This document shows positions 1-53,257 of a DNA stretch of 53,257 nucleotides, piece after piece. This stretch comes from Patescibacteria group bacterium (lineage in GTDB: Bacteria > Patescibacteriota > Minisyncoccia > Minisyncoccales > JANBVM01). The stretch is from positions 1 through 53,257 of the forward strand of contig JANBVL010000004.1 in NCBI GenBank assembly GCA_024238995.1, read 5' to 3'. The translations under genes and the position numbers were made by a program. Every line of letters begins with the position of its first letter. Position 1 is the first letter of the stretch. The notes under the pieces are model-generated. The model did not search any database. It was not told the origin of the DNA and saw nothing but the letters and a program-made list of their open reading frames with translations.

Positions 1-266
1 TAATAATGCGACTGCAATAAGTTTTTTTATCATAATTTTTTATTAATTAATTATATATTTTAATTATACCTCAAAATTCTTTATTAGTTCAAATTTCTGA
101 TTTAAGCTTTTGATATAATCATAATCTTCAAGAACTTTTAAGAGGTTAGTTATAATAATATTTGGTCGTTGACCCACTCAAAAAAACAAAAAATCACCTT
201 CTTTTAAAGGCGGTTTTTTGATACGATAAGCATATAAATTTATTTAAAATATAAGATTCAATAACA

Positions 267-635
267 ATGATAAATATTAGAGCTCATCACTTGCTTTGTA
301 TGAAGTATTTTAAAAAGAAAGGATACAGTAAAGAATTTGTACTGAATTTCTGTGAGGTAATGAAAGTTTTAAAAGATAATCCTGTAGTTAGAGTTATTGA
401 TAGTACAGATATTATTTGTAGTGCTTGTCCGCATAATGATAACGGAAAATGTATTAAGAAAGGTCCTAATTTTGAGAATGAAATAAAAGAAAAAGATAAT
501 AAGGTTATGAGATATTTAGAAATTAAACCAAATGCAGAAATTAAAATAATGGAAGCCAGGAATTTAGTAGATCACAATTTAGAAAAACTTAAAGGAATAT
601 GTAAAGAATGCGAGTGGTTAGATTATTGTTGCTAG
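267..635 (+). CDS. DUF1284-like cysteine-rich (putative Fe-S binding) protein
   Basis: 122-aa ORF. The N-terminal RAHHLLC and the Cys clusters (CSACPH, GKC, CKECEWLDYCC) match my memory of the DUF1284 family. A hairpin terminator follows. Confidence 0.6.
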   Translation: MINIRAHHLLCMKYFKKKGYSKEFVLNFCEVMKVLKDNPVVRVIDSTDIICSACPHNDNGKCIKKGPNFENEIKEKDNKVMRYLEIKPNAEIKIMEARNLVDHNLEKLKGICKECEWLDYCC

Positions 636-719
636 ATTGATATCGTAATAGATTCTAAATCTTTAAGATTTTCTTTTATTTCTATCCAGTTAATAGTTCT
701 AAATACGTCTCGTATGAGA

Positions 720-751
720 CCCATTAGAATGAGACTCAAGTGGGCTTTTTT
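720..751 (+). terminator. Putative intrinsic terminator
   Basis: Stem cccatt / agtggg with a 13-nt loop, followed by cttttttatt. A small gtctc/gagac hairpin (707-720) lies just upstream. Confidence 0.45.
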
Positions 752-864
752 ATTTACGTCAAGCTTGTTAGAATGCTAAAATAAGAGACATGAATAAAAA
801 AGAGTCAATAATATTATTTAAAAAGGTCGCACGTTTTAATCAGTAATATATTTTTTAAAAAACA

Positions 865-1074
865 ATGCTAGGTCTTATCATTTTAATTATTGGTATAGTT
901 CTACTTCTTAGGAATTTAGGATATATTGACATGGGAATTTGGAATATTATTTGGCCATCTATCTGGATTATTGTTGGTTTGAAATTCATGCTTAAAAAGA
1001 AAAAGCATGGACACGGGCATGGTTGTTGGTGCTGTAATTGTGGACATAAAGAAGACGAAAGCCAAAGAGGATAA
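865..1074 (+). CDS. Small two-helix membrane protein with a His/Cys-rich C-terminal tail
   Basis: 69 aa with two hydrophobic segments, then KKKKHGHGHGCWCCNCGHKEDE. It is convergent with htrA and a shared hairpin follows. The family assignment (DUF5668/LiaF-N-like) is only a guess. Confidence 0.5.
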   Translation: MLGLIILIIGIVLLLRNLGYIDMGIWNIIWPSIWIIVGLKFMLKKKKHGHGHGCWCCNCGHKEDESQRG

Positions 1075-1084
1075 TCAAACAAAA

Positions 1085-1110
1085 ACACACTAGCTATATA
1101 ACTAGTGTGT
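1085..1110. terminator. Bidirectional hairpin terminator between convergent genes
   Basis: 9-bp perfect stem acacactag / ctagtgtgt with an 8-nt loop. An A-run lies on one side and a T-rich tract on the other. Confidence 0.6.
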
Positions 1111-1124
1111 TTGTCTAAAAGCCT

Positions 1125-2147
1125 TTATTTTTTTTCTCCTAACTTTATTTTTAAATTAATCTTTTTATCTTCTCTTAAAACTTTTAAAGTTATTTCAGTT
1201 CCAATTTTATTCTCTTGAAGCAGATCAGCTAAAGGGTTGTCCTCATTAATCTTTTTTCCATTACATTCTAAAACGATATCGTACTCCTTTAATCCTGCTT
1301 TATCTGCAGGAGAGCCTTTAACTATTGCTCTTTCTCCTAGATTTTCTCTTACGATCAAAGCACCATAGTTAATTGGAAGCTTATTATTCTTTGCAATTTG
1401 TTCATTTAAAATAAAGTATCTTACACCCAGGAAAGGTTTTTTAATTTTGCCAAATTTCATTATTTCTTCTAAATCTTTTTTCGCGTAATTAATTGGAATA
1501 GCAAAGCCAATATTTTGTGCTCCCATTACCATTGCAGTATTAATTCCAATCGCATTTCCTTCCATATCAACCAATGGCCCGCCGCTGTTTCCTGGATTAA
1601 TCGCAGCATCAGTTTGGATTAAACCTCTTAAGCTTGTTGCTTTTGATCCTCCTTGATAAGCTTTAATCTTTCTACTTAGTCCTGAAACAATGCCTGCTGA
1701 GATAGTGTCTTCAAACTCTCCCAAGGGATTTCCTACCGCAATTACTGATTCTCCTAGGTCAATTTTTCCTGAATCACCCATCTCTAAATATGGGAAACCA
1801 TGATCTTGGATTTTTAAAATAGCAACATCAGTTAATGGATCTTTAGCCAAGACCTTAGCAGGATATTTTTTTGTTGGTTCAACAATAACAGTGTATTTTG
1901 CTGTTGGATCTTTAACGACATGGTTGCAGGTTAAAACATAGCCGTTTTTTGAAACAATAAACCCTGAACCTCCTCCTATTTTAGTTTCTTCTTTTTTGTT
2001 TTTGCCCATCTTAGGAACAATAAATTGTCTTCCTCCAAAAGGTAGAAAATAAAATCCTTCAATTTTGGGCAGATCTTTTGAAACAACCACAGTTATTACA
2101 GCCGGAGAAACCTTTTTAGCAATTTCAACTATTGGTGATTTTTGCAT
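1125..2147 (-). CDS. htrA: HtrA/DegP-family trypsin-like serine protease with one PDZ domain
   Basis: 340 aa with the catalytic motifs TCNHV, DVAILK and GNSGGPL. The C-terminal region is PDZ-like (GSPADKAGLKEYDIV). Confidence 0.9.
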   Translation of the reverse strand: MQKSPIVEIAKKVSPAVITVVVSKDLPKIEGFYFLPFGGRQFIVPKMGKNKKEETKIGGGSGFIVSKNGYVLTCNHVVKDPTAKYTVIVEPTKKYPAKVLAKDPLTDVAILKIQDHGFPYLEMGDSGKIDLGESVIAVGNPLGEFEDTISAGIVSGLSRKIKAYQGGSKATSLRGLIQTDAAINPGNSGGPLVDMEGNAIGINTAMVMGAQNIGFAIPINYAKKDLEEIMKFGKIKKPFLGVRYFILNEQIAKNNKLPINYGALIVRENLGERAIVKGSPADKAGLKEYDIVLECNGKKINEDNPLADLLQENKIGTEITLKVLREDKKINLKIKLGEKK

Positions 2148-2252
2148 ACTCTTTAATTTTTTAAGTTTAATACGTCATCATTTTATCATTAACCTGTATT
2201 GTCAACAAGAGAGAAAGCTGATAAAATGCTATTCATCCCCGAAGAAATGTCT

Positions 2253-2324
2253 GTCCCCGTAGTTCAATGGATAGAACGGCTGCCTCCTAAGCTGCAAATA
2301 CAGGTTCGACTCCTGTCGGGGACA
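2253..2324 (+). tRNA. tRNA-Arg (anticodon CCT)
   Basis: Hand-folded cloverleaf. Acceptor gtccccg/cggggac, anticodon loop ctCCTaa, T arm acagg-ttcgact-cctgt. There is one T-T mismatch in the anticodon stem. Confidence 0.85.
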
Positions 2325-2336
2325 CAATGTGAATAT

Positions 2337-2410
2337 GGGCCCATAGCTCAGCTGGCTAGAGTACTTGTATGGCATACAAGGGGTGGTGGGTTCGAATCCC
2401 ACTGGGTCCA
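2337..2410 (+). tRNA. tRNA-Ala (anticodon GGC)
   Basis: Acceptor gggccca/tgggtcc carries the G3:U70 Ala identity pair. Anticodon loop atGGCat, T loop ttcgaat. Confidence 0.9.
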
Positions 2411-2428
2411 CATAAAGGATTAATACGC

Positions 2429-2500
2429 GCCGTGGTAGCTCATTGGTAGAGCATTTCTCTGAAAAAGAAAGGGTAGGTGGTTCAATTCCACTCCGCGGCA
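2429..2500 (+). tRNA. tRNA-Phe (anticodon GAA)
   Basis: Acceptor gccgtgg/ccgcggc, anticodon stem tttct/agaaa with loop ctGAAaa, T loop ttcaatt. Confidence 0.9.
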
Positions 2501-2503
2501 CAT

Positions 2504-2578
2504 GCGGGCGTAGTATAGTGGCTATTATATCGGCTTGCCAAGTCGAGGACGGCGGTTCAATTCCGCTCGCCCGCTCCA
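2504..2578 (+). tRNA. tRNA-Gly (anticodon GCC), 3' CCA encoded
   Basis: Acceptor gcgggcg/cgcccgc, anticodon loop ttGCCaa, T loop ttcaatt. It is the only tRNA here with a genomic CCA end. The D arm is atypical in my hand fold. Confidence 0.85.
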
Positions 2579-2601
2579 GAAAAAACTTATTCATAATTGC
2601 T

Positions 2602-2627
2602 AAAAACCGCTTTTTAAAGCGGTTTTT
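2602..2627 (+). terminator. Intrinsic terminator after the 4-tRNA cluster
   Basis: Stem aaaaaccgc / gcggttttt with an 8-nt loop and a T-run. Confidence 0.65.
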
Positions 2628-2634
2628 GAAGGCC

Positions 2635-2663
2635 TTGACACAAGGTTTTGATAGCGCTATTAT
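2635..2663 (+). promoter_or_regulatory. Candidate sigma70-type promoter (TTGACA-17-TATTAT)
   Basis: Consensus -35 TTGACA at 2635-2640, a 17-nt spacer, then TATTAT at 2658-2663. This favours the ATG at 2695 as the start of the next CDS. Confidence 0.4.
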
Positions 2664-2694
2664 GTCAAAATCCCTTAGAACAAGGGGTTTTAAT

Positions 2695-3210
2695 ATGATT
2701 AAGAAATCTATAAAAAATCACAATAAACGCTTGATTTTATTAGTGATTCAAACCTTAATACTTCTAGTTGTTTTTGGAGTTGTATCACAGGTTTATTCTG
2801 CGATAGGACAAAACAAGGACACATCAGACTTAGTAGTAATACCTAATTTTATTGTTGTTCAGAATAACAGCTTAACTTCTTTATCAAATCCAGCAAACCC
2901 TCCTCCAAAAGTTGTTAAAAAACTGCCAGTAATTATAACTGCTTATTCAAGCACGGTGTCTCAGACAGATGATACTCCTTTTATCACTGCATCCGGCTCT
3001 TATGTGAGAGACGGGATTGTAGCAAATAATTTATTGCCTTTTGGAACAAGAATCAGAATTCCAGATGTTTATGGCGATAAAATTTTTACTGTTGAAGACA
3101 GGATGCACAGAAGAAAAGGGAATTATCATATTGATATTTGGTATGCTGACTATTGGCAGGCAAAATCTTTTGGAGCAAAAAGAGCTATTATTGAAGTTTT
3201 GGAAAGCTAA
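2695..3210 (+). CDS. 3D-domain (MltA/YuiC-like double-psi beta-barrel) cell-wall-binding/lytic protein with N-terminal TM anchor
   Basis: The listed ORF 2443-3210 overlaps tRNAs, so the real start is probably ATG 2695 (MIKKSIK), preceded by aagggg. The C-terminus ITAYSS..QTDDTPFITASG..GIVANN..PFGTRIRIP...FTVEDRM..IDIW matches the 3D-domain pattern. Confidence 0.75.
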   Translation: MIKKSIKNHNKRLILLVIQTLILLVVFGVVSQVYSAIGQNKDTSDLVVIPNFIVVQNNSLTSLSNPANPPPKVVKKLPVIITAYSSTVSQTDDTPFITASGSYVRDGIVANNLLPFGTRIRIPDVYGDKIFTVEDRMHRRKGNYHIDIWYADYWQAKSFGAKRAIIEVLES

Positions 3211-3227
3211 TTTAATTAAGAAAAATA

Positions 3228-3260
3228 CAAAAACCACTGCATTTAATACAGTGGTTTTTG
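3228..3260. terminator. Bidirectional hairpin terminator
   Basis: 12-bp stem caaaaaccactg / cagtggtttttg with a 9-nt loop. It lies between the 3D-domain gene (+) and tRNA-Leu (-). Confidence 0.7.
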
Positions 3261-3267
3261 TGTTTAG

Positions 3268-3350
3268 TGCCCGGAGTGGGATTTGAACCCACATGGTCAA
3301 AGACCACGACATTTTAAGTGTCGCATGTATACCAGTTCCATCACCCGGGC
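3268..3350 (-). tRNA. tRNA-Leu (anticodon TAA)
   Basis: Class II tRNA. Acceptor gcccggg/tccgggc, anticodon stem cgaca/tgtcg with loop ctTAAaa, long variable arm, T loop ttcaaat. Confidence 0.9.
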
Positions 3351-3354
3351 AAAA

Positions 3355-3834
3355 CTAAGTTTTTTTTCTTCCTCTATGTCCAGGTTTTAAGCTGTGGCAA
3401 TTAGGACAAAGGATTCTAAGATTTTTTAAGCTATTATCATAAGGATCTCCGTTTATGTGATCTAGCTCTAGTGGTAAAAAGCCGTCTTTAGTTTTTTCTG
3501 CCCATCCGCAATCTTCACAATATTGTTCTTTAAGCTCAGCTTTAAATAATCTATTTTTTAATTTGTAGCTTTGAAATGTACTGTTTTTTACTAAAATGTC
3601 ATTTAAAGGTATACGCGGTTTTCCTATACCTTTTAATCCTTTATTCCAGCCTTTTCCTTTTAAATGACTATCATCGATATTATATTCTTTAATATATTTT
3701 CTAATTTGCTTGTAATTACCTCCAGCTTCTCTAAGCCCAAGAATACCCAAAATCTGTCTTATACTCCTTGACTTTTTCACAGCATTTTTTAGCTGTTTTT
3801 CTGTCCAGCTCCTTTTTCTTTTATATTTCGCCAT
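3355..3834 (-). CDS. HNH homing-endonuclease-like protein
   Basis: 159 aa with a C-terminal HNH/zinc motif CEDCGW...LELDHINGDPYDNSLKNLRILCPNCHS. The N-terminal LGL.EAGGNYKQIRKYI...SHLKGKGWNKG module is common in free-standing HNH endonucleases. The stop is 4 nt from the tRNA-Leu 5' end. Confidence 0.8.
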   Translation of the reverse strand: MAKYKRKRSWTEKQLKNAVKKSRSIRQILGILGLREAGGNYKQIRKYIKEYNIDDSHLKGKGWNKGLKGIGKPRIPLNDILVKNSTFQSYKLKNRLFKAELKEQYCEDCGWAEKTKDGFLPLELDHINGDPYDNSLKNLRILCPNCHSLKPGHRGRKKT

Positions 3835-3904
3835 TATATTATTATAATATATGGCAGACGTAAAAGCAAAATAATATCTATTTGTTTGCCTTAATCAAGT
3901 TTTG

Positions 3905-3976
3905 AGGCGTGGGTGGGAATTGAACCCACGTAATCGGTTTTGCAGACCGAGGTCTAAGCCACTTGACTACCACGCC
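3905..3976 (-). tRNA. tRNA-Cys (anticodon GCA)
   Basis: Acceptor ggcgtgg/ccacgcc, anticodon stem tcggt/accga with loop ctGCAaa, T loop ttcaatt. Confidence 0.9.
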
Positions 3977-3980
3977 AAAT

Positions 3981-4349
3981 TTATTCTTCAGTTTGAATAT
4001 TATCTGTTTTTTTCTGCTTTTTCAACTCATCTAAAAGCTTCTCAATCCTATCAGCTTCTTTTGTTTTTGTCTCTTGTCGAAAGATAATTTTAGGAACACG
4101 TTTCATCACCAGTTTTTTATTGAGTTTTTGCTGCAGGTCATAAATGTTTTTATTGAGCACTTTGATAACTAAATCAAATTTTTCCTCTGGTATTACACTA
4201 ATAAAAACATTGGTTTGATTAAAATTAGGAGCAGTTTTTACTTGAGTAACTGTTACTAAAATATCTTTTTCAAAATACCCTTCTTTCAAAAGAAGAGTAG
4301 AGACAGTTTGTTTTATAAGTTTATTGACTTTGTCAATTCGTTTTGACAT
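3981..4349 (-). CDS. rbfA: Ribosome-binding factor A
   Basis: 122 aa. The N-terminus RIDKVNKLIKQTVSTLL is typical of RbfA. It lies immediately downstream of infB (1-nt overlap), which is the conserved synteny. Confidence 0.8.
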   Translation of the reverse strand: MSKRIDKVNKLIKQTVSTLLLKEGYFEKDILVTVTQVKTAPNFNQTNVFISVIPEEKFDLVIKVLNKNIYDLQQKLNKKLVMKRVPKIIFRQETKTKEADRIEKLLDELKKQKKTDNIQTEE

Positions 4350-5839
4350 TAGAGTTCTCCTTTTTTCCTTTCTTTTTTAAAAATTATTAATTCATCTCCT
4401 TTCTCAATCTTTTTTTCTCCTTCGTAAAGTATCCCTACTTCATCTCCTTTAGAACCTTTTTCAATATCTTTTTTGTTTTTTTGAAGATTAATCAATCTTC
4501 CTTGGTCAATTACTTCTCCGTTTCTTGTTACTTCAATTAAAACGCTTTTAGTAATTTCTCCTTCAGTCATTCTTCCTCCGACAATTTGGCGTTTTTTCTC
4601 GCCCCAAAAACCTACCAATACTTTTAATTTACCTAAATTATTTCTTACTACTTCAGGCTCTAAGATTTTTTCCATGTATTTTCTGATTTCCTCAACCAGA
4701 TCATAAATGATTTCAAAATTCATTATCCTGATTTTTTCTTTTTCTGCCAGCCTATTGGCAGTAGAGTTGGCTTTCACTCTGAATCCTAAAACCAGAGCAT
4801 TTCCACTTTTTGCAAACTGAATATCATTTTCATTTATTTGACCAACATCTGATTTTAAAACTTTCAATACAATTTTTTCTTGAGGAAGTTGTTTTAATAT
4901 ATTTTGTATTGCCTCAATTGAACCTAAAACATCAGTTTTAATAATTAAATTCAATGCCTTTTGCCCTTCTTGGAGTTCAACTCTTTTTTCAACCCCTCCT
5001 TTTTCCGGAGTTTTAATATATGCTTCTGCTTGTTTTAAGTTTTCAAAAACTTTAAATGTTTCACCAACTCTTGGCGCTTGATCTAATCCCAAAACAACCG
5101 CTGGATCAGCGGCAGCAGCTTGGAGGATTTGATCTCCTTGAAAATCTTCCAAACTTTTGATTTTTCCAGTTGTTGAAGGTGTAGCAATTATATTCCCTGG
5201 TTTCAATATTCCTTGACTTAAGAGCAAGGTTGCTATTGGCCCTCTTTTGTTGTCTAAATATGACTCTATAATTACTCCTTGAGCTGGTTTTGAATTATCA
5301 GCTTTTAATTCTTCCATTTCAGCTATCAAAAGTATAATATCTAAAAGGTCTTCAATGCCTTGACCTGTTTTTGCAGAAACATTAACTGAAGGCACTTTTC
5401 CTCCTAAAGATTCAACAATAATTCCTTGTTTTTCTAACTGCCCTTTTGCTTTTTGGGGATCAGCTTCTGGCCTATCCATTTTATTAAAGGCAATTATTAA
5501 AGACACTTTAGAATTTTTAATATGTTCAATAGCTTCTTTGGTTTGAACTTGAACTCCTTTTGTGCTGTCTATTACTAAAACAGCAATATCAGCTATTTTT
5601 GCTCCACGAGACCTCATTTGAGAAAAAGCCTCGTGTCCAGGAGTATCAATAAAGGTAATTTTTTTATTATTTTTTCGAACTTGATAAGCACCAATATGCT
5701 GGGTTATTCCACCAGATTCTTTTTCAGTAACTTTAGTTTTTCTTATTTGGTCCAATAAGCTTGTTTTACCGCTATCAATGTGCCCCAAGATTACTACGAC
5801 CGGAGGTCTAGTTATTAAATTTTCATTTTCTTTTGTCAT
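4349..5839 (-). CDS. infB: Translation initiation factor IF-2 (short form lacking the long N-terminal region)
   Basis: 496 aa with GTPase motifs GHIDSGKT, DTPGH and NKMD. The C-terminal IF-2 domains are present (LNLIIKTDVLGSIEAI). Confidence 0.95.
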   Translation of the reverse strand: MTKENENLITRPPVVVILGHIDSGKTSLLDQIRKTKVTEKESGGITQHIGAYQVRKNNKKITFIDTPGHEAFSQMRSRGAKIADIAVLVIDSTKGVQVQTKEAIEHIKNSKVSLIIAFNKMDRPEADPQKAKGQLEKQGIIVESLGGKVPSVNVSAKTGQGIEDLLDIILLIAEMEELKADNSKPAQGVIIESYLDNKRGPIATLLLSQGILKPGNIIATPSTTGKIKSLEDFQGDQILQAAAADPAVVLGLDQAPRVGETFKVFENLKQAEAYIKTPEKGGVEKRVELQEGQKALNLIIKTDVLGSIEAIQNILKQLPQEKIVLKVLKSDVGQINENDIQFAKSGNALVLGFRVKANSTANRLAEKEKIRIMNFEIIYDLVEEIRKYMEKILEPEVVRNNLGKLKVLVGFWGEKKRQIVGGRMTEGEITKSVLIEVTRNGEVIDQGRLINLQKNKKDIEKGSKGDEVGILYEGEKKIEKGDELIIFKKERKKGEL

Positions 5840-6223
5840 TTAAATCTCTTTTCTTTTAATTCTCGTTTTTTTAGCAATTTCTATTGCTTTTTTTTCTTCT
5901 TCAGACAGACTGTGATGTGAGTGGCCTTTTTTGATTGGTTTGCCAAACATCCTGTTTCCTTCTCTGCTATAAAAACTGGTAATCACCACGCCATTATTAT
6001 TCCCATCTAAAAGTGCAATAGAAAAGCTTTGATTTCCACCTAAATCTTTAAAAGGATTAAATCTAACAACTCCCATTTTTTGAACAGAAAACACAGACTC
6101 TTTTTTCAAATAATCCAATTCTTTGGACACTTTTCTAAATTCTTTTTTTAAAGACTTAAACTCTCCAATAACTTGTTTCCAATTTTTAGGATCAATATCT
6201 TCTTTTTTAAAAAGTTCAAACAT
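5840..6223 (-). CDS. DUF4446-family protein
   Basis: The listed ORF extends to 6292 across a tRNA, so the start was trimmed to ATG 6223 (MFELFKKEDI). The core VVRFNPFKDLGGNQSFSIALLD..NGVVITSFYSREGNR matches my memory of DUF4446. Confidence 0.65.
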   Translation of the reverse strand: MFELFKKEDIDPKNWKQVIGEFKSLKKEFRKVSKELDYLKKESVFSVQKMGVVRFNPFKDLGGNQSFSIALLDGNNNGVVITSFYSREGNRMFGKPIKKGHSHHSLSEEEKKAIEIAKKTRIKRKEI

Positions 6224-6255
6224 AGTATGGGTTATTAGATTAATTATACAAGAAG

Positions 6256-6339
6256 CGGTGGGGGCGAGAGTCGAACTCGCATAGGTTTTCACCCGCCGCT
6301 TTTCGAAAGCGGTTCCTTGCCGATTCGGAACACCCCACC
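6256..6339 (-). tRNA. tRNA-Ser (anticodon CGA)
   Basis: Class II tRNA. Acceptor ggtgggg/ccccacc, anticodon stem ccgct/agcgg with loop ttCGAaa, long variable arm, T arm gcgag-ttcgact-ctcgc. Confidence 0.85.
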
Positions 6340-6380
6340 AGTAGCAGAATTAATAGATAATCTTAAATAAAATATGTTTA

Positions 6381-6409
6381 AATTTATCACAGAATACACT
6401 TAAAATCAA
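6381..6409 (-). promoter_or_regulatory. Candidate promoter (TTGATT-17-TAAATT on the minus strand) upstream of tRNA-Ser
   Basis: Reverse complement reads ttgatt, then 17 nt, then taaatt, about 40 nt upstream of the tRNA-Ser 5' end. Such matches are easy to find in AT-rich DNA. Confidence 0.3.
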
Positions 6410-6446
6410 TTTATTAAGGAGATGAATAGTGATATACTCATAGAAC

Positions 6447-7427
6447 ATGAAAAACATTAAAGTAGCTATTATTGGAGTTGGAGGAAGAACTGGCACAATG
6501 TTTGCTTTTGAACTTAAAAATAGAGCTAGTGTTTTAGGCGTGGCAAAGGAAAAAGAAATTGAACTGATAGCGCAGAAAAAATTATATATTCAGAGGAAAG
6601 AACAAGAGCCTCAGTTGTTTGACTGCAAGGTTATAAAAGATAGTGATTTCAATTCTGATTTAGCTCCAGACATTATTTTCGTGACAACAAAAAACCCAGT
6701 TTACAGTGTTGTTAAATATTATTTTGAAAAATTTAAAAATGATAAGACGCCTGTTCTTTTTCTTTCCCAGAATGGCATCGATGCTTTAAATGACGCAAAA
6801 AAAGCTTTGCAAGATATTTATGGTCAGAGAGCAAAAGATATTACTATTATTAGGTCTGTTTTATTTAATCCAATAGATATTAAAATAGAAAACAGCAATA
6901 TATATGTAAAATATTCTTTGCCAATACGCATTGCTGTTTCAAAAGCACAAGGGAAGTTAAACGTTGAAGATGTTTTTAAAACTTTTAAAAATGCTGGTTT
7001 TGAAATTCAGGAATTTCCACAGGAAAATGCCAGGAATTTAGAATTTTCAAAATTATTTTTGAATTTAATCGGAATGGTAAGCGCTTCCCATAATTTGTCA
7101 GTGAAAAATGGCTTTAAAGATAAAAACATTTTTCAACAAGAAGTAAAAGTTTTAAAAGAATACGTCAGGGTTGTTAAAAAATCTAATGGAAGATTTATTA
7201 ATTTCTCAAACTATCCAGTAAAAACATATTGTTTTTTAATTGATTTAATTCCAATGTTTTTTTTAGTGCCTATTCGCAACATTTTAGCTAGATTTATTTC
7301 TAAAGGAAGAGAAAAAAAAGCAAAGGATTTAGATGAAATAGAATATTATAATGGCGCTGTTGTTAAATTAGGAAAGACTATCGGAGTTAATACTCCGATC
7401 AATGAACTCGTTCTAAAACGAGTTTAA
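6447..7427 (+). CDS. Ketopantoate reductase (ApbA/PanE)-family NAD(P)-binding oxidoreductase
   Basis: 326 aa with an N-terminal Rossmann motif KVAIIGVGGRTG. The overall layout (IIFVTTKN...LFLSQNG) resembles the 2-dehydropantoate 2-reductase family. The substrate is unknown. Confidence 0.5.
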   Translation: MKNIKVAIIGVGGRTGTMFAFELKNRASVLGVAKEKEIELIAQKKLYIQRKEQEPQLFDCKVIKDSDFNSDLAPDIIFVTTKNPVYSVVKYYFEKFKNDKTPVLFLSQNGIDALNDAKKALQDIYGQRAKDITIIRSVLFNPIDIKIENSNIYVKYSLPIRIAVSKAQGKLNVEDVFKTFKNAGFEIQEFPQENARNLEFSKLFLNLIGMVSASHNLSVKNGFKDKNIFQQEVKVLKEYVRVVKKSNGRFINFSNYPVKTYCFLIDLIPMFFLVPIRNILARFISKGREKKAKDLDEIEYYNGAVVKLGKTIGVNTPINELVLKRV

Positions 7428-7450
7428 AATGATTCTAAGAGTTAATTTTG

Positions 7451-7523
7451 TGGGCAATGTAGGACTTGAACCTACGACCTCGTCGATGTAAGCGACGCGC
7501 TCTAGCCACTGAGCTAATTGCCC
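7451..7523 (-). tRNA. tRNA-Val (anticodon TAC)
   Basis: Acceptor gggcaat/attgccc, D arm gctc-agtggcta-gagc, anticodon stem cgtcg/cgacg with loop ctTACat, T loop ttcaagt. Confidence 0.9.
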
Positions 7524-7556
7524 CTATTTATTTTTTTATGGACGTGTCTTTGAAAG

Positions 7557-7640
7557 TGGGCGAGGGGAGAATCGAACTCCCACGGGAAAAATCCCCTTGA
7601 AGCCTCAGTTCAAGCTGTCTACCGATTCCAGCACTCGCCC
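7557..7640 (-). tRNA. tRNA-Leu (anticodon GAG)
   Basis: Class II tRNA. Acceptor gggcgag/ctcgccc, anticodon stem ttgaa/ttcaa with loop ctGAGgc, variable arm gggg..ccc, T arm gggag-ttcgatt-ctccc. Confidence 0.9.
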
Positions 7641-8303
7641 ATTTAATCTTAATTTTCTATCCAATTCCTCATTGTCAATCCTTATTATATTTTTCAATTT
7701 TATATATTTTCGTTTCAGGTGGGGTAGATTTCTTTTATAATACATTTTTGAAATCAATACCTTTGATTCTTTCTTGGCATACTTCAATTGCCAACATCTT
7801 TTGCCAGCAGTAATGTATCCATTGATTTTTAAAAGTTTTTTGATTTTAGATTGTATCCACTTCAGATGAAGCAAGCTTCCTGTTGTAAATGTTGTGTAAA
7901 ACATAAAACTACTTCTCCATCTTTTATCCCAATAACTATAACAACTTCCATCTCCGTCAAAATGACCTCTTAAAAAGTCAAAAAAGTATTGATTAGGGAT
8001 TTTAAGTTTTCCTATTGTTTTGCTTTTATTTGGGGTTAATCCAATACTAACTAACCATCTATAAAGAACAACGTCGCTGAATTGAACTTTAGGATATTTT
8101 TTCTCTGTGAAACCACTAGTTTTCCATCCTATTTTATTATTAATGCCAACACATTTTTTAAAGGCGTTAATCAATTCTTTATCTTTTGAAGTGAAATCTA
8201 TATGCCTTCCATCATTATATAAACACCCGTCCGCTGTTATAAGGCCAACAGCATAAGCAATTTCCGGAGACCATTTAATTGGTTGTTTTCTCTTGGGTTT
8301 CAT
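7605..8303 (-). CDS. Double-motif LAGLIDADG homing-endonuclease-like protein
   Basis: Two LAGLIDADG motifs are present, AYAVGLITADGCL and FDFLRGHFDGDGSC. The start is either ATG 8303 (MKPKRK) or the listed 8363. The 3' end (7605-7640) lies inside tRNA-Leu(GAG) and the 5' end overlaps the rplS tail. Confidence 0.8.
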   Translation of the reverse strand: MKPKRKQPIKWSPEIAYAVGLITADGCLYNDGRHIDFTSKDKELINAFKKCVGINNKIGWKTSGFTEKKYPKVQFSDVVLYRWLVSIGLTPNKSKTIGKLKIPNQYFFDFLRGHFDGDGSCYSYWDKRWRSSFMFYTTFTTGSLLHLKWIQSKIKKLLKINGYITAGKRCWQLKYAKKESKVLISKMYYKRNLPHLKRKYIKLKNIIRIDNEELDRKLRLNGRVLESVDSLN

Positions 8304-8829
8304 TTTGTTTTTCTTGAGAAGTTTGTTCAGCTTTTTTTTCTGTAGTTGGCTCTGTTTTTTCAACTGGTTTTTTTGATTCTTGAGTTTCTTGTGCTAACTC
8401 AGGTTTTATCTCTGACTGCTCATCAACAACCTCTTTTTCTGGCTCTTCGGCAACAACTTCAACAAATTCTTTTCTTTTTAACCTTGCTCTTTTACCTTTC
8501 GCTGTTCTTAAGAAATAAAGCTTTGCTCTTCTTGTTTTGCTTCTTCTTAAAACCTCTATTTTATCAATAGATGGCAAGTGTAAAGGGAATATCCTTTCAA
8601 CTCCAACACCACTAATTACTTTTCTCACTGTAATTGTTGCTCCGATTTCTTTTCCATGCTTTTTTGCAATAACTATTCCTTCAAAAGTCTGGATTTTTTC
8701 TTTTGCTTCTTCTCCTTTCTTTTTTGCTTCCTCTTTTACTTTTTGATAAACCTTTACTGTATCACCAGGCTTTATATCAGGAATTTTCTTTTTTAAAAAT
8801 GGTTGTATTAATTCTTTTATTTGTTTCAT
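8275..8829 (-). CDS. rplS: 50S ribosomal protein L19 with a ~64-aa K/E-rich C-terminal extension
   Basis: The core PGDTVKVYQKV...IQTFEGIVIAKKHG...ATITVRKV..GVGVERIFPLHLP.I..IEV is classic L19. Residues 121-184 are a low-complexity acidic/lysine tail. Confidence 0.9.
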   Translation of the reverse strand: MKQIKELIQPFLKKKIPDIKPGDTVKVYQKVKEEAKKKGEEAKEKIQTFEGIVIAKKHGKEIGATITVRKVISGVGVERIFPLHLPSIDKIEVLRRSKTRRAKLYFLRTAKGKRARLKRKEFVEVVAEEPEKEVVDEQSEIKPELAQETQESKKPVEKTEPTTEKKAEQTSQEKQNETQEKTTN

Positions 8830-9479
8830 TTTTCCATTATAATGATTTTTGCTTCATCTTGAGCTAAATCTCTTTTTTTAATTGATAACTTTTTAATGGG
8901 CTTTAAAGATTTCAGTCCAAAAGCTTTTAAAAACTTACTTACTGGGTCTAATTTAATTTTTAAGTTTGGCAAACTATAATGCATTGGAATTGTAATGCGG
9001 GGCTCAATCTGAGATACTATTTTTAAAGCTTCTTGAGCTGAAATAGTATAGGTTCCTCCAACTGGAATCATCAATATATCAACCTCTCCTATTTTTTCCA
9101 ATTGCTCGTCAGTCAATTCTTTTTGGCCAAAATCTCCCATATGGCAGATTTTTAAATTTTCACTTTCAATAACATATATTGTATTTTCACCCCTTTCTTT
9201 GCCCTGCTTTTCGTCATGAAAACTTGGGATTCCATGCACAAAGATGTTTTTTACATCATATTCTCCTGGGCCTTCAATTAAGAAAGGGTTTCCTGAAACA
9301 GCTTTAATATTATTGTGGTCATAGTGTTGATGGGTAACCAACAATACATCAGCTTCAGTTTTTGGAAGCCTTAATCCTAAGTTTTTTTCATAAGGATCAA
9401 TAGCTATTTTAATTAAGCTGTTTTTCTGCGGATTTGTTGTTATTTGAAAAAAGGCATGTCCTTGCCAAACTATATTCAT
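8826..9479 (-). CDS. Metallo-beta-lactamase-fold metal-dependent hydrolase (UPF0173-like)
   Basis: 217 aa with the HQHYDH zinc-ligand motif plus downstream His/Asp residues. There is a 4-nt overlap with rplS. Confidence 0.8.
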   Translation of the reverse strand: MNIVWQGHAFFQITTNPQKNSLIKIAIDPYEKNLGLRLPKTEADVLLVTHQHYDHNNIKAVSGNPFLIEGPGEYDVKNIFVHGIPSFHDEKQGKERGENTIYVIESENLKICHMGDFGQKELTDEQLEKIGEVDILMIPVGGTYTISAQEALKIVSQIEPRITIPMHYSLPNLKIKLDPVSKFLKAFGLKSLKPIKKLSIKKRDLAQDEAKIIIMEK

Positions 9480-9577
9480 AAGAATGATTTGTTGAATTTA
9501 TTCGCTTTTGCTTTATATAATACCTATATCATAACTCTTGAAAAAATCAATAAAACGTGTAAACTAAACTTATATTT

Positions 9578-10648
9578 ATGAAACAATTATTAGAAAAAAA
9601 TGAATTATTAAGGCCAATAAAAATTGGCGAACTTGTTGAAGGCAAGGTGGTTGGAAAAGGACGATCTTCTGTTTTTGTTGATTTGGGGCCAGTTGGTACA
9701 GGAATAATTTATGGCAAAGAGTTTTATGATGCAAAGTATAAATTGAAAAAACTTAAAGTTGGCGACGAAGTCTTTGCAAAAGTTACTGATATAGAAACTG
9801 ATGATGGATTTATTGAATTATCAATGAAAAGAGCTACAAGAGAAATGACTTTTGAAGAATTGAGAAAGAAAAAGGAAGATGGTGAATTGGTAACAGTAAG
9901 AATTCTTGGAGCTAATAAAGGAGGATTAGTCACAGAAGTTTCTGGTCTTTCTGCATTTTTGCCTGTTTCTCAACTATCAAATGAGAATTATCCAAAAGTT
10001 GAAGGAGGTGAAAGATCAAAAATATTACAAGAGCTTCAGAAATTTGTAGGTAAGGATATGGAAGTTAAAATACTTGATTTATTTGAAAGAAAAGAACAAG
10101 TTATTCTTTCAGAAAAAGCAAAAGATTTGGAAAAAACAAAGGAAAAATTAAAAAAGTTTAAAATAGGAGATAAAGTTAAAGGAGAAATTACTGGAGTAAC
10201 TGATTTTGGAGCTTTCATTAAATTTCCTTTATCAACGAAGAAAGACATTGAACAGCTTGAAGGTTTAGTTCATATATCTGAACTTGATTGGAAAATCATT
10301 AATAGCCCTCAAGATATTGTTAAAGTCGGGGATAAAATTAAGGCGCAGATAATTGAAATATCTGGCAATAGGGTTTGGCTTTCTTTGAAGGCCTTAAAAA
10401 AAGACCCTTGGAAAGGAATTAATGAAAAGTATAAAAAAGGAGATATTATTAAGGGCGAAGTGACAAAGCTTAATCCTTTTGGCGCTTTTGTAAAGCTAGA
10501 TAAAGAGATCCAGGGACTTTGTCATGTTTCTGAATTCGAAAATCAGAAAATGGAAGAGATTTTAGAGCTTGAGAAAACTTATAAATTCAAAATTCTCTCA
10601 ATCGAAGAAAAAGAACATAAAATGAGCTTGAAACTCATAAAAGAGTAA
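9578..10648 (+). CDS. rpsA: 30S ribosomal protein S1-like protein (four S1 RNA-binding domains)
   Basis: 356 aa with repeated OB-fold S1 signatures (G..V.G.V....GAFV.L....GL.H.SE). Confidence 0.8.
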   Translation: MKQLLEKNELLRPIKIGELVEGKVVGKGRSSVFVDLGPVGTGIIYGKEFYDAKYKLKKLKVGDEVFAKVTDIETDDGFIELSMKRATREMTFEELRKKKEDGELVTVRILGANKGGLVTEVSGLSAFLPVSQLSNENYPKVEGGERSKILQELQKFVGKDMEVKILDLFERKEQVILSEKAKDLEKTKEKLKKFKIGDKVKGEITGVTDFGAFIKFPLSTKKDIEQLEGLVHISELDWKIINSPQDIVKVGDKIKAQIIEISGNRVWLSLKALKKDPWKGINEKYKKGDIIKGEVTKLNPFGAFVKLDKEIQGLCHVSEFENQKMEEILELEKTYKFKILSIEEKEHKMSLKLIKE

Positions 10649-10662
10649 AACACCTCTTAAAA

Positions 10663-12552
10663 ATGAAGAATTTGGCAAAAAACTTTCTAACAATTTTGTT
10701 AATTTTTTTACTTATTTCAGCAATTTTTAGTTTGTTTTATCAGCCTTTTGGCGAGATAGAAGAAATATCATTTACTAAATTAGCAGAAGAAGTAAGCCAG
10801 GATAAAATTAAAGGCATTATTATTGCTGGCAATCAACTTGATGTTGTTTATTTAGATGATTCAAAGGCAAGCTCAAGAAAAGAAGGCGAGTCTTCTCTTT
10901 CTCAATCATTGCTTAACTATGGAGTTGCAAAAGAGAAATTAGTAAAAGTTAATATTGAAATCAAAGAGGTTGGTGGAGCTTGGACATGGCTGGCTCCGCT
11001 TCTTTTTTCTGTTGTTCCAGTACTTATTTTAGTTTTCTTTTTCTGGTCAATCTTTAAACAAAGTAAAACTGGTGCAATGCAGGCCCTTGATTTTACAAAA
11101 TCCAGAGCCAGACTATTTGGCGCAGATGACAGAAGAAAAGAAAAAACAACATTCCAAGATGTCGCAGGGCTCAAGGAGGCAAAAGAAGAATTAAAGGAGG
11201 TTGTTGATTTTTTAAAGCACCCAAAAAAGTTTTTGAAAATGGGAGCTAGAATTCCAAGAGGAGTTTTATTAGTAGGTCCAGCTGGAGTTGGAAAAACATT
11301 GTTAGCGCGCGCAGTTGCTGGAGAAGCTGATGTTCCCTTTTTTCACACTTCTGGTTCAACTTTTGTAGAGCTTTTCGTAGGTGTTGGGGCTTCCAGAGTC
11401 CGGGATTTATTTTCTACTGCTAAAAAAGCTGGAACATCAATAATTTTTATTGATGAATTAGATGCTGTTGGAAGAATGAGAGGCGCTGGTGTTGGCGGAG
11501 GCCATGATGAAAGAGAGCAGACCTTAAATCAAATACTTGTTGAAATGGATGGTTTTGAAAGAAATGATACAAGAATTGTTCTTGCAGCAACGAATCGCCC
11601 CGATATATTAGATTCAGCTCTTCTTCGTCCCGGCAGATTTGACAGAAGAATAATGTTAGACTTGCCTGATATAGATGGCAGAGAACAGATTTTAAAAATC
11701 CATTCAAGAGGAAAACCATTAAATCAAAACGCAAGCTTAAGAGAACTTGCTGAAAGAACTCCAGGGTTTTCTGGTGCAGACTTAGCAAATCTTATGAATG
11801 AAGCTGCAATCTTAGCTGCCAGAAGGAATAAAAAAGAGATTTTCCAGCAAGAGTTATTGGAATCAGTTGAAAAGGTTTTACTGGGGCCTGAAAGGAAAAG
11901 TCATATTTTAAGTGAAAAAGAAAAAGAAATAGCAGCTTATCATGAAGCAGGTCATGCTTTGGTGTCTGCATCTTTGCCAAACACTGATCCAATACGAAAG
12001 ATTTCAATTGTTGCCAGGGGCATGGCAGCAGGCTATACCTTGCAAATGCCAGAAAGAGAAAAAAGAATGAAAACAAAAAGTGAGTTTTTATCAGAATTGG
12101 CAACTTTACTTGGCGGATATGTTGCTGAAAAACTGAAATTTAAAGAAATTACAACCGGAGCTTCCAATGATTTGAAACAAGCATCAGATTTAACGAGAAG
12201 GCTGGTGAAAAACTATGGAATGAGTGATCTGGGGCCAGTCTTTTTTGGAGAAAAAGAAGAATTAATATTCTTGGGAAAAGAATTAGGTGAGCAGCGCAAT
12301 TATTCAGAACAAGTAGCTACTTTAATTGACAAAGAGATTCTAAAGTTTATAAAAGAAGCTGAGAGTAAAGCCAGGAAGATTCTTACTAAAAGGAAAAGAT
12401 TGCTTGATAAGGTTGCTAGAACTTTAATTGACAAAGAAATTATTGAAAAAGAAGAGTTTGAAAGCTTGATTGGAAAGAAGAGTTCTAAAAAAAGGATTGT
12501 TTCAAAACCAAAAAAAGGTAAGCAGGTTAAAGTGAGTGTGAAGCGGGTATAA
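10663..12552 (+). CDS. ftsH: ATP-dependent zinc metalloprotease FtsH
   Basis: 629 aa with two N-terminal TM helices, Walker A GPAGVGKT, Walker B IIFIDELD, the SRH region and the zinc motif HEAGHAL. Confidence 0.95.
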
Positions 12553-12638
12553 TATTTATTGTTTGTTCCATTAAAATATCTGTGTTAAAATGAACTAATG
12601 AATATTAGTTTCAATAACGATAATTCAATTGTTCGACT

Positions 12639-13301
12639 ATGGCCCGTTTAAAAGATCACGAAAAAGCCCTTGCTTTAAGGAAAAAGGAAATGAGCTATAG
12701 TCAGATAAAAGATGTTTTAAGGGTTAGTAAAAGCACTCTGAGTGTTTGGCTGAGAGATCATCCTTTGTCTAAAAAAAGAATAAGAGAGTTAAGAGATAGA
12801 AACGAACGAAGAATAGAAAGGTTCAGAGATACGATGAGAAAAAAGAAGGAAAAGAGACTTGATAAAACTTATAAACTTCAGAAGAATTTAATCTTGCCTT
12901 TAAGCAAGCGAGAGGCTTTTATTGCAGGTTTGTTTCTTTACTGGGCAGATGGATCAAAGTATAGAGCCGACCATCTATCCCTCTCAAATACAGACCCTTC
13001 TATGATCCAATTTTTTATTTATTGGCTCAATAAATGCCTTAAAGTACCTAAAAAGAAAATGCGAGTAGTGATGCATTTATATAGCGACATGCATATAGAC
13101 AGAGAAATGAAATACTGGTCGAAAACGATTAAAATTCCTTTAGAACAATTTAGTCGTCCTTATATTAAAAAAACTTTAAGCGAAAGGATTAATCATAAAG
13201 GAAGTTTTGGTCATGGAACTTGTAATTTAAGAGTGAATAGTGTTCTTCTTGCAGAAAAAATTATTATGGGATTAAAGGCAATTGCCGATGAATACAAATA
13301 A
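12639..13301 (+). CDS. HTH plus single-motif LAGLIDADG-like protein (homing-endonuclease-related), paralog of 21169-21843
   Basis: N-terminal HTH (MSYSQIKDVLRVSKSTLSVWL). The central FIAGLFLYWADGSK is a LAGLIDADG-like motif, followed by SNTDPSMIQFF. tRNA-Ile begins 13 nt downstream. Confidence 0.6.
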   Translation: MARLKDHEKALALRKKEMSYSQIKDVLRVSKSTLSVWLRDHPLSKKRIRELRDRNERRIERFRDTMRKKKEKRLDKTYKLQKNLILPLSKREAFIAGLFLYWADGSKYRADHLSLSNTDPSMIQFFIYWLNKCLKVPKKKMRVVMHLYSDMHIDREMKYWSKTIKIPLEQFSRPYIKKTLSERINHKGSFGHGTCNLRVNSVLLAEKIIMGLKAIADEYK

Positions 13302-13314
13302 AGAGATTTTAATA

Positions 13315-13387
13315 GCGCACGTAGCTCAGTGGTAGTAGCACAGATCTTATAAGTCTGTGGTCGCTGGTTCGATTCCAGCCGTGCGCA
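13315..13387 (+). tRNA. tRNA-Ile (anticodon TAT)
   Basis: Acceptor gcgcacg/cgtgcgc, anticodon stem cagat/gtctg (one G-U) with loop ctTATaa, T arm gctgg-ttcgatt-ccagc, discriminator A. The D stem has one mismatch. Confidence 0.8.
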
Positions 13388-13393
13388 CATTAT

Positions 13394-13467
13394 GGGCGAT
13401 TGGCGCAGTTGGCTAGCGCGTCACATTGACATTGTGAAGGTCATAGGTTCGAGTCCTATATCGCCCA
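13394..13467 (+). tRNA. tRNA-Val (anticodon GAC)
   Basis: Acceptor gggcgat/atcgccc, D arm gcgc-agttggcta-gcgc, anticodon stem tcaca/tgtga with loop ttGACat, T loop ttcgagt. Confidence 0.9.
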
Positions 13468-13468
13468 C

Positions 13469-14188
13469 ATGGAATTAAATGTTATTTACCAAGACAATGA
13501 TTTGTTGGTTGCTGATAAGCCTGCAGGAATAGTAGTTTTTTCAGAAGATGAAATTAAAGAAAAAACATTGATTAATTTATTGATTGAAAAAAATGAAGAT
13601 TTAAAGAATGTTGGCAAGCCTCCAAGATATGGAATAGTTCACAGACTAGACAAAGACACTTCAGGGTTGCTGCTGGTAGCTAAGAATGATAAATCCTTAG
13701 CTTTTTTACAAGAGCAATTTAAAGAAAGAAAAGTTGTTAAAAAATATACTGCTTTAGTTGATGGCGAGGTTAAAAATAAAGATGGAATAATTGAAACTTT
13801 AATTGGCCGTGGGCAAAAAGACAGAAAAAAACAAAAAGTTTATTTGCCTTTTGAACCAGGCTCAAAAAACAAAAGAAAAGCAGTTACAAAATACAAAATT
13901 TTGAAAAAACTTATTGATGAAAAAGAAAACAAGTATACTCTGGTTGAGGCAATTCCAATTACTGGAAGAAAACATCAGCTCAGAGTTCATTTTCAGTATT
14001 TGAATCATCCAATTGTTGGGGATAAAATCTACAATTTTAAAAACCAGCCAATTTTAAAAGATTTAAAAAGACAATTTTTGCATGCAGCTTATTTAAGAAT
14101 TAAAATATTAAATAATAAAGAAAAAGAATTTAATTCAAAATTAGCAACAGATTTAAAAAAAGCTTTAGATAATTTAAAAGAATATTAA
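13469..14188 (+). CDS. RluA-family pseudouridine synthase (no S4 domain)
   Basis: 239 aa with the catalytic motif [15 protein letters not shown]. The C-terminal GRKHQLRVH motif is present. Confidence 0.85.
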
Positions 14189-14190
14189 AA

Positions 14191-16674
14191 ATGAGAAGTC
14201 AAAAACCCGAAAATATTATTGGAAAGATCAAGCCAAGAGAAATTGTTGAGGAAATGAAAGAGTCATACATTGACTATGCAATGTCAGTGATAATTTCTCG
14301 TGCTTTACCTGATGTGAGAGATGGTCTAAAGCCAGTTCAAAGAAGAATACTTTATACTATGCTTGAAGATGGACTGAGGCACAATATGAAATTTAGAAAA
14401 TCAGCAACTGTTGTTGGTTCAACAATGGGTCGTTATCATCCCCACTCTGATCAGGCGCTTTATGGTGCTGCAGTAAGAATGGCTCAGGACTTTTCCCTAA
14501 GATATCCATTAATTCAGGGGCAGGGTAACATGGGCTCAATTGATGATCCAGGCGAATATGCTGCCATGAGGTATTCAGAAATGCGGCTTTCAAAAGAAGG
14601 AGAAGAGATGCTCAAAGATATTTCAAAAGATACTGTTGATTTTGTTGATAACTATGACGGCACCAGGAAAGAGCCTGTGGTTTCACCATCACCTCTTCCC
14701 CAGCTTTTACTTAATGGTTCTTTGGGCATTGCTGTTGGAATGGCAACAAATATTCCGCCTCATAATTTAAACGAAGTTTGCGATGCTTTAATTTATTTAA
14801 TTGATAATCCTAAGTCAGACACCCGGGATTTATTTAAGTTTATAAAAGGGCCAGATTTTCCATTAGGAGGGTTTATATATAATAAAGAGGCTATTATCGA
14901 AGCCTACTCTCAGGGCAAAGGCCCAATATTAACAAGGGGAAAAGCTGAAATAATTGAAGATAAAAAACAAAGAACACAAATTTTAATTACAGAGATTCCT
15001 TATCAGGTTCAAAAATCATCTCTTTTAGAACAATTTGCAAAGCTTGTTTCAGAAAAAAGAATAGAAGGAATTAAGGACATTAGAGACGAATCGGATAAAG
15101 ACGGAATGAGAATTGTTATAGAACTGCAAAAAGATGTAATTCCTCAAAGAATTTTAAACCAGCTCTATAAATTTACAGATTTACAGCGCACTTTCCACTT
15201 AAATATCTTGGCTTTAGTTAATGGCACTCAGCCAAGGGTTTTAAATTTGCTTGATATTTTAAAATACTTTATTGAGCACAGAAAAGAAGTGATTGTAAGA
15301 AGAACAAAATATGAGCTTAATAAAGCAAAAGAAAGAGCCCATATTTTAGAAGGTCTTAAAAAATGTCTTGCCAAGATTGATGCTGTTATTGATACAATTA
15401 AAAAATCAAAAGACAGAGAAGATGCAAAAAACAATTTGATAAAGCGTTTTAAACTGACTGAAATCCAGGCAAATGCAATTTTAGATACTAAATTAGCAGC
15501 TTTGGCAAAGTTAGAAAGAAAAAAGATTGAAGATGAATTAAAGGAATTACTTGAAAAGATAAAAGAATTTACCTCTATTTTAAAAAGCCTTGTTAAAATT
15601 AAAACTATTATTAAAAAAGAATTAAAAAATATAAAGGATATTTTTGGAGACGATAGAAGAACAAAATTAGTTGTTTCTGAAATGGAAATAATCTCTGAGG
15701 AAGATTTAATTCCAAAAGAAGAAGCAATCATTACTTTAACTCAAGGTGGATATATTAAAAGAATTGACCCTAAAGCATATAAAATTCAAAAAAGAGGAGG
15801 AAAAGGAATGCTTGGCATGAAAACTATTGGAGAAGATATTGTGGAGCACTTTTTAATTGCCAATACTCATGATGAGTTGTTGTTTTTTACTGATTCAGGA
15901 AAAGTATTTAAAACATTGGTTTATGAAATCCCAAAGGGCTCAAGAGTTGCTAAAGGAAGAGGCCTTCTTAATTTCTTGGAATTATCAAACCATGAAAAAG
16001 TGCTTTCAATCATTCCTTTAGGAAAAGAAGAGAAAAACAATGATCATGCACAATTTCTGGTAATGGCAACTAAAAAAGGAGTAGTTAAAAAAACCAGCCT
16101 TAAAGAATTTAAAAATGTCAGACGTTCAGGGTTGATTGCAATTTCACTTAAAAAAGGAGATTTACTTGAAAAAGTTTGTAAGACAACTGGTGATGATGAT
16201 GTGATTTTAGTTACTAAAAAAGGCAAGTCAATTAAATTCAAAGAAAAAGATATTAGACCAATGGGCAGACCTGCTGCTGGCGTAACAGGTATAAGGCTTA
16301 AAAAACAGGATGAATTAATTGGTATGGACGTAATTCAAAAAATCAAACAAGAAAAAACAAAAGATAAGGTTAAAAAATATTTACTGATTGTTAGTGAAAA
16401 TGGCTATGGAAAAAGAACTGATATTAAAGAATACAGGCTTCAGAAAAGAGGAGGTACAGGAATAAAAACTGCTAATATTATTTCTAAAACAGGGGATTTG
16501 GTTGCTTCCAGGATTTTAAATCAGCAGGAAGAAGATTTAATTGTTATTTCCCGCCAGGCTCAGGTTATAAGGATTAAGATTCGTTCTATTTCAAAGCAAA
16601 AAAGAGCAACCCAGGGAGTAAGAATTATGAGGCTCAAACCCAATGATAAGGTTGCTTCTATTGCTTGCATTTAG
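14191..16674 (+). CDS. gyrA: DNA gyrase subunit A
   Basis: 827 aa with [12 protein letters not shown] and the active-site region AAMRYSE (Tyr). C-terminal beta-pinwheel repeats are present (GGYIKR, KRGGKG, GRPAAGV). Confidence 0.95.
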
Positions 16675-16725
16675 CTTTCTTTTAAAAATATCTTTGATTA
16701 GGTAAAATAACTTTAAAGGCTTATT

Positions 16726-17235
16726 ATGTCATTTCTTGATCCACAAAAAGTATTAAATGAGCTTAATGTTGAGAAGAATTTTATTGCAGCTGATTTTGGC
16801 TGTGGTTCTGGAGGATGGGTATTTCCTTTGGCAAAAATGCTTGAAAACGGAAAAGTATATGCAATTGATATTTTAAAAGAACCGCTTTCTGCCTTAAGAA
16901 GCAAAATGAAAACTTTTAAAGTTCTGAATATTGAACTTATACAAGCAGACGTGGAAAAACATTCAAAACTTCTTAGTGAATCCTGTGATTTGGTTTTACT
17001 GACAAATCTTTTATTTGGGGTTGAAGATATTGATAAGATTTTACAGGAAGTAAAAAGAGTTTTAAAGCCAAAAGGTCAGGTTTTAATTGTTGATTGGCTG
17101 GATGGTTCAAATTTAGGACCAGAAAAAAAGATTTCAGCTGATGATGTGAAACAAATTGCCCAAAAGCTTGAATTTCAATTTAAAAAAGAATTCAAAGCAG
17201 GTATTTACCACTGGGGCTTAATTATTGTAAAATGA
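16726..17235 (+). CDS. Class I SAM-dependent methyltransferase
   Basis: 169 aa with motif I DFGCGSGGW and a post-I acidic residue (YAIDI). The substrate is unknown. Confidence 0.75.
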   Translation: MSFLDPQKVLNELNVEKNFIAADFGCGSGGWVFPLAKMLENGKVYAIDILKEPLSALRSKMKTFKVLNIELIQADVEKHSKLLSESCDLVLLTNLLFGVEDIDKILQEVKRVLKPKGQVLIVDWLDGSNLGPEKKISADDVKQIAQKLEFQFKKEFKAGIYHWGLIIVK

Positions 17236-17588
17236 GGTATATGAAAAAAACAAGATATTTTATTTTACTTTTCCTAATTAGTTTGGTTGCAGTAACAATG
17301 ATGCCTGGCACATTAAGTGCTGATACCATAGAGATTAAAAATCCTCTAGCCAGTGACGAGTTTGAAGATATTATTAATAATGTCATTAATTTTATTTTCA
17401 AAATTGCTACTGTGCTAGCGCCTCTCATGGTTATTATGGCTGGATTTTTGTTTGTTACAGCAGGGGGTAATTTAGAGCAAATTAAAAGAGCTAAAAACAT
17501 CATTATTTGGACAGCTGTTGGCTTCTTTGTAATTTTGCTTGCAAGAGGTATAATGGGAATGATAATGAATCTTTTAGGAGTCAGTTAG
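17232..17588 (+). CDS. VirB2/TrbC-like small pilin (T4SS_pilin-type, CPR-common)
   Basis: 118 aa with a signal-like N-terminus. Two hydrophobic helices follow, separated by AGGNLEQIKRAKN. The start overlaps the methyltransferase stop (ATGA). The family call is from memory of PF18895-like proteins. Confidence 0.6.
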   Translation: MRYMKKTRYFILLFLISLVAVTMMPGTLSADTIEIKNPLASDEFEDIINNVINFIFKIATVLAPLMVIMAGFLFVTAGGNLEQIKRAKNIIIWTAVGFFVILLARGIMGMIMNLLGVS

Positions 17589-17662
17589 AAACGAGCATTA
17601 AATTATCAATTATTAAAAAAAACGAAAGGTCGATTTAAAAAAAGATTTGAACATAAAAAAGA

Positions 17663-18067
17663 ATGAAAAAAGTATTTTTAAGCTTAATTGCAATAACTTC
17701 ATTAACAGTGCTTGTGGTGCCTATGATAGTTTCAGCACAGCCAGTAACTGGTTGTGAGATAACTCATACCGAAGTAGCTGATTTCGAATCTGCTTGTACA
17801 GTGGGCGCAATAACTGATTCGGTAGATGCTTGGGGAATGTGCTGCTTACTAAATACAGTTTATACTGTTGTTGATTGGATATTTTTTGGTTTGATAGCAG
17901 TAGTATCTTTATTCACGATTTTAGGTGCTTTTGACATCTTAACAGCAGCAGGTGACCCAGAGAAAGTAAAGAAAGGACGAGAGAGAATAATGTATGCAAT
18001 GATTGGTTTAGCAGTTGCCTTATTGTCTCGAGCAGTTCCATCAATTGTAGTAGCAATTGTTGGTTAA
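17663..18067 (+). CDS. Second VirB2/TrbC-like small pilin paralog
   Basis: 134 aa. After a signal peptide (VSAQP) comes a Cys-containing segment. Two hydrophobic helices follow, separated by AAGDPEKVKKGRER, the same layout as the upstream gene. Confidence 0.6.
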   Translation: MKKVFLSLIAITSLTVLVVPMIVSAQPVTGCEITHTEVADFESACTVGAITDSVDAWGMCCLLNTVYTVVDWIFFGLIAVVSLFTILGAFDILTAAGDPEKVKKGRERIMYAMIGLAVALLSRAVPSIVVAIVG

Positions 18068-18152
18068 TATTAATTTTAAAAAGAGCAAAATCAATCCTAA
18101 TTTGGGATTGATTTTGTGTGTTAAAAAAGATAGAATTGAGTTGTTAATACGT

Positions 18153-18236
18153 GCCGAAGTGGTGAAACTGGCAAACACGTGAGGTTTAGGACCTCATGCC
18201 ATTTATGGCTTGTGGGTTCAACTCCCACCTTCGGCA
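18153..18236 (+). tRNA. tRNA-Leu (anticodon TAG)
   Basis: Class II tRNA. Acceptor gccgaag/cttcggc, anticodon stem tgagg/cctca with loop ttTAGga, long variable arm, T arm gtggg-ttcaact-cccac. Confidence 0.9.
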
Positions 18237-18245
18237 CAATAACTT

Positions 18246-18269
18246 AAAACCGCTTTTCCAAGCGGTTTT
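18246..18269. terminator. Bidirectional hairpin terminator
   Basis: Stem aaaaccgc / gcggtttt with an 8-nt loop. It lies between tRNA-Leu (+) and the convergent Hsp20 gene (-). Confidence 0.65.
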
Positions 18270-18286
18270 AGTTTTTAAGTGCATAT

Positions 18287-18862
18287 TTATCCTTTTACAA
18301 CAATCTTTGATTTTTTATTCCTTGTTATTTTCGGAATCTTTATTGTTAGAATTCCTTCTTTTAAAGTTGCATCAACTCTTTCAGAGTCAATTTCAACAGG
18401 AGAAATTATTTGACGAGAAAATGGTCCCCAGTAACATTCTTGATAAAAGTAATCACCTTCTTCATCAGCTAACCTTTTCCTTTCACCCTTAAGCGTTATG
18501 ACATCATCATCGATTGAAATGTCAATGTCTGTTGGTTTTATTCCGGCAATAGCTGATTGAATTATTAAATCTGAATCAGTTTGATAAACATCAACAGCTA
18601 ATTCTCCTTCTAATTGAGGCCATTGCTCTTTTTTTTCTTTTGTTAAAACTGGAGCAGGTTGAGTGGTTTCTTTTTCAACTTTTTCTTCCTTTTTCACTTC
18701 GGGCTTTAGAGTTGCTTTTTTCACTTTTGTTTTAGTTATTGTTTTTTTAACTGGTGTTTCTTTTTTTTCTTGTTTGGGTTCTTTTTTTGGCGTTGGAGTT
18801 TTTGTGCTTTCTAATTCCTCGACGCCCATTCCTTTTTTAAGTTTTTCTAAAAATGATGCCAT
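18287..18862 (-). CDS. Hsp20/alpha-crystallin small heat-shock protein with a K/E/T-rich N-terminal region
   Basis: 191 aa. The C-terminal alpha-crystallin domain reads AVDVYQTD..LIIQSAIAGIKP.DIDISIDDDVITLKGERK...ATLKEGILTIKIPK. Confidence 0.85.
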   Translation of the reverse strand: MASFLEKLKKGMGVEELESTKTPTPKKEPKQEKKETPVKKTITKTKVKKATLKPEVKKEEKVEKETTQPAPVLTKEKKEQWPQLEGELAVDVYQTDSDLIIQSAIAGIKPTDIDISIDDDVITLKGERKRLADEEGDYFYQECYWGPFSRQIISPVEIDSERVDATLKEGILTIKIPKITRNKKSKIVVKG

Positions 18863-18866
18863 ATTT

Positions 18867-19592
18867 TTAATTTATTAAATCTGTTTTTGTTCCAGCTAGA
18901 TTTTTAAGTTTTTTAAAACCATAAGAAACAAAAACAGCTGTAATTATTAAGAGAGAAAAAGCCACTAAAAGATTTAAGCCTTTTTCAATTTTTATTATAA
19001 AGAAATTATAGAAACCATGCAACAATATTGCTATTGTTAGCCCTATGAAAATCAGCTTATTTCTTTTTTGTTTTTCAAAAAAGGAAAGACCAATAAAATA
19101 TCCTACTATGGCTGAAGCTAATGCATGAAGAAATGTTGCTCCTAAAAATCTTAAAAAAGAAATTTCAAATATTTCTGATAAAAAAGGATTTTGGAGCGGA
19201 AATAAAATTAACAAATTTTCTCCTGCAGCAAAACCCAACGCTGCAATTATCATATAAATCATTGCATCAACTGGTTCATCAAATTCAGGATTGTTCAAAA
19301 CCTTTTGTTTTATTACTAAATATTTTAAAACTTCTTCTATTAAGGCAACTCCTAAAAAGATATTTAAAATAAATGCAGTTAAAGTTGGTAAGTTTAATAT
19401 TTTAACTACTTCAAAAAATAGTGTTTCAAATAAAATTGCAGGAATTGTAATAATAGCTCCATAGAAGAAGATTTTTAAAATCATTTTTTTTGGTTCAGGG
19501 TGAGAATCTTTTCTTAAATAAAATAAAAGCCAGATTATGCTGGGCAGTATTCCAAAGAAAATATATAAAGGATAATTTAAAAAATCATTCAT
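18867..19592 (-). CDS. PrsW-family intramembrane metalloprotease
   Basis: 241 aa and polytopic. It carries the EEVLKY (EExxK) motif and downstream FLHAL and HGFYN motifs. Confidence 0.7.
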   Translation of the reverse strand: MNDFLNYPLYIFFGILPSIIWLLFYLRKDSHPEPKKMILKIFFYGAIITIPAILFETLFFEVVKILNLPTLTAFILNIFLGVALIEEVLKYLVIKQKVLNNPEFDEPVDAMIYMIIAALGFAAGENLLILFPLQNPFLSEIFEISFLRFLGATFLHALASAIVGYFIGLSFFEKQKRNKLIFIGLTIAILLHGFYNFFIIKIEKGLNLLVAFSLLIITAVFVSYGFKKLKNLAGTKTDLIN

Positions 19593-19639
19593 AACTTAGA
19601 TAAATTAATTATACAATGGAAAAAATAAATAACCAATTT

Positions 19640-21172
19640 TTAGGCTTCCCCCCTTTCTTTTTCAGTTACCCAAAAGCCCAGATATTTTTTAAACATTAAT
19701 CTGGTTTGGGCGTCAAGTGAAGGAATACCTCCGAAAAAAATCAAAGTTAAAGGCAAAAACAACCATTGAAGCAGTATTGAAAGATTTTTGAACTTACTGG
19801 TCCCTTTTGGTCTTTTAGGAAGAATCAAAAGACTGATTATTGAAGATACAATCATTCCAATCATAGATATTCTCATTAAGTTGGTTGTAAATCTAGGCAG
19901 ATTATATGACAACATTGTTACATTGAATTTTTCACCTCCAAGCATTAAAGGAAGCCAACCCAGAAAAAAGATTAAAAAAGAAGCAGTTGTCCATGACCAA
20001 AATCCGTCTAAAACATTAAATGAATATGAGATTTTTTTTGAAAGGGCTATTTTTTTGTTTTTTAAAAATCCATAGATCATGAATGGAATGTCATTACAGC
20101 CCCAGGCCCATCTTCTTTGTTGCTTGTATTGATTAATAATTGTTTTAAATAAATTCTTGGCCAATACTGCATCCATGGAAACAGGATAATACAAAGGAAT
20201 TACCCTGTAATCGCCATCATAGAAAAGATAGGATTTCCAAAAAATCCTTGAATCATCAGAAACAACATTTTTTGGATAACCCACTTCTTCCAAAACTTTA
20301 AATGGCGTTGAATGGGATGAGTAGGTAACAAGTATTTCTGGTCTTTCCTGCTGCATCATCTGCCAGAAAGTGCCTGAAGTAGCAATAACCCGGGAAAATG
20401 CCGGTGCTTTCCAGATATTATTATTGTAAACCGGAATAGGTTGGTAAGAACAACGTTGTGGATTTTCAACTGTTAAAAAATGATATGTTAGACATGAAAA
20501 GTATTGGGGATATGGTTTTGTATCAATATCAAAAGTTGAGACAATAATATTATCTTTGTCCATATCAAGAGGTTCAATTATTTCTTGTTTTGCTTTTTTA
20601 ATTGCCCAAGTTGTGTTTGATCCTTTGCCAGCTACTTCAGATTCTAAATTTTGGGGATGAGTTGTAACTAAAAATTTAAAGAATTTTGAAGAAAATTTTT
20701 CTTTCATTTGGCTTGCTATAATTTGCGCCTCTTTTCCCGCTCTTTCCTCTACTGACAATACAATCATTATTTTTTCTTTTGGATAATCTGAATCTAACAT
20801 TGCTTGGCAGGAACTTTCAATAATCTCTTTATTCTCTTTATAAAATGGAAGAATTATTAAATGGTAAATTTGGTCCCAGCCATTAATTTGAGAAACTTTT
20901 TTAAACCAGTCAATTCCAAGATTTTTTTTCATTTTATTGAAACTTGCTATCTGGTGAAATGATAAATAACCTATTTTCAAAAGCCAGTAAAAATCAAAAA
21001 GGATTATAAAGATTGCTACTATTATTGGTGATAGCCATGAAAAGAAAAAAGAGCCTAGTAAGGTTAACCAGGACAAAAGTCCAGGAAGGATTTCCAAAAA
21101 TCTATATATAACTCTTTGTTTGGGATTTTCTAAATCTTCGGCTTTAGAAAGAGATAAATAGTTTTTGTTCAT
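19640..21172 (-). CDS. Membrane-embedded family-2 glycosyltransferase (processive synthase-like)
   Basis: 510 aa with N- and C-terminal TM bundles flanking a cytoplasmic GT-A-like domain (IMIVLSVEERA, STFDIDT, QQRRWAWG resembling QxxRW). Confidence 0.6.
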   Translation of the reverse strand: MNKNYLSLSKAEDLENPKQRVIYRFLEILPGLLSWLTLLGSFFFSWLSPIIVAIFIILFDFYWLLKIGYLSFHQIASFNKMKKNLGIDWFKKVSQINGWDQIYHLIILPFYKENKEIIESSCQAMLDSDYPKEKIMIVLSVEERAGKEAQIIASQMKEKFSSKFFKFLVTTHPQNLESEVAGKGSNTTWAIKKAKQEIIEPLDMDKDNIIVSTFDIDTKPYPQYFSCLTYHFLTVENPQRCSYQPIPVYNNNIWKAPAFSRVIATSGTFWQMMQQERPEILVTYSSHSTPFKVLEEVGYPKNVVSDDSRIFWKSYLFYDGDYRVIPLYYPVSMDAVLAKNLFKTIINQYKQQRRWAWGCNDIPFMIYGFLKNKKIALSKKISYSFNVLDGFWSWTTASFLIFFLGWLPLMLGGEKFNVTMLSYNLPRFTTNLMRISMIGMIVSSIISLLILPKRPKGTSKFKNLSILLQWLFLPLTLIFFGGIPSLDAQTRLMFKKYLGFWVTEKERGEA

Positions 21173-21843
21173 GTTCGTTGGATCAATCCGTCAATCCAGC
21201 CTCTTATTTGGAAGAATTTACGTCTATTATAAACTCGTATGCTAAGCACTCCATTAGGAAGAGAATTTTTTGAACGTTTTCCTTTACTTGCTTTACTTAT
21301 TTGACGCGTGATACGGAAACGACTTGGAGAAATGTTTGTAGTTGTACTCCAAAAATTAAGAGTTGATTGTTCATTGATATTTGGGTGAATTCGAATAGAT
21401 ACTTTGATTTTCTCTTCAGGAGTTTCAAGAATTTCTTGTAGGAAACGAAGAAATAAAATAATCATATAAGGGTCAGAGTTTACGAAATCAACATAAGGGC
21501 TTTTACTTTTGAGTTGTTTTTTATATCCTTCTCCCCAATAGAGAGCAGTACCGATCAATAATAATTCATGTTTCGACAGTAAACGAATTTGATCTGCTGA
21601 TTTTTTTCTAATTTGTTTATTTTCAAGTTGTACGATACGGTGTCGTTTTTTATTGTATGCTACCAATAAAGATTGACTGGCTTTGGTCTTTTTTTTAAGA
21701 ATTCTTTGTATTTTTAAAGGTAGTTTTAAGTTTTTACACCATCTACTAACTGAACTTTTACATACACCTGTAATTTTTGAAATTTCTCTATAGCTTTCCC
21801 CTTTTAATCTTAAATCAATTACGTTTTGATGTTGTAGATGCAT
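21169..21843 (-). CDS. HTH plus single-motif LAGLIDADG-like protein, paralog of 12639-13301
   Basis: N-terminal HTH (ESYREISKITGVCKSSVSRWC), then LIGTALYWGEGYK and VNSDPYMIILFLRFL motifs colinear with the 12639 protein. tRNA-Glu lies 14 nt upstream and there is a 4-nt overlap with the GT2 gene. Confidence 0.6.
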   Translation of the reverse strand: MHLQHQNVIDLRLKGESYREISKITGVCKSSVSRWCKNLKLPLKIQRILKKKTKASQSLLVAYNKKRHRIVQLENKQIRKKSADQIRLLSKHELLLIGTALYWGEGYKKQLKSKSPYVDFVNSDPYMIILFLRFLQEILETPEEKIKVSIRIHPNINEQSTLNFWSTTTNISPSRFRITRQISKASKGKRSKNSLPNGVLSIRVYNRRKFFQIRGWIDGLIQRT

Positions 21844-21857
21844 ATAATTTTAATTAG

Positions 21858-21929
21858 TGACCCCAGCGGGAGTCGAACCCGCCTTGTTGGATTGAAAATC
21901 CAAAGTCCTGACCGATAGACGATGGGGCC
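21858..21929 (-). tRNA. tRNA-Glu (anticodon TTC)
   Basis: Acceptor ggcccca/tggggtc, D arm gtct..ggac as in E. coli tRNA-Glu, anticodon stem ttgga/tccaa with loop ttTTCaa, T loop ttcgact. Confidence 0.9.
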
Positions 21930-22021
21930 TTAATTGTTGTTAATACTACTATATTCTATATCAAAATCTTAAAAAATCAACCCTTTTATTCTTAAAAAAT
22001 AATGATAAAATAAGCAATATT

Positions 22022-23074
22022 ATGATTATTTTAGCAATTGAGACATCTTGTGATGATACTTGTATTTCTGTAATCAGAATCAGTGGTAGAAAACAGCCAA
22101 AAATCAAAGTTTTATCAAATATTGTGTCTTCACAAGTTGAAATCCATAAAAAATATGGAGGCGTTTATCCATTACTAGCCAAAAGAGAGCATGAAAAAAA
22201 TCTGCCTGTTGTTTTGGAAAAATCTTTAAAAGAGGCTAAAAATCCGAAAGTTGACGCAATAGCTGTAACAACTGGTCCAGGATTAGAGCCATGCCTTTGG
22301 TCAGGTGTTAATTTTGCCAAAAAAACAGCTAAAGATTTAAAAGTTCCTATCATTCCTGTTAATCATATTGAAGCTCATATTTATGCTAATTTTTTAAATT
22401 TAAACTCAGAAGATTTTAAAAAAATGTTTCCAGCCTTGGCGCTAATAGTTTCTGGTGGCCATACTCAAATTGTTTTAGTAAAAGGTTTTGGTAAGTATAA
22501 AATACTAGGTGAAACTAGAGATGATGCTGCTGGTGAGTGTTTTGATAAAGTGGCCAGAATGCTTGGCTTAGAATATCCAGGAGGACCGATAATTGAAAAA
22601 ATTGCAAAAGAATACGATAAAAGAAAATCAAAAATTAAAGTTGATCTGCCCAGACCAATGATTTATCAAAAAAATTATGATTTCAGTTTTTCTGGTTTAA
22701 AAACAGCAGCTTTATATCATTTTAAAAACCAAAAGCCAAAAATCAAAAAATCAAAAGAATATATTAGAGCAATGGCTTATGAACTTCAAAGTGCTATTAT
22801 TGATGTTTTAGTTTATAAGACCATTAAGGCTGCCAAAGAGTATAAAGTTAAAACGATAATCTTAGGAGGCGGGGTTTCTGCAAATAGTCAGTTGCGCAAG
22901 CAATTTAAAGCTGAAATAAAAAGAGAGTTAACAGGTGTTGGATATAAAATACCAGATAAAAAATATTCAACAGACAATGCTTTAATGATAGCAATAGTTT
23001 CTTATTATAGATGGCTGGGTTCTAAGACTAAAAGCTGGAAAAAAATCAGTGTTAATGCTAATTTGAGATTATGA
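22022..23074 (+). CDS. tsaD: tRNA N6-adenosine threonylcarbamoyltransferase TsaD
   Basis: 350 aa with ILAIETSCDDT, the HIEAH metal motif and GGGVSAN. Confidence 0.9.
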   Translation: MIILAIETSCDDTCISVIRISGRKQPKIKVLSNIVSSQVEIHKKYGGVYPLLAKREHEKNLPVVLEKSLKEAKNPKVDAIAVTTGPGLEPCLWSGVNFAKKTAKDLKVPIIPVNHIEAHIYANFLNLNSEDFKKMFPALALIVSGGHTQIVLVKGFGKYKILGETRDDAAGECFDKVARMLGLEYPGGPIIEKIAKEYDKRKSKIKVDLPRPMIYQKNYDFSFSGLKTAALYHFKNQKPKIKKSKEYIRAMAYELQSAIIDVLVYKTIKAAKEYKVKTIILGGGVSANSQLRKQFKAEIKRELTGVGYKIPDKKYSTDNALMIAIVSYYRWLGSKTKSWKKISVNANLRL

Positions 23075-25182
23075 AATCAAAACTAGCAAAAACATACGAT
23101 CCTAAAAATGTTGAAGATAGAATTTATGAGTTTTGGATGAAAACTGGTTTTTTTAATCCTGATAAATTACCTGGAAAAAGAAAAAAACAATATTGTATTA
23201 CTATTCCTCCGCCAAACGTAACAGGCAATCTCCATATGGGCCATGCTTTGCAATCCACTATTCAGGATATCTTGATCAGGTGGAAGCGGTTAAAAGGCTA
23301 TAAGACTTTATGGCTTCCTGGAACAGACCATGCTGGCATAGGAACTGAAGCTAAGGTTAAAAAACAACTGATTAAGGAGGGTAAAACAAGAGAAGAATTG
23401 GGCAGAGAGAAGTTTATTGAACGTATTTGGCAGTGGAAAGAAAAATACGGAAACATTATTTTAAATCAATTTAAAAGGATGGGTTGTTCTTTGGATTGGT
23501 CAAGAATAAGATTTACAATGGATGAAGATTACTCTAAAGCAGTTAAAAAAACATTTTTACATTATCATAAAAAAGGATTAATTTATCAGGCAGAAAGACC
23601 TGTTAATTGGTGCATTAAATGTAAAACAAGTTTATCAGATCTTGAATTGGAACGTAAAGAAAAAGATTCAAAGCTTTGGTATATAAGATACCCGATTAAA
23701 CAGGATAAAAAAATAAAAAGTGAAAAACAAGAATATATTACAGTTGCAACAACAAGGCCTGAAACAATGCTAGGTGATACTGCAGTAGCAGTAAATCCCA
23801 AAGACAAAAAATACAAAAAGTTTATTGGCAAATCAGTGATTTTGCCTTTTGTGCGCAGAGAAATTCCGATTATTGCTGACAGAATGGTTGATATTGAATT
23901 TGGCACAGGGGCAGTGAAAGTTACTCCAGCTCACGACCCAAAAGATTATATTATGGGAATTGCTCATAAATTAAGAATGATAAAAGTGATTAACGAAGAG
24001 AATAAAATGAGTGACAAAGCTCCTTTAAACTACATTGGTCTTAAGGTTTCAGAAGCAAGGGAAAAAATTATTAATGATTTAAATAAATTGGGCTTAATCG
24101 AAAAAATAGAAGATTATATCCATCAGGTTCCAAAATGTTATCGTTGTAATTCAATTATTGAAATTGTCCCTTCTAATCAATGGTTTATGAAAATGGATAA
24201 ATTGGCGAAAATGGCTGAAAAAGAAGTTAAAAGTGGAAGAATCAAGTTTTATCCTAAAAGATTTGAAAAAACATATTTTGATTGGTTGTCCAATATACAT
24301 GATTGGTGCATTTCAAGACAGATTTGGTGGGGGCATAAAGTTCCTATTAAAGGTTCAGATGACGTATTGGATACATGGTTTTCTTCAGCCTTATGGCCTT
24401 TTGCAGTACTTGGCTGGCCTAAAAAAACAAAAGATTTAAAAACATATTATCCGACAAATGTTTTAACAACCGCAAGAGACATTATCAATTTATGGGTGGC
24501 AAGAATGGTTTTTTCTGGAATGGAATTTATGAAGAAAAAGCCCTTTGATCGTGTATACGTTCATCCAACAATTTTAGCTAAAGATGGCAGAAGAATGTCC
24601 AAATCATTGGGAACAGGTATTGATCCTTTGGATTTGATTGATAAATATGGAGCTGATGCCACTAGATTTGGTTTGTCTTGGATTTTAACTGGAGCACAAG
24701 ATGTTAGGTTTAATGAAGATACAATTATTATGGGCAAAAAGTTCTGCAATAAGATTTGGAATGCAACAAGATTTGTAATAATGCAGGTTGGAGATAAAGA
24801 GATACAAGTTCCGACCAAAGTTCAAATTTCAAAATTAAAACTTTCAAAGAATGAAAAAAAGATTTTAAGTTCAATTAAAAAAACAACTAAATCTATTGAT
24901 AAATATTTAGATAAATTTGAGTTTGGTCAGGCATCACAAGCTTTGTATGATTTTTTCTGGCGTGAATTCTGTGATAAGTGCATTGAAGATTCTAAAAAAA
25001 CATTAACTAAAGCAAAAACTGAAAAAGAAAAATTAAAAACAAAAAAAGTGTTGCTTTATGCTTTAATTTCTTCTTTGAAATTACTTCATCCATTTATTCC
25101 GTTTATTACTGAAGAAATTTACCAAAATCTTCCTATTAAAAAGAAAAAAGAGTCTCTAATGATAGAGGAGTGGCCAGTATAA
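23071..25182 (+). CDS. valS: Valine--tRNA ligase (short form, no C-terminal coiled coil)
   Basis: 703 aa with PPPNVTGNLHMGHAL (HIGH), the editing-domain signature TTRPETMLGDTAVAVNP and KMSKSLGT. There is a 4-nt overlap with tsaD. Confidence 0.9.
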   Translation: MKSKLAKTYDPKNVEDRIYEFWMKTGFFNPDKLPGKRKKQYCITIPPPNVTGNLHMGHALQSTIQDILIRWKRLKGYKTLWLPGTDHAGIGTEAKVKKQLIKEGKTREELGREKFIERIWQWKEKYGNIILNQFKRMGCSLDWSRIRFTMDEDYSKAVKKTFLHYHKKGLIYQAERPVNWCIKCKTSLSDLELERKEKDSKLWYIRYPIKQDKKIKSEKQEYITVATTRPETMLGDTAVAVNPKDKKYKKFIGKSVILPFVRREIPIIADRMVDIEFGTGAVKVTPAHDPKDYIMGIAHKLRMIKVINEENKMSDKAPLNYIGLKVSEAREKIINDLNKLGLIEKIEDYIHQVPKCYRCNSIIEIVPSNQWFMKMDKLAKMAEKEVKSGRIKFYPKRFEKTYFDWLSNIHDWCISRQIWWGHKVPIKGSDDVLDTWFSSALWPFAVLGWPKKTKDLKTYYPTNVLTTARDIINLWVARMVFSGMEFMKKKPFDRVYVHPTILAKDGRRMSKSLGTGIDPLDLIDKYGADATRFGLSWILTGAQDVRFNEDTIIMGKKFCNKIWNATRFVIMQVGDKEIQVPTKVQISKLKLSKNEKKILSSIKKTTKSIDKYLDKFEFGQASQALYDFFWREFCDKCIEDSKKTLTKAKTEKEKLKTKKVLLYALISSLKLLHPFIPFITEEIYQNLPIKKKKESLMIEEWPV

Positions 25183-25218
25183 TGTGTGATTGTTTTAATC
25201 GAGCACAGGTTTGATAGG

Positions 25219-27309
25219 TTATTCGAGATGAATTGTTTTCCCAAATTGCTTAATCTTATCTGCCAAGAGCGGATTTTTTTTAAGAGTTGGGTCTTGTTTT
25301 AAAGTTTCTTTTGCCCAAAAGCGTGTTTTCTCAATTAATTCTACATCTTTTAAAGAAGCCATTATTAAATCAGGAATTCCCCATTGCCGAATACCAAACA
25401 TGTCACCAGGTCCTCTTATAGCCAAATCTTTTTCTGCTAATTCAAAGCCATCATTTGATTTAAGTAGCGCTTGCAAGCGCCGGGTAGTTCCTATTTCTGA
25501 AGTGCTGGTAAATAGAAAACAATAGGATTGATCTTCCCCTCTTCCTGTCCTTCCTCTGAACTGGTGAAGCTGGGCTAAACCAAATCTTTCAGCTCCTTCA
25601 ATAATCATTATTGTTGCATTTTCGATATCAATACCGACCTCTACTACTGAAGTTGAAACTAAAACATTGGTTTTTCCTGATTTAAAACCTTTCATTATTT
25701 GTTGTTTTTCTTTGCTTTTTAATTTTCCATGAAGCATTCGCACTTTTAGTTTAGGAAAGATTTTTTGTGATAATTTTTCATATTCTTCTTTTACAGCTGT
25801 TACTTCTGACCAATCACCACTTGTTTGTTTTGGTTCTATTCGCGGGCAAACCACAAAGACTTGTTTTCCTTTTTTAACTTCACTTTTAATGAATTCATAA
25901 ACTTTTTGCCTGCCCTTTGGTTTGATTAGCTTTGTGATGATTTTTTTTCTTCCTTTTGGCAGTTCATCTAAAATTGACAAGTCTAAATCTCCATAAATTG
26001 TTAAAGTCAAAGTTCTTGGAATTGGAGTAGCTGTCATTGAAAGCAGGTGGGGGACAATGTTTTTTTGCTGACATAATTTAGCCCGTTGTTCAATTCCAAA
26101 ACGGTGCTGTTCATCTAAAATTACTAAAGCTAAGTTTTTGAATTTTACATTTTCTTGAATTAAAGCATGCGTTCCAATTAGAATATCAATTTCTCCGCTT
26201 TTAATTTGTTCTATAAGCTTTTTCTTTGTTGTTTTTTTGTTAATTACCTTATAGCCAGTTCTAGTTAATAATCCGATTTTAAGATTAAATTTTTTCAAAG
26301 CATTTGAAATGTTTTTAAAATGCTGTTCAGCTAATATTTCTGTTGGAGCCATAAAAGCAGTTTGAAAACCAGCTTTAGCTGTGTTTAAAGCTGCAATGAC
26401 AGCTACAACTGTTTTTCCAGAGCCAACATCTCCTTCTAATAATCTGTTCATTGGCCTTGGTTTTTCTAAGTCTTTTAAAATCTGCCAGCTCGATTTTCTT
26501 TGAGCAGTAGTAAGTTTAAATGGCAGACTCTTAACAAAGCTTTTAGTTGTTTCTAAATTAAATGGAATTTGTACGGCTTGTTTTTGTTTTAATTTTAATT
26601 TTTCCATTAAAACATTTAACTGAATGAAGAATATTTCCTGAAAAGAAAATCTTTTTCTTGATTGTTCAGCTAAAGCATTGGAATCTGGAAAATGAACCTG
26701 CCAAAGAGCTTTATTTAAAGGCAGTAATTGATTTTCATTCTGGATGAATTCAGGCAAAGGATCTTTGATTTTATTTTTAAAATTAGCTAAAAGCGGTCTT
26801 ATAATATATCTTAGCCAGCGGGATGATAGCCCCTCTGTTTCTGGATAAACTGGGATTAATCCTCCTGTGTGAATTAGGTTTTTTTGTTCATCTTCAGATA
26901 ATTTTTCATGAACTGGGCTCGATAAATAAACTCCGGGAAAATATTTTTTATTTAAAGCTATTTTTCCTGCTAAGCAAACTGAAGCACCAGGCTTTAAACT
27001 GTCAACTAAATAGGGTTGATTAAACCAGATTGCTTTTATTTCTCCAGAATCATCTTCAATTGTTGCTTTTGTTAAAACAAACCGCCTTTTTCTTGTGATA
27101 ATATTTTGAATATCTGTTATTTTGCCTTGAATACAAACTTTTTCATCAGCTTTAACTTCGGCTATTGGTGTTAAATCAGAAAAATCCTCATAGCGATGAG
27201 GAAAATGAAATAATAAATCAGAAATAGTTTTAATTCCTAATTTGTTTAATTTTTTTTGATACTGAGGACCAACGTGTGGTATTTTCTCAATAGGAGTTGA
27301 TAGATTCAT
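25219..27309 (-). CDS. recG: ATP-dependent DNA helicase RecG
   Basis: 696 aa with an N-terminal wedge/OB region. Helicase motifs are GDVGSGKT, ILDEQHRFG, SMTATPIPRT and QLHQFRGRTGRG. Confidence 0.9.
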   Translation of the reverse strand: MNLSTPIEKIPHVGPQYQKKLNKLGIKTISDLLFHFPHRYEDFSDLTPIAEVKADEKVCIQGKITDIQNIITRKRRFVLTKATIEDDSGEIKAIWFNQPYLVDSLKPGASVCLAGKIALNKKYFPGVYLSSPVHEKLSEDEQKNLIHTGGLIPVYPETEGLSSRWLRYIIRPLLANFKNKIKDPLPEFIQNENQLLPLNKALWQVHFPDSNALAEQSRKRFSFQEIFFIQLNVLMEKLKLKQKQAVQIPFNLETTKSFVKSLPFKLTTAQRKSSWQILKDLEKPRPMNRLLEGDVGSGKTVVAVIAALNTAKAGFQTAFMAPTEILAEQHFKNISNALKKFNLKIGLLTRTGYKVINKKTTKKKLIEQIKSGEIDILIGTHALIQENVKFKNLALVILDEQHRFGIEQRAKLCQQKNIVPHLLSMTATPIPRTLTLTIYGDLDLSILDELPKGRKKIITKLIKPKGRQKVYEFIKSEVKKGKQVFVVCPRIEPKQTSGDWSEVTAVKEEYEKLSQKIFPKLKVRMLHGKLKSKEKQQIMKGFKSGKTNVLVSTSVVEVGIDIENATIMIIEGAERFGLAQLHQFRGRTGRGEDQSYCFLFTSTSEIGTTRRLQALLKSNDGFELAEKDLAIRGPGDMFGIRQWGIPDLIMASLKDVELIEKTRFWAKETLKQDPTLKKNPLLADKIKQFGKTIHLE

Positions 27310-27315
27310 AAAGAA

Positions 27316-27792
27316 CTATAAATTAAAAATTGGCAAAGAGAAAGGTTTTTCTTTGTGTTTTAAATAAAGCTTAATGATTTCATAATGGTCAAAACCAAAT
27401 TCTTCAGGCTTCGGCAAGTTGTTGAGATCAAACCAAACCACTTCACTTATCTCATTATCAGGTTCAGAGACTTTTTCTTTTGCTTCAATTAAATAAACAA
27501 AATCTACATTTTGTTTGTCTTCTCCTTTTCTGTCTGGATTACTATTAATTCTAAATAAAGAAACTATTTTTCCTTTATAACCAGTTTCTTCTTCAAATTC
27601 TCTCAAAGCACCCTGGCTTATGGTTTCATTTCTATCTAAATAGCCTCCTGGCAAGGCATATTTATTAGGATGAGCTGGTGTATCAGAAGCGCGTTTAACA
27701 AGAAGAATTTCATTGTTTTTAATAACAATATTATCTACAGTAATGTGTCTTAAAAATGCTTTATTGTTGTTTTCGAAAAAACAAGTAATCAT
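27316..27792 (-). CDS. NUDIX hydrolase
   Basis: 158 aa with the Nudix box GGYLDRNETISQGALREFEEETG. Confidence 0.85.
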   Translation of the reverse strand: MITCFFENNNKAFLRHITVDNIVIKNNEILLVKRASDTPAHPNKYALPGGYLDRNETISQGALREFEEETGYKGKIVSLFRINSNPDRKGEDKQNVDFVYLIEAKEKVSEPDNEISEVVWFDLNNLPKPEEFGFDHYEIIKLYLKHKEKPFSLPIFNL

Positions 27793-27813
27793 ATTTATTA
27801 TTTTATATTAATG

Positions 27814-27885
27814 TGTCCCCAAGAGGAGTCGAACCTCTATCAATTGCTCCGCAAGCAATTACTTTATCCATTAAGCTATGGGGAC
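27814..27885 (-). tRNA. tRNA-Arg (anticodon GCG)
   Basis: Acceptor gtcccca/tggggac, D stem gctt/aagt, perfect anticodon stem attgc/gcaat with loop ttGCGga, T arm agagg-ttcgact-cctct. Confidence 0.85.
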
Positions 27886-27958
27886 TATATGATAAAAATA
27901 TCATAAAATTAAGCTTAAATCAATTGACTTTATTAGTTCAGAGAATTAAAATGGAATA

Positions 27959-28990
27959 ATGAGCGAATCTTTAAAAAGAAATAAGAATTTTGAAAAAAGG
28001 GTTATTTTTCTTCCTAGAAAACAACAGAAATTTTTGTTAAAAGCGTTAAATAATTTAGATGTTTCTTGGCTTGAGCTTGCTGAAAAAATTAAAGTGCATA
28101 AGAGAACATTAAATGACTGGAAAAGAGAAGAATATTCTATGCCCCTTGATGTAGTAAAGAGGATATCTAATATTGCAAAGATGACAATGCCAACTGATAT
28201 AGAAATTAAAGATCCGTTTTGGTACGTTGATAAAGGCAGTAAAATAGGTGCTAACCTTGGCGCGATAGCCTGTATTCAAAAATACGGCTATGTAGGCGGA
28301 AACCCCGAATATCGAAAGAAAAAATGGTATGAGTGGTGGAAAAGAGAGGGAAAATATAAATATAATTTTTTGGGGGCGTATAAACCAGTTAACAAGCCTG
28401 ATTTTTCTAGAGAGCTTGCAGAATTCGTAGGGATTGTTTTAGGCGATGGAGGAATTAGCAAAAGGCAAATTATAGTGACGTTAAATAGCGAAACCGATAA
28501 AGAATACGGCGATTTTGTATATAAATTAGCGAAAAAGTTATTTAAGATTCATGTTGGTATTTCTTATGATAGAAAATGCAGAGCAGTAAGATATATTCTT
28601 TCTAGAAGTAAATTAGTTAGATTTTGTGTTCAAAGGCTTGGATTAAAACAGGGAAGTAAAGTAAAACAACAAGTAGATGTTCCTGAGTGGATTAAAAAAA
28701 ATAAACAATATAGTATTTCTTGTGCCAGAGGTTTGATTGATACTGATGGCAGTGTTTTTACTCATCGTTATAAAGTTGGTGGAAAATACTATAGTTATAA
28801 GAAACTTTGTTTTACAAATTATTCTAAGCCCCTTGTTCAATTTGTGTTTAACACTCTCAAGCAGAATGGGTTAAGAGCTAGAATATCTAGAGATATAGAT
28901 GTGTGGCTTGATAGTAAAGAAAGCATGGAAAAATATCTCCAAATATTTAGTTTTCATAATGTAAAGCATTTGAAAAGGTACAAAAGTTAA
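27959..28990 (+). CDS. Double-motif LAGLIDADG homing-endonuclease-like protein with N-terminal HTH-like region
   Basis: 343 aa with motifs AEFVGIVLGDGGIS and CARGLIDTDGSV. The N-terminal LAEKIKVHKRTLNDWKR is HTH-like. It is flanked by tRNA-Arg upstream and tRNA-Ser 19 nt downstream. Confidence 0.8.
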   Translation: MSESLKRNKNFEKRVIFLPRKQQKFLLKALNNLDVSWLELAEKIKVHKRTLNDWKREEYSMPLDVVKRISNIAKMTMPTDIEIKDPFWYVDKGSKIGANLGAIACIQKYGYVGGNPEYRKKKWYEWWKREGKYKYNFLGAYKPVNKPDFSRELAEFVGIVLGDGGISKRQIIVTLNSETDKEYGDFVYKLAKKLFKIHVGISYDRKCRAVRYILSRSKLVRFCVQRLGLKQGSKVKQQVDVPEWIKKNKQYSISCARGLIDTDGSVFTHRYKVGGKYYSYKKLCFTNYSKPLVQFVFNTLKQNGLRARISRDIDVWLDSKESMEKYLQIFSFHNVKHLKRYKS

Positions 28991-29009
28991 GGTAGTATAC
29001 ATAAAATAA

Positions 29010-29095
29010 GGAGGAGTCGGATAATGGTCATTCCACCAGTTTGCTAAACTGTGCCGCTTAAACGCGGCTTGTGAGTTCGAATCTCACCTCCTCCG
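29010..29095 (+). tRNA. tRNA-Ser (anticodon GCT)
   Basis: Class II tRNA. Acceptor ggaggag/ctcctcc, anticodon loop ttGCTaa (one mismatch at the top of the stem), variable arm gccgc..gcggc, T arm gtgag-ttcgaat-ctcac. Confidence 0.85.
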
Positions 29096-29107
29096 CCCAC
29101 ATTTATA

Positions 29108-29126
29108 GGACAGGCTTAGCCTATCC
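29108..29126. repeat. GCTTAGC-centred hairpin repeat (family copy 1)
   Basis: ggacaggcTTAgcctatcc lies between the two tRNA-Ser genes. With flanks it forms a 10-bp stem (one C-A mismatch) and a TTA loop. The consensus matches the copies at 39563-40691. Confidence 0.6.
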
Positions 29127-29150
29127 TAGTTATAGTATTTTGTATGAAAT

Positions 29151-29236
29151 GGAAGGGTGCTCCGAATTGGTAAGGAACTGGTCTTGAAAATCAGCGCCCC
29201 GTAAGGGGCTTGTGGGTTCGAGTCCCACCCCTTCCG
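29151..29236 (+). tRNA. tRNA-Ser (anticodon TGA)
   Basis: Class II tRNA. Acceptor ggaaggg/cccttcc, anticodon stem ctggt/atcag with loop ctTGAaa, variable arm cccc..gggg, T arm gtggg-ttcgagt-cccac. Confidence 0.9.
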
Positions 29237-29252
29237 CTTTATTTTCTAAAAT

Positions 29253-29930
29253 ATGGATAAATTAGAGCAAATTAAACAATTTGCAGAAAAATATCTTCAA
29301 GAAGAAAAATGCTCAGCTCATAATATGGATCACGTTATGAGAGTTTATGCTAATGCTTTGAAGTTAGCTGAAAATGAAGATGTTGATTTAGAAGTTATAA
29401 AAATAGCTGTATTGTTACACGACATTGGGGGAATTAAGGAAAGAAAAGATAAGTCAGGAAACACTGACCATGCCATTGAAAGCGCAAAGCTTGCTGAGCC
29501 GTTTCTAAAAGAATTAGGATATTCAAAAGACAAAATTAACCATATTAAAGGTTGTATCATTTCTCATAGGTACAGGACTCAAAATAAACCAAAGACCTTA
29601 GAGGCTAAGATTGTTTTTGATGCAGATAAATTAGATACTGCTGGAGCAATTGGTATTGCTAGAGCTTTTGTGTGGGTTGGAAAAAATAATGCTCATATTT
29701 ATAAGAAGGTAGATATTGAAGAATATGCTAAAGAAAACCTTGGAGGAAGATTAAATGGAAGAATTCAAGATAGAACGAAGCATAGTCCTCAGCTTAACTG
29801 GGAAACCAAAGACAAGCATATTGTAGATTATTTGTATACTAATAAAGCTAAAGAAATCGCTAAAAAAAGATTAGAATTTTCAAAAATATTCTTTAGTAAG
29901 CTAGAAAAAGAGATTCAGGGATTGGAATAA
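29253..29930 (+). CDS. HD-domain metal-dependent phosphohydrolase
   Basis: 225 aa with H..H early (HNMDH), the LLHDIG HD motif and a downstream FDADKLD. Confidence 0.8.
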   Translation: MDKLEQIKQFAEKYLQEEKCSAHNMDHVMRVYANALKLAENEDVDLEVIKIAVLLHDIGGIKERKDKSGNTDHAIESAKLAEPFLKELGYSKDKINHIKGCIISHRYRTQNKPKTLEAKIVFDADKLDTAGAIGIARAFVWVGKNNAHIYKKVDIEEYAKENLGGRLNGRIQDRTKHSPQLNWETKDKHIVDYLYTNKAKEIAKKRLEFSKIFFSKLEKEIQGLE

Positions 29931-30596
29931 TTAAGGTTGGGCTATCGCAATAACTGCTCCAATGATTTTCTTAGCGCCAGAGTTTTTTAAAATTCTGGCG
30001 CATTCTGTTACCGTTGAGCCAGTTATATAAATGTCATCAACAAGCAGAATATTTCTGTTTTGAATTTTTTCTTTATTAATACACTTAAAAGCATTTATGA
30101 TGTTTTGTTTTCCTTTCTCTTTTGGAAGTTCCACCTGGAGTTTAGTTTGCTTATTTTTTATTAAAACATCATTGATTAATGGAATTTTAAAAAACTCTGA
30201 TAAATATTTTGCTAATTCCTCTGCTTGATTAAATCCCCGCCATTTTAATCTTTTAATATATAAAGGGACAGGCACAATTAAAAAATTATTAAATTCATGA
30301 TTGTTGAACTCTATTAATTGAAAGTGATTAATTATTAATTGTGAAAGATTTTGTGAAAGCTCTTTTACAAAGGGTTGGCATTTAAATTGGGTAATTAATC
30401 TTTTTATTAAAGGTTTTTCATAAGAAACTGCAAAGTATAAATCATCTAATTGCGGGTTTTTGAATTTTTGATGGGTATAAAATACTTCTAAAACACTTTC
30501 GCAATCTTGGCATAAGTAGGTTTGCTCTTTTTTACAGCCAAAACACGCTCTTGGAAACAATAAATCAAGAAAAAATCGTTTTAGTTTGTTATTCAT
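29931..30596 (-). CDS. comFC: ComF-family protein (ComFC-like phosphoribosyltransferase-fold competence protein)
   Basis: 221 aa with an N-terminal 4-Cys zinc finger CFGC..(x9)..CQDC. The C-terminal PRTase motif is ILLVDDIYITGST. It is divergent from pilM. Confidence 0.75.
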   Translation of the reverse strand: MNNKLKRFFLDLLFPRACFGCKKEQTYLCQDCESVLEVFYTHQKFKNPQLDDLYFAVSYEKPLIKRLITQFKCQPFVKELSQNLSQLIINHFQLIEFNNHEFNNFLIVPVPLYIKRLKWRGFNQAEELAKYLSEFFKIPLINDVLIKNKQTKLQVELPKEKGKQNIINAFKCINKEKIQNRNILLVDDIYITGSTVTECARILKNSGAKKIIGAVIAIAQP

Positions 30597-30615
30597 TGTG
30601 GTATAATATCATACA

Positions 30616-31695
30616 ATGCAGTTTTTAGGATTATTTCCAAAAAAGTTTTTGGGTATTGATATTGGTACTTCTGCAATTAAAATCGTAGAATTGTCGCGTT
30701 GGGCTGGAAGGAATAAATTAGAAAATTACGGTGAGATCTCAGCTTCAGTTTTATACAAAGAACCTTTTAGAACTTTTGAAAAAAGCACGCTTTCTCTTTT
30801 GAGCAAAGATATTTCAAGAGCAATAAGAGCTGTGTTAAAAGAAGCAGACATTAAAACCAAGCAGTCTGTTCTTGCAATTCCTGATTTTTCAACTTTCTTT
30901 ACTTCTTTTGAGTTACCATCAATGAGCGAAGAAGAATTGTCTCAAGCAGTAAGATCTGAAGCCAGACGTTATGTTCCTCTTCCTTTAGAAGAAGTAACGC
31001 TTGATTGGCAGATACTTAATAAAGAAACAAGGAGAAAGGGTCAAAGATTTGAAATTTTACTTGTTACTGTTCCTAATGAAGTTATTAATCAGTACAAAGA
31101 GATTGCCAGTTACGCAGAATTAGAACTAATTGGATTAGAAGCAGAAGTTTTTGGCCTGATAAGGTCTTTGGTAAAAAAAGAGGATAAATCAACAATTTCT
31201 TTAATTGATATTGGAGCAAGAAGTACCACTTGTAGTATAATTGATAAAGGGGCTTTGAAAGTCTCTCACAGTTTTGATATTTCAGGAGATATTCTAACAG
31301 AAAGGATTTCAAAAGCACTTTCTATTGATTATAATAAAGCAAGAGAGTTTAAAAAAGAGTACGGTATTTCTTCTCTTATAAATAATTCAGAAAAAATAAG
31401 CATCAAAGAAGTTTTAACGCCTTTAATCGCACTGATAATTAGAGAGGTTGATAAAGTGTTTAAAGAGTTTTATTTGAAAAAAAGAAAAGATGTCGTAAAG
31501 ATAATTTTAGCTGGCGGAGTTGCTATGCTTCCAGGCCTTATGGATTCATTTAGAGATTATTTTAAAAAAGAAGTTGAGATTGCCAGTCCTTTTTCAGAGA
31601 TCTTTTTTCCACCCATACTCGAACAAACTTTAAAAGAAATGGGGCCTTCATATGCTATTGCTGTTGGGGCAGCTTTAAGAGGAACAAGAATATAA
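30616..31695 (+). CDS. pilM: Type IV pilus assembly protein PilM (actin-like ATPase fold)
   Basis: 359 aa. LGIDIGTSAIKIVEL, IDIGARST and ILAGGVA are typical of PilM. It is first in a pilMNO-like gene order. Confidence 0.85.
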   Translation: MQFLGLFPKKFLGIDIGTSAIKIVELSRWAGRNKLENYGEISASVLYKEPFRTFEKSTLSLLSKDISRAIRAVLKEADIKTKQSVLAIPDFSTFFTSFELPSMSEEELSQAVRSEARRYVPLPLEEVTLDWQILNKETRRKGQRFEILLVTVPNEVINQYKEIASYAELELIGLEAEVFGLIRSLVKKEDKSTISLIDIGARSTTCSIIDKGALKVSHSFDISGDILTERISKALSIDYNKAREFKKEYGISSLINNSEKISIKEVLTPLIALIIREVDKVFKEFYLKKRKDVVKIILAGGVAMLPGLMDSFRDYFKKEVEIASPFSEIFFPPILEQTLKEMGPSYAIAVGAALRGTRI

Positions 31696-31724
31696 TTTAA
31701 TAATTAAATTTTTAAAAAAATATT

Positions 31725-32252
31725 GTGGTTGACATAATACCAAGGCCAGTTGAGCAAGCAGGTAAGTGGCAGAAAACCCTGTTTTATCTTTTAATATTTA
31801 TTGTTATTGTTTTAATTATCATTTATTTTCTTTTAGCTAATTTAATTCAAAATTCTCAAGTCTATTCCGAAGAACTTGGAATAAAGATTACTCAAGGAAG
31901 AACTCAAGAAAGGATTGAATTAGAAGAAGAAAATATTTATTACAAAAATAAAATAGAAGCCATTGCGCCATTTTTGAATGCTCATGTTCTAAGTTCAAAG
32001 TTCTTCGACTTTTTATCAGCTAAAACTCATCCTCGCATTTTTTTCTCTAAGATTAATTTGACTGCAAAAGAGGTAAGAATAGCATTATCTGGGAGCACTG
32101 ATAGTTTTTCAACTTTAGACCAACAGCTTACAGCTTTAAATGAAGAATTGCTGGTTGAAGATGTAGTTTTAACTAATACTTCAATAAATAAAGCAGGAGG
32201 CATTGATTTCGATTTGGAAATATCTTTAAATAAAAAAATGTTTATATACTAA
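31725..32252 (+). CDS. pilN: PilN-like bitopic pilus assembly protein (GTG start)
   Basis: 175 aa with a short cytoplasmic N-terminus, one TM helix and a coiled region. Its position is between pilM and pilO. Confidence 0.6.
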   Translation: MVDIIPRPVEQAGKWQKTLFYLLIFIVIVLIIIYFLLANLIQNSQVYSEELGIKITQGRTQERIELEEENIYYKNKIEAIAPFLNAHVLSSKFFDFLSAKTHPRIFFSKINLTAKEVRIALSGSTDSFSTLDQQLTALNEELLVEDVVLTNTSINKAGGIDFDLEISLNKKMFIY

Positions 32253-32253
32253 A

Positions 32254-32766
32254 ATGAGAAAATATTTTTCCTTTTTAATGATTTTTTTTGCAGTGATAAT
32301 AATATCGCTATTGTTTCTTGTTTTTCAAAATTACCAATCTTTTAGTGTATATCAAAAAGAAATTACAATAAAAGAACAAGACTTAAGATCGCAGGAAGAA
32401 TATTTTCAAAAACTTCAAGAAATTGCTGAAAAGCTGGAAAAAAACAAGGATTTGCTGGCAAAAATAGAAACTGGACTGCCCTTAAGTCCTGAGGTGCCGG
32501 AACTTTTAGCTTTTGTCCAAAAATCAGCTTCCCAGTCAGGTCTTGCCCTGGGTAGCATAAGTTTAGGCTCTTCAGTTGTGGATGAGAAAATTAAAAAAAC
32601 AAAAGTAAATTTCATTGTGACAGGAGATTATGATGGTTTTAAGAAATTCCTTTCTTTTATTGAAAACTCATCAAGACTTATTGATATTGATACGATTCAT
32701 TTTTCTTATCCTGAAAAAATTGATGAATTTAGATTTAATATTAAAATCACAGCTTATTCGTATTGA
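32254..32766 (+). CDS. pilO: PilO-like bitopic pilus assembly protein
   Basis: 170 aa with an N-terminal TM, a coiled coil (QEEYFQKLQEIAEKLEKNKDLLAKIE) and a ferredoxin-like C-terminus. Position supports the call. Confidence 0.6.
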   Translation: MRKYFSFLMIFFAVIIISLLFLVFQNYQSFSVYQKEITIKEQDLRSQEEYFQKLQEIAEKLEKNKDLLAKIETGLPLSPEVPELLAFVQKSASQSGLALGSISLGSSVVDEKIKKTKVNFIVTGDYDGFKKFLSFIENSSRLIDIDTIHFSYPEKIDEFRFNIKITAYSY

Positions 32767-32768
32767 TT

Positions 32769-33038
32769 ATGGCAATAAAATTTGAACAACAGGTAAAAAA
32801 GCAAAGAAATTTAATAATTCTTTTTATTGTCTTGATTTTGATCGCTGGTTTTGTTCTTTGGTCGGGATTTAAAGTTGATCAAGAACCTGTAGAGATTTTA
32901 ATTTCAAAAAGATTAAAAAGTATTGAAATTAATTTCAATATTTTTAATAATCCATTGCTGGAACAATTTCAATTAATTGACAAAACCCCAAGTTTTGAAG
33001 GTGAATTTGGAAGAGAAAATCCATTTATTCCTTTTTAA
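32769..33038 (+). CDS. Small bitopic protein with C-terminal GRENPFIPF motif (PilP-like accessory?)
   Basis: The listed ORF starts at TTG 32763, while ATG 32769 lies 3 nt after the pilO stop. It has one TM helix. An RxNPF-type motif also occurs in PilP-like proteins, so the function is a guess. Confidence 0.45.
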   Translation: MAIKFEQQVKKQRNLIILFIVLILIAGFVLWSGFKVDQEPVEILISKRLKSIEINFNIFNNPLLEQFQLIDKTPSFEGEFGRENPFIPF

Positions 33039-33040
33039 TT

Positions 33041-34753
33041 ATGTCTCTTTTAAAAGAATTAGTAAAAAAAGGAGTTTTAGACAAGCAAAAAGCAGAAGCT
33101 CTAGAAAAAGAAATTAAAACTTCTTTAAAAAAAGAAGAGCTTGTTCTTTTAGAGAAACAGATAGTTTCTGAAGATTTTCTATTTCAATTAAAATCAGAAT
33201 ATCTGGAAGTCCCTCTAAAAACTATTGATCCTAAATCAGTTCCTTTAGAGGTTTTAGAGCTTATTCCCCAGGAAACTGCAAACAATTACAAAATGGTTTC
33301 TTTGAGCAGAAAAAACAATGTTTTGGATATTGGTATGGTTTATCCTGAAGATTTAGATGCTCAAGAAGCTCTGAAATTTTTAGCAAGAAGAGGAAAATTT
33401 GATTACAAGGTTTTTTTAATCAATTTTTCTACTTTTGCCGAACTTTTAAAACAGCATCAAAGTTTAAGAAAAGAGGTTGGTAAAGCTTTAGAAGAGTTAG
33501 AAGAAGAGATGAAAACAAAAAAAGCTGTTGGCAAGTCTGAAATAGAAAGACTGGTTGAAGAAGCTCCAATTGCAAAAGTAGTGGCTGTTATTTTAAGGTA
33601 TGCGGTTGAAGGAAAAGCATCTGATATTCACATTGAACCAACGAAAGACAAGCTTAGAATTCGTTTTCGATTACTTGGTTTACTTCATTCTTCTATTTTT
33701 TTACCTAAAAGGGTTCATCAAGCAGTAGTAGCAAGAATTAAGGTTTTATCTAATTTAAAAATTGATGAATCAAGGATGCCTCAAGATGGAAGCTTTTCAG
33801 CAAGAGTAGAGGGTCAGAGTATTGATTTTAGGGTTGCAACTTTTCCAACAACCTTAGGTGAAAAAGTGGCAATAAGGGTGTTGAATCCTTTAATTGGTTT
33901 GAAAAAATTTGAACAATTAGGATTATCTGAAAGAGATAGAAAAACAGTAGAAAAAATGGTACAAAGGCCTTATGGGCTGATTTTAGCAACCGGGCCCACT
34001 GGTTCTGGCAAGACAACTACCTTATATACAATTTTACAGCTTTTAAATAAGGAAGGAGTAAATATAGTTACATTAGAAGATCCTGTTGAGTATTTTATAG
34101 AAGGTGTTAATCAGTCTCAGATCAGACCAGACATTGGTTATAATTTTGCAAAAGGTTTGCGCCACATGCTAAGGCAGGATCCTGATATAATTATGGTTGG
34201 AGAAGTAAGAGATTCAGAAACTGCTTCTTTAGCTACCCATGCCGCTTTAACTGGCCATATTGTACTATCAACGCTTCATACTTCTACTGCTTTAGGCGTG
34301 ATTCCAAGGCTTATTGATTTAGGGGTTCAGCCATTTTTAATTCCTTCAACATTAAGCTTGATTATAGCTCAAAGATTAGTAAGGAAATTGTGCGATGATT
34401 GTAAAAAGAAGATAAAGCCTAAAAAACAGATTGAACTTTTGATTTTAAAAGAAATTGAACTTTTTCCAAAAGAAATTAAAAAAGATATTAATACAAGAGA
34501 CATATTTGTCTGGGAGTCAAAAGCATGTAAGAATTGTAATGATCAGGGATTTTCTGGAAGGATTGGTCTTTTTGAAGTTTTAAAAATGACTGATGAGCTT
34601 GGCGAGCTGGTTTTAAAAGGATTTTTTGAGAAACAATTAAAAGAGGAGGCAGAAAAGCAAATAATGACAACTATCAGGCAAGACGGCATATTAAAAGTAT
34701 TACAAGGCATTACTACTATTGAAGAAGTTTTAAGAGTAACCCAAGAAGAGTAA
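33041..34753 (+). CDS. pilB: Type IV pilus extension ATPase PilB (GspE family)
   Basis: 570 aa with Walker A GPTGSGKTTT, an Asp box, Walker B IIMVGEVRD, the His box LTGHIVLSTLHT and a tetracysteine CDDC...CKNC. Confidence 0.9.
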   Translation: MSLLKELVKKGVLDKQKAEALEKEIKTSLKKEELVLLEKQIVSEDFLFQLKSEYLEVPLKTIDPKSVPLEVLELIPQETANNYKMVSLSRKNNVLDIGMVYPEDLDAQEALKFLARRGKFDYKVFLINFSTFAELLKQHQSLRKEVGKALEELEEEMKTKKAVGKSEIERLVEEAPIAKVVAVILRYAVEGKASDIHIEPTKDKLRIRFRLLGLLHSSIFLPKRVHQAVVARIKVLSNLKIDESRMPQDGSFSARVEGQSIDFRVATFPTTLGEKVAIRVLNPLIGLKKFEQLGLSERDRKTVEKMVQRPYGLILATGPTGSGKTTTLYTILQLLNKEGVNIVTLEDPVEYFIEGVNQSQIRPDIGYNFAKGLRHMLRQDPDIIMVGEVRDSETASLATHAALTGHIVLSTLHTSTALGVIPRLIDLGVQPFLIPSTLSLIIAQRLVRKLCDDCKKKIKPKKQIELLILKEIELFPKEIKKDINTRDIFVWESKACKNCNDQGFSGRIGLFEVLKMTDELGELVLKGFFEKQLKEEAEKQIMTTIRQDGILKVLQGITTIEEVLRVTQEE

Positions 34754-34823
34754 GGGCTTGGTTTTTCAAAAATAATTGTAGAGCCAAGTAGAGAGAATAA
34801 TTCTTGCTTTTTTTTAGAAAAAT

Positions 34824-35240
34824 ATGAAAAATATTTTAATTTCGAACAAAACGAAAAATCAAGGTTCTTCTGCGAAGCAGAAGGTTCTTATTATAGAAGA
34901 TGATCCGTTTCTTGTTGATATTTATACAACCAAATTAAAAGACCTTGGTTTTTCAATTGATGTTGCTAATGACGGAAAAGATGGTTTGAGAAAATTAAAA
35001 GAAGGAAATTTTGACTTATTAATGCTTGATATAGTTTTGCCTCATATTGATGGATGGCAAGTTTTAAAGCAGATTAATGAGAGTGAAGAGTTTAAAAACT
35101 TGAAAGTTATTGTTCTTTCTAATCTTGGGCAAAAAGAAGAAGTTGAAAAGGGTTTAAAATTAGGTGCTATTAAATATCTTATTAAAGCGCACTACACCCC
35201 CCAAGAAGTCATAGAGGAAATTAAAAAGGTATTGAAATAA
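34824..35240 (+). CDS. Stand-alone response-regulator receiver (CheY/PilH-like)
   Basis: 138 aa with acidic pocket IEDD, phospho-acceptor context LLMLDIVLP, and downstream LSNLG and KYLIKA (conserved Lys). Confidence 0.8.
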   Translation: MKNILISNKTKNQGSSAKQKVLIIEDDPFLVDIYTTKLKDLGFSIDVANDGKDGLRKLKEGNFDLLMLDIVLPHIDGWQVLKQINESEEFKNLKVIVLSNLGQKEEVEKGLKLGAIKYLIKAHYTPQEVIEEIKKVLK

Positions 35241-35271
35241 TATTTTAGTTATAGTTAATTAAAAAATAATT

Positions 35272-36339
35272 ATGGCAAATTATAAAAATAGGATTAGCAA
35301 ACTTTTTGATTTAACAATTAAGGAGCAGGCTTCAGACCTGCACTTATCTGTTGAGCATCCTCCTGTTTTAAGAATTTCAGGAAGTCTTGTTCCTTTGCTT
35401 AAAGAGGCAAAACTTATGTCTGCTGATACCGAAGGTTTTGCTTTTTCTTTAATGAGTGAGTTTCAAAAAGAAAAATTCTTAAAAGAAAAAGAAATTGACT
35501 TTTCATATAATTTCGAAGATAGGGCTCGTTTTAGAGCGAATGTTTTTTTTCAAAAGGGAAATATCTCTTGTGCCTTAAGGCTAATTCCAGCCAAAATAAG
35601 GACAGTTGAAGAATTAAATCTTCCTCCTGTTTTGCACGAATTTACAAAAGCAACCCAAGGATTTGTTGTAATATGTGGACCGTCTTCACAGGGCAAATCA
35701 ACAACCTTAGCAGCTTTAGTTGATGAGATTAATCATATTAGGGCTGACCACGTTGTAACTATTGAAGATCCTATTGAATATATTTTTACTGCTGACAAGG
35801 CTATTATTGACCAAAGAGAAGTTGGCCAGGATACAATGAGTTTTGCCAGAGCGCTTCGTTCTACTTTCCGTCAGGATCCTAATGTAATTATGGTGGGAGA
35901 AATGAGAGATTCAGAAACAATAGCCACAGCTATTACTGCTGCTGAAACAGGGCATTTGGTTTTTGCAACTCTTCACACAAATTCTGCTTCTCAAACAATC
36001 CATAGAATTGTTGATTCTTTTCCTCCCCAACAGCAAAATCAGGTTAGGGCTCAATTATCAGGTTCTTTATTAGGAGTAGTTTCCCAAAGATTAATTCCCA
36101 GGATTAAAGGAGGATTAATACCGGCCTGTGAAGTAATGCTTGCAACTCCTGCCATTGCTAATTTAATAAGAGAGAATAAGATTCATGAAATTCCAATGGT
36201 TGTTGAGACAGGCCTTGAAAGAGGAATGATAGCTTTAAACCGTTCTTTAGCTGATTTGGTAAAAAGAAAAGAGGTATCACTGGAAAATGCGCTTAATTAT
36301 TCTCTTTCGCCAAGCGAGTTGAGAATGCTTACTAGATAG
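35272..36339 (+). CDS. pilT: Type IV pilus retraction ATPase PilT
   Basis: 355 aa with ASDLHL, Walker A GPSSQGKST, Walker B VIMVGEMRD, the His box ETGHLVFATLHT and the AIANLIRE PilT signature. Confidence 0.9.
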   Translation: MANYKNRISKLFDLTIKEQASDLHLSVEHPPVLRISGSLVPLLKEAKLMSADTEGFAFSLMSEFQKEKFLKEKEIDFSYNFEDRARFRANVFFQKGNISCALRLIPAKIRTVEELNLPPVLHEFTKATQGFVVICGPSSQGKSTTLAALVDEINHIRADHVVTIEDPIEYIFTADKAIIDQREVGQDTMSFARALRSTFRQDPNVIMVGEMRDSETIATAITAAETGHLVFATLHTNSASQTIHRIVDSFPPQQQNQVRAQLSGSLLGVVSQRLIPRIKGGLIPACEVMLATPAIANLIRENKIHEIPMVVETGLERGMIALNRSLADLVKRKEVSLENALNYSLSPSELRMLTR

Positions 36340-36374
36340 CAATCTTAAATATTATTTCTAATATTTATTAGTGA

Positions 36375-37577
36375 ATGAAATTTAATTATCAAGCTAGAAC
36401 AAAAGAAGGAGAGGTTAGGATTGGAATAATAGAAGCTGCTTCTAAGGAATCTGCGATGACTTTACTACAAAAATATGATTTTTTTGTTACTTATCTTAAA
36501 GAAGCTGATGTTCCTTTTTATGCAAAAAGAATTGAGGCTTTTGGGAAAGTTTCTTCAAGAGATATTGTTTTGTTCTCCAGACAACTGTCAATGATGTTTG
36601 GTTCAGAAGTTCCTTTAGCAGAATCTTTAAGGGTTTTGTCTGGCCAGACAAGGAATTTAAAATTAAGAGAAAGGATTTTTACTTTGTCAAAAGAAATAGA
36701 AGGAGGCAGTCCATTTTCTAAAGCCTTGGCGCGTTATCCTGAAACTTTTTCTAATTTCTATGTTGCAATGGTTAAAGCGGGAGAGGTTTCTGGTAATCTT
36801 TCAGAATCCTTAACTTATTTAGCCGATCATTTAGAAAGAGAATATGAACTTGGCTCAAAAACCAAGGGAGCGTTAATTTATCCTTCTATGGTTTTATTGC
36901 TTGTTTTCGCCATTTTATTTTTAATGGTTTATTCTATTATTCCCCAGCTTAAAACTGTTATAGAACAAAGCGCTGCTGAAATTCCGAAAGTTACTCAATC
37001 GGTGCTTGCAACTTCTGAATTTGTAAGGAAAAATGGACTTGTCATATTGTCAGTTATTTTCCTTTCCTTTTTCGCAATTATTAGATATTACAAAACAAAA
37101 AAAGGAAAAAGTTTTTTTGACAGATTTTCTCTTCAAATTCCTGTTCTCGGACCACTAATAAAAACACTCTATCTTACCAGGTTTGCTGAAAGTCTTGCTA
37201 CTTTAATTTCTGGCGGGCTGTTGATTACTAGGTCATTGGAACTTTCTGCTGATATTGTTGGAAATGAAGTTTATAAGCAAGCAATATTTAATGTAAGAGA
37301 TGAGGTAAGAAAGGGAACTCCAATCTCCTCTGTTTTAGCGCTTTCTCCTGAGATTTTCCCTCCGGTTTTTGTTCAAATGACTTTGGTGGGTGAAAAAACA
37401 GGGAGTTTAGATAACAGTTTAATGAGTATTGCAAAGTTCTATCAAAAAGAAGTTGAAAGAGGTATTACTAATGCCTTAGCATTTTTAGAGCCAGCATTGA
37501 TTATGGTATTAGGTCTTGTTGTTGGCGGTATGATGCTTGCAGTTTTAATGCCTCTTTATCAAGTAATTACTTTTTAA
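36375..37577 (+). CDS. pilC: Type IV pilus platform protein PilC (GspF family)
   Basis: 400 aa with two GspF-type repeats and three TM helices, the typical PilC layout. Confidence 0.85.
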   Translation: MKFNYQARTKEGEVRIGIIEAASKESAMTLLQKYDFFVTYLKEADVPFYAKRIEAFGKVSSRDIVLFSRQLSMMFGSEVPLAESLRVLSGQTRNLKLRERIFTLSKEIEGGSPFSKALARYPETFSNFYVAMVKAGEVSGNLSESLTYLADHLEREYELGSKTKGALIYPSMVLLLVFAILFLMVYSIIPQLKTVIEQSAAEIPKVTQSVLATSEFVRKNGLVILSVIFLSFFAIIRYYKTKKGKSFFDRFSLQIPVLGPLIKTLYLTRFAESLATLISGGLLITRSLELSADIVGNEVYKQAIFNVRDEVRKGTPISSVLALSPEIFPPVFVQMTLVGEKTGSLDNSLMSIAKFYQKEVERGITNALAFLEPALIMVLGLVVGGMMLAVLMPLYQVITF

Positions 37578-37647
37578 GTTCTGTGAATTACTTTTTCTAA
37601 AAAAGGTGTTAAAATGTATTATTAGAAAAAATAATTTTTAAAATATT

Positions 37648-38112
37648 GTGGAGAAGAGAAAAGGATTCACTTTAATAGAACTTTTAGTTGTAATTGCAAT
37701 GATCGCTGTTTTAGCAAGCACTGTTTTTGTTGTTTTGGGTCCTGCTAGGAAAAAATCAAGAGATGCTAAGAGAAGAGCAGATTTTAAACAGATTAGCACT
37801 GCTATGGAAGTATGCTATAATGAAACTAGTTGTGGTGCTGGAGATAATCAGTATCCTGTTCCTGGCGCAGGAGCAAATACTTTAAGCGCAATTGGCAATA
37901 TTATAATTGCAGTTCCCCGTGATCCAGTGGACACATCTCCATACCAATATACCTGGACTGCTGGAGAAACTTATTATTATTGTCTTTATACAAAAGCAGA
38001 ATCATTAACTGATACTTGGTTTTGCTCCTCAGATAAAGGAGTTTTTTCAAAAGAATCAGCAGGTTATACGCCTTCAAATACTGATTGCTGTGGCATTGAT
38101 ATTACTCAATAA
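37648..38112 (+). CDS. Type IV pilin (prepilin motif KG|FTLIELLVV), GTG start
   Basis: 154 aa with a class III signal peptide with G-1 and E+5, a hydrophobic alpha1 helix and a Cys-rich C-terminal globular part. Confidence 0.9.
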   Translation: MEKRKGFTLIELLVVIAMIAVLASTVFVVLGPARKKSRDAKRRADFKQISTAMEVCYNETSCGAGDNQYPVPGAGANTLSAIGNIIIAVPRDPVDTSPYQYTWTAGETYYYCLYTKAESLTDTWFCSSDKGVFSKESAGYTPSNTDCCGIDITQ

Positions 38113-38172
38113 AATGATTTTTAAAAAAAATTAGAAAAAGGTCGATTCCTTTAATAAATAGTTGTCAAAAAT

Positions 38173-38661
38173 ATGTTGAAAAATAAAAAAGGATTTACAT
38201 TAGTTGAATTATTGGTAGTGATTGCAATTATTGGGACTTTATCAGGCATTGTTTTAGTTTCTTTAGGTGGAGCAAGAGAAAAAGCAAGGGATGCAGTAAG
38301 ACAGTCTGATATGCGTCAGATCGTTACTGCTCAAGAAATATATTATTCAGACAATGATGCCTATTTTACAGATGTCGGCACTGGTGGTGTTCCTGCAATT
38401 TCTACCTACTTACAAGCTGTGAGCGATCCTTTAAGTTCACAAAGTTATACGTGGGCAAATAATACAGGGGCTTTAGATTGTACTAATGATGATTATAGTG
38501 CTATTTTAGATCAGTGGTTTTGTGCTTATGCAACTCTAGAAGAAGATAGCGCAATAAGCGGCAACGAGATTTATTTTGTTTCCACTCATATGGGAAGTAG
38601 AAAACTAGATTTAGCTGCTGCGCCAGGTACTACTTTGACTTGCACTTGTTTTATTTGGTAG
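38173..38661 (+). CDS. Type IV pilin, second paralog (KKG|FTLVELLVV)
   Basis: 162 aa with the same prepilin leader/E+5 architecture. A strong hairpin terminator follows. Confidence 0.9.
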   Translation: MLKNKKGFTLVELLVVIAIIGTLSGIVLVSLGGAREKARDAVRQSDMRQIVTAQEIYYSDNDAYFTDVGTGGVPAISTYLQAVSDPLSSQSYTWANNTGALDCTNDDYSAILDQWFCAYATLEEDSAISGNEIYFVSTHMGSRKLDLAAAPGTTLTCTCFIW

Positions 38662-38690
38662 GTTTTAGTTTGAATTAAAAAAAAGAGAAT

Positions 38691-38719
38691 CAGCAGGTTA
38701 TCCTGCTGGTTTTTATTTT
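38691..38719 (+). terminator. Intrinsic terminator after the pilin genes
   Basis: Stem cagcagg / cctgctg with loop ttat, followed by gtttttattttt. Confidence 0.7.
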
Positions 38720-38746
38720 TAAGACCTAAAATGTTAAAATACTTCA

Positions 38747-39535
38747 ATGCAGTTTTTAATCTATTTTTTAATATTTATTTTTGGTTTGATTGTCGGTTCT
38801 TTTTTAAATTCAGTAATTTACAGACTTTCAACAAACGCTAGTTTTTTACTTGGCAGGTCGTATTGCCCGGAATGCAAATCAAATTTAAAATGGCATGATT
38901 TAATACCGATTATAAGCTTCTTAGTTTTGGCTGGCAAATGCCGTTATTGTAAAAAACCAATATCTATCCAATATATTTTAGTGGAATTGGCTACAGCTGG
39001 TTTGTTCTTTTTTATAGTCTTTCAAAACATTGATTTATTACTGTATGGCTTTTCTCTTGCTGTTTTTTTAAAAATTTGCTTTTTATTCATTGTTTCTTGT
39101 TTTTTGATAATCATTTTTGCTTATGACTTAAAGCATTACATTATTCCTGACAAGGTGATTTTTCCTTTAATATTGGTAACTGGTATTTTTAATTTTTACA
39201 CAGGATATGATGTTTTAAATACAATATATTCTGCTTTTGGCGCATCACTCTTTTTCTTGTTTATAGTTTTAATATCTAAAGGCACATGGATGGGAATGGG
39301 TGATGTGAAGTTGGCTTTTTTTATGGGTTTGTTTTTAGGTTTTCCTAAGATTATGGTAGCTTTGTTTTTAGCGTTTTTTTCTGGAGCAGTAATTGGAATA
39401 ATACTTATGATTTCAGGTAAAAAAACCTTGAAATCAGAAATTCCTTTTGGCCCGTTTTTAATTTTTGGAACTTTTCTAGCATTGTTTTTTGAGTACGAGA
39501 TAATTAGTTTTTATCTTTCCTTGTATGGTTTTTAA
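38747..39535 (+). CDS. pilD: Prepilin peptidase PilD (A24 family)
   Basis: 262 aa and polytopic. It has an N-terminal Cys pairs region (CPEC...CRYC) and catalytic Asp contexts (FAYDLKHYIIPD, GMGDVKL). Confidence 0.9.
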   Translation: MQFLIYFLIFIFGLIVGSFLNSVIYRLSTNASFLLGRSYCPECKSNLKWHDLIPIISFLVLAGKCRYCKKPISIQYILVELATAGLFFFIVFQNIDLLLYGFSLAVFLKICFLFIVSCFLIIIFAYDLKHYIIPDKVIFPLILVTGIFNFYTGYDVLNTIYSAFGASLFFLFIVLISKGTWMGMGDVKLAFFMGLFLGFPKIMVALFLAFFSGAVIGIILMISGKKTLKSEIPFGPFLIFGTFLALFFEYEIISFYLSLYGF

Positions 39536-39562
39536 CGTTTTTTTATTTGAATTTGTTTGGTT

Positions 39563-39615
39563 GGACAAGCTTAGCTTATCGTAACTTGTTTCTAGGGATA
39601 AGCTTAGCTTATCCC
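39563..39615. repeat. Two tandem GCTTAGC-centred hairpin units (family copies 2 and 3, ~32-nt period)
   Basis: ggacaagcTTAgcttatcg (39563-39581) and gggataagcTTAgcttatccc (39595-39615, a perfect 9-bp stem). Each is followed by aacttg(g)ttt. Confidence 0.65.
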
Positions 39616-39657
39616 CAACTTGGTTTGTTTGACGTCATTTTCAATGAAATTAAAATT

Positions 39658-39852
39658 ATGCTTGACGATAAAGACATCCAAAAATTTATAGAGGTTTTTC
39701 CTACCAAGGAAGAAGTAGTTAGTAAAGAAGATTTTAAAGATTTTAGAGAAGAAATGAGGAAAAGTTTTTCTGATTTACAAGCTTTAGTAGATGCTTACGC
39801 CAAAAAGGCAGATGTGTATTTTCAAGAAATGGTTGCTTTATTTTATAAGTAG
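39658..39852 (+). CDS. Small hypothetical protein (64 aa)
   Basis: The listed ORF (TTG 39547) runs through the hairpin repeats, so ATG 39658 (MLDDKDIQKF) is more plausible. It is charged and helical-looking with no recognisable motif, and it could be a gene remnant. Confidence 0.35.
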   Translation: MLDDKDIQKFIEVFPTKEEVVSKEDFKDFREEMRKSFSDLQALVDAYAKKADVYFQEMVALFYK

Positions 39853-39985
39853 ATTGTAAGGAAAAATGGATTAAATAAATTACTAAGAAACTAAGAGTAA
39901 AATTAAAGCGTTAATCTTACTAATTTTGAATTACTTTCACTAACGTTCTTTAAGGACTGTTTTTTACGTTTCATCAGTAGAATTT

Positions 39986-40004
39986 GGTCGGCTGAGCCTA
40001 TGGC
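39986..40004. repeat. Degenerate copy of the hairpin repeat family
   Basis: ggtcggcTGAgcctatggc is preceded by cgtttc, in the same relative arrangement as copy 40624-40642. The stem is only partial. Confidence 0.35.
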
Positions 40005-40097
40005 TTGACATAAATTGTAAAGCAAAATACTCTAAGAATAGAATTAATTTTGTAATGCTTTTTAGAAATCATAAATTTCTGAATAAAGCAAAGAACT

Positions 40098-40343
40098 ATG
40101 AAACTATACATTGTTAATTATATAGAAAAACTCTTACGCAAAGCAGAATATGAACATGATGAAGAAACGAGAAGCTGGTGCGCCAGTATAAAAGAATTAC
40201 CAGGAGCTTATGCTCAAGCTAATACCATAGAAGAAGTAAGGGAACAGTTAGCTGAAGTAATCGAGGATTATATTCTAGTAAGTCTTCGAGAAAAACATTC
40301 TTTGCCAGGGTTTAAGAAGCTGTCCACTAAAGTACATGCCTAA
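40098..40343 (+). CDS. hicB: HicB-family antitoxin (short, no DNA-binding extension)
   Basis: 81 aa. SWCASIKELPGAYAQANTIEEVREQLAEVIEDY matches the HicB/UPF0150 core. There is an 8-nt overlap with the downstream hicA. Confidence 0.75.
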   Translation: MKLYIVNYIEKLLRKAEYEHDEETRSWCASIKELPGAYAQANTIEEVREQLAEVIEDYILVSLREKHSLPGFKKLSTKVHA

Positions 40344-40554
40344 ACTTTCGCCTCTTTCTCGAAGAATCTTAATAAAGAAATTAAGAAAGCTTGGGTTTTC
40401 TGGTCCCTACTCAGCTGCCAGGCATGAATACATGAAACGAAATAATGAAAAGATTTTCGTTCCTAACCCTCATGGGAAAGATATTGGCTTACCAATCATA
40501 AAGAAAATTATCCGACAACTCAAAATTTCAAATCGAGAATTTTTAGATTTATAA
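40336..40554 (+). CDS. hicA: HicA-family mRNA-interferase toxin
   Basis: 72 aa. LIKKLRKLGF...ARHEYM...IFVPNPHGKDIGLPIIKKIIRQLKIS matches the HicA/YcfA pattern. Confidence 0.75.
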   Translation: MPKLSPLSRRILIKKLRKLGFSGPYSAARHEYMKRNNEKIFVPNPHGKDIGLPIIKKIIRQLKISNREFLDL

Positions 40555-40583
40555 ATTGCTTTACGTTAGATTTATTCTCTCTA

Positions 40584-40607
40584 ACAGCTTTCAAAGGGCT
40601 GTTTTTT
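40584..40607 (+). terminator. Weak hairpin terminator after hicA
   Basis: Stem acagc / gctgt with a 9-nt loop and a T6 run. A related degenerate sequence lies at about 39935-39967. Confidence 0.4.
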
Positions 40608-40623
40608 CTTGCGTTTCTTCTTT

Positions 40624-40691
40624 GGACAGACTTAGTTTATCCAAATTTCTTTTGCGTTTCTTTTACATTTAGGATGAGCTTAGCTCATCCT
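40624..40691. repeat. Two hairpin units of the GCTTAGC family (copies 5 and 6)
   Basis: ggacagacTTAgtttatcc (40624-40642) and aggatgagcTTAgctcatcct (40671-40691, a perfect 9-bp stem). Each is preceded by ttgcgtttctt. Confidence 0.6.
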
Positions 40692-40742
40692 CTTCAATAC
40701 ACCCTCCTTTTTCTTTTTTTTTCGTTGTAGTAAAATAAAAGA

Positions 40743-43700
40743 ATGTTAAAGAAAAAAATATTTTCGAAAAATATTAAATTTTTCTTATTGATTTTTATTA
40801 TTACTTTAAGCTTTTTTGTGTTTGGAAAAGCAAATGCAGGAACAAATGATAATGTTTCTGGTTGGGCTTGGTCTGAAAATATTGGCTGGATTAGTTTTAA
40901 TTGCAATAATCCAGAGTTGCCACAGCCTCGTTGTTCGCCTAATTATGGTGTCAAGGTTAGTACATCAACAGGAGATTTTTCTGGTTATGCTTGGTCAGAA
41001 AACATTGGCTGGATTAGTTTCGAGGAATCAGATCTTGTTGGGTGTCCGCCCATATTTCCTTCTTGTAAGGCTAATCTTAATCTGCAGACAAATGAAGTTT
41101 CTGGTTGGGCAAAAGCATTAGACATACAAGAGTGGATAAGATTAAGAAATTCAACTTATGGGATTTATCGTAATTCTTCAACGAATGAATTTGAGGATTG
41201 GGCCTGGTCAGACCAGACTATTGGTTGGATTAGTTTTAATAGTGCAACTGGTGGAGGACCAATTCAATATGCAGTAGTAATAGATATTGATACTATTGAC
41301 CCAGAAGCTACTTCTTTTGGTACTGATCCTTCTGATCCTAACTGGATTAATGGTGCAGATCCAAACCTTACAGTTTCTTGGACAGTAACCGATGGTGGAG
41401 GTTCTCATTTAAATTATGTTGAGGTTTGGAGAGCGGATGATGTTGGTGGTAGTCCTGGCACATGGACTATGGTTGGAGATAATTACTATGCTCCAGTTGG
41501 CTCTGATTTTTGGGCTAGTTCTACCACTCATTCAACAAGTGATTATTTACAAGATGGTATTTGGTGGTATGGACTTCATGTTATAGATAATAACGGGAAT
41601 TGGGCAGATGAAGGTGGCCCAGTAAAAGTTAGAGTAGATACTACGGAGCCTAATTCTCAAATACAATCACCTTCATCAGGAACTTGGTATTCTAATGATT
41701 TCTCATTAGACACTTTGGATGAAGACTTGGGATCAGGTCTTGATAATGGTTTGTGTGAGTATAAGATTATTCCTTATGAAGACACTAATGGAGATGGTAT
41801 TGCTGAAACAGAAAGGACTTCTTCAGGCTGGCTTTCAAGAACCTGCAATAGTCTATCAACAATTATAACAGTAGGTACTGCTGATTATTGTAAATACCAG
41901 GCAGAAGATGCTTGCTGGGTGAATATTCATTCAACAGACAATGCGGGGAACCAACACTCTGAAAGTGTAGAAAGCGGCTCTATTAAGAACTATCATATTG
42001 ACTGGACATATCCTGAAGTTGGAATAGTTTCTCCTGTGATTGCTGAACAAGGAGTTGAACAGACCTTTAGTGCTTCTTTATCTGATGCGGTAGGCAGAGT
42101 TCCTTATTGCTGGTTTTATGTGGATGGACAGTCAACAAGCACTGAGTTTATTACAATTTCACCTTCTCCTTGTGAGAATGGAGCAAGCTGTACTGTTACA
42201 ACAACCCATCAATTTTTAGACCCTGGAGATTATAGTGTTAGATTTGCATGTCAAGATGCTGCGAGTAATTTAACCTGGGGTATTTCTACTTCGGTGAGTG
42301 TTAGTGAAACTAATGCTCCCATCATAACTAGTTTAGGTTATTTTACTTCTCACTCTTCTACTCCAGGACAACAGTGTACTGATCAATTTGTTTGTTGTAC
42401 TGAACCAACCACTCAAACTGATTGCAATATCAAATTTAACATCAGTGCTTATGATCCAGATGGAAGTCCTTTAGGTTATACCTGGGATTTTGGTGACGGA
42501 GCGCCTGAATCAAACGAAGAAGATCCTTCTCATTATTATTATACTGCTAATACTTACAATGCTGTGGTTGATGTTTTTGATGGAATTGATCATACCTATG
42601 ATAGTCTTGGTGTACTAGTAACTAATCCAACAGTTTCTGTCAGTCTTACTGCTGATCCAAGTTTTGGCATTAATTCGCTGAGCAATGTTGATTTATCAAC
42701 AATTGTCAGTGGTTCAATGTCTGGAACTATTAGTTATAGGTTTGACTGCACTAATAATGGAGATTGGGAGCTTGAAGCACTGCATCAGTCAGTTTCAACT
42801 TTTACTGCAGTAGATTTGTGTAATTATGCTTCTTCAGGTATTTATACTGCAAAAGTTTCAATTGACAGAGGAGATGGAAATAATATTATAGACACTACAG
42901 AAATTAACGTAGAGACATCAGAATGCATTCCTGATCAACAAACTAATTGTACATCGCCTCAAGGGTGTCCTCATACGATTACATGTCAGCAAGATGGGAC
43001 TTGGCCAAGTTGTCCAACAAATGAATGTGTAAAAGACAGTACTAGAAGTTGTGAGAATTGTGGAGAACAAATTTGTTCATCAACTTGTGAGTGGGGAGTT
43101 TGTGAGGGGGGTGAAGGATGCACTGTTGGACCAGATTGTCCAGATTGTCCATGTTTGCCTGACGTTTGTGTTGGTCAAGATTATTATGATTATCCTGATT
43201 TTGGTGATTGTGATGCGAGTTGTGTTTGTAATACTGGAGCTAATCCAGGTGAACCTTGTGAGCTAAATATTATTATTGATGACCTTCGATGTAATGAAGC
43301 TCCAGTATGTGATTCTTTAATTGCTGCACCAGAACAAGGAGCAGCACCTGTTGAAATATCATTTACTGGTTTAGGTCATGATAATGATGGATCAATTATA
43401 GACTACGGCTTTATTTTCGGGGATGGTAGTTCAAGCACTACAACGTTTGACAATATTAGTCATATTTATAATACACCAGGCACATATTGTGCTAAATTAA
43501 AAATTAAAGATAATGATGGAGTTTGGAGTGCAACTCCTGGCGATTGTCCAGATGTTTGTGCAAAACAAATAAACATTAGTGAAAACACTCCTCCAGTTGC
43601 TAGTGTTGCTTGTGACGGCTCTGGTTGCGGTCCTGGTTCAGCTTGTGATGGCATCTGGGTTGCTTATAACAGGAATTGTGATTTTTATTTCTTAAATCAA

Positions 43701-44300
43701 TCAACTGATCTTAATTCTACAAATCCACCTGATAATAATGATGATATTATAAAATCTACATGGTCAATCTTTTATCAAGGCGGCACTCCTTGGCAGGATC
43801 CTTATGTTATTTGTAATGATGATGATCAGACACAGGAAAATGAGGCAATTTGTGATATTTTAATGCCCTTACTTCCAGCAAGTGAAAATTATTATGTTGC
43901 TTTAACTGTTGAAGATAAAGCTGAGGTAACGGATCAGCAAAACAAGAACTTTTACGTTAAAAGTGAAATAGCTACTGATTTTCAATGTTCTTCTGCTGAA
44001 GGTGGCTGGCAGTCTTGTGATGGTTTCGTATCTTCTGAAGGTGAAATTGTGGAATTCCAAGATATTACTATCGTTTCTGAAGGAGCGACAGGAATTAGTA
44101 GTTGGATCTGGACTTTTGAAGATGGCGATCCAGCCACTAGCAATATTCAAAATCCCTCAGCAAGCTTTGTTAATATTGATGGTAGTTCTGGTACAGTAAC
44201 ATTAGAAGTGACAGATGATACAGGAAGAATTGATACACAAAGCTATCAGTTACAGATTACAATTCCTTTACCAGAATGGTATGAGGTTACTCCTTTTTAA
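40743..44300 (+). CDS. Large secreted multidomain protein: signal peptide, 4x GW(A)WSxxIGWISF repeats, Ig-like modules, PKD-like modules, Cys-rich module (candidate pilus-associated adhesin)
   Basis: 1185 aa with signal peptide ...FGKANA|G and four N-terminal repeats (aa 38-166). There are DTxxP-bounded Ig-like units and PKD-like signatures (YTWDFGDG, YGFIFGDG, WIWTFEDGD). About 22 Cys fall in aa 728-856. The stop overlaps the next ORF. Confidence 0.85.
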   Translation: MLKKKIFSKNIKFFLLIFIITLSFFVFGKANAGTNDNVSGWAWSENIGWISFNCNNPELPQPRCSPNYGVKVSTSTGDFSGYAWSENIGWISFEESDLVGCPPIFPSCKANLNLQTNEVSGWAKALDIQEWIRLRNSTYGIYRNSSTNEFEDWAWSDQTIGWISFNSATGGGPIQYAVVIDIDTIDPEATSFGTDPSDPNWINGADPNLTVSWTVTDGGGSHLNYVEVWRADDVGGSPGTWTMVGDNYYAPVGSDFWASSTTHSTSDYLQDGIWWYGLHVIDNNGNWADEGGPVKVRVDTTEPNSQIQSPSSGTWYSNDFSLDTLDEDLGSGLDNGLCEYKIIPYEDTNGDGIAETERTSSGWLSRTCNSLSTIITVGTADYCKYQAEDACWVNIHSTDNAGNQHSESVESGSIKNYHIDWTYPEVGIVSPVIAEQGVEQTFSASLSDAVGRVPYCWFYVDGQSTSTEFITISPSPCENGASCTVTTTHQFLDPGDYSVRFACQDAASNLTWGISTSVSVSETNAPIITSLGYFTSHSSTPGQQCTDQFVCCTEPTTQTDCNIKFNISAYDPDGSPLGYTWDFGDGAPESNEEDPSHYYYTANTYNAVVDVFDGIDHTYDSLGVLVTNPTVSVSLTADPSFGINSLSNVDLSTIVSGSMSGTISYRFDCTNNGDWELEALHQSVSTFTAVDLCNYASSGIYTAKVSIDRGDGNNIIDTTEINVETSECIPDQQTNCTSPQGCPHTITCQQDGTWPSCPTNECVKDSTRSCENCGEQICSSTCEWGVCEGGEGCTVGPDCPDCPCLPDVCVGQDYYDYPDFGDCDASCVCNTGANPGEPCELNIIIDDLRCNEAPVCDSLIAAPEQGAAPVEISFTGLGHDNDGSIIDYGFIFGDGSSSTTTFDNISHIYNTPGTYCAKLKIKDNDGVWSATPGDCPDVCAKQINISENTPPVASVACDGSGCGPGSACDGIWVAYNRNCDFYFLNQSTDLNSTNPPDNNDDIIKSTWSIFYQGGTPWQDPYVICNDDDQTQENEAICDILMPLLPASENYYVALTVEDKAEVTDQQNKNFYVKSEIATDFQCSSAEGGWQSCDGFVSSEGEIVEFQDITIVSEGATGISSWIWTFEDGDPATSNIQNPSASFVNIDGSSGTVTLEVTDDTGRIDTQSYQLQITIPLPEWYEVTPF

Positions 44301-44362
44301 TGATGAACCCTTTAATTATGTTAAAGGATAAAAACTTTAAGTTTTTATTATTGTTTAAAAAT

Positions 44363-44932
44363 ATGAGAAAAAATAATAACACAGGATTCACACTTGCCGA
44401 GCTTCTTATTGTGATCACTATCATTCTCCTTTTTTTCCCAATGGTTATTTCAAATTATAATACTAGTGAAAAGCAGTTTTCTCTTTATAGGTCAGCTCAT
44501 AATCTGGCTCAGGATTTAAGAGACACACAAGAAATGGCAATGACAGGACAATTAACTCCTCTTAGTTTTGACCAGAGTTTCCCAAGAGGAGGATACGGAC
44601 TTTATTTTAAAGATTTAAAAAATTCATATATATTATTTGCAGATTGTGATGGTGATAATGAATATGATTCAGAAGGTATAGCTGCAACTTGTACTGATGC
44701 AACCGTAGAAGATCCTTATCCTGAAAAGCTCCAAGACTTATCTTTAGAGCCCGGAGTTTTGATTTCTAATATAATTCCTCAGTCTCCACTAGTAATCACT
44801 TTTTTGCCTCCAACTCCTCTTATAACCATAAATCCTCAACCTTTTGATAATCAAGCAGTAATTAGTTTAACATTTAGTAGAAACACAAAAACCGTCAGCA
44901 TTAATACAGTTGGCTTAATAGATGTTGATTAA
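44363..44932 (+). CDS. Minor pilin, GspH/FimT-like (TG|FTLAELLIV)
   Basis: The probable start is ATG 44363 (MRKNNNTGFTLAELL), while the listed ORF starts at 44300. It has a prepilin motif with E+5 and a FSLYRSAHNLAQDLRDTQEMA helix typical of GspH/FimT-like pilins. Confidence 0.75.
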   Translation: MRKNNNTGFTLAELLIVITIILLFFPMVISNYNTSEKQFSLYRSAHNLAQDLRDTQEMAMTGQLTPLSFDQSFPRGGYGLYFKDLKNSYILFADCDGDNEYDSEGIAATCTDATVEDPYPEKLQDLSLEPGVLISNIIPQSPLVITFLPPTPLITINPQPFDNQAVISLTFSRNTKTVSINTVGLIDVD

Positions 44933-45509
44933 GAATAAACAAAAAAAAGAGTATGGTTTTACTTTAATAGAAGTGATTGTAGCGATTTTTATTTTGACTG
45001 TTGGCATTGGAGGCTCATTCATGTTAATTCAGCAAACCCTTGCTGGTGTTTCAACAGTTCAATCAAGATTAATTGCTATTTATTTAGGCCAAGAGGGTAT
45101 TGAGATAATAAGGAATATAAGAGACAATAATTGGCTTGAACAGCGTGAATCTTTACAGATTCCTCCCCAACCTTTATGGAATGATGGTTTAACCGGTTTA
45201 ATTAATTGCCAGCCTTCTGCAAGTTGTTGCGAGGCTGATTATAATACAGATACTTCTCCATCAGATCCTTTGGTTGTTGTTGCTGGATGTGATTTCAGTG
45301 ATCTTCATTATCTTAACTTTGATAATAGTGGGTTTTATAGCTATTCAGCTGGTACACAAACAAAATTCAAAAGAAAGATTTTTATTGAAGAAATTGATGA
45401 GAATAAAATGAAAATCACAGTTATAGTTCAGTGGAAAGAAAAAAACAAGCTTCATGAGATTAAAGTGATAGAACATATAACCAACTGGTATAAACAGCGC
45501 ATTCAATAA
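44922..45509 (+). CDS. Minor pilin, PilV-like (YG|FTLIEVIVAIFIL)
   Basis: 195 aa with a prepilin motif and a VGIGGSFMLIQ segment as in PilV-type pilins. There is an 11-nt overlap with the upstream gene. Confidence 0.7.
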   Translation: MLIKNKQKKEYGFTLIEVIVAIFILTVGIGGSFMLIQQTLAGVSTVQSRLIAIYLGQEGIEIIRNIRDNNWLEQRESLQIPPQPLWNDGLTGLINCQPSASCCEADYNTDTSPSDPLVVVAGCDFSDLHYLNFDNSGFYSYSAGTQTKFKRKIFIEEIDENKMKITVIVQWKEKNKLHEIKVIEHITNWYKQRIQ

Positions 45510-45514
45510 AAAGC

Positions 45515-46117
45515 ATGAAACCTTTTAAGCAGAACAAAAAACAAAAAGCTTATACACTGATTGAAGTTTTGATAGCAGTAGCAATTTTTTTTACTGTTAT
45601 TGCAGGACCAACAGGTCTTTTTATTCTTTCATTGAAAAGCCAAAATAGAATTCTTGGTTCAAGAGAAATTCTTGATAATAGTTCTCATGTTCTTGAGTAT
45701 ATGAGCAGAGCCTTAAGAATGGCAAAAAAAGAACTGAATTGTGGTGATAGATGGGAACCAGAAACATGTTTTTGTTTAAAAGACAATGGTTATGGTTTTA
45801 ATTATGAAATCACGTATCAGGGGAAAGGAATAAAGTTTAACAATGCTCAAGATCCATCAATTTGCCAGGAATTTTTTTGGGATACAATTGATAATAGATT
45901 GAAAGAATCAAAAGATGGGGCAGGGGCTGTTCCTTTAACTTCTGATGATTTAGAAGTCGTTTTATTTAAATTCAAAGAATTTGGTTTTACTCAAAGTGAT
46001 AATATTCAACCAAGAGTTGTTATTTTCCTTGAAATGAGAAAAAAGAACGAACTTGAATCTCCTAAAATTAAAATTCAAACCACAATTTCTCAAAGAAAAT
46101 TAGATGTTATGTATTAG
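45515..46117 (+). CDS. Minor pilin, PilW-like (KA|YTLIEVLIAV)
   Basis: 200 aa with a prepilin-type N-terminus (Ala at -1, E+5) and LEYMSRALRMAKK resembling the PilW helix. Confidence 0.65.
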   Translation: MKPFKQNKKQKAYTLIEVLIAVAIFFTVIAGPTGLFILSLKSQNRILGSREILDNSSHVLEYMSRALRMAKKELNCGDRWEPETCFCLKDNGYGFNYEITYQGKGIKFNNAQDPSICQEFFWDTIDNRLKESKDGAGAVPLTSDDLEVVLFKFKEFGFTQSDNIQPRVVIFLEMRKKNELESPKIKIQTTISQRKLDVMY

Positions 46118-46144
46118 AAAGATTATTAAACCTTGATAAATTTA

Positions 46145-46498
46145 ATGAAAAGTAAAATATATAAGAGACAACAAGGCATTGCAGTTTTATTTGCTGTATC
46201 AATACTAAGTGTTATTTTAACAATTAGTTTGGGGGTAAGTGTAATATTAGTCAAGCAGATAAAAGCAATAACAGAAATTGGTTACTCAGCAATTGCTTTT
46301 TATGCAGCTGATAATGGCATTGAAGAAGTGTTGTCAATGACAGACCCTGTTGATATTCCAGAGACCAGTTTAAATGGTAGTAAATATGAAGTTTCTGTTA
46401 AAGACAGCAATCATCCTGATTGTGATGCAGCTAATTATTGTATAAAGTCAGTTGGTAGTTACAAAGGGACCAAGCGTGCTATTGAGATTAAATACTAA
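46145..46498 (+). CDS. PilX-like pilus protein (non-canonical hydrophobic N-terminus QQGIAVLFAVSIL)
   Basis: ATG 46145 is preferred over the listed TTG 46133. It has a PilX-N-like QxGxAxL start, no E+5, and is last in the operon before a terminator. Confidence 0.55.
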   Translation: MKSKIYKRQQGIAVLFAVSILSVILTISLGVSVILVKQIKAITEIGYSAIAFYAADNGIEEVLSMTDPVDIPETSLNGSKYEVSVKDSNHPDCDAANYCIKSVGSYKGTKRAIEIKY

Positions 46499-46573
46499 AA
46501 ATACTGCTTAATTTAAATGAGGCAGAAAATAAGATTTTTGCTAAAAAGAAGTTTTCATTCGTAAAATCAAGGT

Positions 46574-46595
46574 CCTCGCTGAAAGCGAGGTTTTT
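46574..46595 (+). terminator. Intrinsic terminator of the minor-pilin operon
   Basis: Stem cctcgc / gcgagg with loop tgaaa and a T5 run. Confidence 0.7.
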
Positions 46596-46610
46596 CTATA
46601 TAATAATAAT

Positions 46611-48647
46611 ATGAACAAACAAGAAGCTAAAAAAAGAGTTGATAAGTTAAAAGAGCTGATTGATCGTCACCGCTACCTTTATCATGTTTTAAATAAACAG
46701 GAAATCTCTGATGATGCCCTGGACTCTCTAAAACGTGAGCTTTACCGATTAGAGCAGGAATTTTCTGAACTTATTACAGCTGATTCTCCTACCCAGCGAG
46801 TTGCTGGTAAGCCTTTAGATAAATTCAAAAAGATAAAACACAGAGAGCCAATGCTTTCTATTGAAGATGTTTTTTCAAAAAAAGAGCTTGAAAGTTGGGA
46901 AAAATATTTAAAGAAAATTAGTGATTTCGATGATTATTTCTTAGAGCCTAAAATTGATGGTTTTGCTGTTGCTTTAGTTTACAAAAAGGGCGTGTTGTTA
47001 AGCGCTGCTACAAGAGGCGACGGTAGAATTGGAGAAGATGTTACTCAAAACATTAAAACAATAGAAAGTATTCCTTTAAAATTAGAGATTAATTTATTAA
47101 AAAATAAAATTAAAAAAAATATTAAAATAAAATTAAAAGAATTTATTAAAAATAAAATAATTGAAATTCGGGGTGAAGTCTATATGGAAAGAAAAGATTT
47201 TGAAAAATTAAATAAAAAATTAAAAAAACAAGGAAAAAAAACATTTGCCAATCCAAGAAATCTGGCAGCTGGTTCAATCCGTCAGTTGGATCCTAAACTT
47301 GCTGCTTCCAGGCCTTTAAAATTTTTTGCCTATGACATTATTACTGATGTAGGTCAAAAGATACATTATCAAAGCCATCAAATTTTGACCTGTTTAGGAT
47401 TTAAAACAGATATTGGCAAGGTTGCCAAAAGCATTGATCAAATCGTAGATTATTGGCAACGGATTTCACAGAAAAGAGAAAGTTTTTCTTTTCAAATAGA
47501 TGGAGTTGTGGTTAGTATTAATGACTTAAAAAGTTTTCAAAAACTAGGAATTGTTGGTAAAAGTCCAAGGGGCATAAGGGCATTTAAGTTTTCTCCGAAA
47601 GAAGCAACAACTATTATCAAAGATATAAGAATTCAGGTTGGAAGAACCGGAGCTATAACCCCAGTAGCTGTTTTAAAACCAGTGGAGATCGGCGGTGTTG
47701 TTGTATCACGAGCAACACTTCATAATACTGATGAAATCAAGAAATTAGGCGTAAAAATTAATGATACAGTATCTGTTGTGAGGTCGGGTGATGTGATACC
47801 AGCTATAAAAAAAGTGTTTAAAGAACTGCGGACAGGAAAGGAAAGAAAATTTAAAATGCCGGCAAAATGTCCATCTTGCAATACACTTCTTGTTAAACTC
47901 GAAAAAGAAGTAGTTTGGCGTTGTCCAAACACGAATTGCTTTGCTAGGAAAAGAAAATATTTTTATCACTTTGTATCAAAAGGAGCATTTGATATTGTTG
48001 GACTTGGTCCTCAAATTATTAATAGATTGATTGAACAGGGCATTATCTCTGATCCAGCTGATTTATTCACCTTGAAAGAGCAGGATATAGCTTCTTTGGA
48101 GCGTTTCGCTGAAAAATCAAGCAAGAATCTTATTGAATCTATTCAGTCTCATAAGGAGATTAGTCTTTCAAAATTCATTTATTCTTTGGGCATCAGAAAT
48201 ATAGGGGAGCAAACTGCTAGGGATTTAACTGAATACTTTAATTCATTAGAAAAATTAGAAAAATCTTCCTTGAAAGAGCTTGAAAATATTAAAGATATCG
48301 GCCCAATAGTGGCAAAATCAATTTATAATTTTTTTAATAATAAAAATAATTTACAATTTATTAAAAAATTAAAAAAAATAGGAATAAAAATAAAAATAAA
48401 AAAAATAATAAGGAAAAATCAAAAATTTAAAGATTTAATTTTTATTTTAACAGGAACTTTATCTTCAATAAGTAGAAGAGGGGCAGAAGAAAAAATACGT
48501 TCTTTAGGGGGTGAAGTCTCTGGATCTATTTCGTCAAAAACTAGCTATTTAATAGTTGGGAAAGAGCCTGGTTTAAAGCTCAAAAAAGCAAGGAAACTAG
48601 GCACTAAAATCATGCAAGAAAAGGACTTTGTAAAAATGCTAAAATAG
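46611..48647 (+). CDS. ligA: NAD-dependent DNA ligase LigA
   Basis: 678 aa with the adenylation Lys context LEPKIDG. It has a zinc finger CPSC..(x13)..C....C, HhH repeats and a C-terminal BRCT (FILTGTL...KTSYLIVG). Two K/I-rich low-complexity stretches are present. Confidence 0.9.
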   Translation: MNKQEAKKRVDKLKELIDRHRYLYHVLNKQEISDDALDSLKRELYRLEQEFSELITADSPTQRVAGKPLDKFKKIKHREPMLSIEDVFSKKELESWEKYLKKISDFDDYFLEPKIDGFAVALVYKKGVLLSAATRGDGRIGEDVTQNIKTIESIPLKLEINLLKNKIKKNIKIKLKEFIKNKIIEIRGEVYMERKDFEKLNKKLKKQGKKTFANPRNLAAGSIRQLDPKLAASRPLKFFAYDIITDVGQKIHYQSHQILTCLGFKTDIGKVAKSIDQIVDYWQRISQKRESFSFQIDGVVVSINDLKSFQKLGIVGKSPRGIRAFKFSPKEATTIIKDIRIQVGRTGAITPVAVLKPVEIGGVVVSRATLHNTDEIKKLGVKINDTVSVVRSGDVIPAIKKVFKELRTGKERKFKMPAKCPSCNTLLVKLEKEVVWRCPNTNCFARKRKYFYHFVSKGAFDIVGLGPQIINRLIEQGIISDPADLFTLKEQDIASLERFAEKSSKNLIESIQSHKEISLSKFIYSLGIRNIGEQTARDLTEYFNSLEKLEKSSLKELENIKDIGPIVAKSIYNFFNNKNNLQFIKKLKKIGIKIKIKKIIRKNQKFKDLIFILTGTLSSISRRGAEEKIRSLGGEVSGSISSKTSYLIVGKEPGLKLKKARKLGTKIMQEKDFVKMLK

Positions 48648-48747
48648 TTCTAAAATTAAACCAAAGCATGTTGTTAAATTATGAGTTTTTGCTTAAAAAG
48701 GCGAAAGAAATAAGTGTTAGAATTAAACCAGCATACTTTGCTCAATT

Positions 48748-49848
48748 ATGAATCTTTTTTTATCTCATTTGAAAAAACTGGACTGGACTTTAATTGCTAC
48801 CGTCATTTTTCTAGTTGGTTTTGGTCTATTATCAATTTATAGCTCTTCTCTTGGAAGAGATGATTTTTTAAATTTTAAAAAACAAATCATATTTTCTCTT
48901 ATAGGATTTTTATTGATGTTTTTAGTGAGCTTTATTGACTGGAGAGTATTTCAAATAGATTCTTACCTAATTTTAATTCTATATTTTTTATGTATTGTTC
49001 TTCTTTTTGGAGTCTTTTTTCTTACAGAAGAAATTAGAGGAGTTAAAGGATGGTATAGAATAGGACCAGTTTCTTTTGATCCCATTGAGCCAACCAAGAT
49101 TATTTTGATAATCTTATTGGCAAAATACTTTTCAATGAGACATGTTGAAATATATAGAGTTATTCACATAATGATTTCTGGTCTTTATGTTTTAATTCCT
49201 TCAGTTTTAATTTTTTTCCAACCAGACTTAGGTTCAGTCTTGGTTTTAGTTAGTTTATGGATTGGTATTTTACTTATTTCAGGTATTAAACTTCGTCATT
49301 TTTTTATTTTATTATTAGTGGGTGTTTTAATTTTAACTTTTAGTTGGTCAACAATTTTAAAAGATTATCAAAAACAAAGATTATTAAGCTTTATTAAACC
49401 TCAACTATCGGACCCTCTTGAAATTGGCTGGAATCAAAGACAAGCAGAGATCGCTATTGGTTCTGGAGGCTTATTAGGGCAGGGTATTTTAAAGGGTTCT
49501 CAAACTCAACACGGCTTTTTACCAGAACCTCAGACTGATTTCATATTTTCTTCTATTGCCGAAGAAACAGGCTTAATAGGAGTTAGTGTATTATTAGTTG
49601 TTTTTTCTTTTTTAATCTGGAGAATGTTTAAAATCGCTATTAAAACTAAGTCCAATTTTGCGCGTCTTTTTGCTGCTGGATTAAGTGTTTTAATGCTTTC
49701 TCAATACTTTATTCACGTGGGTATGAATCTTGGTCTTTTGCCTATTATTGGAATTTCTCTTCCATTGGTTAGTTATGGAGGATCGGGTCTGCTGGCAATG
49801 TTTATTGCTCTAGGTATTTTACAGAGTATTTATATTCAGAATAAGTAA
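48748..49848 (+). CDS. FtsW/RodA/SpoVE-family peptidoglycan glycosyltransferase
   Basis: 366 aa and polytopic, with QPDLGS, LPEPQTDFIFS and PLVSYGGSG signatures. FtsW cannot be separated from RodA by eye. Confidence 0.85.
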   Translation: MNLFLSHLKKLDWTLIATVIFLVGFGLLSIYSSSLGRDDFLNFKKQIIFSLIGFLLMFLVSFIDWRVFQIDSYLILILYFLCIVLLFGVFFLTEEIRGVKGWYRIGPVSFDPIEPTKIILIILLAKYFSMRHVEIYRVIHIMISGLYVLIPSVLIFFQPDLGSVLVLVSLWIGILLISGIKLRHFFILLLVGVLILTFSWSTILKDYQKQRLLSFIKPQLSDPLEIGWNQRQAEIAIGSGGLLGQGILKGSQTQHGFLPEPQTDFIFSSIAEETGLIGVSVLLVVFSFLIWRMFKIAIKTKSNFARLFAAGLSVLMLSQYFIHVGMNLGLLPIIGISLPLVSYGGSGLLAMFIALGILQSIYIQNK

Positions 49849-49914
49849 ATAAAATAAGTATCGGATAAAAAACGATATCTGCATTAGTATCGGATTTATT
49901 CATAAGTTATTCAC

Positions 49915-49944
49915 AAATAGCGCTTGACAGCGCTATTTGTTTTT
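49915..49944 (+). terminator. Hairpin (9-bp perfect inverted repeat) plus T-run downstream of the FtsW/RodA gene
   Basis: aaatagcgc-TTGACA-gcgctattt is followed by gttttt. It may double as an operator (see findings). Confidence 0.5.
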
Positions 49945-49952
49945 AAGATAAT
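49924..49952 (+). promoter_or_regulatory. Candidate promoter TTGACA-17-GATAAT upstream of the terminal giant ORF
   Basis: The consensus -35 lies in the hairpin loop (49924-49929), then a 17-nt spacer, then GATAAT at 49947-49952. It is about 125 nt upstream of ATG 50078. Confidence 0.35.
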
Positions 49953-50077
49953 AAGATAAGTTAAAGTTTTTTGAAATTTAAAAAAAAGAAGGCTCCAAAT
50001 AAAACGCTCTTACCTGTTTTTTTGTTACCTTCTTTATTTAAGAATAACAAATTTTTTTCTTTTGTCAATATTTTTAA

Positions 50078-53000
50078 ATGAATAAAAAAGAAAATCAAAA
50101 ACAATTTATAACGCTTCAACAGGCAACTAAATATTGTGATTATTCACAAGAGTATTTAAGTTTAAGAGCAAGACAAGGAAAATTAAAAGCTTTAAAAATT
50201 AAAAGAAATTGGGTTACTAAAAAAAATTGGTTAGATGAGTATTTAGGAAATCCAAACAATTATATTTCATTAAAAGAGGCAATAAGCTACTGCGATTATT
50301 CAAAAGATTACTTGAGTTTAAGAGCAAGACAAGGAAAATTAAAAGCAGTGAAATTTGGAAAAAACTGGATGACTAAAAAAACATGGTTGGATATATATTT
50401 AAGAAAGAATCAAAAGCAAATCAAACAGGAAGTTGTCAAAAATAAAGCTGTAAGAATTTTACCTGCTCCAGATAATTTACCCACTGAGGAATCTCAACCA
50501 AACGTTGAAGTAGTTAAGCGTTTGCCAATTTTTAGAATACTCCATACAGGAGTTATTTCGCTTTTAATAATAGGTCTGCTTGTTTCAGGATCACTTGTCG
50601 GAAAGAGTCTCTTTTCAAAAACATTAATGCCTTATTTGGCCAAAACACATAATGTTGTTGGCGGATTTTTAGACGATTCAATTTTACCAATAGTTGAAAA
50701 ATCTCCAATATTAAAAAGTGTTTTGTTTAGTATTGCAGGAGTTGGAGAAGGCGTTGGTGATATTTTTAGAGCATATTTTTCCTGGCTTGGAAATTCTCTT
50801 AAATCAATATCTCAAAAAATCACAAGAACTTATTTTGTTTTTCATAGTTCTTTTGATGAAAGTACAAAACAAGGCTTTGATGTAATTAAAAACTTTTTTT
50901 CTTATTTTCCAAAAACACTTAAAAACTTTTTCTCTTTTGAAAGACTTTTAACAGAAAAAATTTTTGTAGAGACAGAAGAAAGATTAACTGAAAAATTAAT
51001 CCAGGCCTTCCAACAAAGCTTCGACAAACTAGTACAAGAAGGAATTCCATCAAAACAAGTAATAACTGAAATCCAACCAATAAAGGAAATAACAAGAGAA
51101 GTAAGAATAATAGATTCAGCATCATTAGTTCAGTTAAGAGCTGACATGGAATATGTACAAGCTGAACTAGCTAATAGATTGTATGCCCCAGGGGGAGTAA
51201 TAACCCAGCAGATATATGTCACCCAACCAATACAATCACCTAAAATATATCAGGAGAATGGTGACATAGTACTTCAAACCATTGGTTCAGGCAATATCAT
51301 ACTATCAGCAGCCACAGGATTACAGCTTCATGGCAGCCAGGTAGTAATTGACTCAACCAGCATACTTAATCCTTTAATATACTTGGCTGACGAAACAAGA
51401 ATTGATGGACCCTTAACAGCTCAGCGTATCACACTCAATGCTCCAGAATCATACACTGGCAATATATTAGACGTTAGCTCTGTATTCACGGTCAACAATA
51501 CAGGAGCTACATTAGTGGGTGACTTTACAGTAACAGGTAATTTATCAATAGGCGGTCTATCACTTAATGGGCCATTGGTAATTACTGCCTCTTCTACTTC
51601 TTCTTTATTAACAATAACTCAACAAGGTTCAGGATATGGAGCAATAATCACTGGTGGATATGTTGGTATTGCCACCACAACACCCAACTATCCATTACAT
51701 GTCTGGGGCAGTGCTGGCTTTGGCACTTCAACTACTCTTGCATTATATGTTGATTCAGGCAATGGAAGAGTTGGTATTGCCACCACTACTCCTAGTCAAG
51801 CTCTTCATGTAGTAGGTAATATCTTAGGTTCAGGCAATGCTGTTTTTGAAGGTATTTTAGATGTGCAAGGCTATACCACTTCCACGTTTGCAGGACCCGT
51901 TAAGATTACCACTACTACTCAACCTCAACTTGTTATTGGATATAGTTCAACAACCTATTCAACTTTTTCAGTTGATTCAAATGGCAGTACTGCTCTAGTG
52001 TCTACAGGACCTCTTAATCTAACAGGCTCTGGTTCTTCTGTTTGGCAAACAACTGATTATGGAAGCTTAACTATCCAAAGCGCTAGCTCAACAGAAATCA
52101 TATCTGGTGATACCTTAACTGCTAGTTCAACTAATGAAATAATTTTGGTTGTTGATGGACAGGAAAGAGTAAAGATTAATAGCAGTGGCTATGTTGGCAT
52201 TGCCACTACAACGCCTAACTACGAACTCCATGTCTGGGGCTCAGCTGGCTTTGGCACTTCTACTATACCCACCCTGTACGTTGATTCAGGAAATGGAAGA
52301 ATTGGTGTTGGTACTACAACTCCAAGAGCAAATCTAGAAGTTGCTGGATCTGCTTTATTTACTGACGCAACTACAACTAATTTCTCAATTAGCGGAATCG
52401 TTGGTTCAATTCAATGTTTGCAGATAGATAATACTGGTAATGTATCAGGAGCAGGTGTTGCTTGTGGAGGAGGGGGTGGAGGTTCAGGATTATGGGCTAG
52501 CAGTTCAGACAGTTTAAGGATATACCCAAGTGTTTTATCACGTGTAGTTGTTGTTGGAGCAAATGTCACAAGTTCAGATTTAGCAATATTTGAGGTTGAT
52601 GGAGGAGCTTTTTTTGACGATGCGACTACAACTAATTTTGAAGTTACAGGAAATGTTTTCTTGCCAAATAACAGCATAACTGACCTTATGCTGGTAGATA
52701 CTATTACTGCTAGTAACTACCTGTCATTAACAGACTGGTATTCAACCACTACAGATGGTTTAGATGAAGGAAGCAGTAATAAATACTATTCAACACAATT
52801 GTTTGCTGCTGACCTGGCTGCTACTACCACTAATGCTCTAGCTGAAGGAGGCAGTAACCTATATTTTACTGACGAGAGAACAGATGACAGGGTTAATGCT
52901 TTGCTGGTTGCAGGGACTGATGTAGATCTGGTTTATGATGATACTGGCAATAGTTTAACTATATATGCCACTAACACAGACACTACTTATTCAGCAGGAG

Positions 53001-53257
53001 GAACCTTGATCGACTTAACAGGAACTGTTTTCAGTGTTAATGAAGGAACATTAACAGATACCAAGGCTTGTATCTATTCTTCTGGAACTGGATTGGTCTG
53101 TGATTCTACATTCCTAACTTCATATACAGAAACTGATCCTATCTGGACAGCTTCTTCAACAGACTGGTTTAAGCTATCTAACTGGTATTCAACCACTACA
53201 GATGGTTTAGATGAAGGAAGCAGTAATAAATACTATTCAACACAATTGTTTGCTGCT
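50078..53257 (+). CDS. Partial (3'-open) giant protein: 2x excisionase/MerR-type HTH modules, one TM helix, tail-fibre-like repeat ectodomain
   Basis: It is absent from the ORF track because no stop is reached. I translated every line in frame from 50078 to 53257 (1060 codons) and found no stop. TAA at 50075-50077 closes the frame upstream. Strong amino-acid repeats and a coding-like composition support it. Confidence 0.85.
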   Translation, partial: MNKKENQKQFITLQQATKYCDYSQEYLSLRARQGKLKALKIKRNWVTKKNWLDEYLGNPNNYISLKEAISYCDYSKDYLSLRARQGKLKAVKFGKNWMTKKTWLDIYLRKNQKQIKQEVVKNKAVRILPAPDNLPTEESQPNVEVVKRLPIFRILHTGVISLLIIGLLVSGSLVGKSLFSKTLMPYLAKTHNVVGGFLDDSILPIVEKSPILKSVLFSIAGVGEGVGDIFRAYFSWLGNSLKSISQKITRTYFVFHSSFDESTKQGFDVIKNFFSYFPKTLKNFFSFERLLTEKIFVETEERLTEKLIQAFQQSFDKLVQEGIPSKQVITEIQPIKEITREVRIIDSASLVQLRADMEYVQAELANRLYAPGGVITQQIYVTQPIQSPKIYQENGDIVLQTIGSGNIILSAATGLQLHGSQVVIDSTSILNPLIYLADETRIDGPLTAQRITLNAPESYTGNILDVSSVFTVNNTGATLVGDFTVTGNLSIGGLSLNGPLVITASSTSSLLTITQQGSGYGAIITGGYVGIATTTPNYPLHVWGSAGFGTSTTLALYVDSGNGRVGIATTTPSQALHVVGNILGSGNAVFEGILDVQGYTTSTFAGPVKITTTTQPQLVIGYSSTTYSTFSVDSNGSTALVSTGPLNLTGSGSSVWQTTDYGSLTIQSASSTEIISGDTLTASSTNEIILVVDGQERVKINSSGYVGIATTTPNYELHVWGSAGFGTSTIPTLYVDSGNGRIGVGTTTPRANLEVAGSALFTDATTTNFSISGIVGSIQCLQIDNTGNVSGAGVACGGGGGGSGLWASSSDSLRIYPSVLSRVVVVGANVTSSDLAIFEVDGGAFFDDATTTNFEVTGNVFLPNNSITDLMLVDTITASNYLSLTDWYSTTTDGLDEGSSNKYYSTQLFAADLAATTTNALAEGGSNLYFTDERTDDRVNALLVAGTDVDLVYDDTGNSLTIYATNTDTTYSAGGTLIDLTGTVFSVNEGTLTDTKACIYSSGTGLVCDSTFLTSYTETDPIWTASSTDWFKLSNWYSTTTDGLDEGSSNKYYSTQLFAA
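50105..50401 (+). repeat. Tandem in-frame duplication encoding two HTH modules (52-aa period)
   Basis: aa 10-56 and aa 62-108 are about two-thirds identical by my count. They share an exact 32-nt core agtttaagagcaagacaaggaaaattaaaagc at 50159-50190 and 50315-50346. Confidence 0.85.
51656..51820 (+). repeat. Fibre repeat unit copy 1 (GYVGIATTTPNYPLHVWGSAGFGTST..LYVDSGNGRVGIATTTP)
   Basis: It is highly similar at the DNA and protein level to 52187-52351, with a 177-aa period. Confidence 0.8.
52187..52351 (+). repeat. Fibre repeat unit copy 2 (GYVGIATTTPNYELHVWGSAGFGTST..LYVDSGNGRIGVGTTTP)
   Basis: See copy 1. Confidence 0.8.
52734..52810 (+). repeat. Exact 77-bp direct repeat, copy 1
   Basis: actggtattcaaccactacagatggtttagatgaaggaagcagtaataaatactattcaacacaattgtttgctgct is identical to 53181-53257. 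Confidence 0.9.
53181..53257 (+). repeat. Exact 77-bp direct repeat, copy 2 (runs into the window edge)
   Basis: Identical to 52734-52810. The identity may continue beyond the window. Confidence 0.9.

Follow-up and report, generated by a model that had tools for sequence, protein, structure and literature searches.

Five genes of a Patescibacteria contig are best explained as free-standing homing-endonuclease genes that are specialised on tRNA gene boundaries and would be expressed within tRNA transcription units, a reading drawn from sequence comparison to which we give a probability of roughly 0.65. The window, that is, the whole stretch of DNA that was analysed (53,257 nucleotides), is one entire contig of a 642-kb bacterial genome (G000) that is 91% coding. 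Together with four paralogues on other contigs, the five genes probably represent free-standing selfish nuclease genes of four families, the HTH family being a putative member. In the division that we favour, one family is HNH, two are double-motif LAGLIDADG, and one joins an N-terminal HTH to an uncharacterised C-terminal domain. Their likely niche is the tRNA gene boundary, usually a few bases ahead of tRNA position 1. The pattern suggests a hitherto undescribed strategy by which selfish genes could coexist with essential genes without harming them, and we found no description of tRNA-boundary placement of selfish nuclease genes in the literature searched.

ARAGORN placed 16 tRNAs between positions 2253 and 29237 of the window, and Rfam confirmed 15 of them at the gathering score. 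This agrees with the sequence-only reading, which had counted 16 intact tRNAs in the span; the partner tRNAs of all five genes are intact. That reading had seen none of the five genes in an intron, and Rfam detected no group I intron in the window. Nor was a tRNA intron detected in G000 as a whole, which has 40 tRNAs and, at a minimum length of 70 aa, 646 crude ORFs. A LAGLIDADG_1 ORF was observed within the 23S rRNA of the same genome. The ARAGORN/Rfam and ORF coordinates placed the five genes against tRNAs at the spacings originally claimed, with two gaps measured as 69 and 13 nt in place of 70 and 14. The features are as follows, and genes are named below by their first coordinate or domain.

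2429..2578, plus strand: tRNA-Phe and tRNA-Gly(gcc), 2 nt apart, an empty site in G000 (ARAGORN, relatives)
3227..3261, minus strand: terminator-like hairpin directly after tRNA-Leu(taa), a 16-pair stem and then a T run (consensus match only)
3267..3350, minus strand: tRNA-Leu(taa) (ARAGORN and Rfam)
3355..3834, minus strand: free-standing HNH endonuclease gene, 159 aa (Pfam HNH, PHROG 10822)
3904..3976, minus strand: tRNA-Cys(gca) (ARAGORN and Rfam)
7556..7640, minus strand: tRNA-Leu(gag), partner of the 7605 gene (ARAGORN and Rfam)
7605..8303, minus strand: free-standing LAGLIDADG gene with two motifs, 232 aa when counted from the conserved ATG (LAGLIDADG_3, PHROG 4645)
8275..8829, minus strand: rplS, ribosomal protein L19 with a long tail (Pfam Ribosomal_L19, 1.7e-36)
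12639..13301, plus strand: gene with HTH and uncharacterised domain, 220 aa, between the ftsH stop and tRNA-Ile(tat) (HTH_23 only)
13315..13388, plus strand: tRNA-Ile(tat), partner of the 12639 gene (ARAGORN and Rfam)
21169..21843, minus strand: HTH-family paralogue, 224 aa (HTH_28 at 8.8e-6)
21857..21929, minus strand: tRNA-Glu(ttc), followed after 13 nt by the 21169 gene (ARAGORN and Rfam)
27813..27885, minus strand: tRNA-Arg(gcg), divergent upstream neighbour of the 27959 gene (ARAGORN and Rfam)
27924..27952, plus strand: promoter-like site, TTGACT, 17 nt, TAAAAT (10/12 matches)
27959..28990, plus strand: free-standing HTH_3 and double-motif LAGLIDADG gene, 343 aa (Pfam LAGLIDADG_3)
29010..29097, plus strand: tRNA-Ser(gct), partner of the 27959 gene (ARAGORN and Rfam)

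We compared these loci with 40 related genomes (41 with G000), three of which, G001–G003, belong to the same genus. The HNH gene, whose translation has readable His-Asn-His and Cys-x-x-Cys elements, matched PF01844 at 25.1 bits (cut-off 21.4) and PHROG 10822 at 2e-40; its stop codon lies 4 nt ahead of tRNA-Leu(taa), and 69 nt separate its start codon from tRNA-Cys. G001–G003 have the same tRNA-Cys|tRNA-Leu(taa) junction without the gene and with a spacer of 6–10 nt, while G019 carries an HNH gene of 68% identity there. Two families use this junction, HNH in G000 and G019 and LAGLIDADG in G020, G031 and G007. Both LAGLIDADG genes of the window were recovered in a genome-wide LAGLIDADG profile scan and matched PF14528 (LAGLIDADG_3; cut-off 22.5), the 7605 gene at 30.8 bits (PHROG 4645 at 3e-30) and the 27959 gene at 27.8 bits. 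Both motifs and their Asp residues are invariant in each of these genes and its contig-5 paralogue, as in the monomeric double-domain type of the enzyme. Over 36 nt the end of the 7605 gene coincides with the beginning of tRNA-Leu(gag); its start, in turn, lies within the 3′-terminal part of rplS, the stop of which falls 29 nt within the LAGLIDADG ORF. It is missing at this site in G002 and G003 and present in G001 (79% identity); the tRNA-Leu(gag) allele of G000 is 64–71% identical to the alleles of the same genus. The 27959 gene lies after tRNA-Arg(gcg) and stops 19 nt before tRNA-Ser(gct). G001–G003 lack it at the site, and G009 has it at the same position.

The remaining two genes, 12639 and 21169, are paralogous (27% identity, E 5e-19). 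The former stops 13 nt before tRNA-Ile(tat) within an insert of about 765 nt, in place of which G001–G003 have a spacer of 9–12 nt. The latter is inserted precisely where the 3′ end of tRNA-Glu(ttc) meets the next gene, the ATG of which is overlapped by its stop; in G001–G003 the insert is missing and the ATG directly follows tRNA-Glu(ttc), and orthologues also follow tRNA-Glu(ttc) in G039 and G031. The converse arrangement was found at tRNA-Phe|tRNA-Gly(gcc), which holds an HTH-family gene in G001, G022 and G038 and none in G000.

Genome-wide counting supported the earlier claim that the adjacency is unlikely to be due to chance. In G000, 9 of the 10 free-standing nuclease-like genes (the five in the window and four paralogues on other contigs) are no more than 50 nt from a tRNA, versus 39 of the 646 crude ORFs, with a hypergeometric P of ~4e-11 that overstates the case because paralogues are not fully independent. 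The tenth, an HNH_5 gene on another contig, is 10.8 kb from any tRNA. Across the 41 genomes, 56 of 60 members of the four families adjoin a tRNA, and in 50 of 60 the gene either overlaps the 5′ end of a tRNA of the same orientation or ends no more than about 60 nt from it. All 28 HTH-family copies adjoin tRNAs, 25 of them ending −48 to +57 nt from the tRNA 5′ end and 3 following tRNA-Glu(ttc). The 7605 family adjoins a tRNA in 17 of 21 cases (4 of 21 do not), the HNH family in 5 of 5, and the 27959 family precedes a tRNA-Ser in 6 of 6. The HTH family comprises at least 4930 sequence clusters. In an even draw of 300 genomes from the phylum plus G000, it was present in 63 of 301, and 27 of the 29 best HTH loci outside G000 end at a confirmed tRNA.

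Orthologous tRNA loci, which the sequence-only reading had proposed for comparison, revealed precise empty sites in the same genus: with junctions read at base level, G002 and G003 lack an insert at every one of the five window sites, and G001 lacks one at four of them. The genes are distributed patchily through both the order and the phylum. Of the 41 genomes, the HTH family was matched in 19, the 7605 family in 18, HNH in 5 and the 27959 family in 5; for the last, a raw tally of 12 had included tRNA-Ser and intein artefacts. Decay is also apparent, with internal stops in the contig-10 copy of G000 and in copies of G008, G027 and G038, and with remnants at loci L039 and L074. On the HTH tree the partner tRNA changes 14 times, close to the minimum of 13 and below the shuffled mean of 22.5; the LAGLIDADG tree has 7 changes, its minimum, against a shuffled mean of 12.1. 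None of 200 shuffles was as low for either tree. Such clustering of clades by tRNA could also reflect old vertical inheritance with many losses. The tRNA-Ile(tat) genes beside HTH genes are not more similar to one another (mean 69% versus 78% for others), and in this comparison we found no conserved tRNA cargo travelling with the HTH gene.

These distributions bear on two alternatives to specialised homing. One is a passive safe harbour, in which any selfish or dispensable gene would gather by tRNAs, whose units are well transcribed and whose short spacers are, in a genome that is 91% coding, among the rare sites able to tolerate an insertion; the tRNA sequence itself would not be the target. 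The sharing of one niche by four unrelated families is in keeping with this, as are the weak promoter-like predictions described below and the ordinary genes that also lie 0–50 nt from tRNAs (30 of the 39 such ORFs in G000 are non-nuclease). However, each protein clade keeps one tRNA species across different host families, and sister clades of the HTH tree occupy isoacceptors (Arg tcg/tct, Ile tat/gat and Thr ggt/tgt); the exclusive placement of the 27959 family before tRNA-Ser and the stereotyped position and orientation at tRNA 5′ ends likewise make the passive account quite unlikely. The other alternative, raised in the sequence-only reading, is that the host has domesticated the proteins for a task connected with tRNAs, which could lie in the transcription, processing or quality control of the neighbouring tRNA. 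Although the tRNA linkage is tight and conserved and the ORF is intact in 8 of 9 copies in G000, the two same-genus genomes that lack all five window genes at the same sites are 94–97% complete, the HTH family is patchily distributed with 0 to 9 copies per genome and varying partner tRNAs, and pseudogenes and remnants are common. We therefore regard domestication as very improbable.

The HTH family poses a separate question, as it might not be an endonuclease at all: it could be a sequence-specific DNA-binding regulator of the tRNA unit, or a new recombinase or insertion protein, with mobility provided by another activity. The 12639 and 21169 proteins match only N-terminal HTH models in Pfam, of transposase or regulator type, a PDB sequence search with the family returned matches to HTH only, and source databases name its homologues hypothetical or HTH proteins, transcriptional regulators or transposases. 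LAGLIDADG models matched none of 23 HTH-family C-terminal domains at E <= 1, with no Pfam match to these domains either, and hhalign of the domain against a LAGLIDADG alignment gave a probability of 3%, the aligned stretch being the motif helix. Structure prediction was confident (AF2 pLDDT 92 for the 12639 protein; pLDDT 91 and pTM 0.84 for the C-terminal domain), yet Foldseek against PDB found nothing at E <= 0.001, the best TM of ~0.42 being to OmpA-like domains, and no LAGLIDADG enzyme among the top 50 PDB matches of the HTH-family models. Of the family labels first given, HNH and two LAGLIDADG were upheld by HMMs; Pfam, profile comparison and Foldseek against PDB did not bear out LAGLIDADG for 12639 and 21169, which keep it as a candidate label in view of the viral-library matches given below. 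Nevertheless, we consider a non-endonuclease unlikely. In the modelled C-terminal domain, a helix ending in an invariant Y-W-x-E-G and then a strand with invariant N and D appear to resemble a LAGLIDADG-type active-site layout, and 10 of the top 50 matches in a viral library, all sub-threshold, are LAGLIDADG or intein endonuclease proteins. The presence/absence pattern, decay and niche are those of the bona fide HNH and LAGLIDADG genes, and no pattern of terminal inverted repeats or target duplications is common to the five inserts (only the 12639 insert has an inverted pair close to its ends, of 17 nt and 82%). An insertion sequence or transposon was considered and rejected, given the lack of such a repeat or duplication pattern and of any transposase catalytic domain in the inserts' proteins.

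Expression within the tRNA units is suggested by the local architecture. No terminator-like site separates any of the five genes from its tRNA, and the hairpin at 3227..3261 would end a tRNA-Cys/HNH/tRNA-Leu transcription unit. The promoter-like site ends 6 nt upstream of the 27959 ATG, and G001–G003 keep the same element directly before tRNA-Ser(gct). Because a weak promoter-like site also lies within the 3′ end of the 27959 gene, its co-transcription with the tRNA is not proven; promoter-like predictions numbered 50 versus 36.7 +/- 6.8 and 40 versus 35.8 +/- 6.8 in shuffled sequence, not clearly above background. The earlier suggestion that the genes exploit tRNA promoters and processing is accordingly favoured at the 27959 gene, whose promoter persists in gene-less relatives, and is structurally plausible at the others, with gaps of 4–19 nt without a terminator.

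Under the specialised-homing reading, the enzyme would cleave alleles that lack the insert, either at the tRNA gene or next to it, and repair from a gene-bearing copy, the likely source being DNA taken up from a relative, would insert the gene. Insert and tRNA would then share a transcript, started from the promoter of the tRNA or from one that the insert brings along, and normal tRNA end-processing by RNase P would free an intact tRNA, so that, as proposed, the host loses nothing. In other genomes, seven copies of the HTH family immediately precede a tRNA with a group I intron, and in such relatives the intron probably shields the resident tRNA allele. The earlier idea that homing is directed at tRNA genes or at their flanks is supported indirectly, by empty sites, clades that follow the tRNA and families that share a junction. 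More tentatively, the HTH family may represent a structurally novel class of homing endonucleases devoted to tRNA genes, which with the HNH and LAGLIDADG families would form a phylum-wide gene-drive system in Patescibacteria, cutting tRNA genes, with RNase P replacing splicing, sometimes cooperating with tRNA group I introns and continually replacing tRNA alleles. If true, this continual replacement would explain why tRNA alleles within the genus show bimodal identities (94–100% or 62–75%) and incongruent groupings.

Homing endonuclease genes in cellular genomes are thought to persist mainly within self-splicing introns or inteins. For the four families there appears to be a third refuge, the tRNA 5′ edge, at which ordinary tRNA maturation can release the host RNA. 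If so, a very large unannotated protein family of Patescibacteria would gain a function, tRNA loci would be recombination hot spots in streamlined genomes, and mobile tRNA introns would have a natural route of origin. The families would also be a source of compact nucleases that have diversified in nature towards targets of roughly 20 bp lying in known sequences, and their specificity rules would be readable from the clade-to-tRNA map.

Among known systems, the account of phage T4 SegB describes a free-standing GIY-YIG homing endonuclease gene between tRNA-Arg and tRNA-Ile, which has its target in the spacer between tRNA genes and biases inheritance in favour of the tRNA region (PMC2988022). 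On that account, the tRNA-Cys|tRNA-Leu and tRNA-Phe|tRNA-Gly inserts of Patescibacteria follow the same logic. However, SegB as described there is a single case of a phage gene, whereas here a cellular genome without a GIY-YIG match anywhere (PF01541) carries four other families, with dozens of tRNA species as partners and a stereotyped position at the tRNA 5′ end. Genes that precede intron-bearing tRNAs resemble phage collaborative homing, as one would expect of an intron that protects the resident allele; in contrast, no tRNA intron was found in G000, most partners are intron-less, the target would be a tRNA gene and not a protein gene, and the HTH family is a putative nuclease. An intron-encoded homing endonuclease with a bacterial tRNA gene as target shares the type of target, but it resides within the group I intron of the tRNA and is not a free-standing gene ahead of it. 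Finally, reports on CPR/Patescibacteria describe intron-encoded LAGLIDADG endonucleases in rRNA genes and endonuclease genes in rRNA operon spacers (PMC8172020, PMC7143001). The phylum, the enzyme superfamily and the preference for highly conserved RNA genes are the same; the rRNA-intron endonucleases sit in self-splicing introns, whereas the genes at tRNA boundaries lie outside any intron or intein and would use tRNA end-processing instead.

Nuclease-like genes of this Patescibacteria genome (G000) lie next to tRNA genes, and their adjacency is real and far from chance. The coordinates of five such genes and all their tRNA spacings, as proposed by a sequence-only reading, proved right to within one base.

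3355-3834, minus strand: HNH gene, next to tRNA-Leu(taa) and tRNA-Cys
7605-8303, minus strand: LAGLIDADG_3 gene, next to tRNA-Leu(gag)
12639-13301, plus strand: helix-turn-helix (HTH) family gene, before tRNA-Ile(tat)
21169-21843, minus strand: HTH-family gene, after tRNA-Glu(ttc)
27959-28990, plus strand: LAGLIDADG_3 gene, before tRNA-Ser(gct)

Pfam and PHROGs confirmed the families of the HNH gene and of the two LAGLIDADG_3 genes, the latter with two LAGLIDADG motifs each and with the acidic residues kept in the paralogue. The genes at 12639 and 21169, which had been read as paralogous HTH-LAGLIDADG-like genes, are indeed paralogues with an HTH; their only Pfam matches are N-terminal helix-turn-helix models, and the LAGLIDADG label was not adopted. 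A tblastn search of G000 revealed four extra copies, all of which abut a tRNA, and scans for HNH, LAGLIDADG_1, LAGLIDADG_3 and GIY-YIG added three nuclease-type genes.

Contig 5: paralogue of the 7605 gene that abuts tRNA-Leu(cag) with its stop codon
Contig 5, 29881-30963 (locus L009, 881-1963): paralogue of the 27959 gene, its ORF continuing through tRNA-Ser(gga)
Elsewhere in G000: HTH-family copy, its stop overlapping tRNA-Arg(tcg) by one base
Contig 10: HTH-family copy with a TAA inside its frame, 43 nt ahead of tRNA-Thr(tgt)
Contig 10, within the 23S rRNA: LAGLIDADG_1 ORF of 168 aa
Contig 14, 2183-4306: frame of 707 aa, a UDP-glucose/GDP-mannose dehydrogenase split by an intein whose endonuclease domain is of LAGLIDADG_3 type
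Elsewhere in G000: HNH_5 gene, 10.8 kb from the nearest tRNA

Altogether, a tRNA is found no more than 50 nt away from 9 of the 10 free-standing nuclease-like genes, as against 39 of 646 crude ORFs (hypergeometric P ~4e-11, which is overstated because paralogues are not independent), and the suspected juxtaposition beyond chance holds genome-wide.

The window is the complete contig C4 (53,257 bp); the whole genome has 15 contigs, totals 642,545 bp and is rated 100% complete. A phage origin of this contig was rejected: megablast of its first 25 kb against a phage collection gave no match, its genes include bacterial housekeeping ones (HtrA-like protease, IF-2, RbfA, L19, S1, FtsH, GyrA, TsaD, LeuRS and RecG), and 16 of the 40 tRNA genes of the genome, at 2253-29237, have anticodons absent from the rest of the genome, which marks them as the cell's own. 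All 40 anticodons are distinct except for two cat (Met-type) genes. Homologues of the studied genes carry Patescibacteria lineages as source names. ARAGORN did not detect tRNA-His, tRNA-Trp, tRNA-Tyr or tRNA-Thr(ggt) on the 15 contigs. In relatives, HTH-family or HNH genes have them as partners, and the tRNA loci of G000 may be unassembled. The tRNA-Ile encoded at window 13315-13388 has the anticodon TAT (UAU) and is present in relatives across the phylum; AUA in bacteria is mostly read by a modified CAU tRNA, which makes a tRNA-Ile(UAU) unusual. The second half of the window, 30616-53257, contains large ORFs all in one direction, such as a 1185-aa one at 40743-44300 and, at 50078-53257, an open-ended frame that exceeds 1060 aa.

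We then surveyed G000 and 40 relatives (41 genomes), searching for each family and scanning the returned loci for tRNAs. HTH-family genes occur in 19 of the 41 genomes with one to four copies each. Among 28 full-length copies (24 from relatives and 4 from G000, leaving out three further matches without a locus), 22 end near an ordinary tRNA of the same orientation, at -48 to +57 nt relative to its 5' end, and three lie directly 3' of tRNA-Glu(ttc). The last three at first seemed to lack a tRNA, and were found 4-32 nt before a tRNA-Thr(tgt) or tRNA-Asn(gtt) split by a group I intron. The 7605 family, present in 18 of the 41 genomes, has 21 copies, of which 14 immediately precede a tRNA (Leu gag, cag or taa, Cys, Asp or Phe), three immediately follow a tRNA-Leu and four have no adjacent tRNA. 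All six copies of the 27959 family, one of them a fragment, precede a tRNA-Ser (gct, gga or cga), and all five HNH-family copies precede a tRNA. Pooling the four families, 56 of 60 copies are tRNA-adjacent and 50 of 60 join the 3' end of the gene to the 5' end of the tRNA. Eight LAGLIDADG-profile matches in frames of 1078-1464 aa, taken as inteins by frame length alone, were excluded from these counts, as were matches to columns 350-397 of alignment A2, which represent read-through tRNA-Ser and not protein. In a phylum sample of 301 genomes (300 evenly drawn plus G000), the HTH family was present in 63 with up to nine copies; the top number, nine matches, was in G279, a genome of the same class. 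Of the best 29 HTH loci outside G000 in this sample, 27 have a confirmed tRNA at their end (ARAGORN detected 22, Rfam alone one, and four have an Rfam-confirmed group I intron), one is unconfirmed and one has only 269 nt of contig downstream.

Comparison of orthologous tRNA loci, which the sequence-only reading had suggested, revealed empty sites with clean junctions in the same-genus genomes G001, G002 and G003, which are collinear with the window at ~75-87% DNA identity. All five window genes are absent from the orthologous junctions of G002 and G003, and G001 has only the one at tRNA-Leu(gag) (79% protein identity). G001 also has one HTH-family gene that the window lacks, between tRNA-Phe and tRNA-Gly(gcc); in the window 2 nt separate these two tRNAs. 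Where empty alleles have 9-12 nt from the ftsH stop codon to tRNA-Ile, the window has the 12639 insert; the 21169 insert precisely separates the final base of tRNA-Glu from the ATG of the following gene (0 nt in empty alleles), with its stop overlapping that ATG; and the HNH insert takes the place of a 6-10 nt spacer between tRNA-Cys and tRNA-Leu. The end of rplS seems to have been reshaped when the 7605 gene inserted, because the last 29 nt of rplS overlap the start of the LAGLIDADG gene; rplS itself (window 8275-8829) encodes ribosomal protein L19 with a Lys/Glu-rich tail of ~70 aa. The five inserts showed no consistent pattern of terminal repeats. An imperfect inverted pair of 17 nt (82% complementary, window 12570-12586 and 13297-13313) near the ends of the 12639 insert may be due to chance in AT-rich DNA, since no such pair was seen at the other four inserts. 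Degenerate copies, interrupted by internal stops or reduced to short remnants, occur in several genomes, consistent with the cycle of invasion and decay described for homing endonuclease genes (PMC3984707). Among metagenome contigs, one from run X2 covers ftsH, the 12639 gene and tRNA-Ile at ~87% identity, and runs X3 and X4 have parts of the 27959 gene at ~95%, a value not comparable with flanks because the runs were found with that gene; these contigs held nothing informative on empty alleles.

The genes are best explained as free-standing genes of homing-endonuclease type that have specialised on the boundaries of tRNA genes. When 28 HTH-family proteins were placed in a maximum-likelihood tree, clades matched the partner tRNA almost perfectly, with 14 label changes (minimum 13, shuffled mean 22.5, none of 200 shuffles as low). 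Copies of one genome are spread over different clades, and clades next to each other have isoacceptors as partners (Arg tcg with tct, Ile tat with gat, Thr ggt with tgt). The tree of 17 proteins of the 7605 family likewise has 7 label changes, the minimum being 7 (shuffled mean 12.1, 0/200 as low), with the tRNA-Leu(cag) copy nested within the tRNA-Leu(gag) copies. One junction can also be used by different nuclease families: between tRNA-Cys and tRNA-Leu(taa), G000 and G019 have an HNH gene, and G020, G031 and G007 have a LAGLIDADG gene. These patterns point to the tRNA as part of the insertion address. The tree evidence is indirect, because old vertical inheritance with many losses could produce the same agreement between clade and partner.

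Among orthologous tRNAs of the four same-genus genomes (window 2253-29237 versus loci L084-L091), identity is bimodal, at 94-100% or 62-75%, the flanking protein-coding DNA being ~75-87% identical within the genus, and the grouping of genomes varies by tRNA: for Leu-tag, G000 equals G002 and G001 equals G003; for Ser-tga, G000 resembles G003 and G001 resembles G002. This suggests that tRNA alleles are often exchanged or replaced within the genus. All four tRNA-Leu(gag) genes with a LAGLIDADG neighbour have non-consensus acceptor stems, while a single consensus is common to five of the seven without a neighbouring gene (0/4 versus 5/7, one-sided Fisher P 0.045 with relatedness ignored), a contrast that is only a lead, compatible with repeated allele replacement or with escape from cleavage. 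That the gene carries a conserved tRNA as cargo was not supported: tRNA-Ile(tat) genes beside HTH genes are no more alike than gene-less ones (mean identity 69% versus 78%, the latter from closer genomes). A leftover tRNA front half upstream of the gene was rejected as a general feature, with only 3 of 46 loci scoring above all non-isotype controls (the contig-5 copies at tRNA-Ser(gga) and tRNA-Leu(cag), and the copy at tRNA-Thr(ggt) in the relative G038) and none of the five window genes doing so.

The simplest reading of expression is that the genes are co-transcribed with their tRNA, which RNase P would then free. No terminator-like hairpin was found in the 4-19 nt gaps between genes and their tRNAs, and a strong one lies 3' of tRNA-Leu(taa). 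A TTGACT-17-TAAAAT element upstream of the 27959 gene is kept in three relatives without the gene, there directly before tRNA-Ser(gct), and the ATG of the gene lies 6 nt after the -10 box; the insert is thus placed between the tRNA promoter and the tRNA. The G001 insert between tRNA-Phe and tRNA-Gly has its own TTGACA-17-TAAAAT, and a weak promoter-like site lies within the 27959 gene, at its 3' end. All these promoter and terminator signals are consensus matches, overall not clearly above shuffled background. An insert transcribed together with the tRNA would be harmless once RNase P released the tRNA, and would need neither intron nor intein. In the contig-5 paralogue of the 27959 gene, no stop codon precedes tRNA-Ser(gga), and the frame spans the entire tRNA and stops 46 nt past it; its G001 orthologue likewise reads through, and the G019 copy extends 48 nt into the tRNA. 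Excision of the tRNA would leave such a read-through mRNA without a stop, which could act as a built-in brake on the nuclease.

The HTH family is very large. It comprises at least 4930 clusters at E <= 1e-5, whose source names are only hypothetical proteins, HTH proteins, regulators and transposases. AlphaFold2 predicted the full protein with pLDDT 92 and the C-terminal domain alone with pLDDT 91 and pTM 0.84. This domain starts with a helix closing in an invariant Y-W-x-E-G, followed by a strand with invariant Asn and Asp, a layout reminiscent of a single LAGLIDADG motif. We did not adopt a LAGLIDADG assignment for the 12639 and 21169 genes, because Pfam gave no match on 23 C-terminal domains, hhalign against a LAGLIDADG alignment gave 3% probability, two Foldseek runs against PDB gave nothing at E <= 0.001 with LAGLIDADG enzymes absent from the top 50, and the LAGLIDADG or intein endonucleases that form 10 of the top 50 matches in the viral structure library BFVD are all sub-threshold. 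Across these searches, a PDB sequence profile and a protein atlas, no significant fold was assigned, and tblastn found no phage homologue of the 12639 protein at E <= 0.001. Both genes resemble the bona fide nuclease genes in their behaviour and are putative nuclease genes themselves. Their family, a very abundant one among the tRNA-boundary genes, has a putative catalytic domain for which these searches gave no significant structural match.

Known systems offer several parallels. Endonucleases of CPR rRNA introns and endonuclease genes in rRNA operon spacers have been described (PMC8172020 and PMC7143001), as has SegB in the tRNA cluster of phage T4 (PMC2988022); in a literature search that covered full texts but no supplementary files, endonuclease families flanking tRNA genes in Patescibacteria did not come up. 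The rRNA operon of G000 (contig 10, 6744-15692, locus L092) is itself lengthened by protein genes.

Between 16S and tRNA-Ile(gat): two protein genes, one overlapping the tRNA by 10 nt
Between tRNA-Ala and 23S: two protein genes

Its 23S rRNA is ~1.1 kb longer than the model, with one group I intron above threshold and a second weak intron match, and group I introns of G000 occur in 23S rRNA only. The decayed HTH copy of G000 precedes an intron-less tRNA-Thr(tgt), and the copies before intron-bearing tRNA-Thr(tgt) in the relatives G007 and G008 belong to another clade of the tree. HTH copies before group I intron-bearing tRNAs in other genomes show the same arrangement as the collaborative homing that PMC3984707 describes for phages.

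What the first reader, a model, noticed from the sequence alone, without database searches (positions are those of the whole stretch)
50078..53257. Unlisted giant open-ended ORF: two cytoplasmic excisionase-type HTH modules tethered by one TM helix to a tail-fibre-like ectodomain of more than 880 aa
The supplied ORF track has nothing on the + strand after 49848. Line-by-line translation from ATG 50078 to the last base gives 1060 codons with no stop.

Residues 10-56 and 62-108 are a tandem duplication. Their pattern is [IL]-[ST]-L-x-[EQ]-A-x6-S-x2-Y-L-x3-A-R-x-G-K-L-K-A-x-K-x2-[RK]-N-W-x-T-K-K-x-W-L-x2-Y-L. I recognise this as the MerR/excisionase-type HTH (HTH_17-like).

A basic stretch (VVKRLPIFR) and a ~22-residue hydrophobic helix (aa ~151-175) then predict an N-in topology. 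The remainder is Thr/Ser/Gly-rich with 177-aa-period repeats (GYVGIATTTPNYxLHVWGSAGFGTST, LYVDSGNGRxG), a Gly6 run, and DGLDEGSSNKYYST / EGGSNLYFTDERTDDR motifs. These resemble motifs I remember from phage tail-fibre proteins.

A DNA-binding-type module fused through the membrane to a surface fibre echoes ToxR/CadC one-component logic, but with a fibre as the outside part. In a putatively episymbiotic CPR cell this could couple host or surface contact directly to transcription. I am not aware of a functional description of this architecture.
Basis: partly seen in the sequence, partly recalled or inferred. Interest (0 to 1): 0.8.

Follow-up and report, generated by a model that had tools for sequence, protein, structure and literature searches.

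The report
DNA-binding head on giant surface fibre
The open-ended gene is real and belongs to a large, undescribed family in tiny Patescibacteria (CPR bacteria), in which DNA-binding modules inside the cell are joined through one membrane segment to a giant outer fibre; these genes share a specific 9-base DNA site at their promoters, which suggests but does not prove that the protein regulates genes from the membrane.

Summary
ATG 50078 opens 1060 stop-free codons that run off the window.

- **Architecture.** Residues 10-56 and 62-108 are tandem Xis/BldC/MerR-type winged helices (Pfam HTH_17 above its cut-off; AF2 pLDDT ~94; Foldseek matches to TraN, Xis and BldC). One hydrophobic segment (aa 149-175) follows, with a strong N-in charge bias. 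The rest is a Thr/Ser/Gly-rich repetitive ectodomain with weak phage-fibre similarity.
- **Family.** This is not a one-off. It is a Patescibacteria family with 1623 cluster representatives and 344 loci in species genomes. All share a near-invariant HTH (1-3 copies), a PPxNLP[IV]E linker motif, a conserved membrane segment and highly variable giant ectodomains.
- **Synteny.** The window gene belongs to a positional orthologue group, ligA-ftsW/rodA-HTH-fibre.
- **Promoter.** Family promoters carry a family-specific 9-bp palindrome, TATC(C/G)GATA. It clusters near -65 and +20 around a sigma-70-type promoter that also has a DnaA-box-like TTATCCACA.

Best reading: a membrane-anchored transcription regulator whose sensor is a giant fibre and which auto-regulates through that palindrome. 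DNA binding is not shown. I rate it a new variant of a known kind.

The parts
49859..49867 (.). Family-specific operator-like palindrome TATCGGATA, site 1, about -98 from the predicted transcription start
   Evidence: An exact AGTATCGGAT direct repeat is conserved in the orthologous locus L001 and found nowhere else in either.
49888..49895 (.). Second TATCGGAT site (8 of 9 of the palindrome), about -69 from the predicted transcription start, abutting the DnaA-box-like element
   Evidence: The -60 to -70 position is the main peak for this motif across 40 family promoters.
49907..49915 (+). DnaA-box-like element TTATTCACA (TTATNCACA), 8 nt upstream of the -35
   Evidence: TTAT[CT]CACA-N6-14-TTGAC occurs 47 times in 513 kb, and at least 41 of those lie in front of family genes. 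The same promoter class precedes ORFs I identified by eye as dnaA, nrdR, lexA, mraZ and ssb on unrelated low-GC contigs.
49913..49940 (+).
   Evidence: dG -16.5 kcal/mol, z = -5.0. Compensatory stem changes occur in L001 to L004. A stem of at least 5 bp around TTGAC is seen in 13 of 40 family promoters against 10 of 125 generic promoters.
49924..49952 (+). Sigma-70-type promoter: TTGACA (49924-49929), 17 nt, GATAAT (49947-49952)
   Evidence: 11 of 12 consensus matches. Both hexamers are conserved in the orthologous loci.
49986..50034 (+). Conserved leader inverted repeat AAGAAGG...CCTTCTT in the roughly 118-nt 5' UTR
   Evidence: Read directly from the sequence. It is conserved in L001 to L004. 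No Rfam family matches. Its function is unknown.
50078..53257 (+). Open-ended coding sequence, 1060 codons; the 3' end lies beyond the window
   Evidence: The syntenic orthologue P0001 is 1277 aa as called, and longer in reality because of an assembly gap in its first HTH copy.
50105..50245 (+). Winged-helix HTH copy 1 (aa 10-56)
   Evidence: AF2 topology is beta-alpha-alpha-beta-beta-alpha with pLDDT about 94. Foldseek matches TraN, Xis and BldC. Near-invariant family consensus.
50261..50401 (+). Winged-helix HTH copy 2 (aa 62-108)
   Evidence: This is the best Pfam HTH_17 stretch, aa 62-111.
50462..50491 (+). Linker short linear motif PAPDNLPTEE (family consensus PPxNLP[IV][EG]) in a disordered cytoplasmic linker
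   Evidence: Present in 80 of 187 members about 24 aa before the membrane segment, against 2 of 187 in control segments. The linker has pLDDT below 55.
50522..50602 (+). Single hydrophobic segment (aa 149-175): signal-anchor, or possibly a cleavable h-region
   Evidence: Hydropathy. Family pattern R, about 12 hydrophobic residues, [TG][GN]x[VI]FG, then KE; net charge +2.0 before against +0.1 after. AF2 helix 152-182.
51176..51409 (+). Conserved 'stalk-base' segment (aa 367-444, RLYAPGGVITQQIY...PKIYQENGDIVLQ...), part of the region conserved from aa ~340 to ~520
   Evidence: 45-63% identical in at least 30 family members.
51656..52324 (+). Fibre repeats with a 177-aa period (aa 527-572 and 704-749; GxVGIATTTP...LHVWGSAGFGTST...)
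   Evidence: PHROG hits phrog_5906 (2e-12) and phrog_9942 'tail fiber protein' (1e-4).
52844..53245 (+). Phage-structural-protein-like region (aa 923-1056, including EGGSNLYFTDERTDDR)
   Evidence: tblastn matched 156 phage records, mostly T4-like cyanophages, at about 37% identity and E down to 4e-8. They are annotated 'structural protein' or 'YadA domain-containing structural protein'.

Best explanation
**What it is.** The ORF is the 5' four-fifths of a gene for a single-pass, N-in membrane protein of a large Patescibacteria-specific family.

- Inside the cell are two (in relatives one to three) Xis/BldC/MerR-type winged-helix DNA-binding modules.
- A disordered linker with a PPxNLP[IV]E motif follows.
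- Then comes one conserved hydrophobic segment.
- Outside is a giant, probably trimeric, phage-fibre-like ectodomain that varies freely between family members.

These parts are shown.

**How it most likely works (inferred).** The invariant HTH modules bind the family-specific 9-bp palindrome TATC(C/G)GATA. This site brackets the gene's own sigma-70-type promoter, near -65 upstream and near +20 downstream in many relatives. The protein would therefore act as a transmembrane transcription regulator that auto-regulates, and cross-regulates, the HTH-fibre genes.

- It could act from the membrane, as ToxR and CadC do.
- It could instead act after proteolytic release of the HTH head.
- Either way, the amount or state of the surface fibre would be fed back to transcription.

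The DnaA-box-like TTATNCACA next to the -35 is probably read by DnaA. That would tie expression to the cell cycle, in keeping with the conserved position behind ftsW/rodA.
For: **Architecture**
- ORF and start codon.
- HTH_17 at 31.9 bits against a cut-off of 27.
- AF2 pLDDT about 94 with winged-helix topology.
- Foldseek: TraN tandem wHTH at prob 0.99; Xis, RdfS and BldC at rmsd 1.5-2.2 A.
- One hydrophobic segment in 119 of 120 homologues.
- N-region net charge +8.5 against -1.7; in the query, K+R = 32 against D+E = 14.

**Family size and spread**
- 1623 representatives at E <= 1e-10.
- 344 loci in species genomes.
- Ectodomain Pfam domains include LamG, beta-helix, collagen, FG-GAP, BNR, deacetylase and Peptidase_S74.

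**Operator**
- TATCGGA occurs in 63 of 79 upstream regions, against 6 of 69 and 5 of 67 controls.
- The 9-mer TATC[CG]GATA occurs at 2.0 per kb upstream against 0.146 per kb elsewhere.
- Against other intergenic DNA in the same loci, the figures are 3.31 and 0.77 sites per kb.
- Only 5 of 122 generic TTATCCACA promoters carry it.
- Positions peak at -60 to -70 and at +3 to +45.
- In an independent 674-kb sample, the only tight pair of sites lies upstream of the only family gene.
- In the window and in L001, the AGTATCGGAT pair occurs only at this promoter.

**Logic**
- The recognition helix and wing (YSQEYLSLRARQGKLKAxKxGRNW) are near-invariant across proteins with unrelated ectodomains. This parallels the invariance of the DNA motif.
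- The HTH is the one DNA-binding domain always present where the motif is.

**Precedent**
- Single-pass transmembrane transcription regulators are widespread (PMC10269533).
Against: - No direct evidence shows that this HTH binds DNA at all, or binds this motif.
- A 69-aa stand-alone MerR-like gene lies next to the family gene in about 14 of 80 loci, with 4-6 sites in between. It could be the real regulator there.
- The shared TTATCCACA promoter also drives unrelated cell-cycle genes, so part of the conserved promoter does not depend on the HTH.
- An identical recognition surface in all paralogues means no target diversification. That also fits a common protein partner.
- The V-F-G|K-E end of the hydrophobic segment fits the signal peptidase (-3,-1) rule. 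The fibre may therefore not stay attached to the HTH.
- The hits came partly from a word-indexed search, which favours conserved HTHs. This is mitigated by the index-free search.
- Many of the 80 loci are orthologues, so the counts are not fully independent.
Confidence: 0.45

Rival explanations
1. **Docking handle, not a transcription factor (RodZ-like logic).** The cytoplasmic winged helices and the PPxNLP[IV]E motif would bind a conserved protein. Candidates are a cytoskeletal, divisome or elongasome component, or a dedicated export or sorting factor. This would anchor or position giant surface fibres. The TATC(C/G)GATA sites would then be read by another regulator, for example the 69-aa MerR-like protein.
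For: - The module is invariant in all paralogues, as expected for one common partner.
- An additional conserved linear motif and a sequence-conserved membrane segment suggest protein contacts.
- Synteny directly behind ftsW/rodA holds in 44 of 71 loci, down to 44% identity.
- The small MerR-like gene neighbours the family gene in about 14 of 80 loci.
- From established knowledge: RodZ uses a cytoplasmic HTH to bind MreB, not DNA.
Against: - The module is strongly basic (K+R = 32 against D+E = 14 in aa 1-148).
- Its closest structural relatives are all DNA binders: TraN, Xis, RdfS, BldC, RacA and MerR.
- A family-specific DNA motif tracks exactly the genes that encode this HTH, including loci without ftsW or the small gene.
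- There is no RodZ-type XRE HTH or DUF4115.
Confidence: 0.22
2. **Very long cleavable leader.** The hydrophobic segment would be the h-region of an extended signal peptide, cut by signal peptidase I after ...VFG (in the query, near SGS/LVG at aa ~172-175). The fibre would be released from the HTH. The HTH-linker-TM stub would remain, or be freed by a signal-peptide peptidase. One HTH would be produced per exported fibre, giving export-coupled feedback.
For: - The family pattern is R, about 12 hydrophobic residues, a helix-breaking G or N, [VI]-F-G, then K-E. This obeys the (-3,-1) rule.
- The uncharged span is only 19 residues in about half of the members.
- Extended conserved N-terminal leaders on very large secreted proteins are known: ESPR of autotransporters and KxYKxGKxW leaders of serine-rich adhesins (established knowledge).
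Against: - No signal-peptide predictor was available.
- The AF2 model shows a continuous helix, aa 152-182, running past the putative site.
- Pfam gives no KxYKxGKxW or other leader family.
- A folded 50-110 aa DNA-binding domain is not a feature of any known leader.
Confidence: 0.15
3. **Structural DNA tether (RacA-like).** The HTHs would bind the palindromes to hold a chromosomal region, or the transcribing and translating gene itself, at the membrane under the fibre. This could, for example, orient the nucleoid towards an attachment pole, rather than regulate transcription.
For: - RacA appears among the fold matches.
- Sites also occur as clusters inside some family coding regions. There they are kept by biased codon choice: LSD is encoded TTATCCGAT in 11 of 38 cases against about 2.8% expected.
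- A trimeric fibre would present 3-9 HTHs for multivalent binding (inference).
Against: - Sites concentrate at classic operator positions around the promoter.
- Only two sites exist in the 53-kb window, too few for a chromosome-organising system.
Confidence: 0.08
4. **Phase-variable promoter.** TATCCGATA and TATCGGATA would be inverted repeats of a recombinase-driven invertible promoter. The Xis-like HTH would act as a directionality factor.
For: - In several loci the two sites flank the promoter in opposite orientation, for example L046, L048, L053, L058 and L059.
- HTH_17 is the excisionase-type domain.
- Surface proteins are often phase-variable (established knowledge).
Against: - The flanked segment is only about 85-95 bp, shorter than known invertible switches.
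- In the window and its orthologues, both or all sites lie upstream of the promoter.
- No recombinase gene is seen next to the loci.
- No locus was seen with its own promoter inverted; the reverse-oriented boxes belong to the divergent small gene.
Confidence: 0.04

Closest known systems
Transmembrane transcription regulators (TTRs): ToxR, TcpP, CadC, PsaE; surveyed by Demey et al. 2023 (PMC10269533)
   Same: - Cytoplasmic N-terminal DNA-binding domain, one membrane segment, extracytoplasmic C-terminal part.
- Proposed to act on promoters from the membrane.
- Single-pass forms are the commonest TTRs.
   Different: - The DNA-binding domain is an Xis/MerR-type HTH_17 in 1-3 tandem copies, not an OmpR-type Trans_reg_C.
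- The outside part is a fibre of 900 to more than 6000 aa with interchangeable adhesin or enzyme modules, instead of a small sensor domain.
- All paralogues keep the same recognition surface.
- The survey's main text does not mention Patescibacteria or HTH_17.
TraN of Enterococcus plasmid pIP501 (PDB 4pm3, 4p0z)
   Same: - Two excisionase-like winged-helix domains in tandem in one chain (an internal dimer).
- Binds double-stranded DNA, according to the PDB entry titles.
- Best fold match, prob 0.99.
   Different: - TraN is a small soluble cytoplasmic protein of a conjugation system.
- It has no membrane segment and no ectodomain.
- Sequence identity is 18-20% and the TM-score of the pair is low (0.36-0.39), so the relative domain orientation differs.
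Xis / RdfS excisionases and BldC (PDB 4j2n, 8dgl, 6ama)
   Same: - The single-module fold is beta-alpha-alpha-beta-beta(-alpha), with rmsd 1.5-2.2 A over about 49 residues.
- Pfam HTH_17 membership.
- BldC-type proteins bind repeated short sites cooperatively (established knowledge).
   Different: - Those are free proteins of 50-70 aa.
- TIGR01764 'excise' is below its cut-off here.
- No recombinase context is present.
RodZ
   Same: Bitopic, with a cytoplasmic HTH, one TM segment and an outside domain. It is genetically and functionally linked to the SEDS/elongasome machinery. Here the gene sits directly behind ftsW/rodA.
   Different: - The RodZ HTH is XRE-type and binds MreB.
- Its outside part is small (DUF4115).
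- Neither domain is detected here.
Phage tail fibres and tailspikes with a C-terminal intramolecular chaperone (Peptidase_S74)
   Same: - Repetitive Gly/Thr/Ser-rich GxVGIGTTxP units.
- Similarity to cyanophage structural proteins and to the PHROG 9942 tail-fibre family.
- Several family members end in Peptidase_S74. I also saw a similar-looking C-terminus by eye in P0122.
   Different: - Encoded in a cellular genome among housekeeping genes.
- Anchored by an N-terminal membrane segment.
- No Pfam fibre family reaches significance in the visible 1060 aa.
- The fold could not be modelled (pLDDT 47.6).

Membership tests
Pfam HTH_17 (PF12728) / Xis-MerR-type winged helix | Profile score at or above the gathering cut-off (27 bits) | tested here: met
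   31.9 bits with 2 stretches when aa 1-114 is scanned alone. It scores 22.9 bits when the whole 1060 aa is scanned.
Pfam HTH_17 (PF12728) / Xis-MerR-type winged helix | Fold: beta1-alpha1-alpha2-beta2-beta3 wing (-alpha3) | tested here: met
   The AF2 elements are E10-12 H13-17 H24-32 E38-41 E44-48 H49-55, and the same again for copy 2, at pLDDT about 94. Foldseek matches Xis 4j2n, RdfS 8dgl and BldC 6ama at rmsd 1.5-2.2 A.
Excisionase family (NCBIfam TIGR01764) | Score at or above the curated cut-off (28.8 bits) | tested here: not met
   23.6 bits for aa 1-114 and 14.9 bits for the full protein.
Excisionase family (NCBIfam TIGR01764) | Partner integrase or recombinase and an att-site context | tested here: not met
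   The neighbours are ligA, ftsW/rodA, pilins and giant surface proteins. No recombinase is present in the loci examined.
MerR-family transcription regulators (sensu stricto) | N-terminal wHTH followed by a long dimerisation coiled-coil and an effector-binding region; operator in a 19-20-bp promoter spacer | tested here: not met
   No MerR Pfam family hit. Each HTH is followed by a second HTH or a disordered linker. The promoter spacer is 17 bp, and the sites lie at -65 and +20, not in the spacer.
ToxR/CadC-type transmembrane regulators | OmpR/PhoB-type winged helix (Trans_reg_C) | tested here: not met
   No Trans_reg_C hit even at E <= 1.
ToxR/CadC-type transmembrane regulators | Cytoplasmic DNA-binding domain, single TM segment, extracytoplasmic domain | tested here: met
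   This is the architecture only.
Transmembrane transcription regulators (TTR, operational class of PMC10269533) | A recognised DNA-binding domain plus at least one transmembrane region in one protein | tested here: met
   HTH_17 plus one hydrophobic segment.
Transmembrane transcription regulators (TTR, operational class of PMC10269533) | Actual sequence-specific DNA binding and transcriptional control | not testable with these tools
   Only indirect evidence: a family-specific palindrome at operator-like positions.
RodZ | XRE-type HTH (HTH_25) and a C-terminal DUF4115 | tested here: not met
   Neither appears in the Pfam scan.
Phage tail fibre / tailspike-like trimeric fibres | Significant similarity to annotated phage fibre or structural proteins | tested here: inconclusive
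   phrog_9942 'tail fiber protein' at E = 1e-4 and phrog_5906 at 2e-12, function unknown. Cyanophage 'structural protein' at about 37% identity and E = 4e-8, covering only 24% of the query piece.
Phage tail fibre / tailspike-like trimeric fibres | C-terminal intramolecular chaperone (Peptidase_S74) or a modelled trimeric beta-helix | tested here: inconclusive
   The C-terminus lies outside the window. S74 is present in relatives P0057, P0062, P0084, P0087, P0088 and P0110. It was not recognised by eye in the C-terminus of orthologue P0001. The AF2 monomer model is unusable (pLDDT 47.6).
Sec-type cleavable signal peptide (extended leader) | h-region followed by a c-region with small residues at -3 and -1 | tested here: inconclusive
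   The pattern ...[VI]FG|KE fits the rule in most members, and SGS/LVG fits in the query. No predictor was available, and AF2 shows a continuous helix 152-182.

The most novel reading that the evidence does not exclude
**A bacterial 'Notch-like' contact sensor.** The giant fibre would bind a host cell or surface. Mechanical load or ligand binding would then trigger cleavage, either at the conserved membrane segment or at the PPxNLP[IV]E linker. The released winged-helix head would bind the TATC(C/G)GATA operators and reprogramme the whole set of HTH-fibre genes.

In an episymbiotic Patescibacteria cell this would couple physical attachment directly to transcription. It would need no two-component system.
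Probability: 0.12. Interest if true: 0.92.

Novelty: new variant of a known kind. Interest (0 to 1): 0.7.

Why it matters
Patescibacteria (CPR) make up a large share of bacterial diversity. They live attached to other cells and have very few recognisable signalling systems. How they sense and hold on to hosts is an open question.

This work defines a family with 1623 cluster representatives. In it, giant and freely exchangeable surface fibres, adhesins and glycan-active modules are physically fused to an invariant DNA-binding head. It also identifies a candidate operator, TATC(C/G)GATA, and a conserved promoter design.

That turns a vague idea into experiments that can be done with purified protein and synthetic DNA, without culturing the organism. 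Three outcomes are possible:

- If the head binds the palindrome, this is a new and abundant route from the cell surface to the chromosome in reduced genomes.
- If it does not, the module is a new kind of sorting or anchoring handle for giant proteins.
- Either way, the motif and the HTH profile can be used to annotate thousands of 'hypothetical' giant genes.

Tried and rejected
- **Origin of replication.** Rejected. GC skew stays positive across 10-50 kb and changes sign near 8-10 kb. There is only one DnaA-box-like element here. The same element sits in front of many paralogous genes.
- **The composite promoter TTATCCACA-N9-TTGACA as family-specific.** Rejected. A metagenome scan, truncated at 120 loci, gave 0 of 122 followed by a family gene. 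On low-GC contigs it instead preceded ORFs I identified by eye as dnaA, nrdR, lexA, mraZ, ssb and NYN genes. Only the TATCGGAT part is family-specific.
Judged unlikely, because the stems covary between loci.
- **Ectodomain fold.** The AF2 model of aa 340-800 with 14 sequences gave pLDDT 47.6. No fold search was run on it.
- **PDB sequence searches.** Searches with aa 1-114 and with the HTH profile found nothing.
- **KxYKxGKxW-type leader.** The KAVKFGKNW string resembles it, but Pfam gave no hit at E <= 1. The string is the normal HTH_17 wing.
- **Soluble stand-alone copies of the family HTH.** The short database entries look like contig-end fragments.
- **DNA-uptake sequence.** Rejected for the 9-mer, because there are only 4 TATCGGA in 53 kb.
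- **Rfam.** Nothing in the leader.
- **Literature.** Seven searches found no description of this family or motif. Only the general TTR survey was relevant.

Full report
**1. The observation**

Translation of window 50078-53257(+) gives 1060 codons without a stop. The codon just before it (50075) is a stop, and ATG 50078 is the first start codon after that stop. The window is 32.7% G+C.

Residues 10-56 and 62-108 are a tandem duplication. Copy 2 finds copy 1 at 67% identity (E = 2e-20) and nothing else in the 53 kb. There is exactly one hydrophobic segment, aa 149-175, preceded by VVKR.

Exact-word self-comparison confirms several features:
- a 177-aa period (aa 527->704);
- a further 149-aa period at the end (aa 887->1036);
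- the Gly6 run (aa 797-802);
- the motifs DGLDEGSSNKYYST and EGGSNLYFTDERTDDR.

The ectodomain is 13% Thr, 11% Ser and 10% Gly.

**2. The N-terminal modules**

- Pfam HTH_17 scores 31.9 bits (cut-off 27) on aa 1-114, with both copies matched.
- NCBIfam 'excise' stays below its cut-off, at 23.6 against 28.8 bits.
- Several PHROG excisionase families match weakly.
- AlphaFold2 on an alignment of 16 two-copy N-termini gives pLDDT about 94 for both copies. Each has the topology beta-alpha-alpha-beta-beta-alpha. The linker (aa 122-150) is disordered, and a helix runs through aa 152-182.

Foldseek against the PDB gives these matches:
- For the pair: TraN of pIP501, a dsDNA-binding protein built from two excisionase-like domains (prob 0.99).
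- For single copies: mycobacteriophage Xis, RdfS excisionase and BldC, at rmsd 1.5-2.2 A with target TM-score up to 0.74.
- Further down the list: RacA, lambda gpNu1 and MerR/SoxR.

Sequence searches of the PDB find nothing. The module is therefore an Xis/BldC/MerR-type winged helix. It is a member of HTH_17. It is not a MerR-family regulator in the strict sense, not a certified excisionase, and not an OmpR-type domain as in ToxR/CadC.

**3. It is a family**

The word-indexed search returned 162 hits, almost all from Patescibacteria lineages: Nealsonbacteria, Gribaldobacteria, Wildermuthbacteria, Komeilibacteria, Portnoybacteria and 'Parcubacteria'.

Of the 120 listed hits, 119 have the module at the extreme N-terminus (100 with one copy, 20 with two). 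A linker follows, then exactly one hydrophobic segment, then a long C-terminal part.

Precomputed Pfam domains in those C-terminal parts are very diverse. They include Laminin_G_3, beta-helix/pectate-lyase/NosD, collagen, FG-GAP/VCBS, BNR, polysaccharide deacetylase, LVIVD, intein, NYN and Peptidase_S74.

An index-free HMMER search with a single-copy profile found 3844 representatives at E <= 1e-3 and 1623 at E <= 1e-10. It showed up to three copies and lengths up to 6890 aa. A scan of one genome per species found 344 loci from a single strict peptide pattern.

The module is extraordinarily conserved: YISLxEAxKYCxYSQEYLSLRARQGKLKAVKxGRNWVTKKEWLEEYL, with many invariant positions.

Two more conserved cytoplasmic or membrane features emerged:
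- A short linear motif PPxNLP[IV][EG] lies about 24 residues before the membrane segment in 80 of 187 members, against 2 of 187 controls. In the query it is PAPDNLPTEE, aa 129-138.
- The membrane segment itself is sequence-conserved: R, about 12 hydrophobic residues, [TG][GN]x[VI]FG, then KE.

**4. Topology**

There is no N-terminal signal sequence. The N-region carries on average +8.5 net charge, against -1.7 for an equal length after the segment. The 12 residues before the segment carry +2.0, against +0.1 after. N-in is therefore well supported.

Whether the segment stays as an anchor is open. Its V-F-G|K-E end fits the signal-peptidase (-3,-1) rule, and the uncharged span is only 19 residues in about half of the members. 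No predictor was available.

**5. Genomic context**

Upstream in the window are:
- a type IV pilus cluster (PilB-like 33041, T2SSE 35272, PilC 36375, prepilin peptidase 38747);
- a 1185-aa PKD protein (40743);
- three pilins (44300-46117);
- LigA (46611);
- FtsW/RodA (48748).

The best homologue, P0001 (59% identity), lies in the same gene order on a 240-kb contig. It is complete at 1277 aa and is followed, with gaps of 59 and 48 nt, by two further giant surface proteins that have ordinary N-termini. Its first HTH copy is interrupted by a run of N in the scaffold, so the gene caller started at an internal Met. It too has two copies.

Across the 71 family loci with enough upstream flank, FtsW/RodA lies directly upstream on the same strand in 44 (identity 44-82%). 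LigA is found in 37 loci. The window gene thus belongs to a deeply conserved positional orthologue group.

**6. The promoter and the cis-elements (new)**

The 229-bp region between ftsW and the ORF is 81% identical to that of L001. Comparison of 79 upstream regions revealed two recurrent elements.

*(a) TTAT[CT]CACA 8-10 nt upstream of a TTGAC(A) -35, with a (G)ATAAT -10 seventeen nt further on.*
- The composite occurs 47 times in 513 kb.
- At least 41 of those lie in front of family genes, and 5 lie in front of a 69-aa stand-alone MerR-like gene.
- TTATNCACA is the canonical DnaA-box consensus (established knowledge).
- A scan of metagenomes for the composite, truncated at 120 loci, found none in front of a family gene.
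- On low-GC contigs it preceded ORFs whose N-termini I recognise by eye as dnaA, nrdR, lexA, mraZ, ssb and NYN genes.
- This element therefore marks a general, probably DnaA-read, promoter class. It is not family-specific.

*(b) TATCGGAT, more exactly the 9-bp palindrome TATC(C/G)GATA.*
- It occurs in 63 of 79 upstream regions, against 6 of 69 and 5 of 67 control regions.
- The density is 3.35 per kb against 0.28 per kb elsewhere.
- The 9-mer occurs at 2.0 against 0.146 per kb, with a central C or G in 77 of 81 upstream sites.
- Against other intergenic DNA of the same loci, the figures are 3.31 against 0.77 per kb.
- Only 5 of 122 generic TTATCCACA promoters carry it.
- Relative to the predicted start, sites peak at -60 to -70 (either orientation, abutting the DnaA-like box) and at +3 to +45. 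These are typical operator positions.
- In the independent 674-kb metagenome sample, the only closely spaced pair of sites lies just upstream of the only family gene present (L118).
- In the window, the two sites (49859-49867 and 49888-49895) are the only such pair in 53 kb. The same pair is conserved in L001.

**7.

The palindrome at 49913-49940 folds at -16.5 kcal/mol (z = -5.0) and is followed by a T-run. Its loop is the -35 TTGACA.

In orthologues and in many other loci the stem sequence differs but pairing is kept. A stem of at least 5 bp around TTGAC is found in 13 of 40 family promoters, against 10 of 125 generic promoters.

The HTH is invariant while these stems vary. The hairpin is therefore best read as the terminator of the upstream gene overlapping the promoter, not as the HTH's target.

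**8. The ectodomain**

- No Pfam family matches the visible 885 residues.
- PHROG gives phrog_5906 (2e-12, function unknown) and phrog_9942 'tail fiber protein' (1e-4) on the GxVGIATTTP repeats.
- tblastn of aa 500-1060 against phage genomes matches 156 records, mostly T4-like cyanophages, at about 37% identity and E down to 4e-8. The match covers aa 923-1056. The genes are annotated as structural or YadA-domain structural proteins.
- A conserved 'stalk base' (aa ~340-520) is shared at 45-63% identity by at least 30 members.
- Several relatives end in the Peptidase_S74 intramolecular chaperone typical of trimeric phage fibres. I also recognised a similar-looking region by eye in P0122.
- The AF2 monomer model was unusable (pLDDT 47.6).

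'Tail-fibre-like' is therefore reasonable but only weakly tested for this protein.

**9. Mechanism**

*Shown:*
- the architecture;
- the fold of the head;
- the N-in charge bias;
- the size and distribution of the family;
- the family-specific palindrome at operator-like positions;
- the conserved promoter and synteny.

*Inferred:* the HTH binds the palindrome. The argument is one of co-occurrence and co-conservation. The HTH is the one DNA-binding domain that is always encoded where the motif is. Both are nearly invariant across deep lineages. The closest structural relatives are all DNA binders. The head is strongly basic (K+R = 32, D+E = 14 in aa 1-148).

The protein would then belong to the class of transmembrane transcription regulators, which are known to be widespread (PMC10269533). 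It would have a giant fibre in place of a small sensor domain, and one shared operator for all paralogues. That implies feedback on the fibre gene set as a whole.

Three things cannot be decided here:
- whether the head acts while tethered;
- whether it acts after release, through signal-peptidase plus peptidase or cleavage at the linker motif;
- whether it acts already co-translationally in cis.

Rivals are a RodZ-like protein-docking role, a long cleavable leader, a RacA-like DNA tether and an invertible promoter. Their weights are given in the rival section.

**10. Unexplained**

In several relatives, clusters of TTATCCGATA lie inside the coding region at aa ~390-476. They are read in frame as LSD[T/I] repeats. 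LSD is encoded TTATCCGAT in 11 of 38 cases, against about 2.8% expected from codon usage. This suggests selection on the DNA sequence within the gene.

**11. Novelty**

Seven literature searches found no description of the family, the motif or the promoter. Source annotations call the proteins hypothetical, or name them after an ectodomain module.

The general class is known, so I rate this a new variant of a known kind. A minority reading, proteolytic and contact-triggered release, would be categorically new for bacteria.

Noticed in passing
window 33041-46498: A type IV pilus gene cluster: PilB-like ATPase with an MshEN domain, a second T2SSE ATPase, PilC, prepilin peptidase, a 1185-aa PKD-repeat protein and three N_methyl pilins. 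The same block is syntenic in L001.
   Followed up: partly
window 46611-49848 and loci L002-L081: The gene order ligA, ftsW/rodA, HTH-fibre gene is conserved across distant Patescibacteria. FtsW/RodA lies directly upstream in 44 of 71 loci, at identities down to 44%. This hints at a link with cell-wall growth or division.
   Followed up: partly
L012, L014-L017, L023, L024, L030, L031, L033, L034, L039, L050, L075; also L111, L118: A 69-aa stand-alone MerR-like HTH gene (MKYITIKKASKLLHVTPLTLRNWDKKGILRPYR...) neighbours the family gene in about 14 of 80 loci. It has the same TTATCCACA-N9-TTGACA promoter. The gaps of 500-1000 nt between the two genes hold 4-6 TATC(C/G)GATA sites.
   Followed up: partly
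L012 4384-4417, L015 4147-4255, L024 4396-4417, L031 4273-4315 (inside family coding regions): Clusters of TTATCCGATA occur inside coding sequence, read in frame as LSD[T/I] repeats. The codon choice for LSD is about 10-fold biased towards the motif, which suggests DNA-level constraint.
   Followed up: partly
L082-L201 (metagenome loci): On low-GC contigs, the TTATCCACA-N8-10-TTGACA promoter precedes ORFs I identified by eye as dnaA (L148), nrdR (L146), lexA (L138, L139), mraZ (L164, L185), ssb (L133) and NYN genes (L123, L197). This looks like a DnaA-box promoter class for cell-cycle genes.
   Followed up: partly
window ~8000-10000: GC skew changes sign from negative to positive, and gene orientation switches from the minus to the plus strand, near 9.5 kb. 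This may be a replication origin or terminus. No TTATNCACA box lies there, and no ORF scanned with Pfam in the window is DnaA-like.
   Followed up: partly
window 2253-2575, 3268-3350, 3905-3976, 7451-7640, 13315-13467, 18153-18236, 21858-21929, 27814-27885, 29010-29236: Fifteen tRNA genes, including a run of four at 2253-2575. The ORFs listed at 2229-2594(-) and 2443-3210(+) overlap these tRNAs and are probably not genes.
   Followed up: no
window 7605-8363 (-): An ORF with a weak LAGLIDADG_3 homing-endonuclease match. Its end overlaps a tRNA at 7557-7640.
   Followed up: no
window 49986-49992 / 50028-50034: A conserved inverted repeat AAGAAGG...CCTTCTT in the roughly 118-nt leader, also present in L001 to L004. 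There is no obvious Shine-Dalgarno sequence before ATG 50078, and no Rfam match.
   Followed up: partly
L001 ~9845-9945: A run of N (scaffold gap) falls exactly inside the first HTH copy of the orthologue, so the public gene call starts at an internal Met. Many family loci end at contig ends. The tandem HTH and fibre repeats probably break short-read assemblies.
   Followed up: yes
record titles (L007-L009, L013, L020, L021, L066) and names (P0012, P0040, P0044): Some family loci are labelled Gammaproteobacteria, Burkholderiales, Omnitrophica, Bathyarchaeota or Sphaerochaetaceae. These are most likely mis-binned or mislabelled Patescibacteria contigs.
   Followed up: no
window 1125-2147 (-) and 10663-12552 (+): An HtrA-like protease (Trypsin_2 + PDZ) and FtsH are encoded in the window. 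Both are generic candidates for processing a membrane-anchored protein, but nothing links them to this gene.
   Followed up: no
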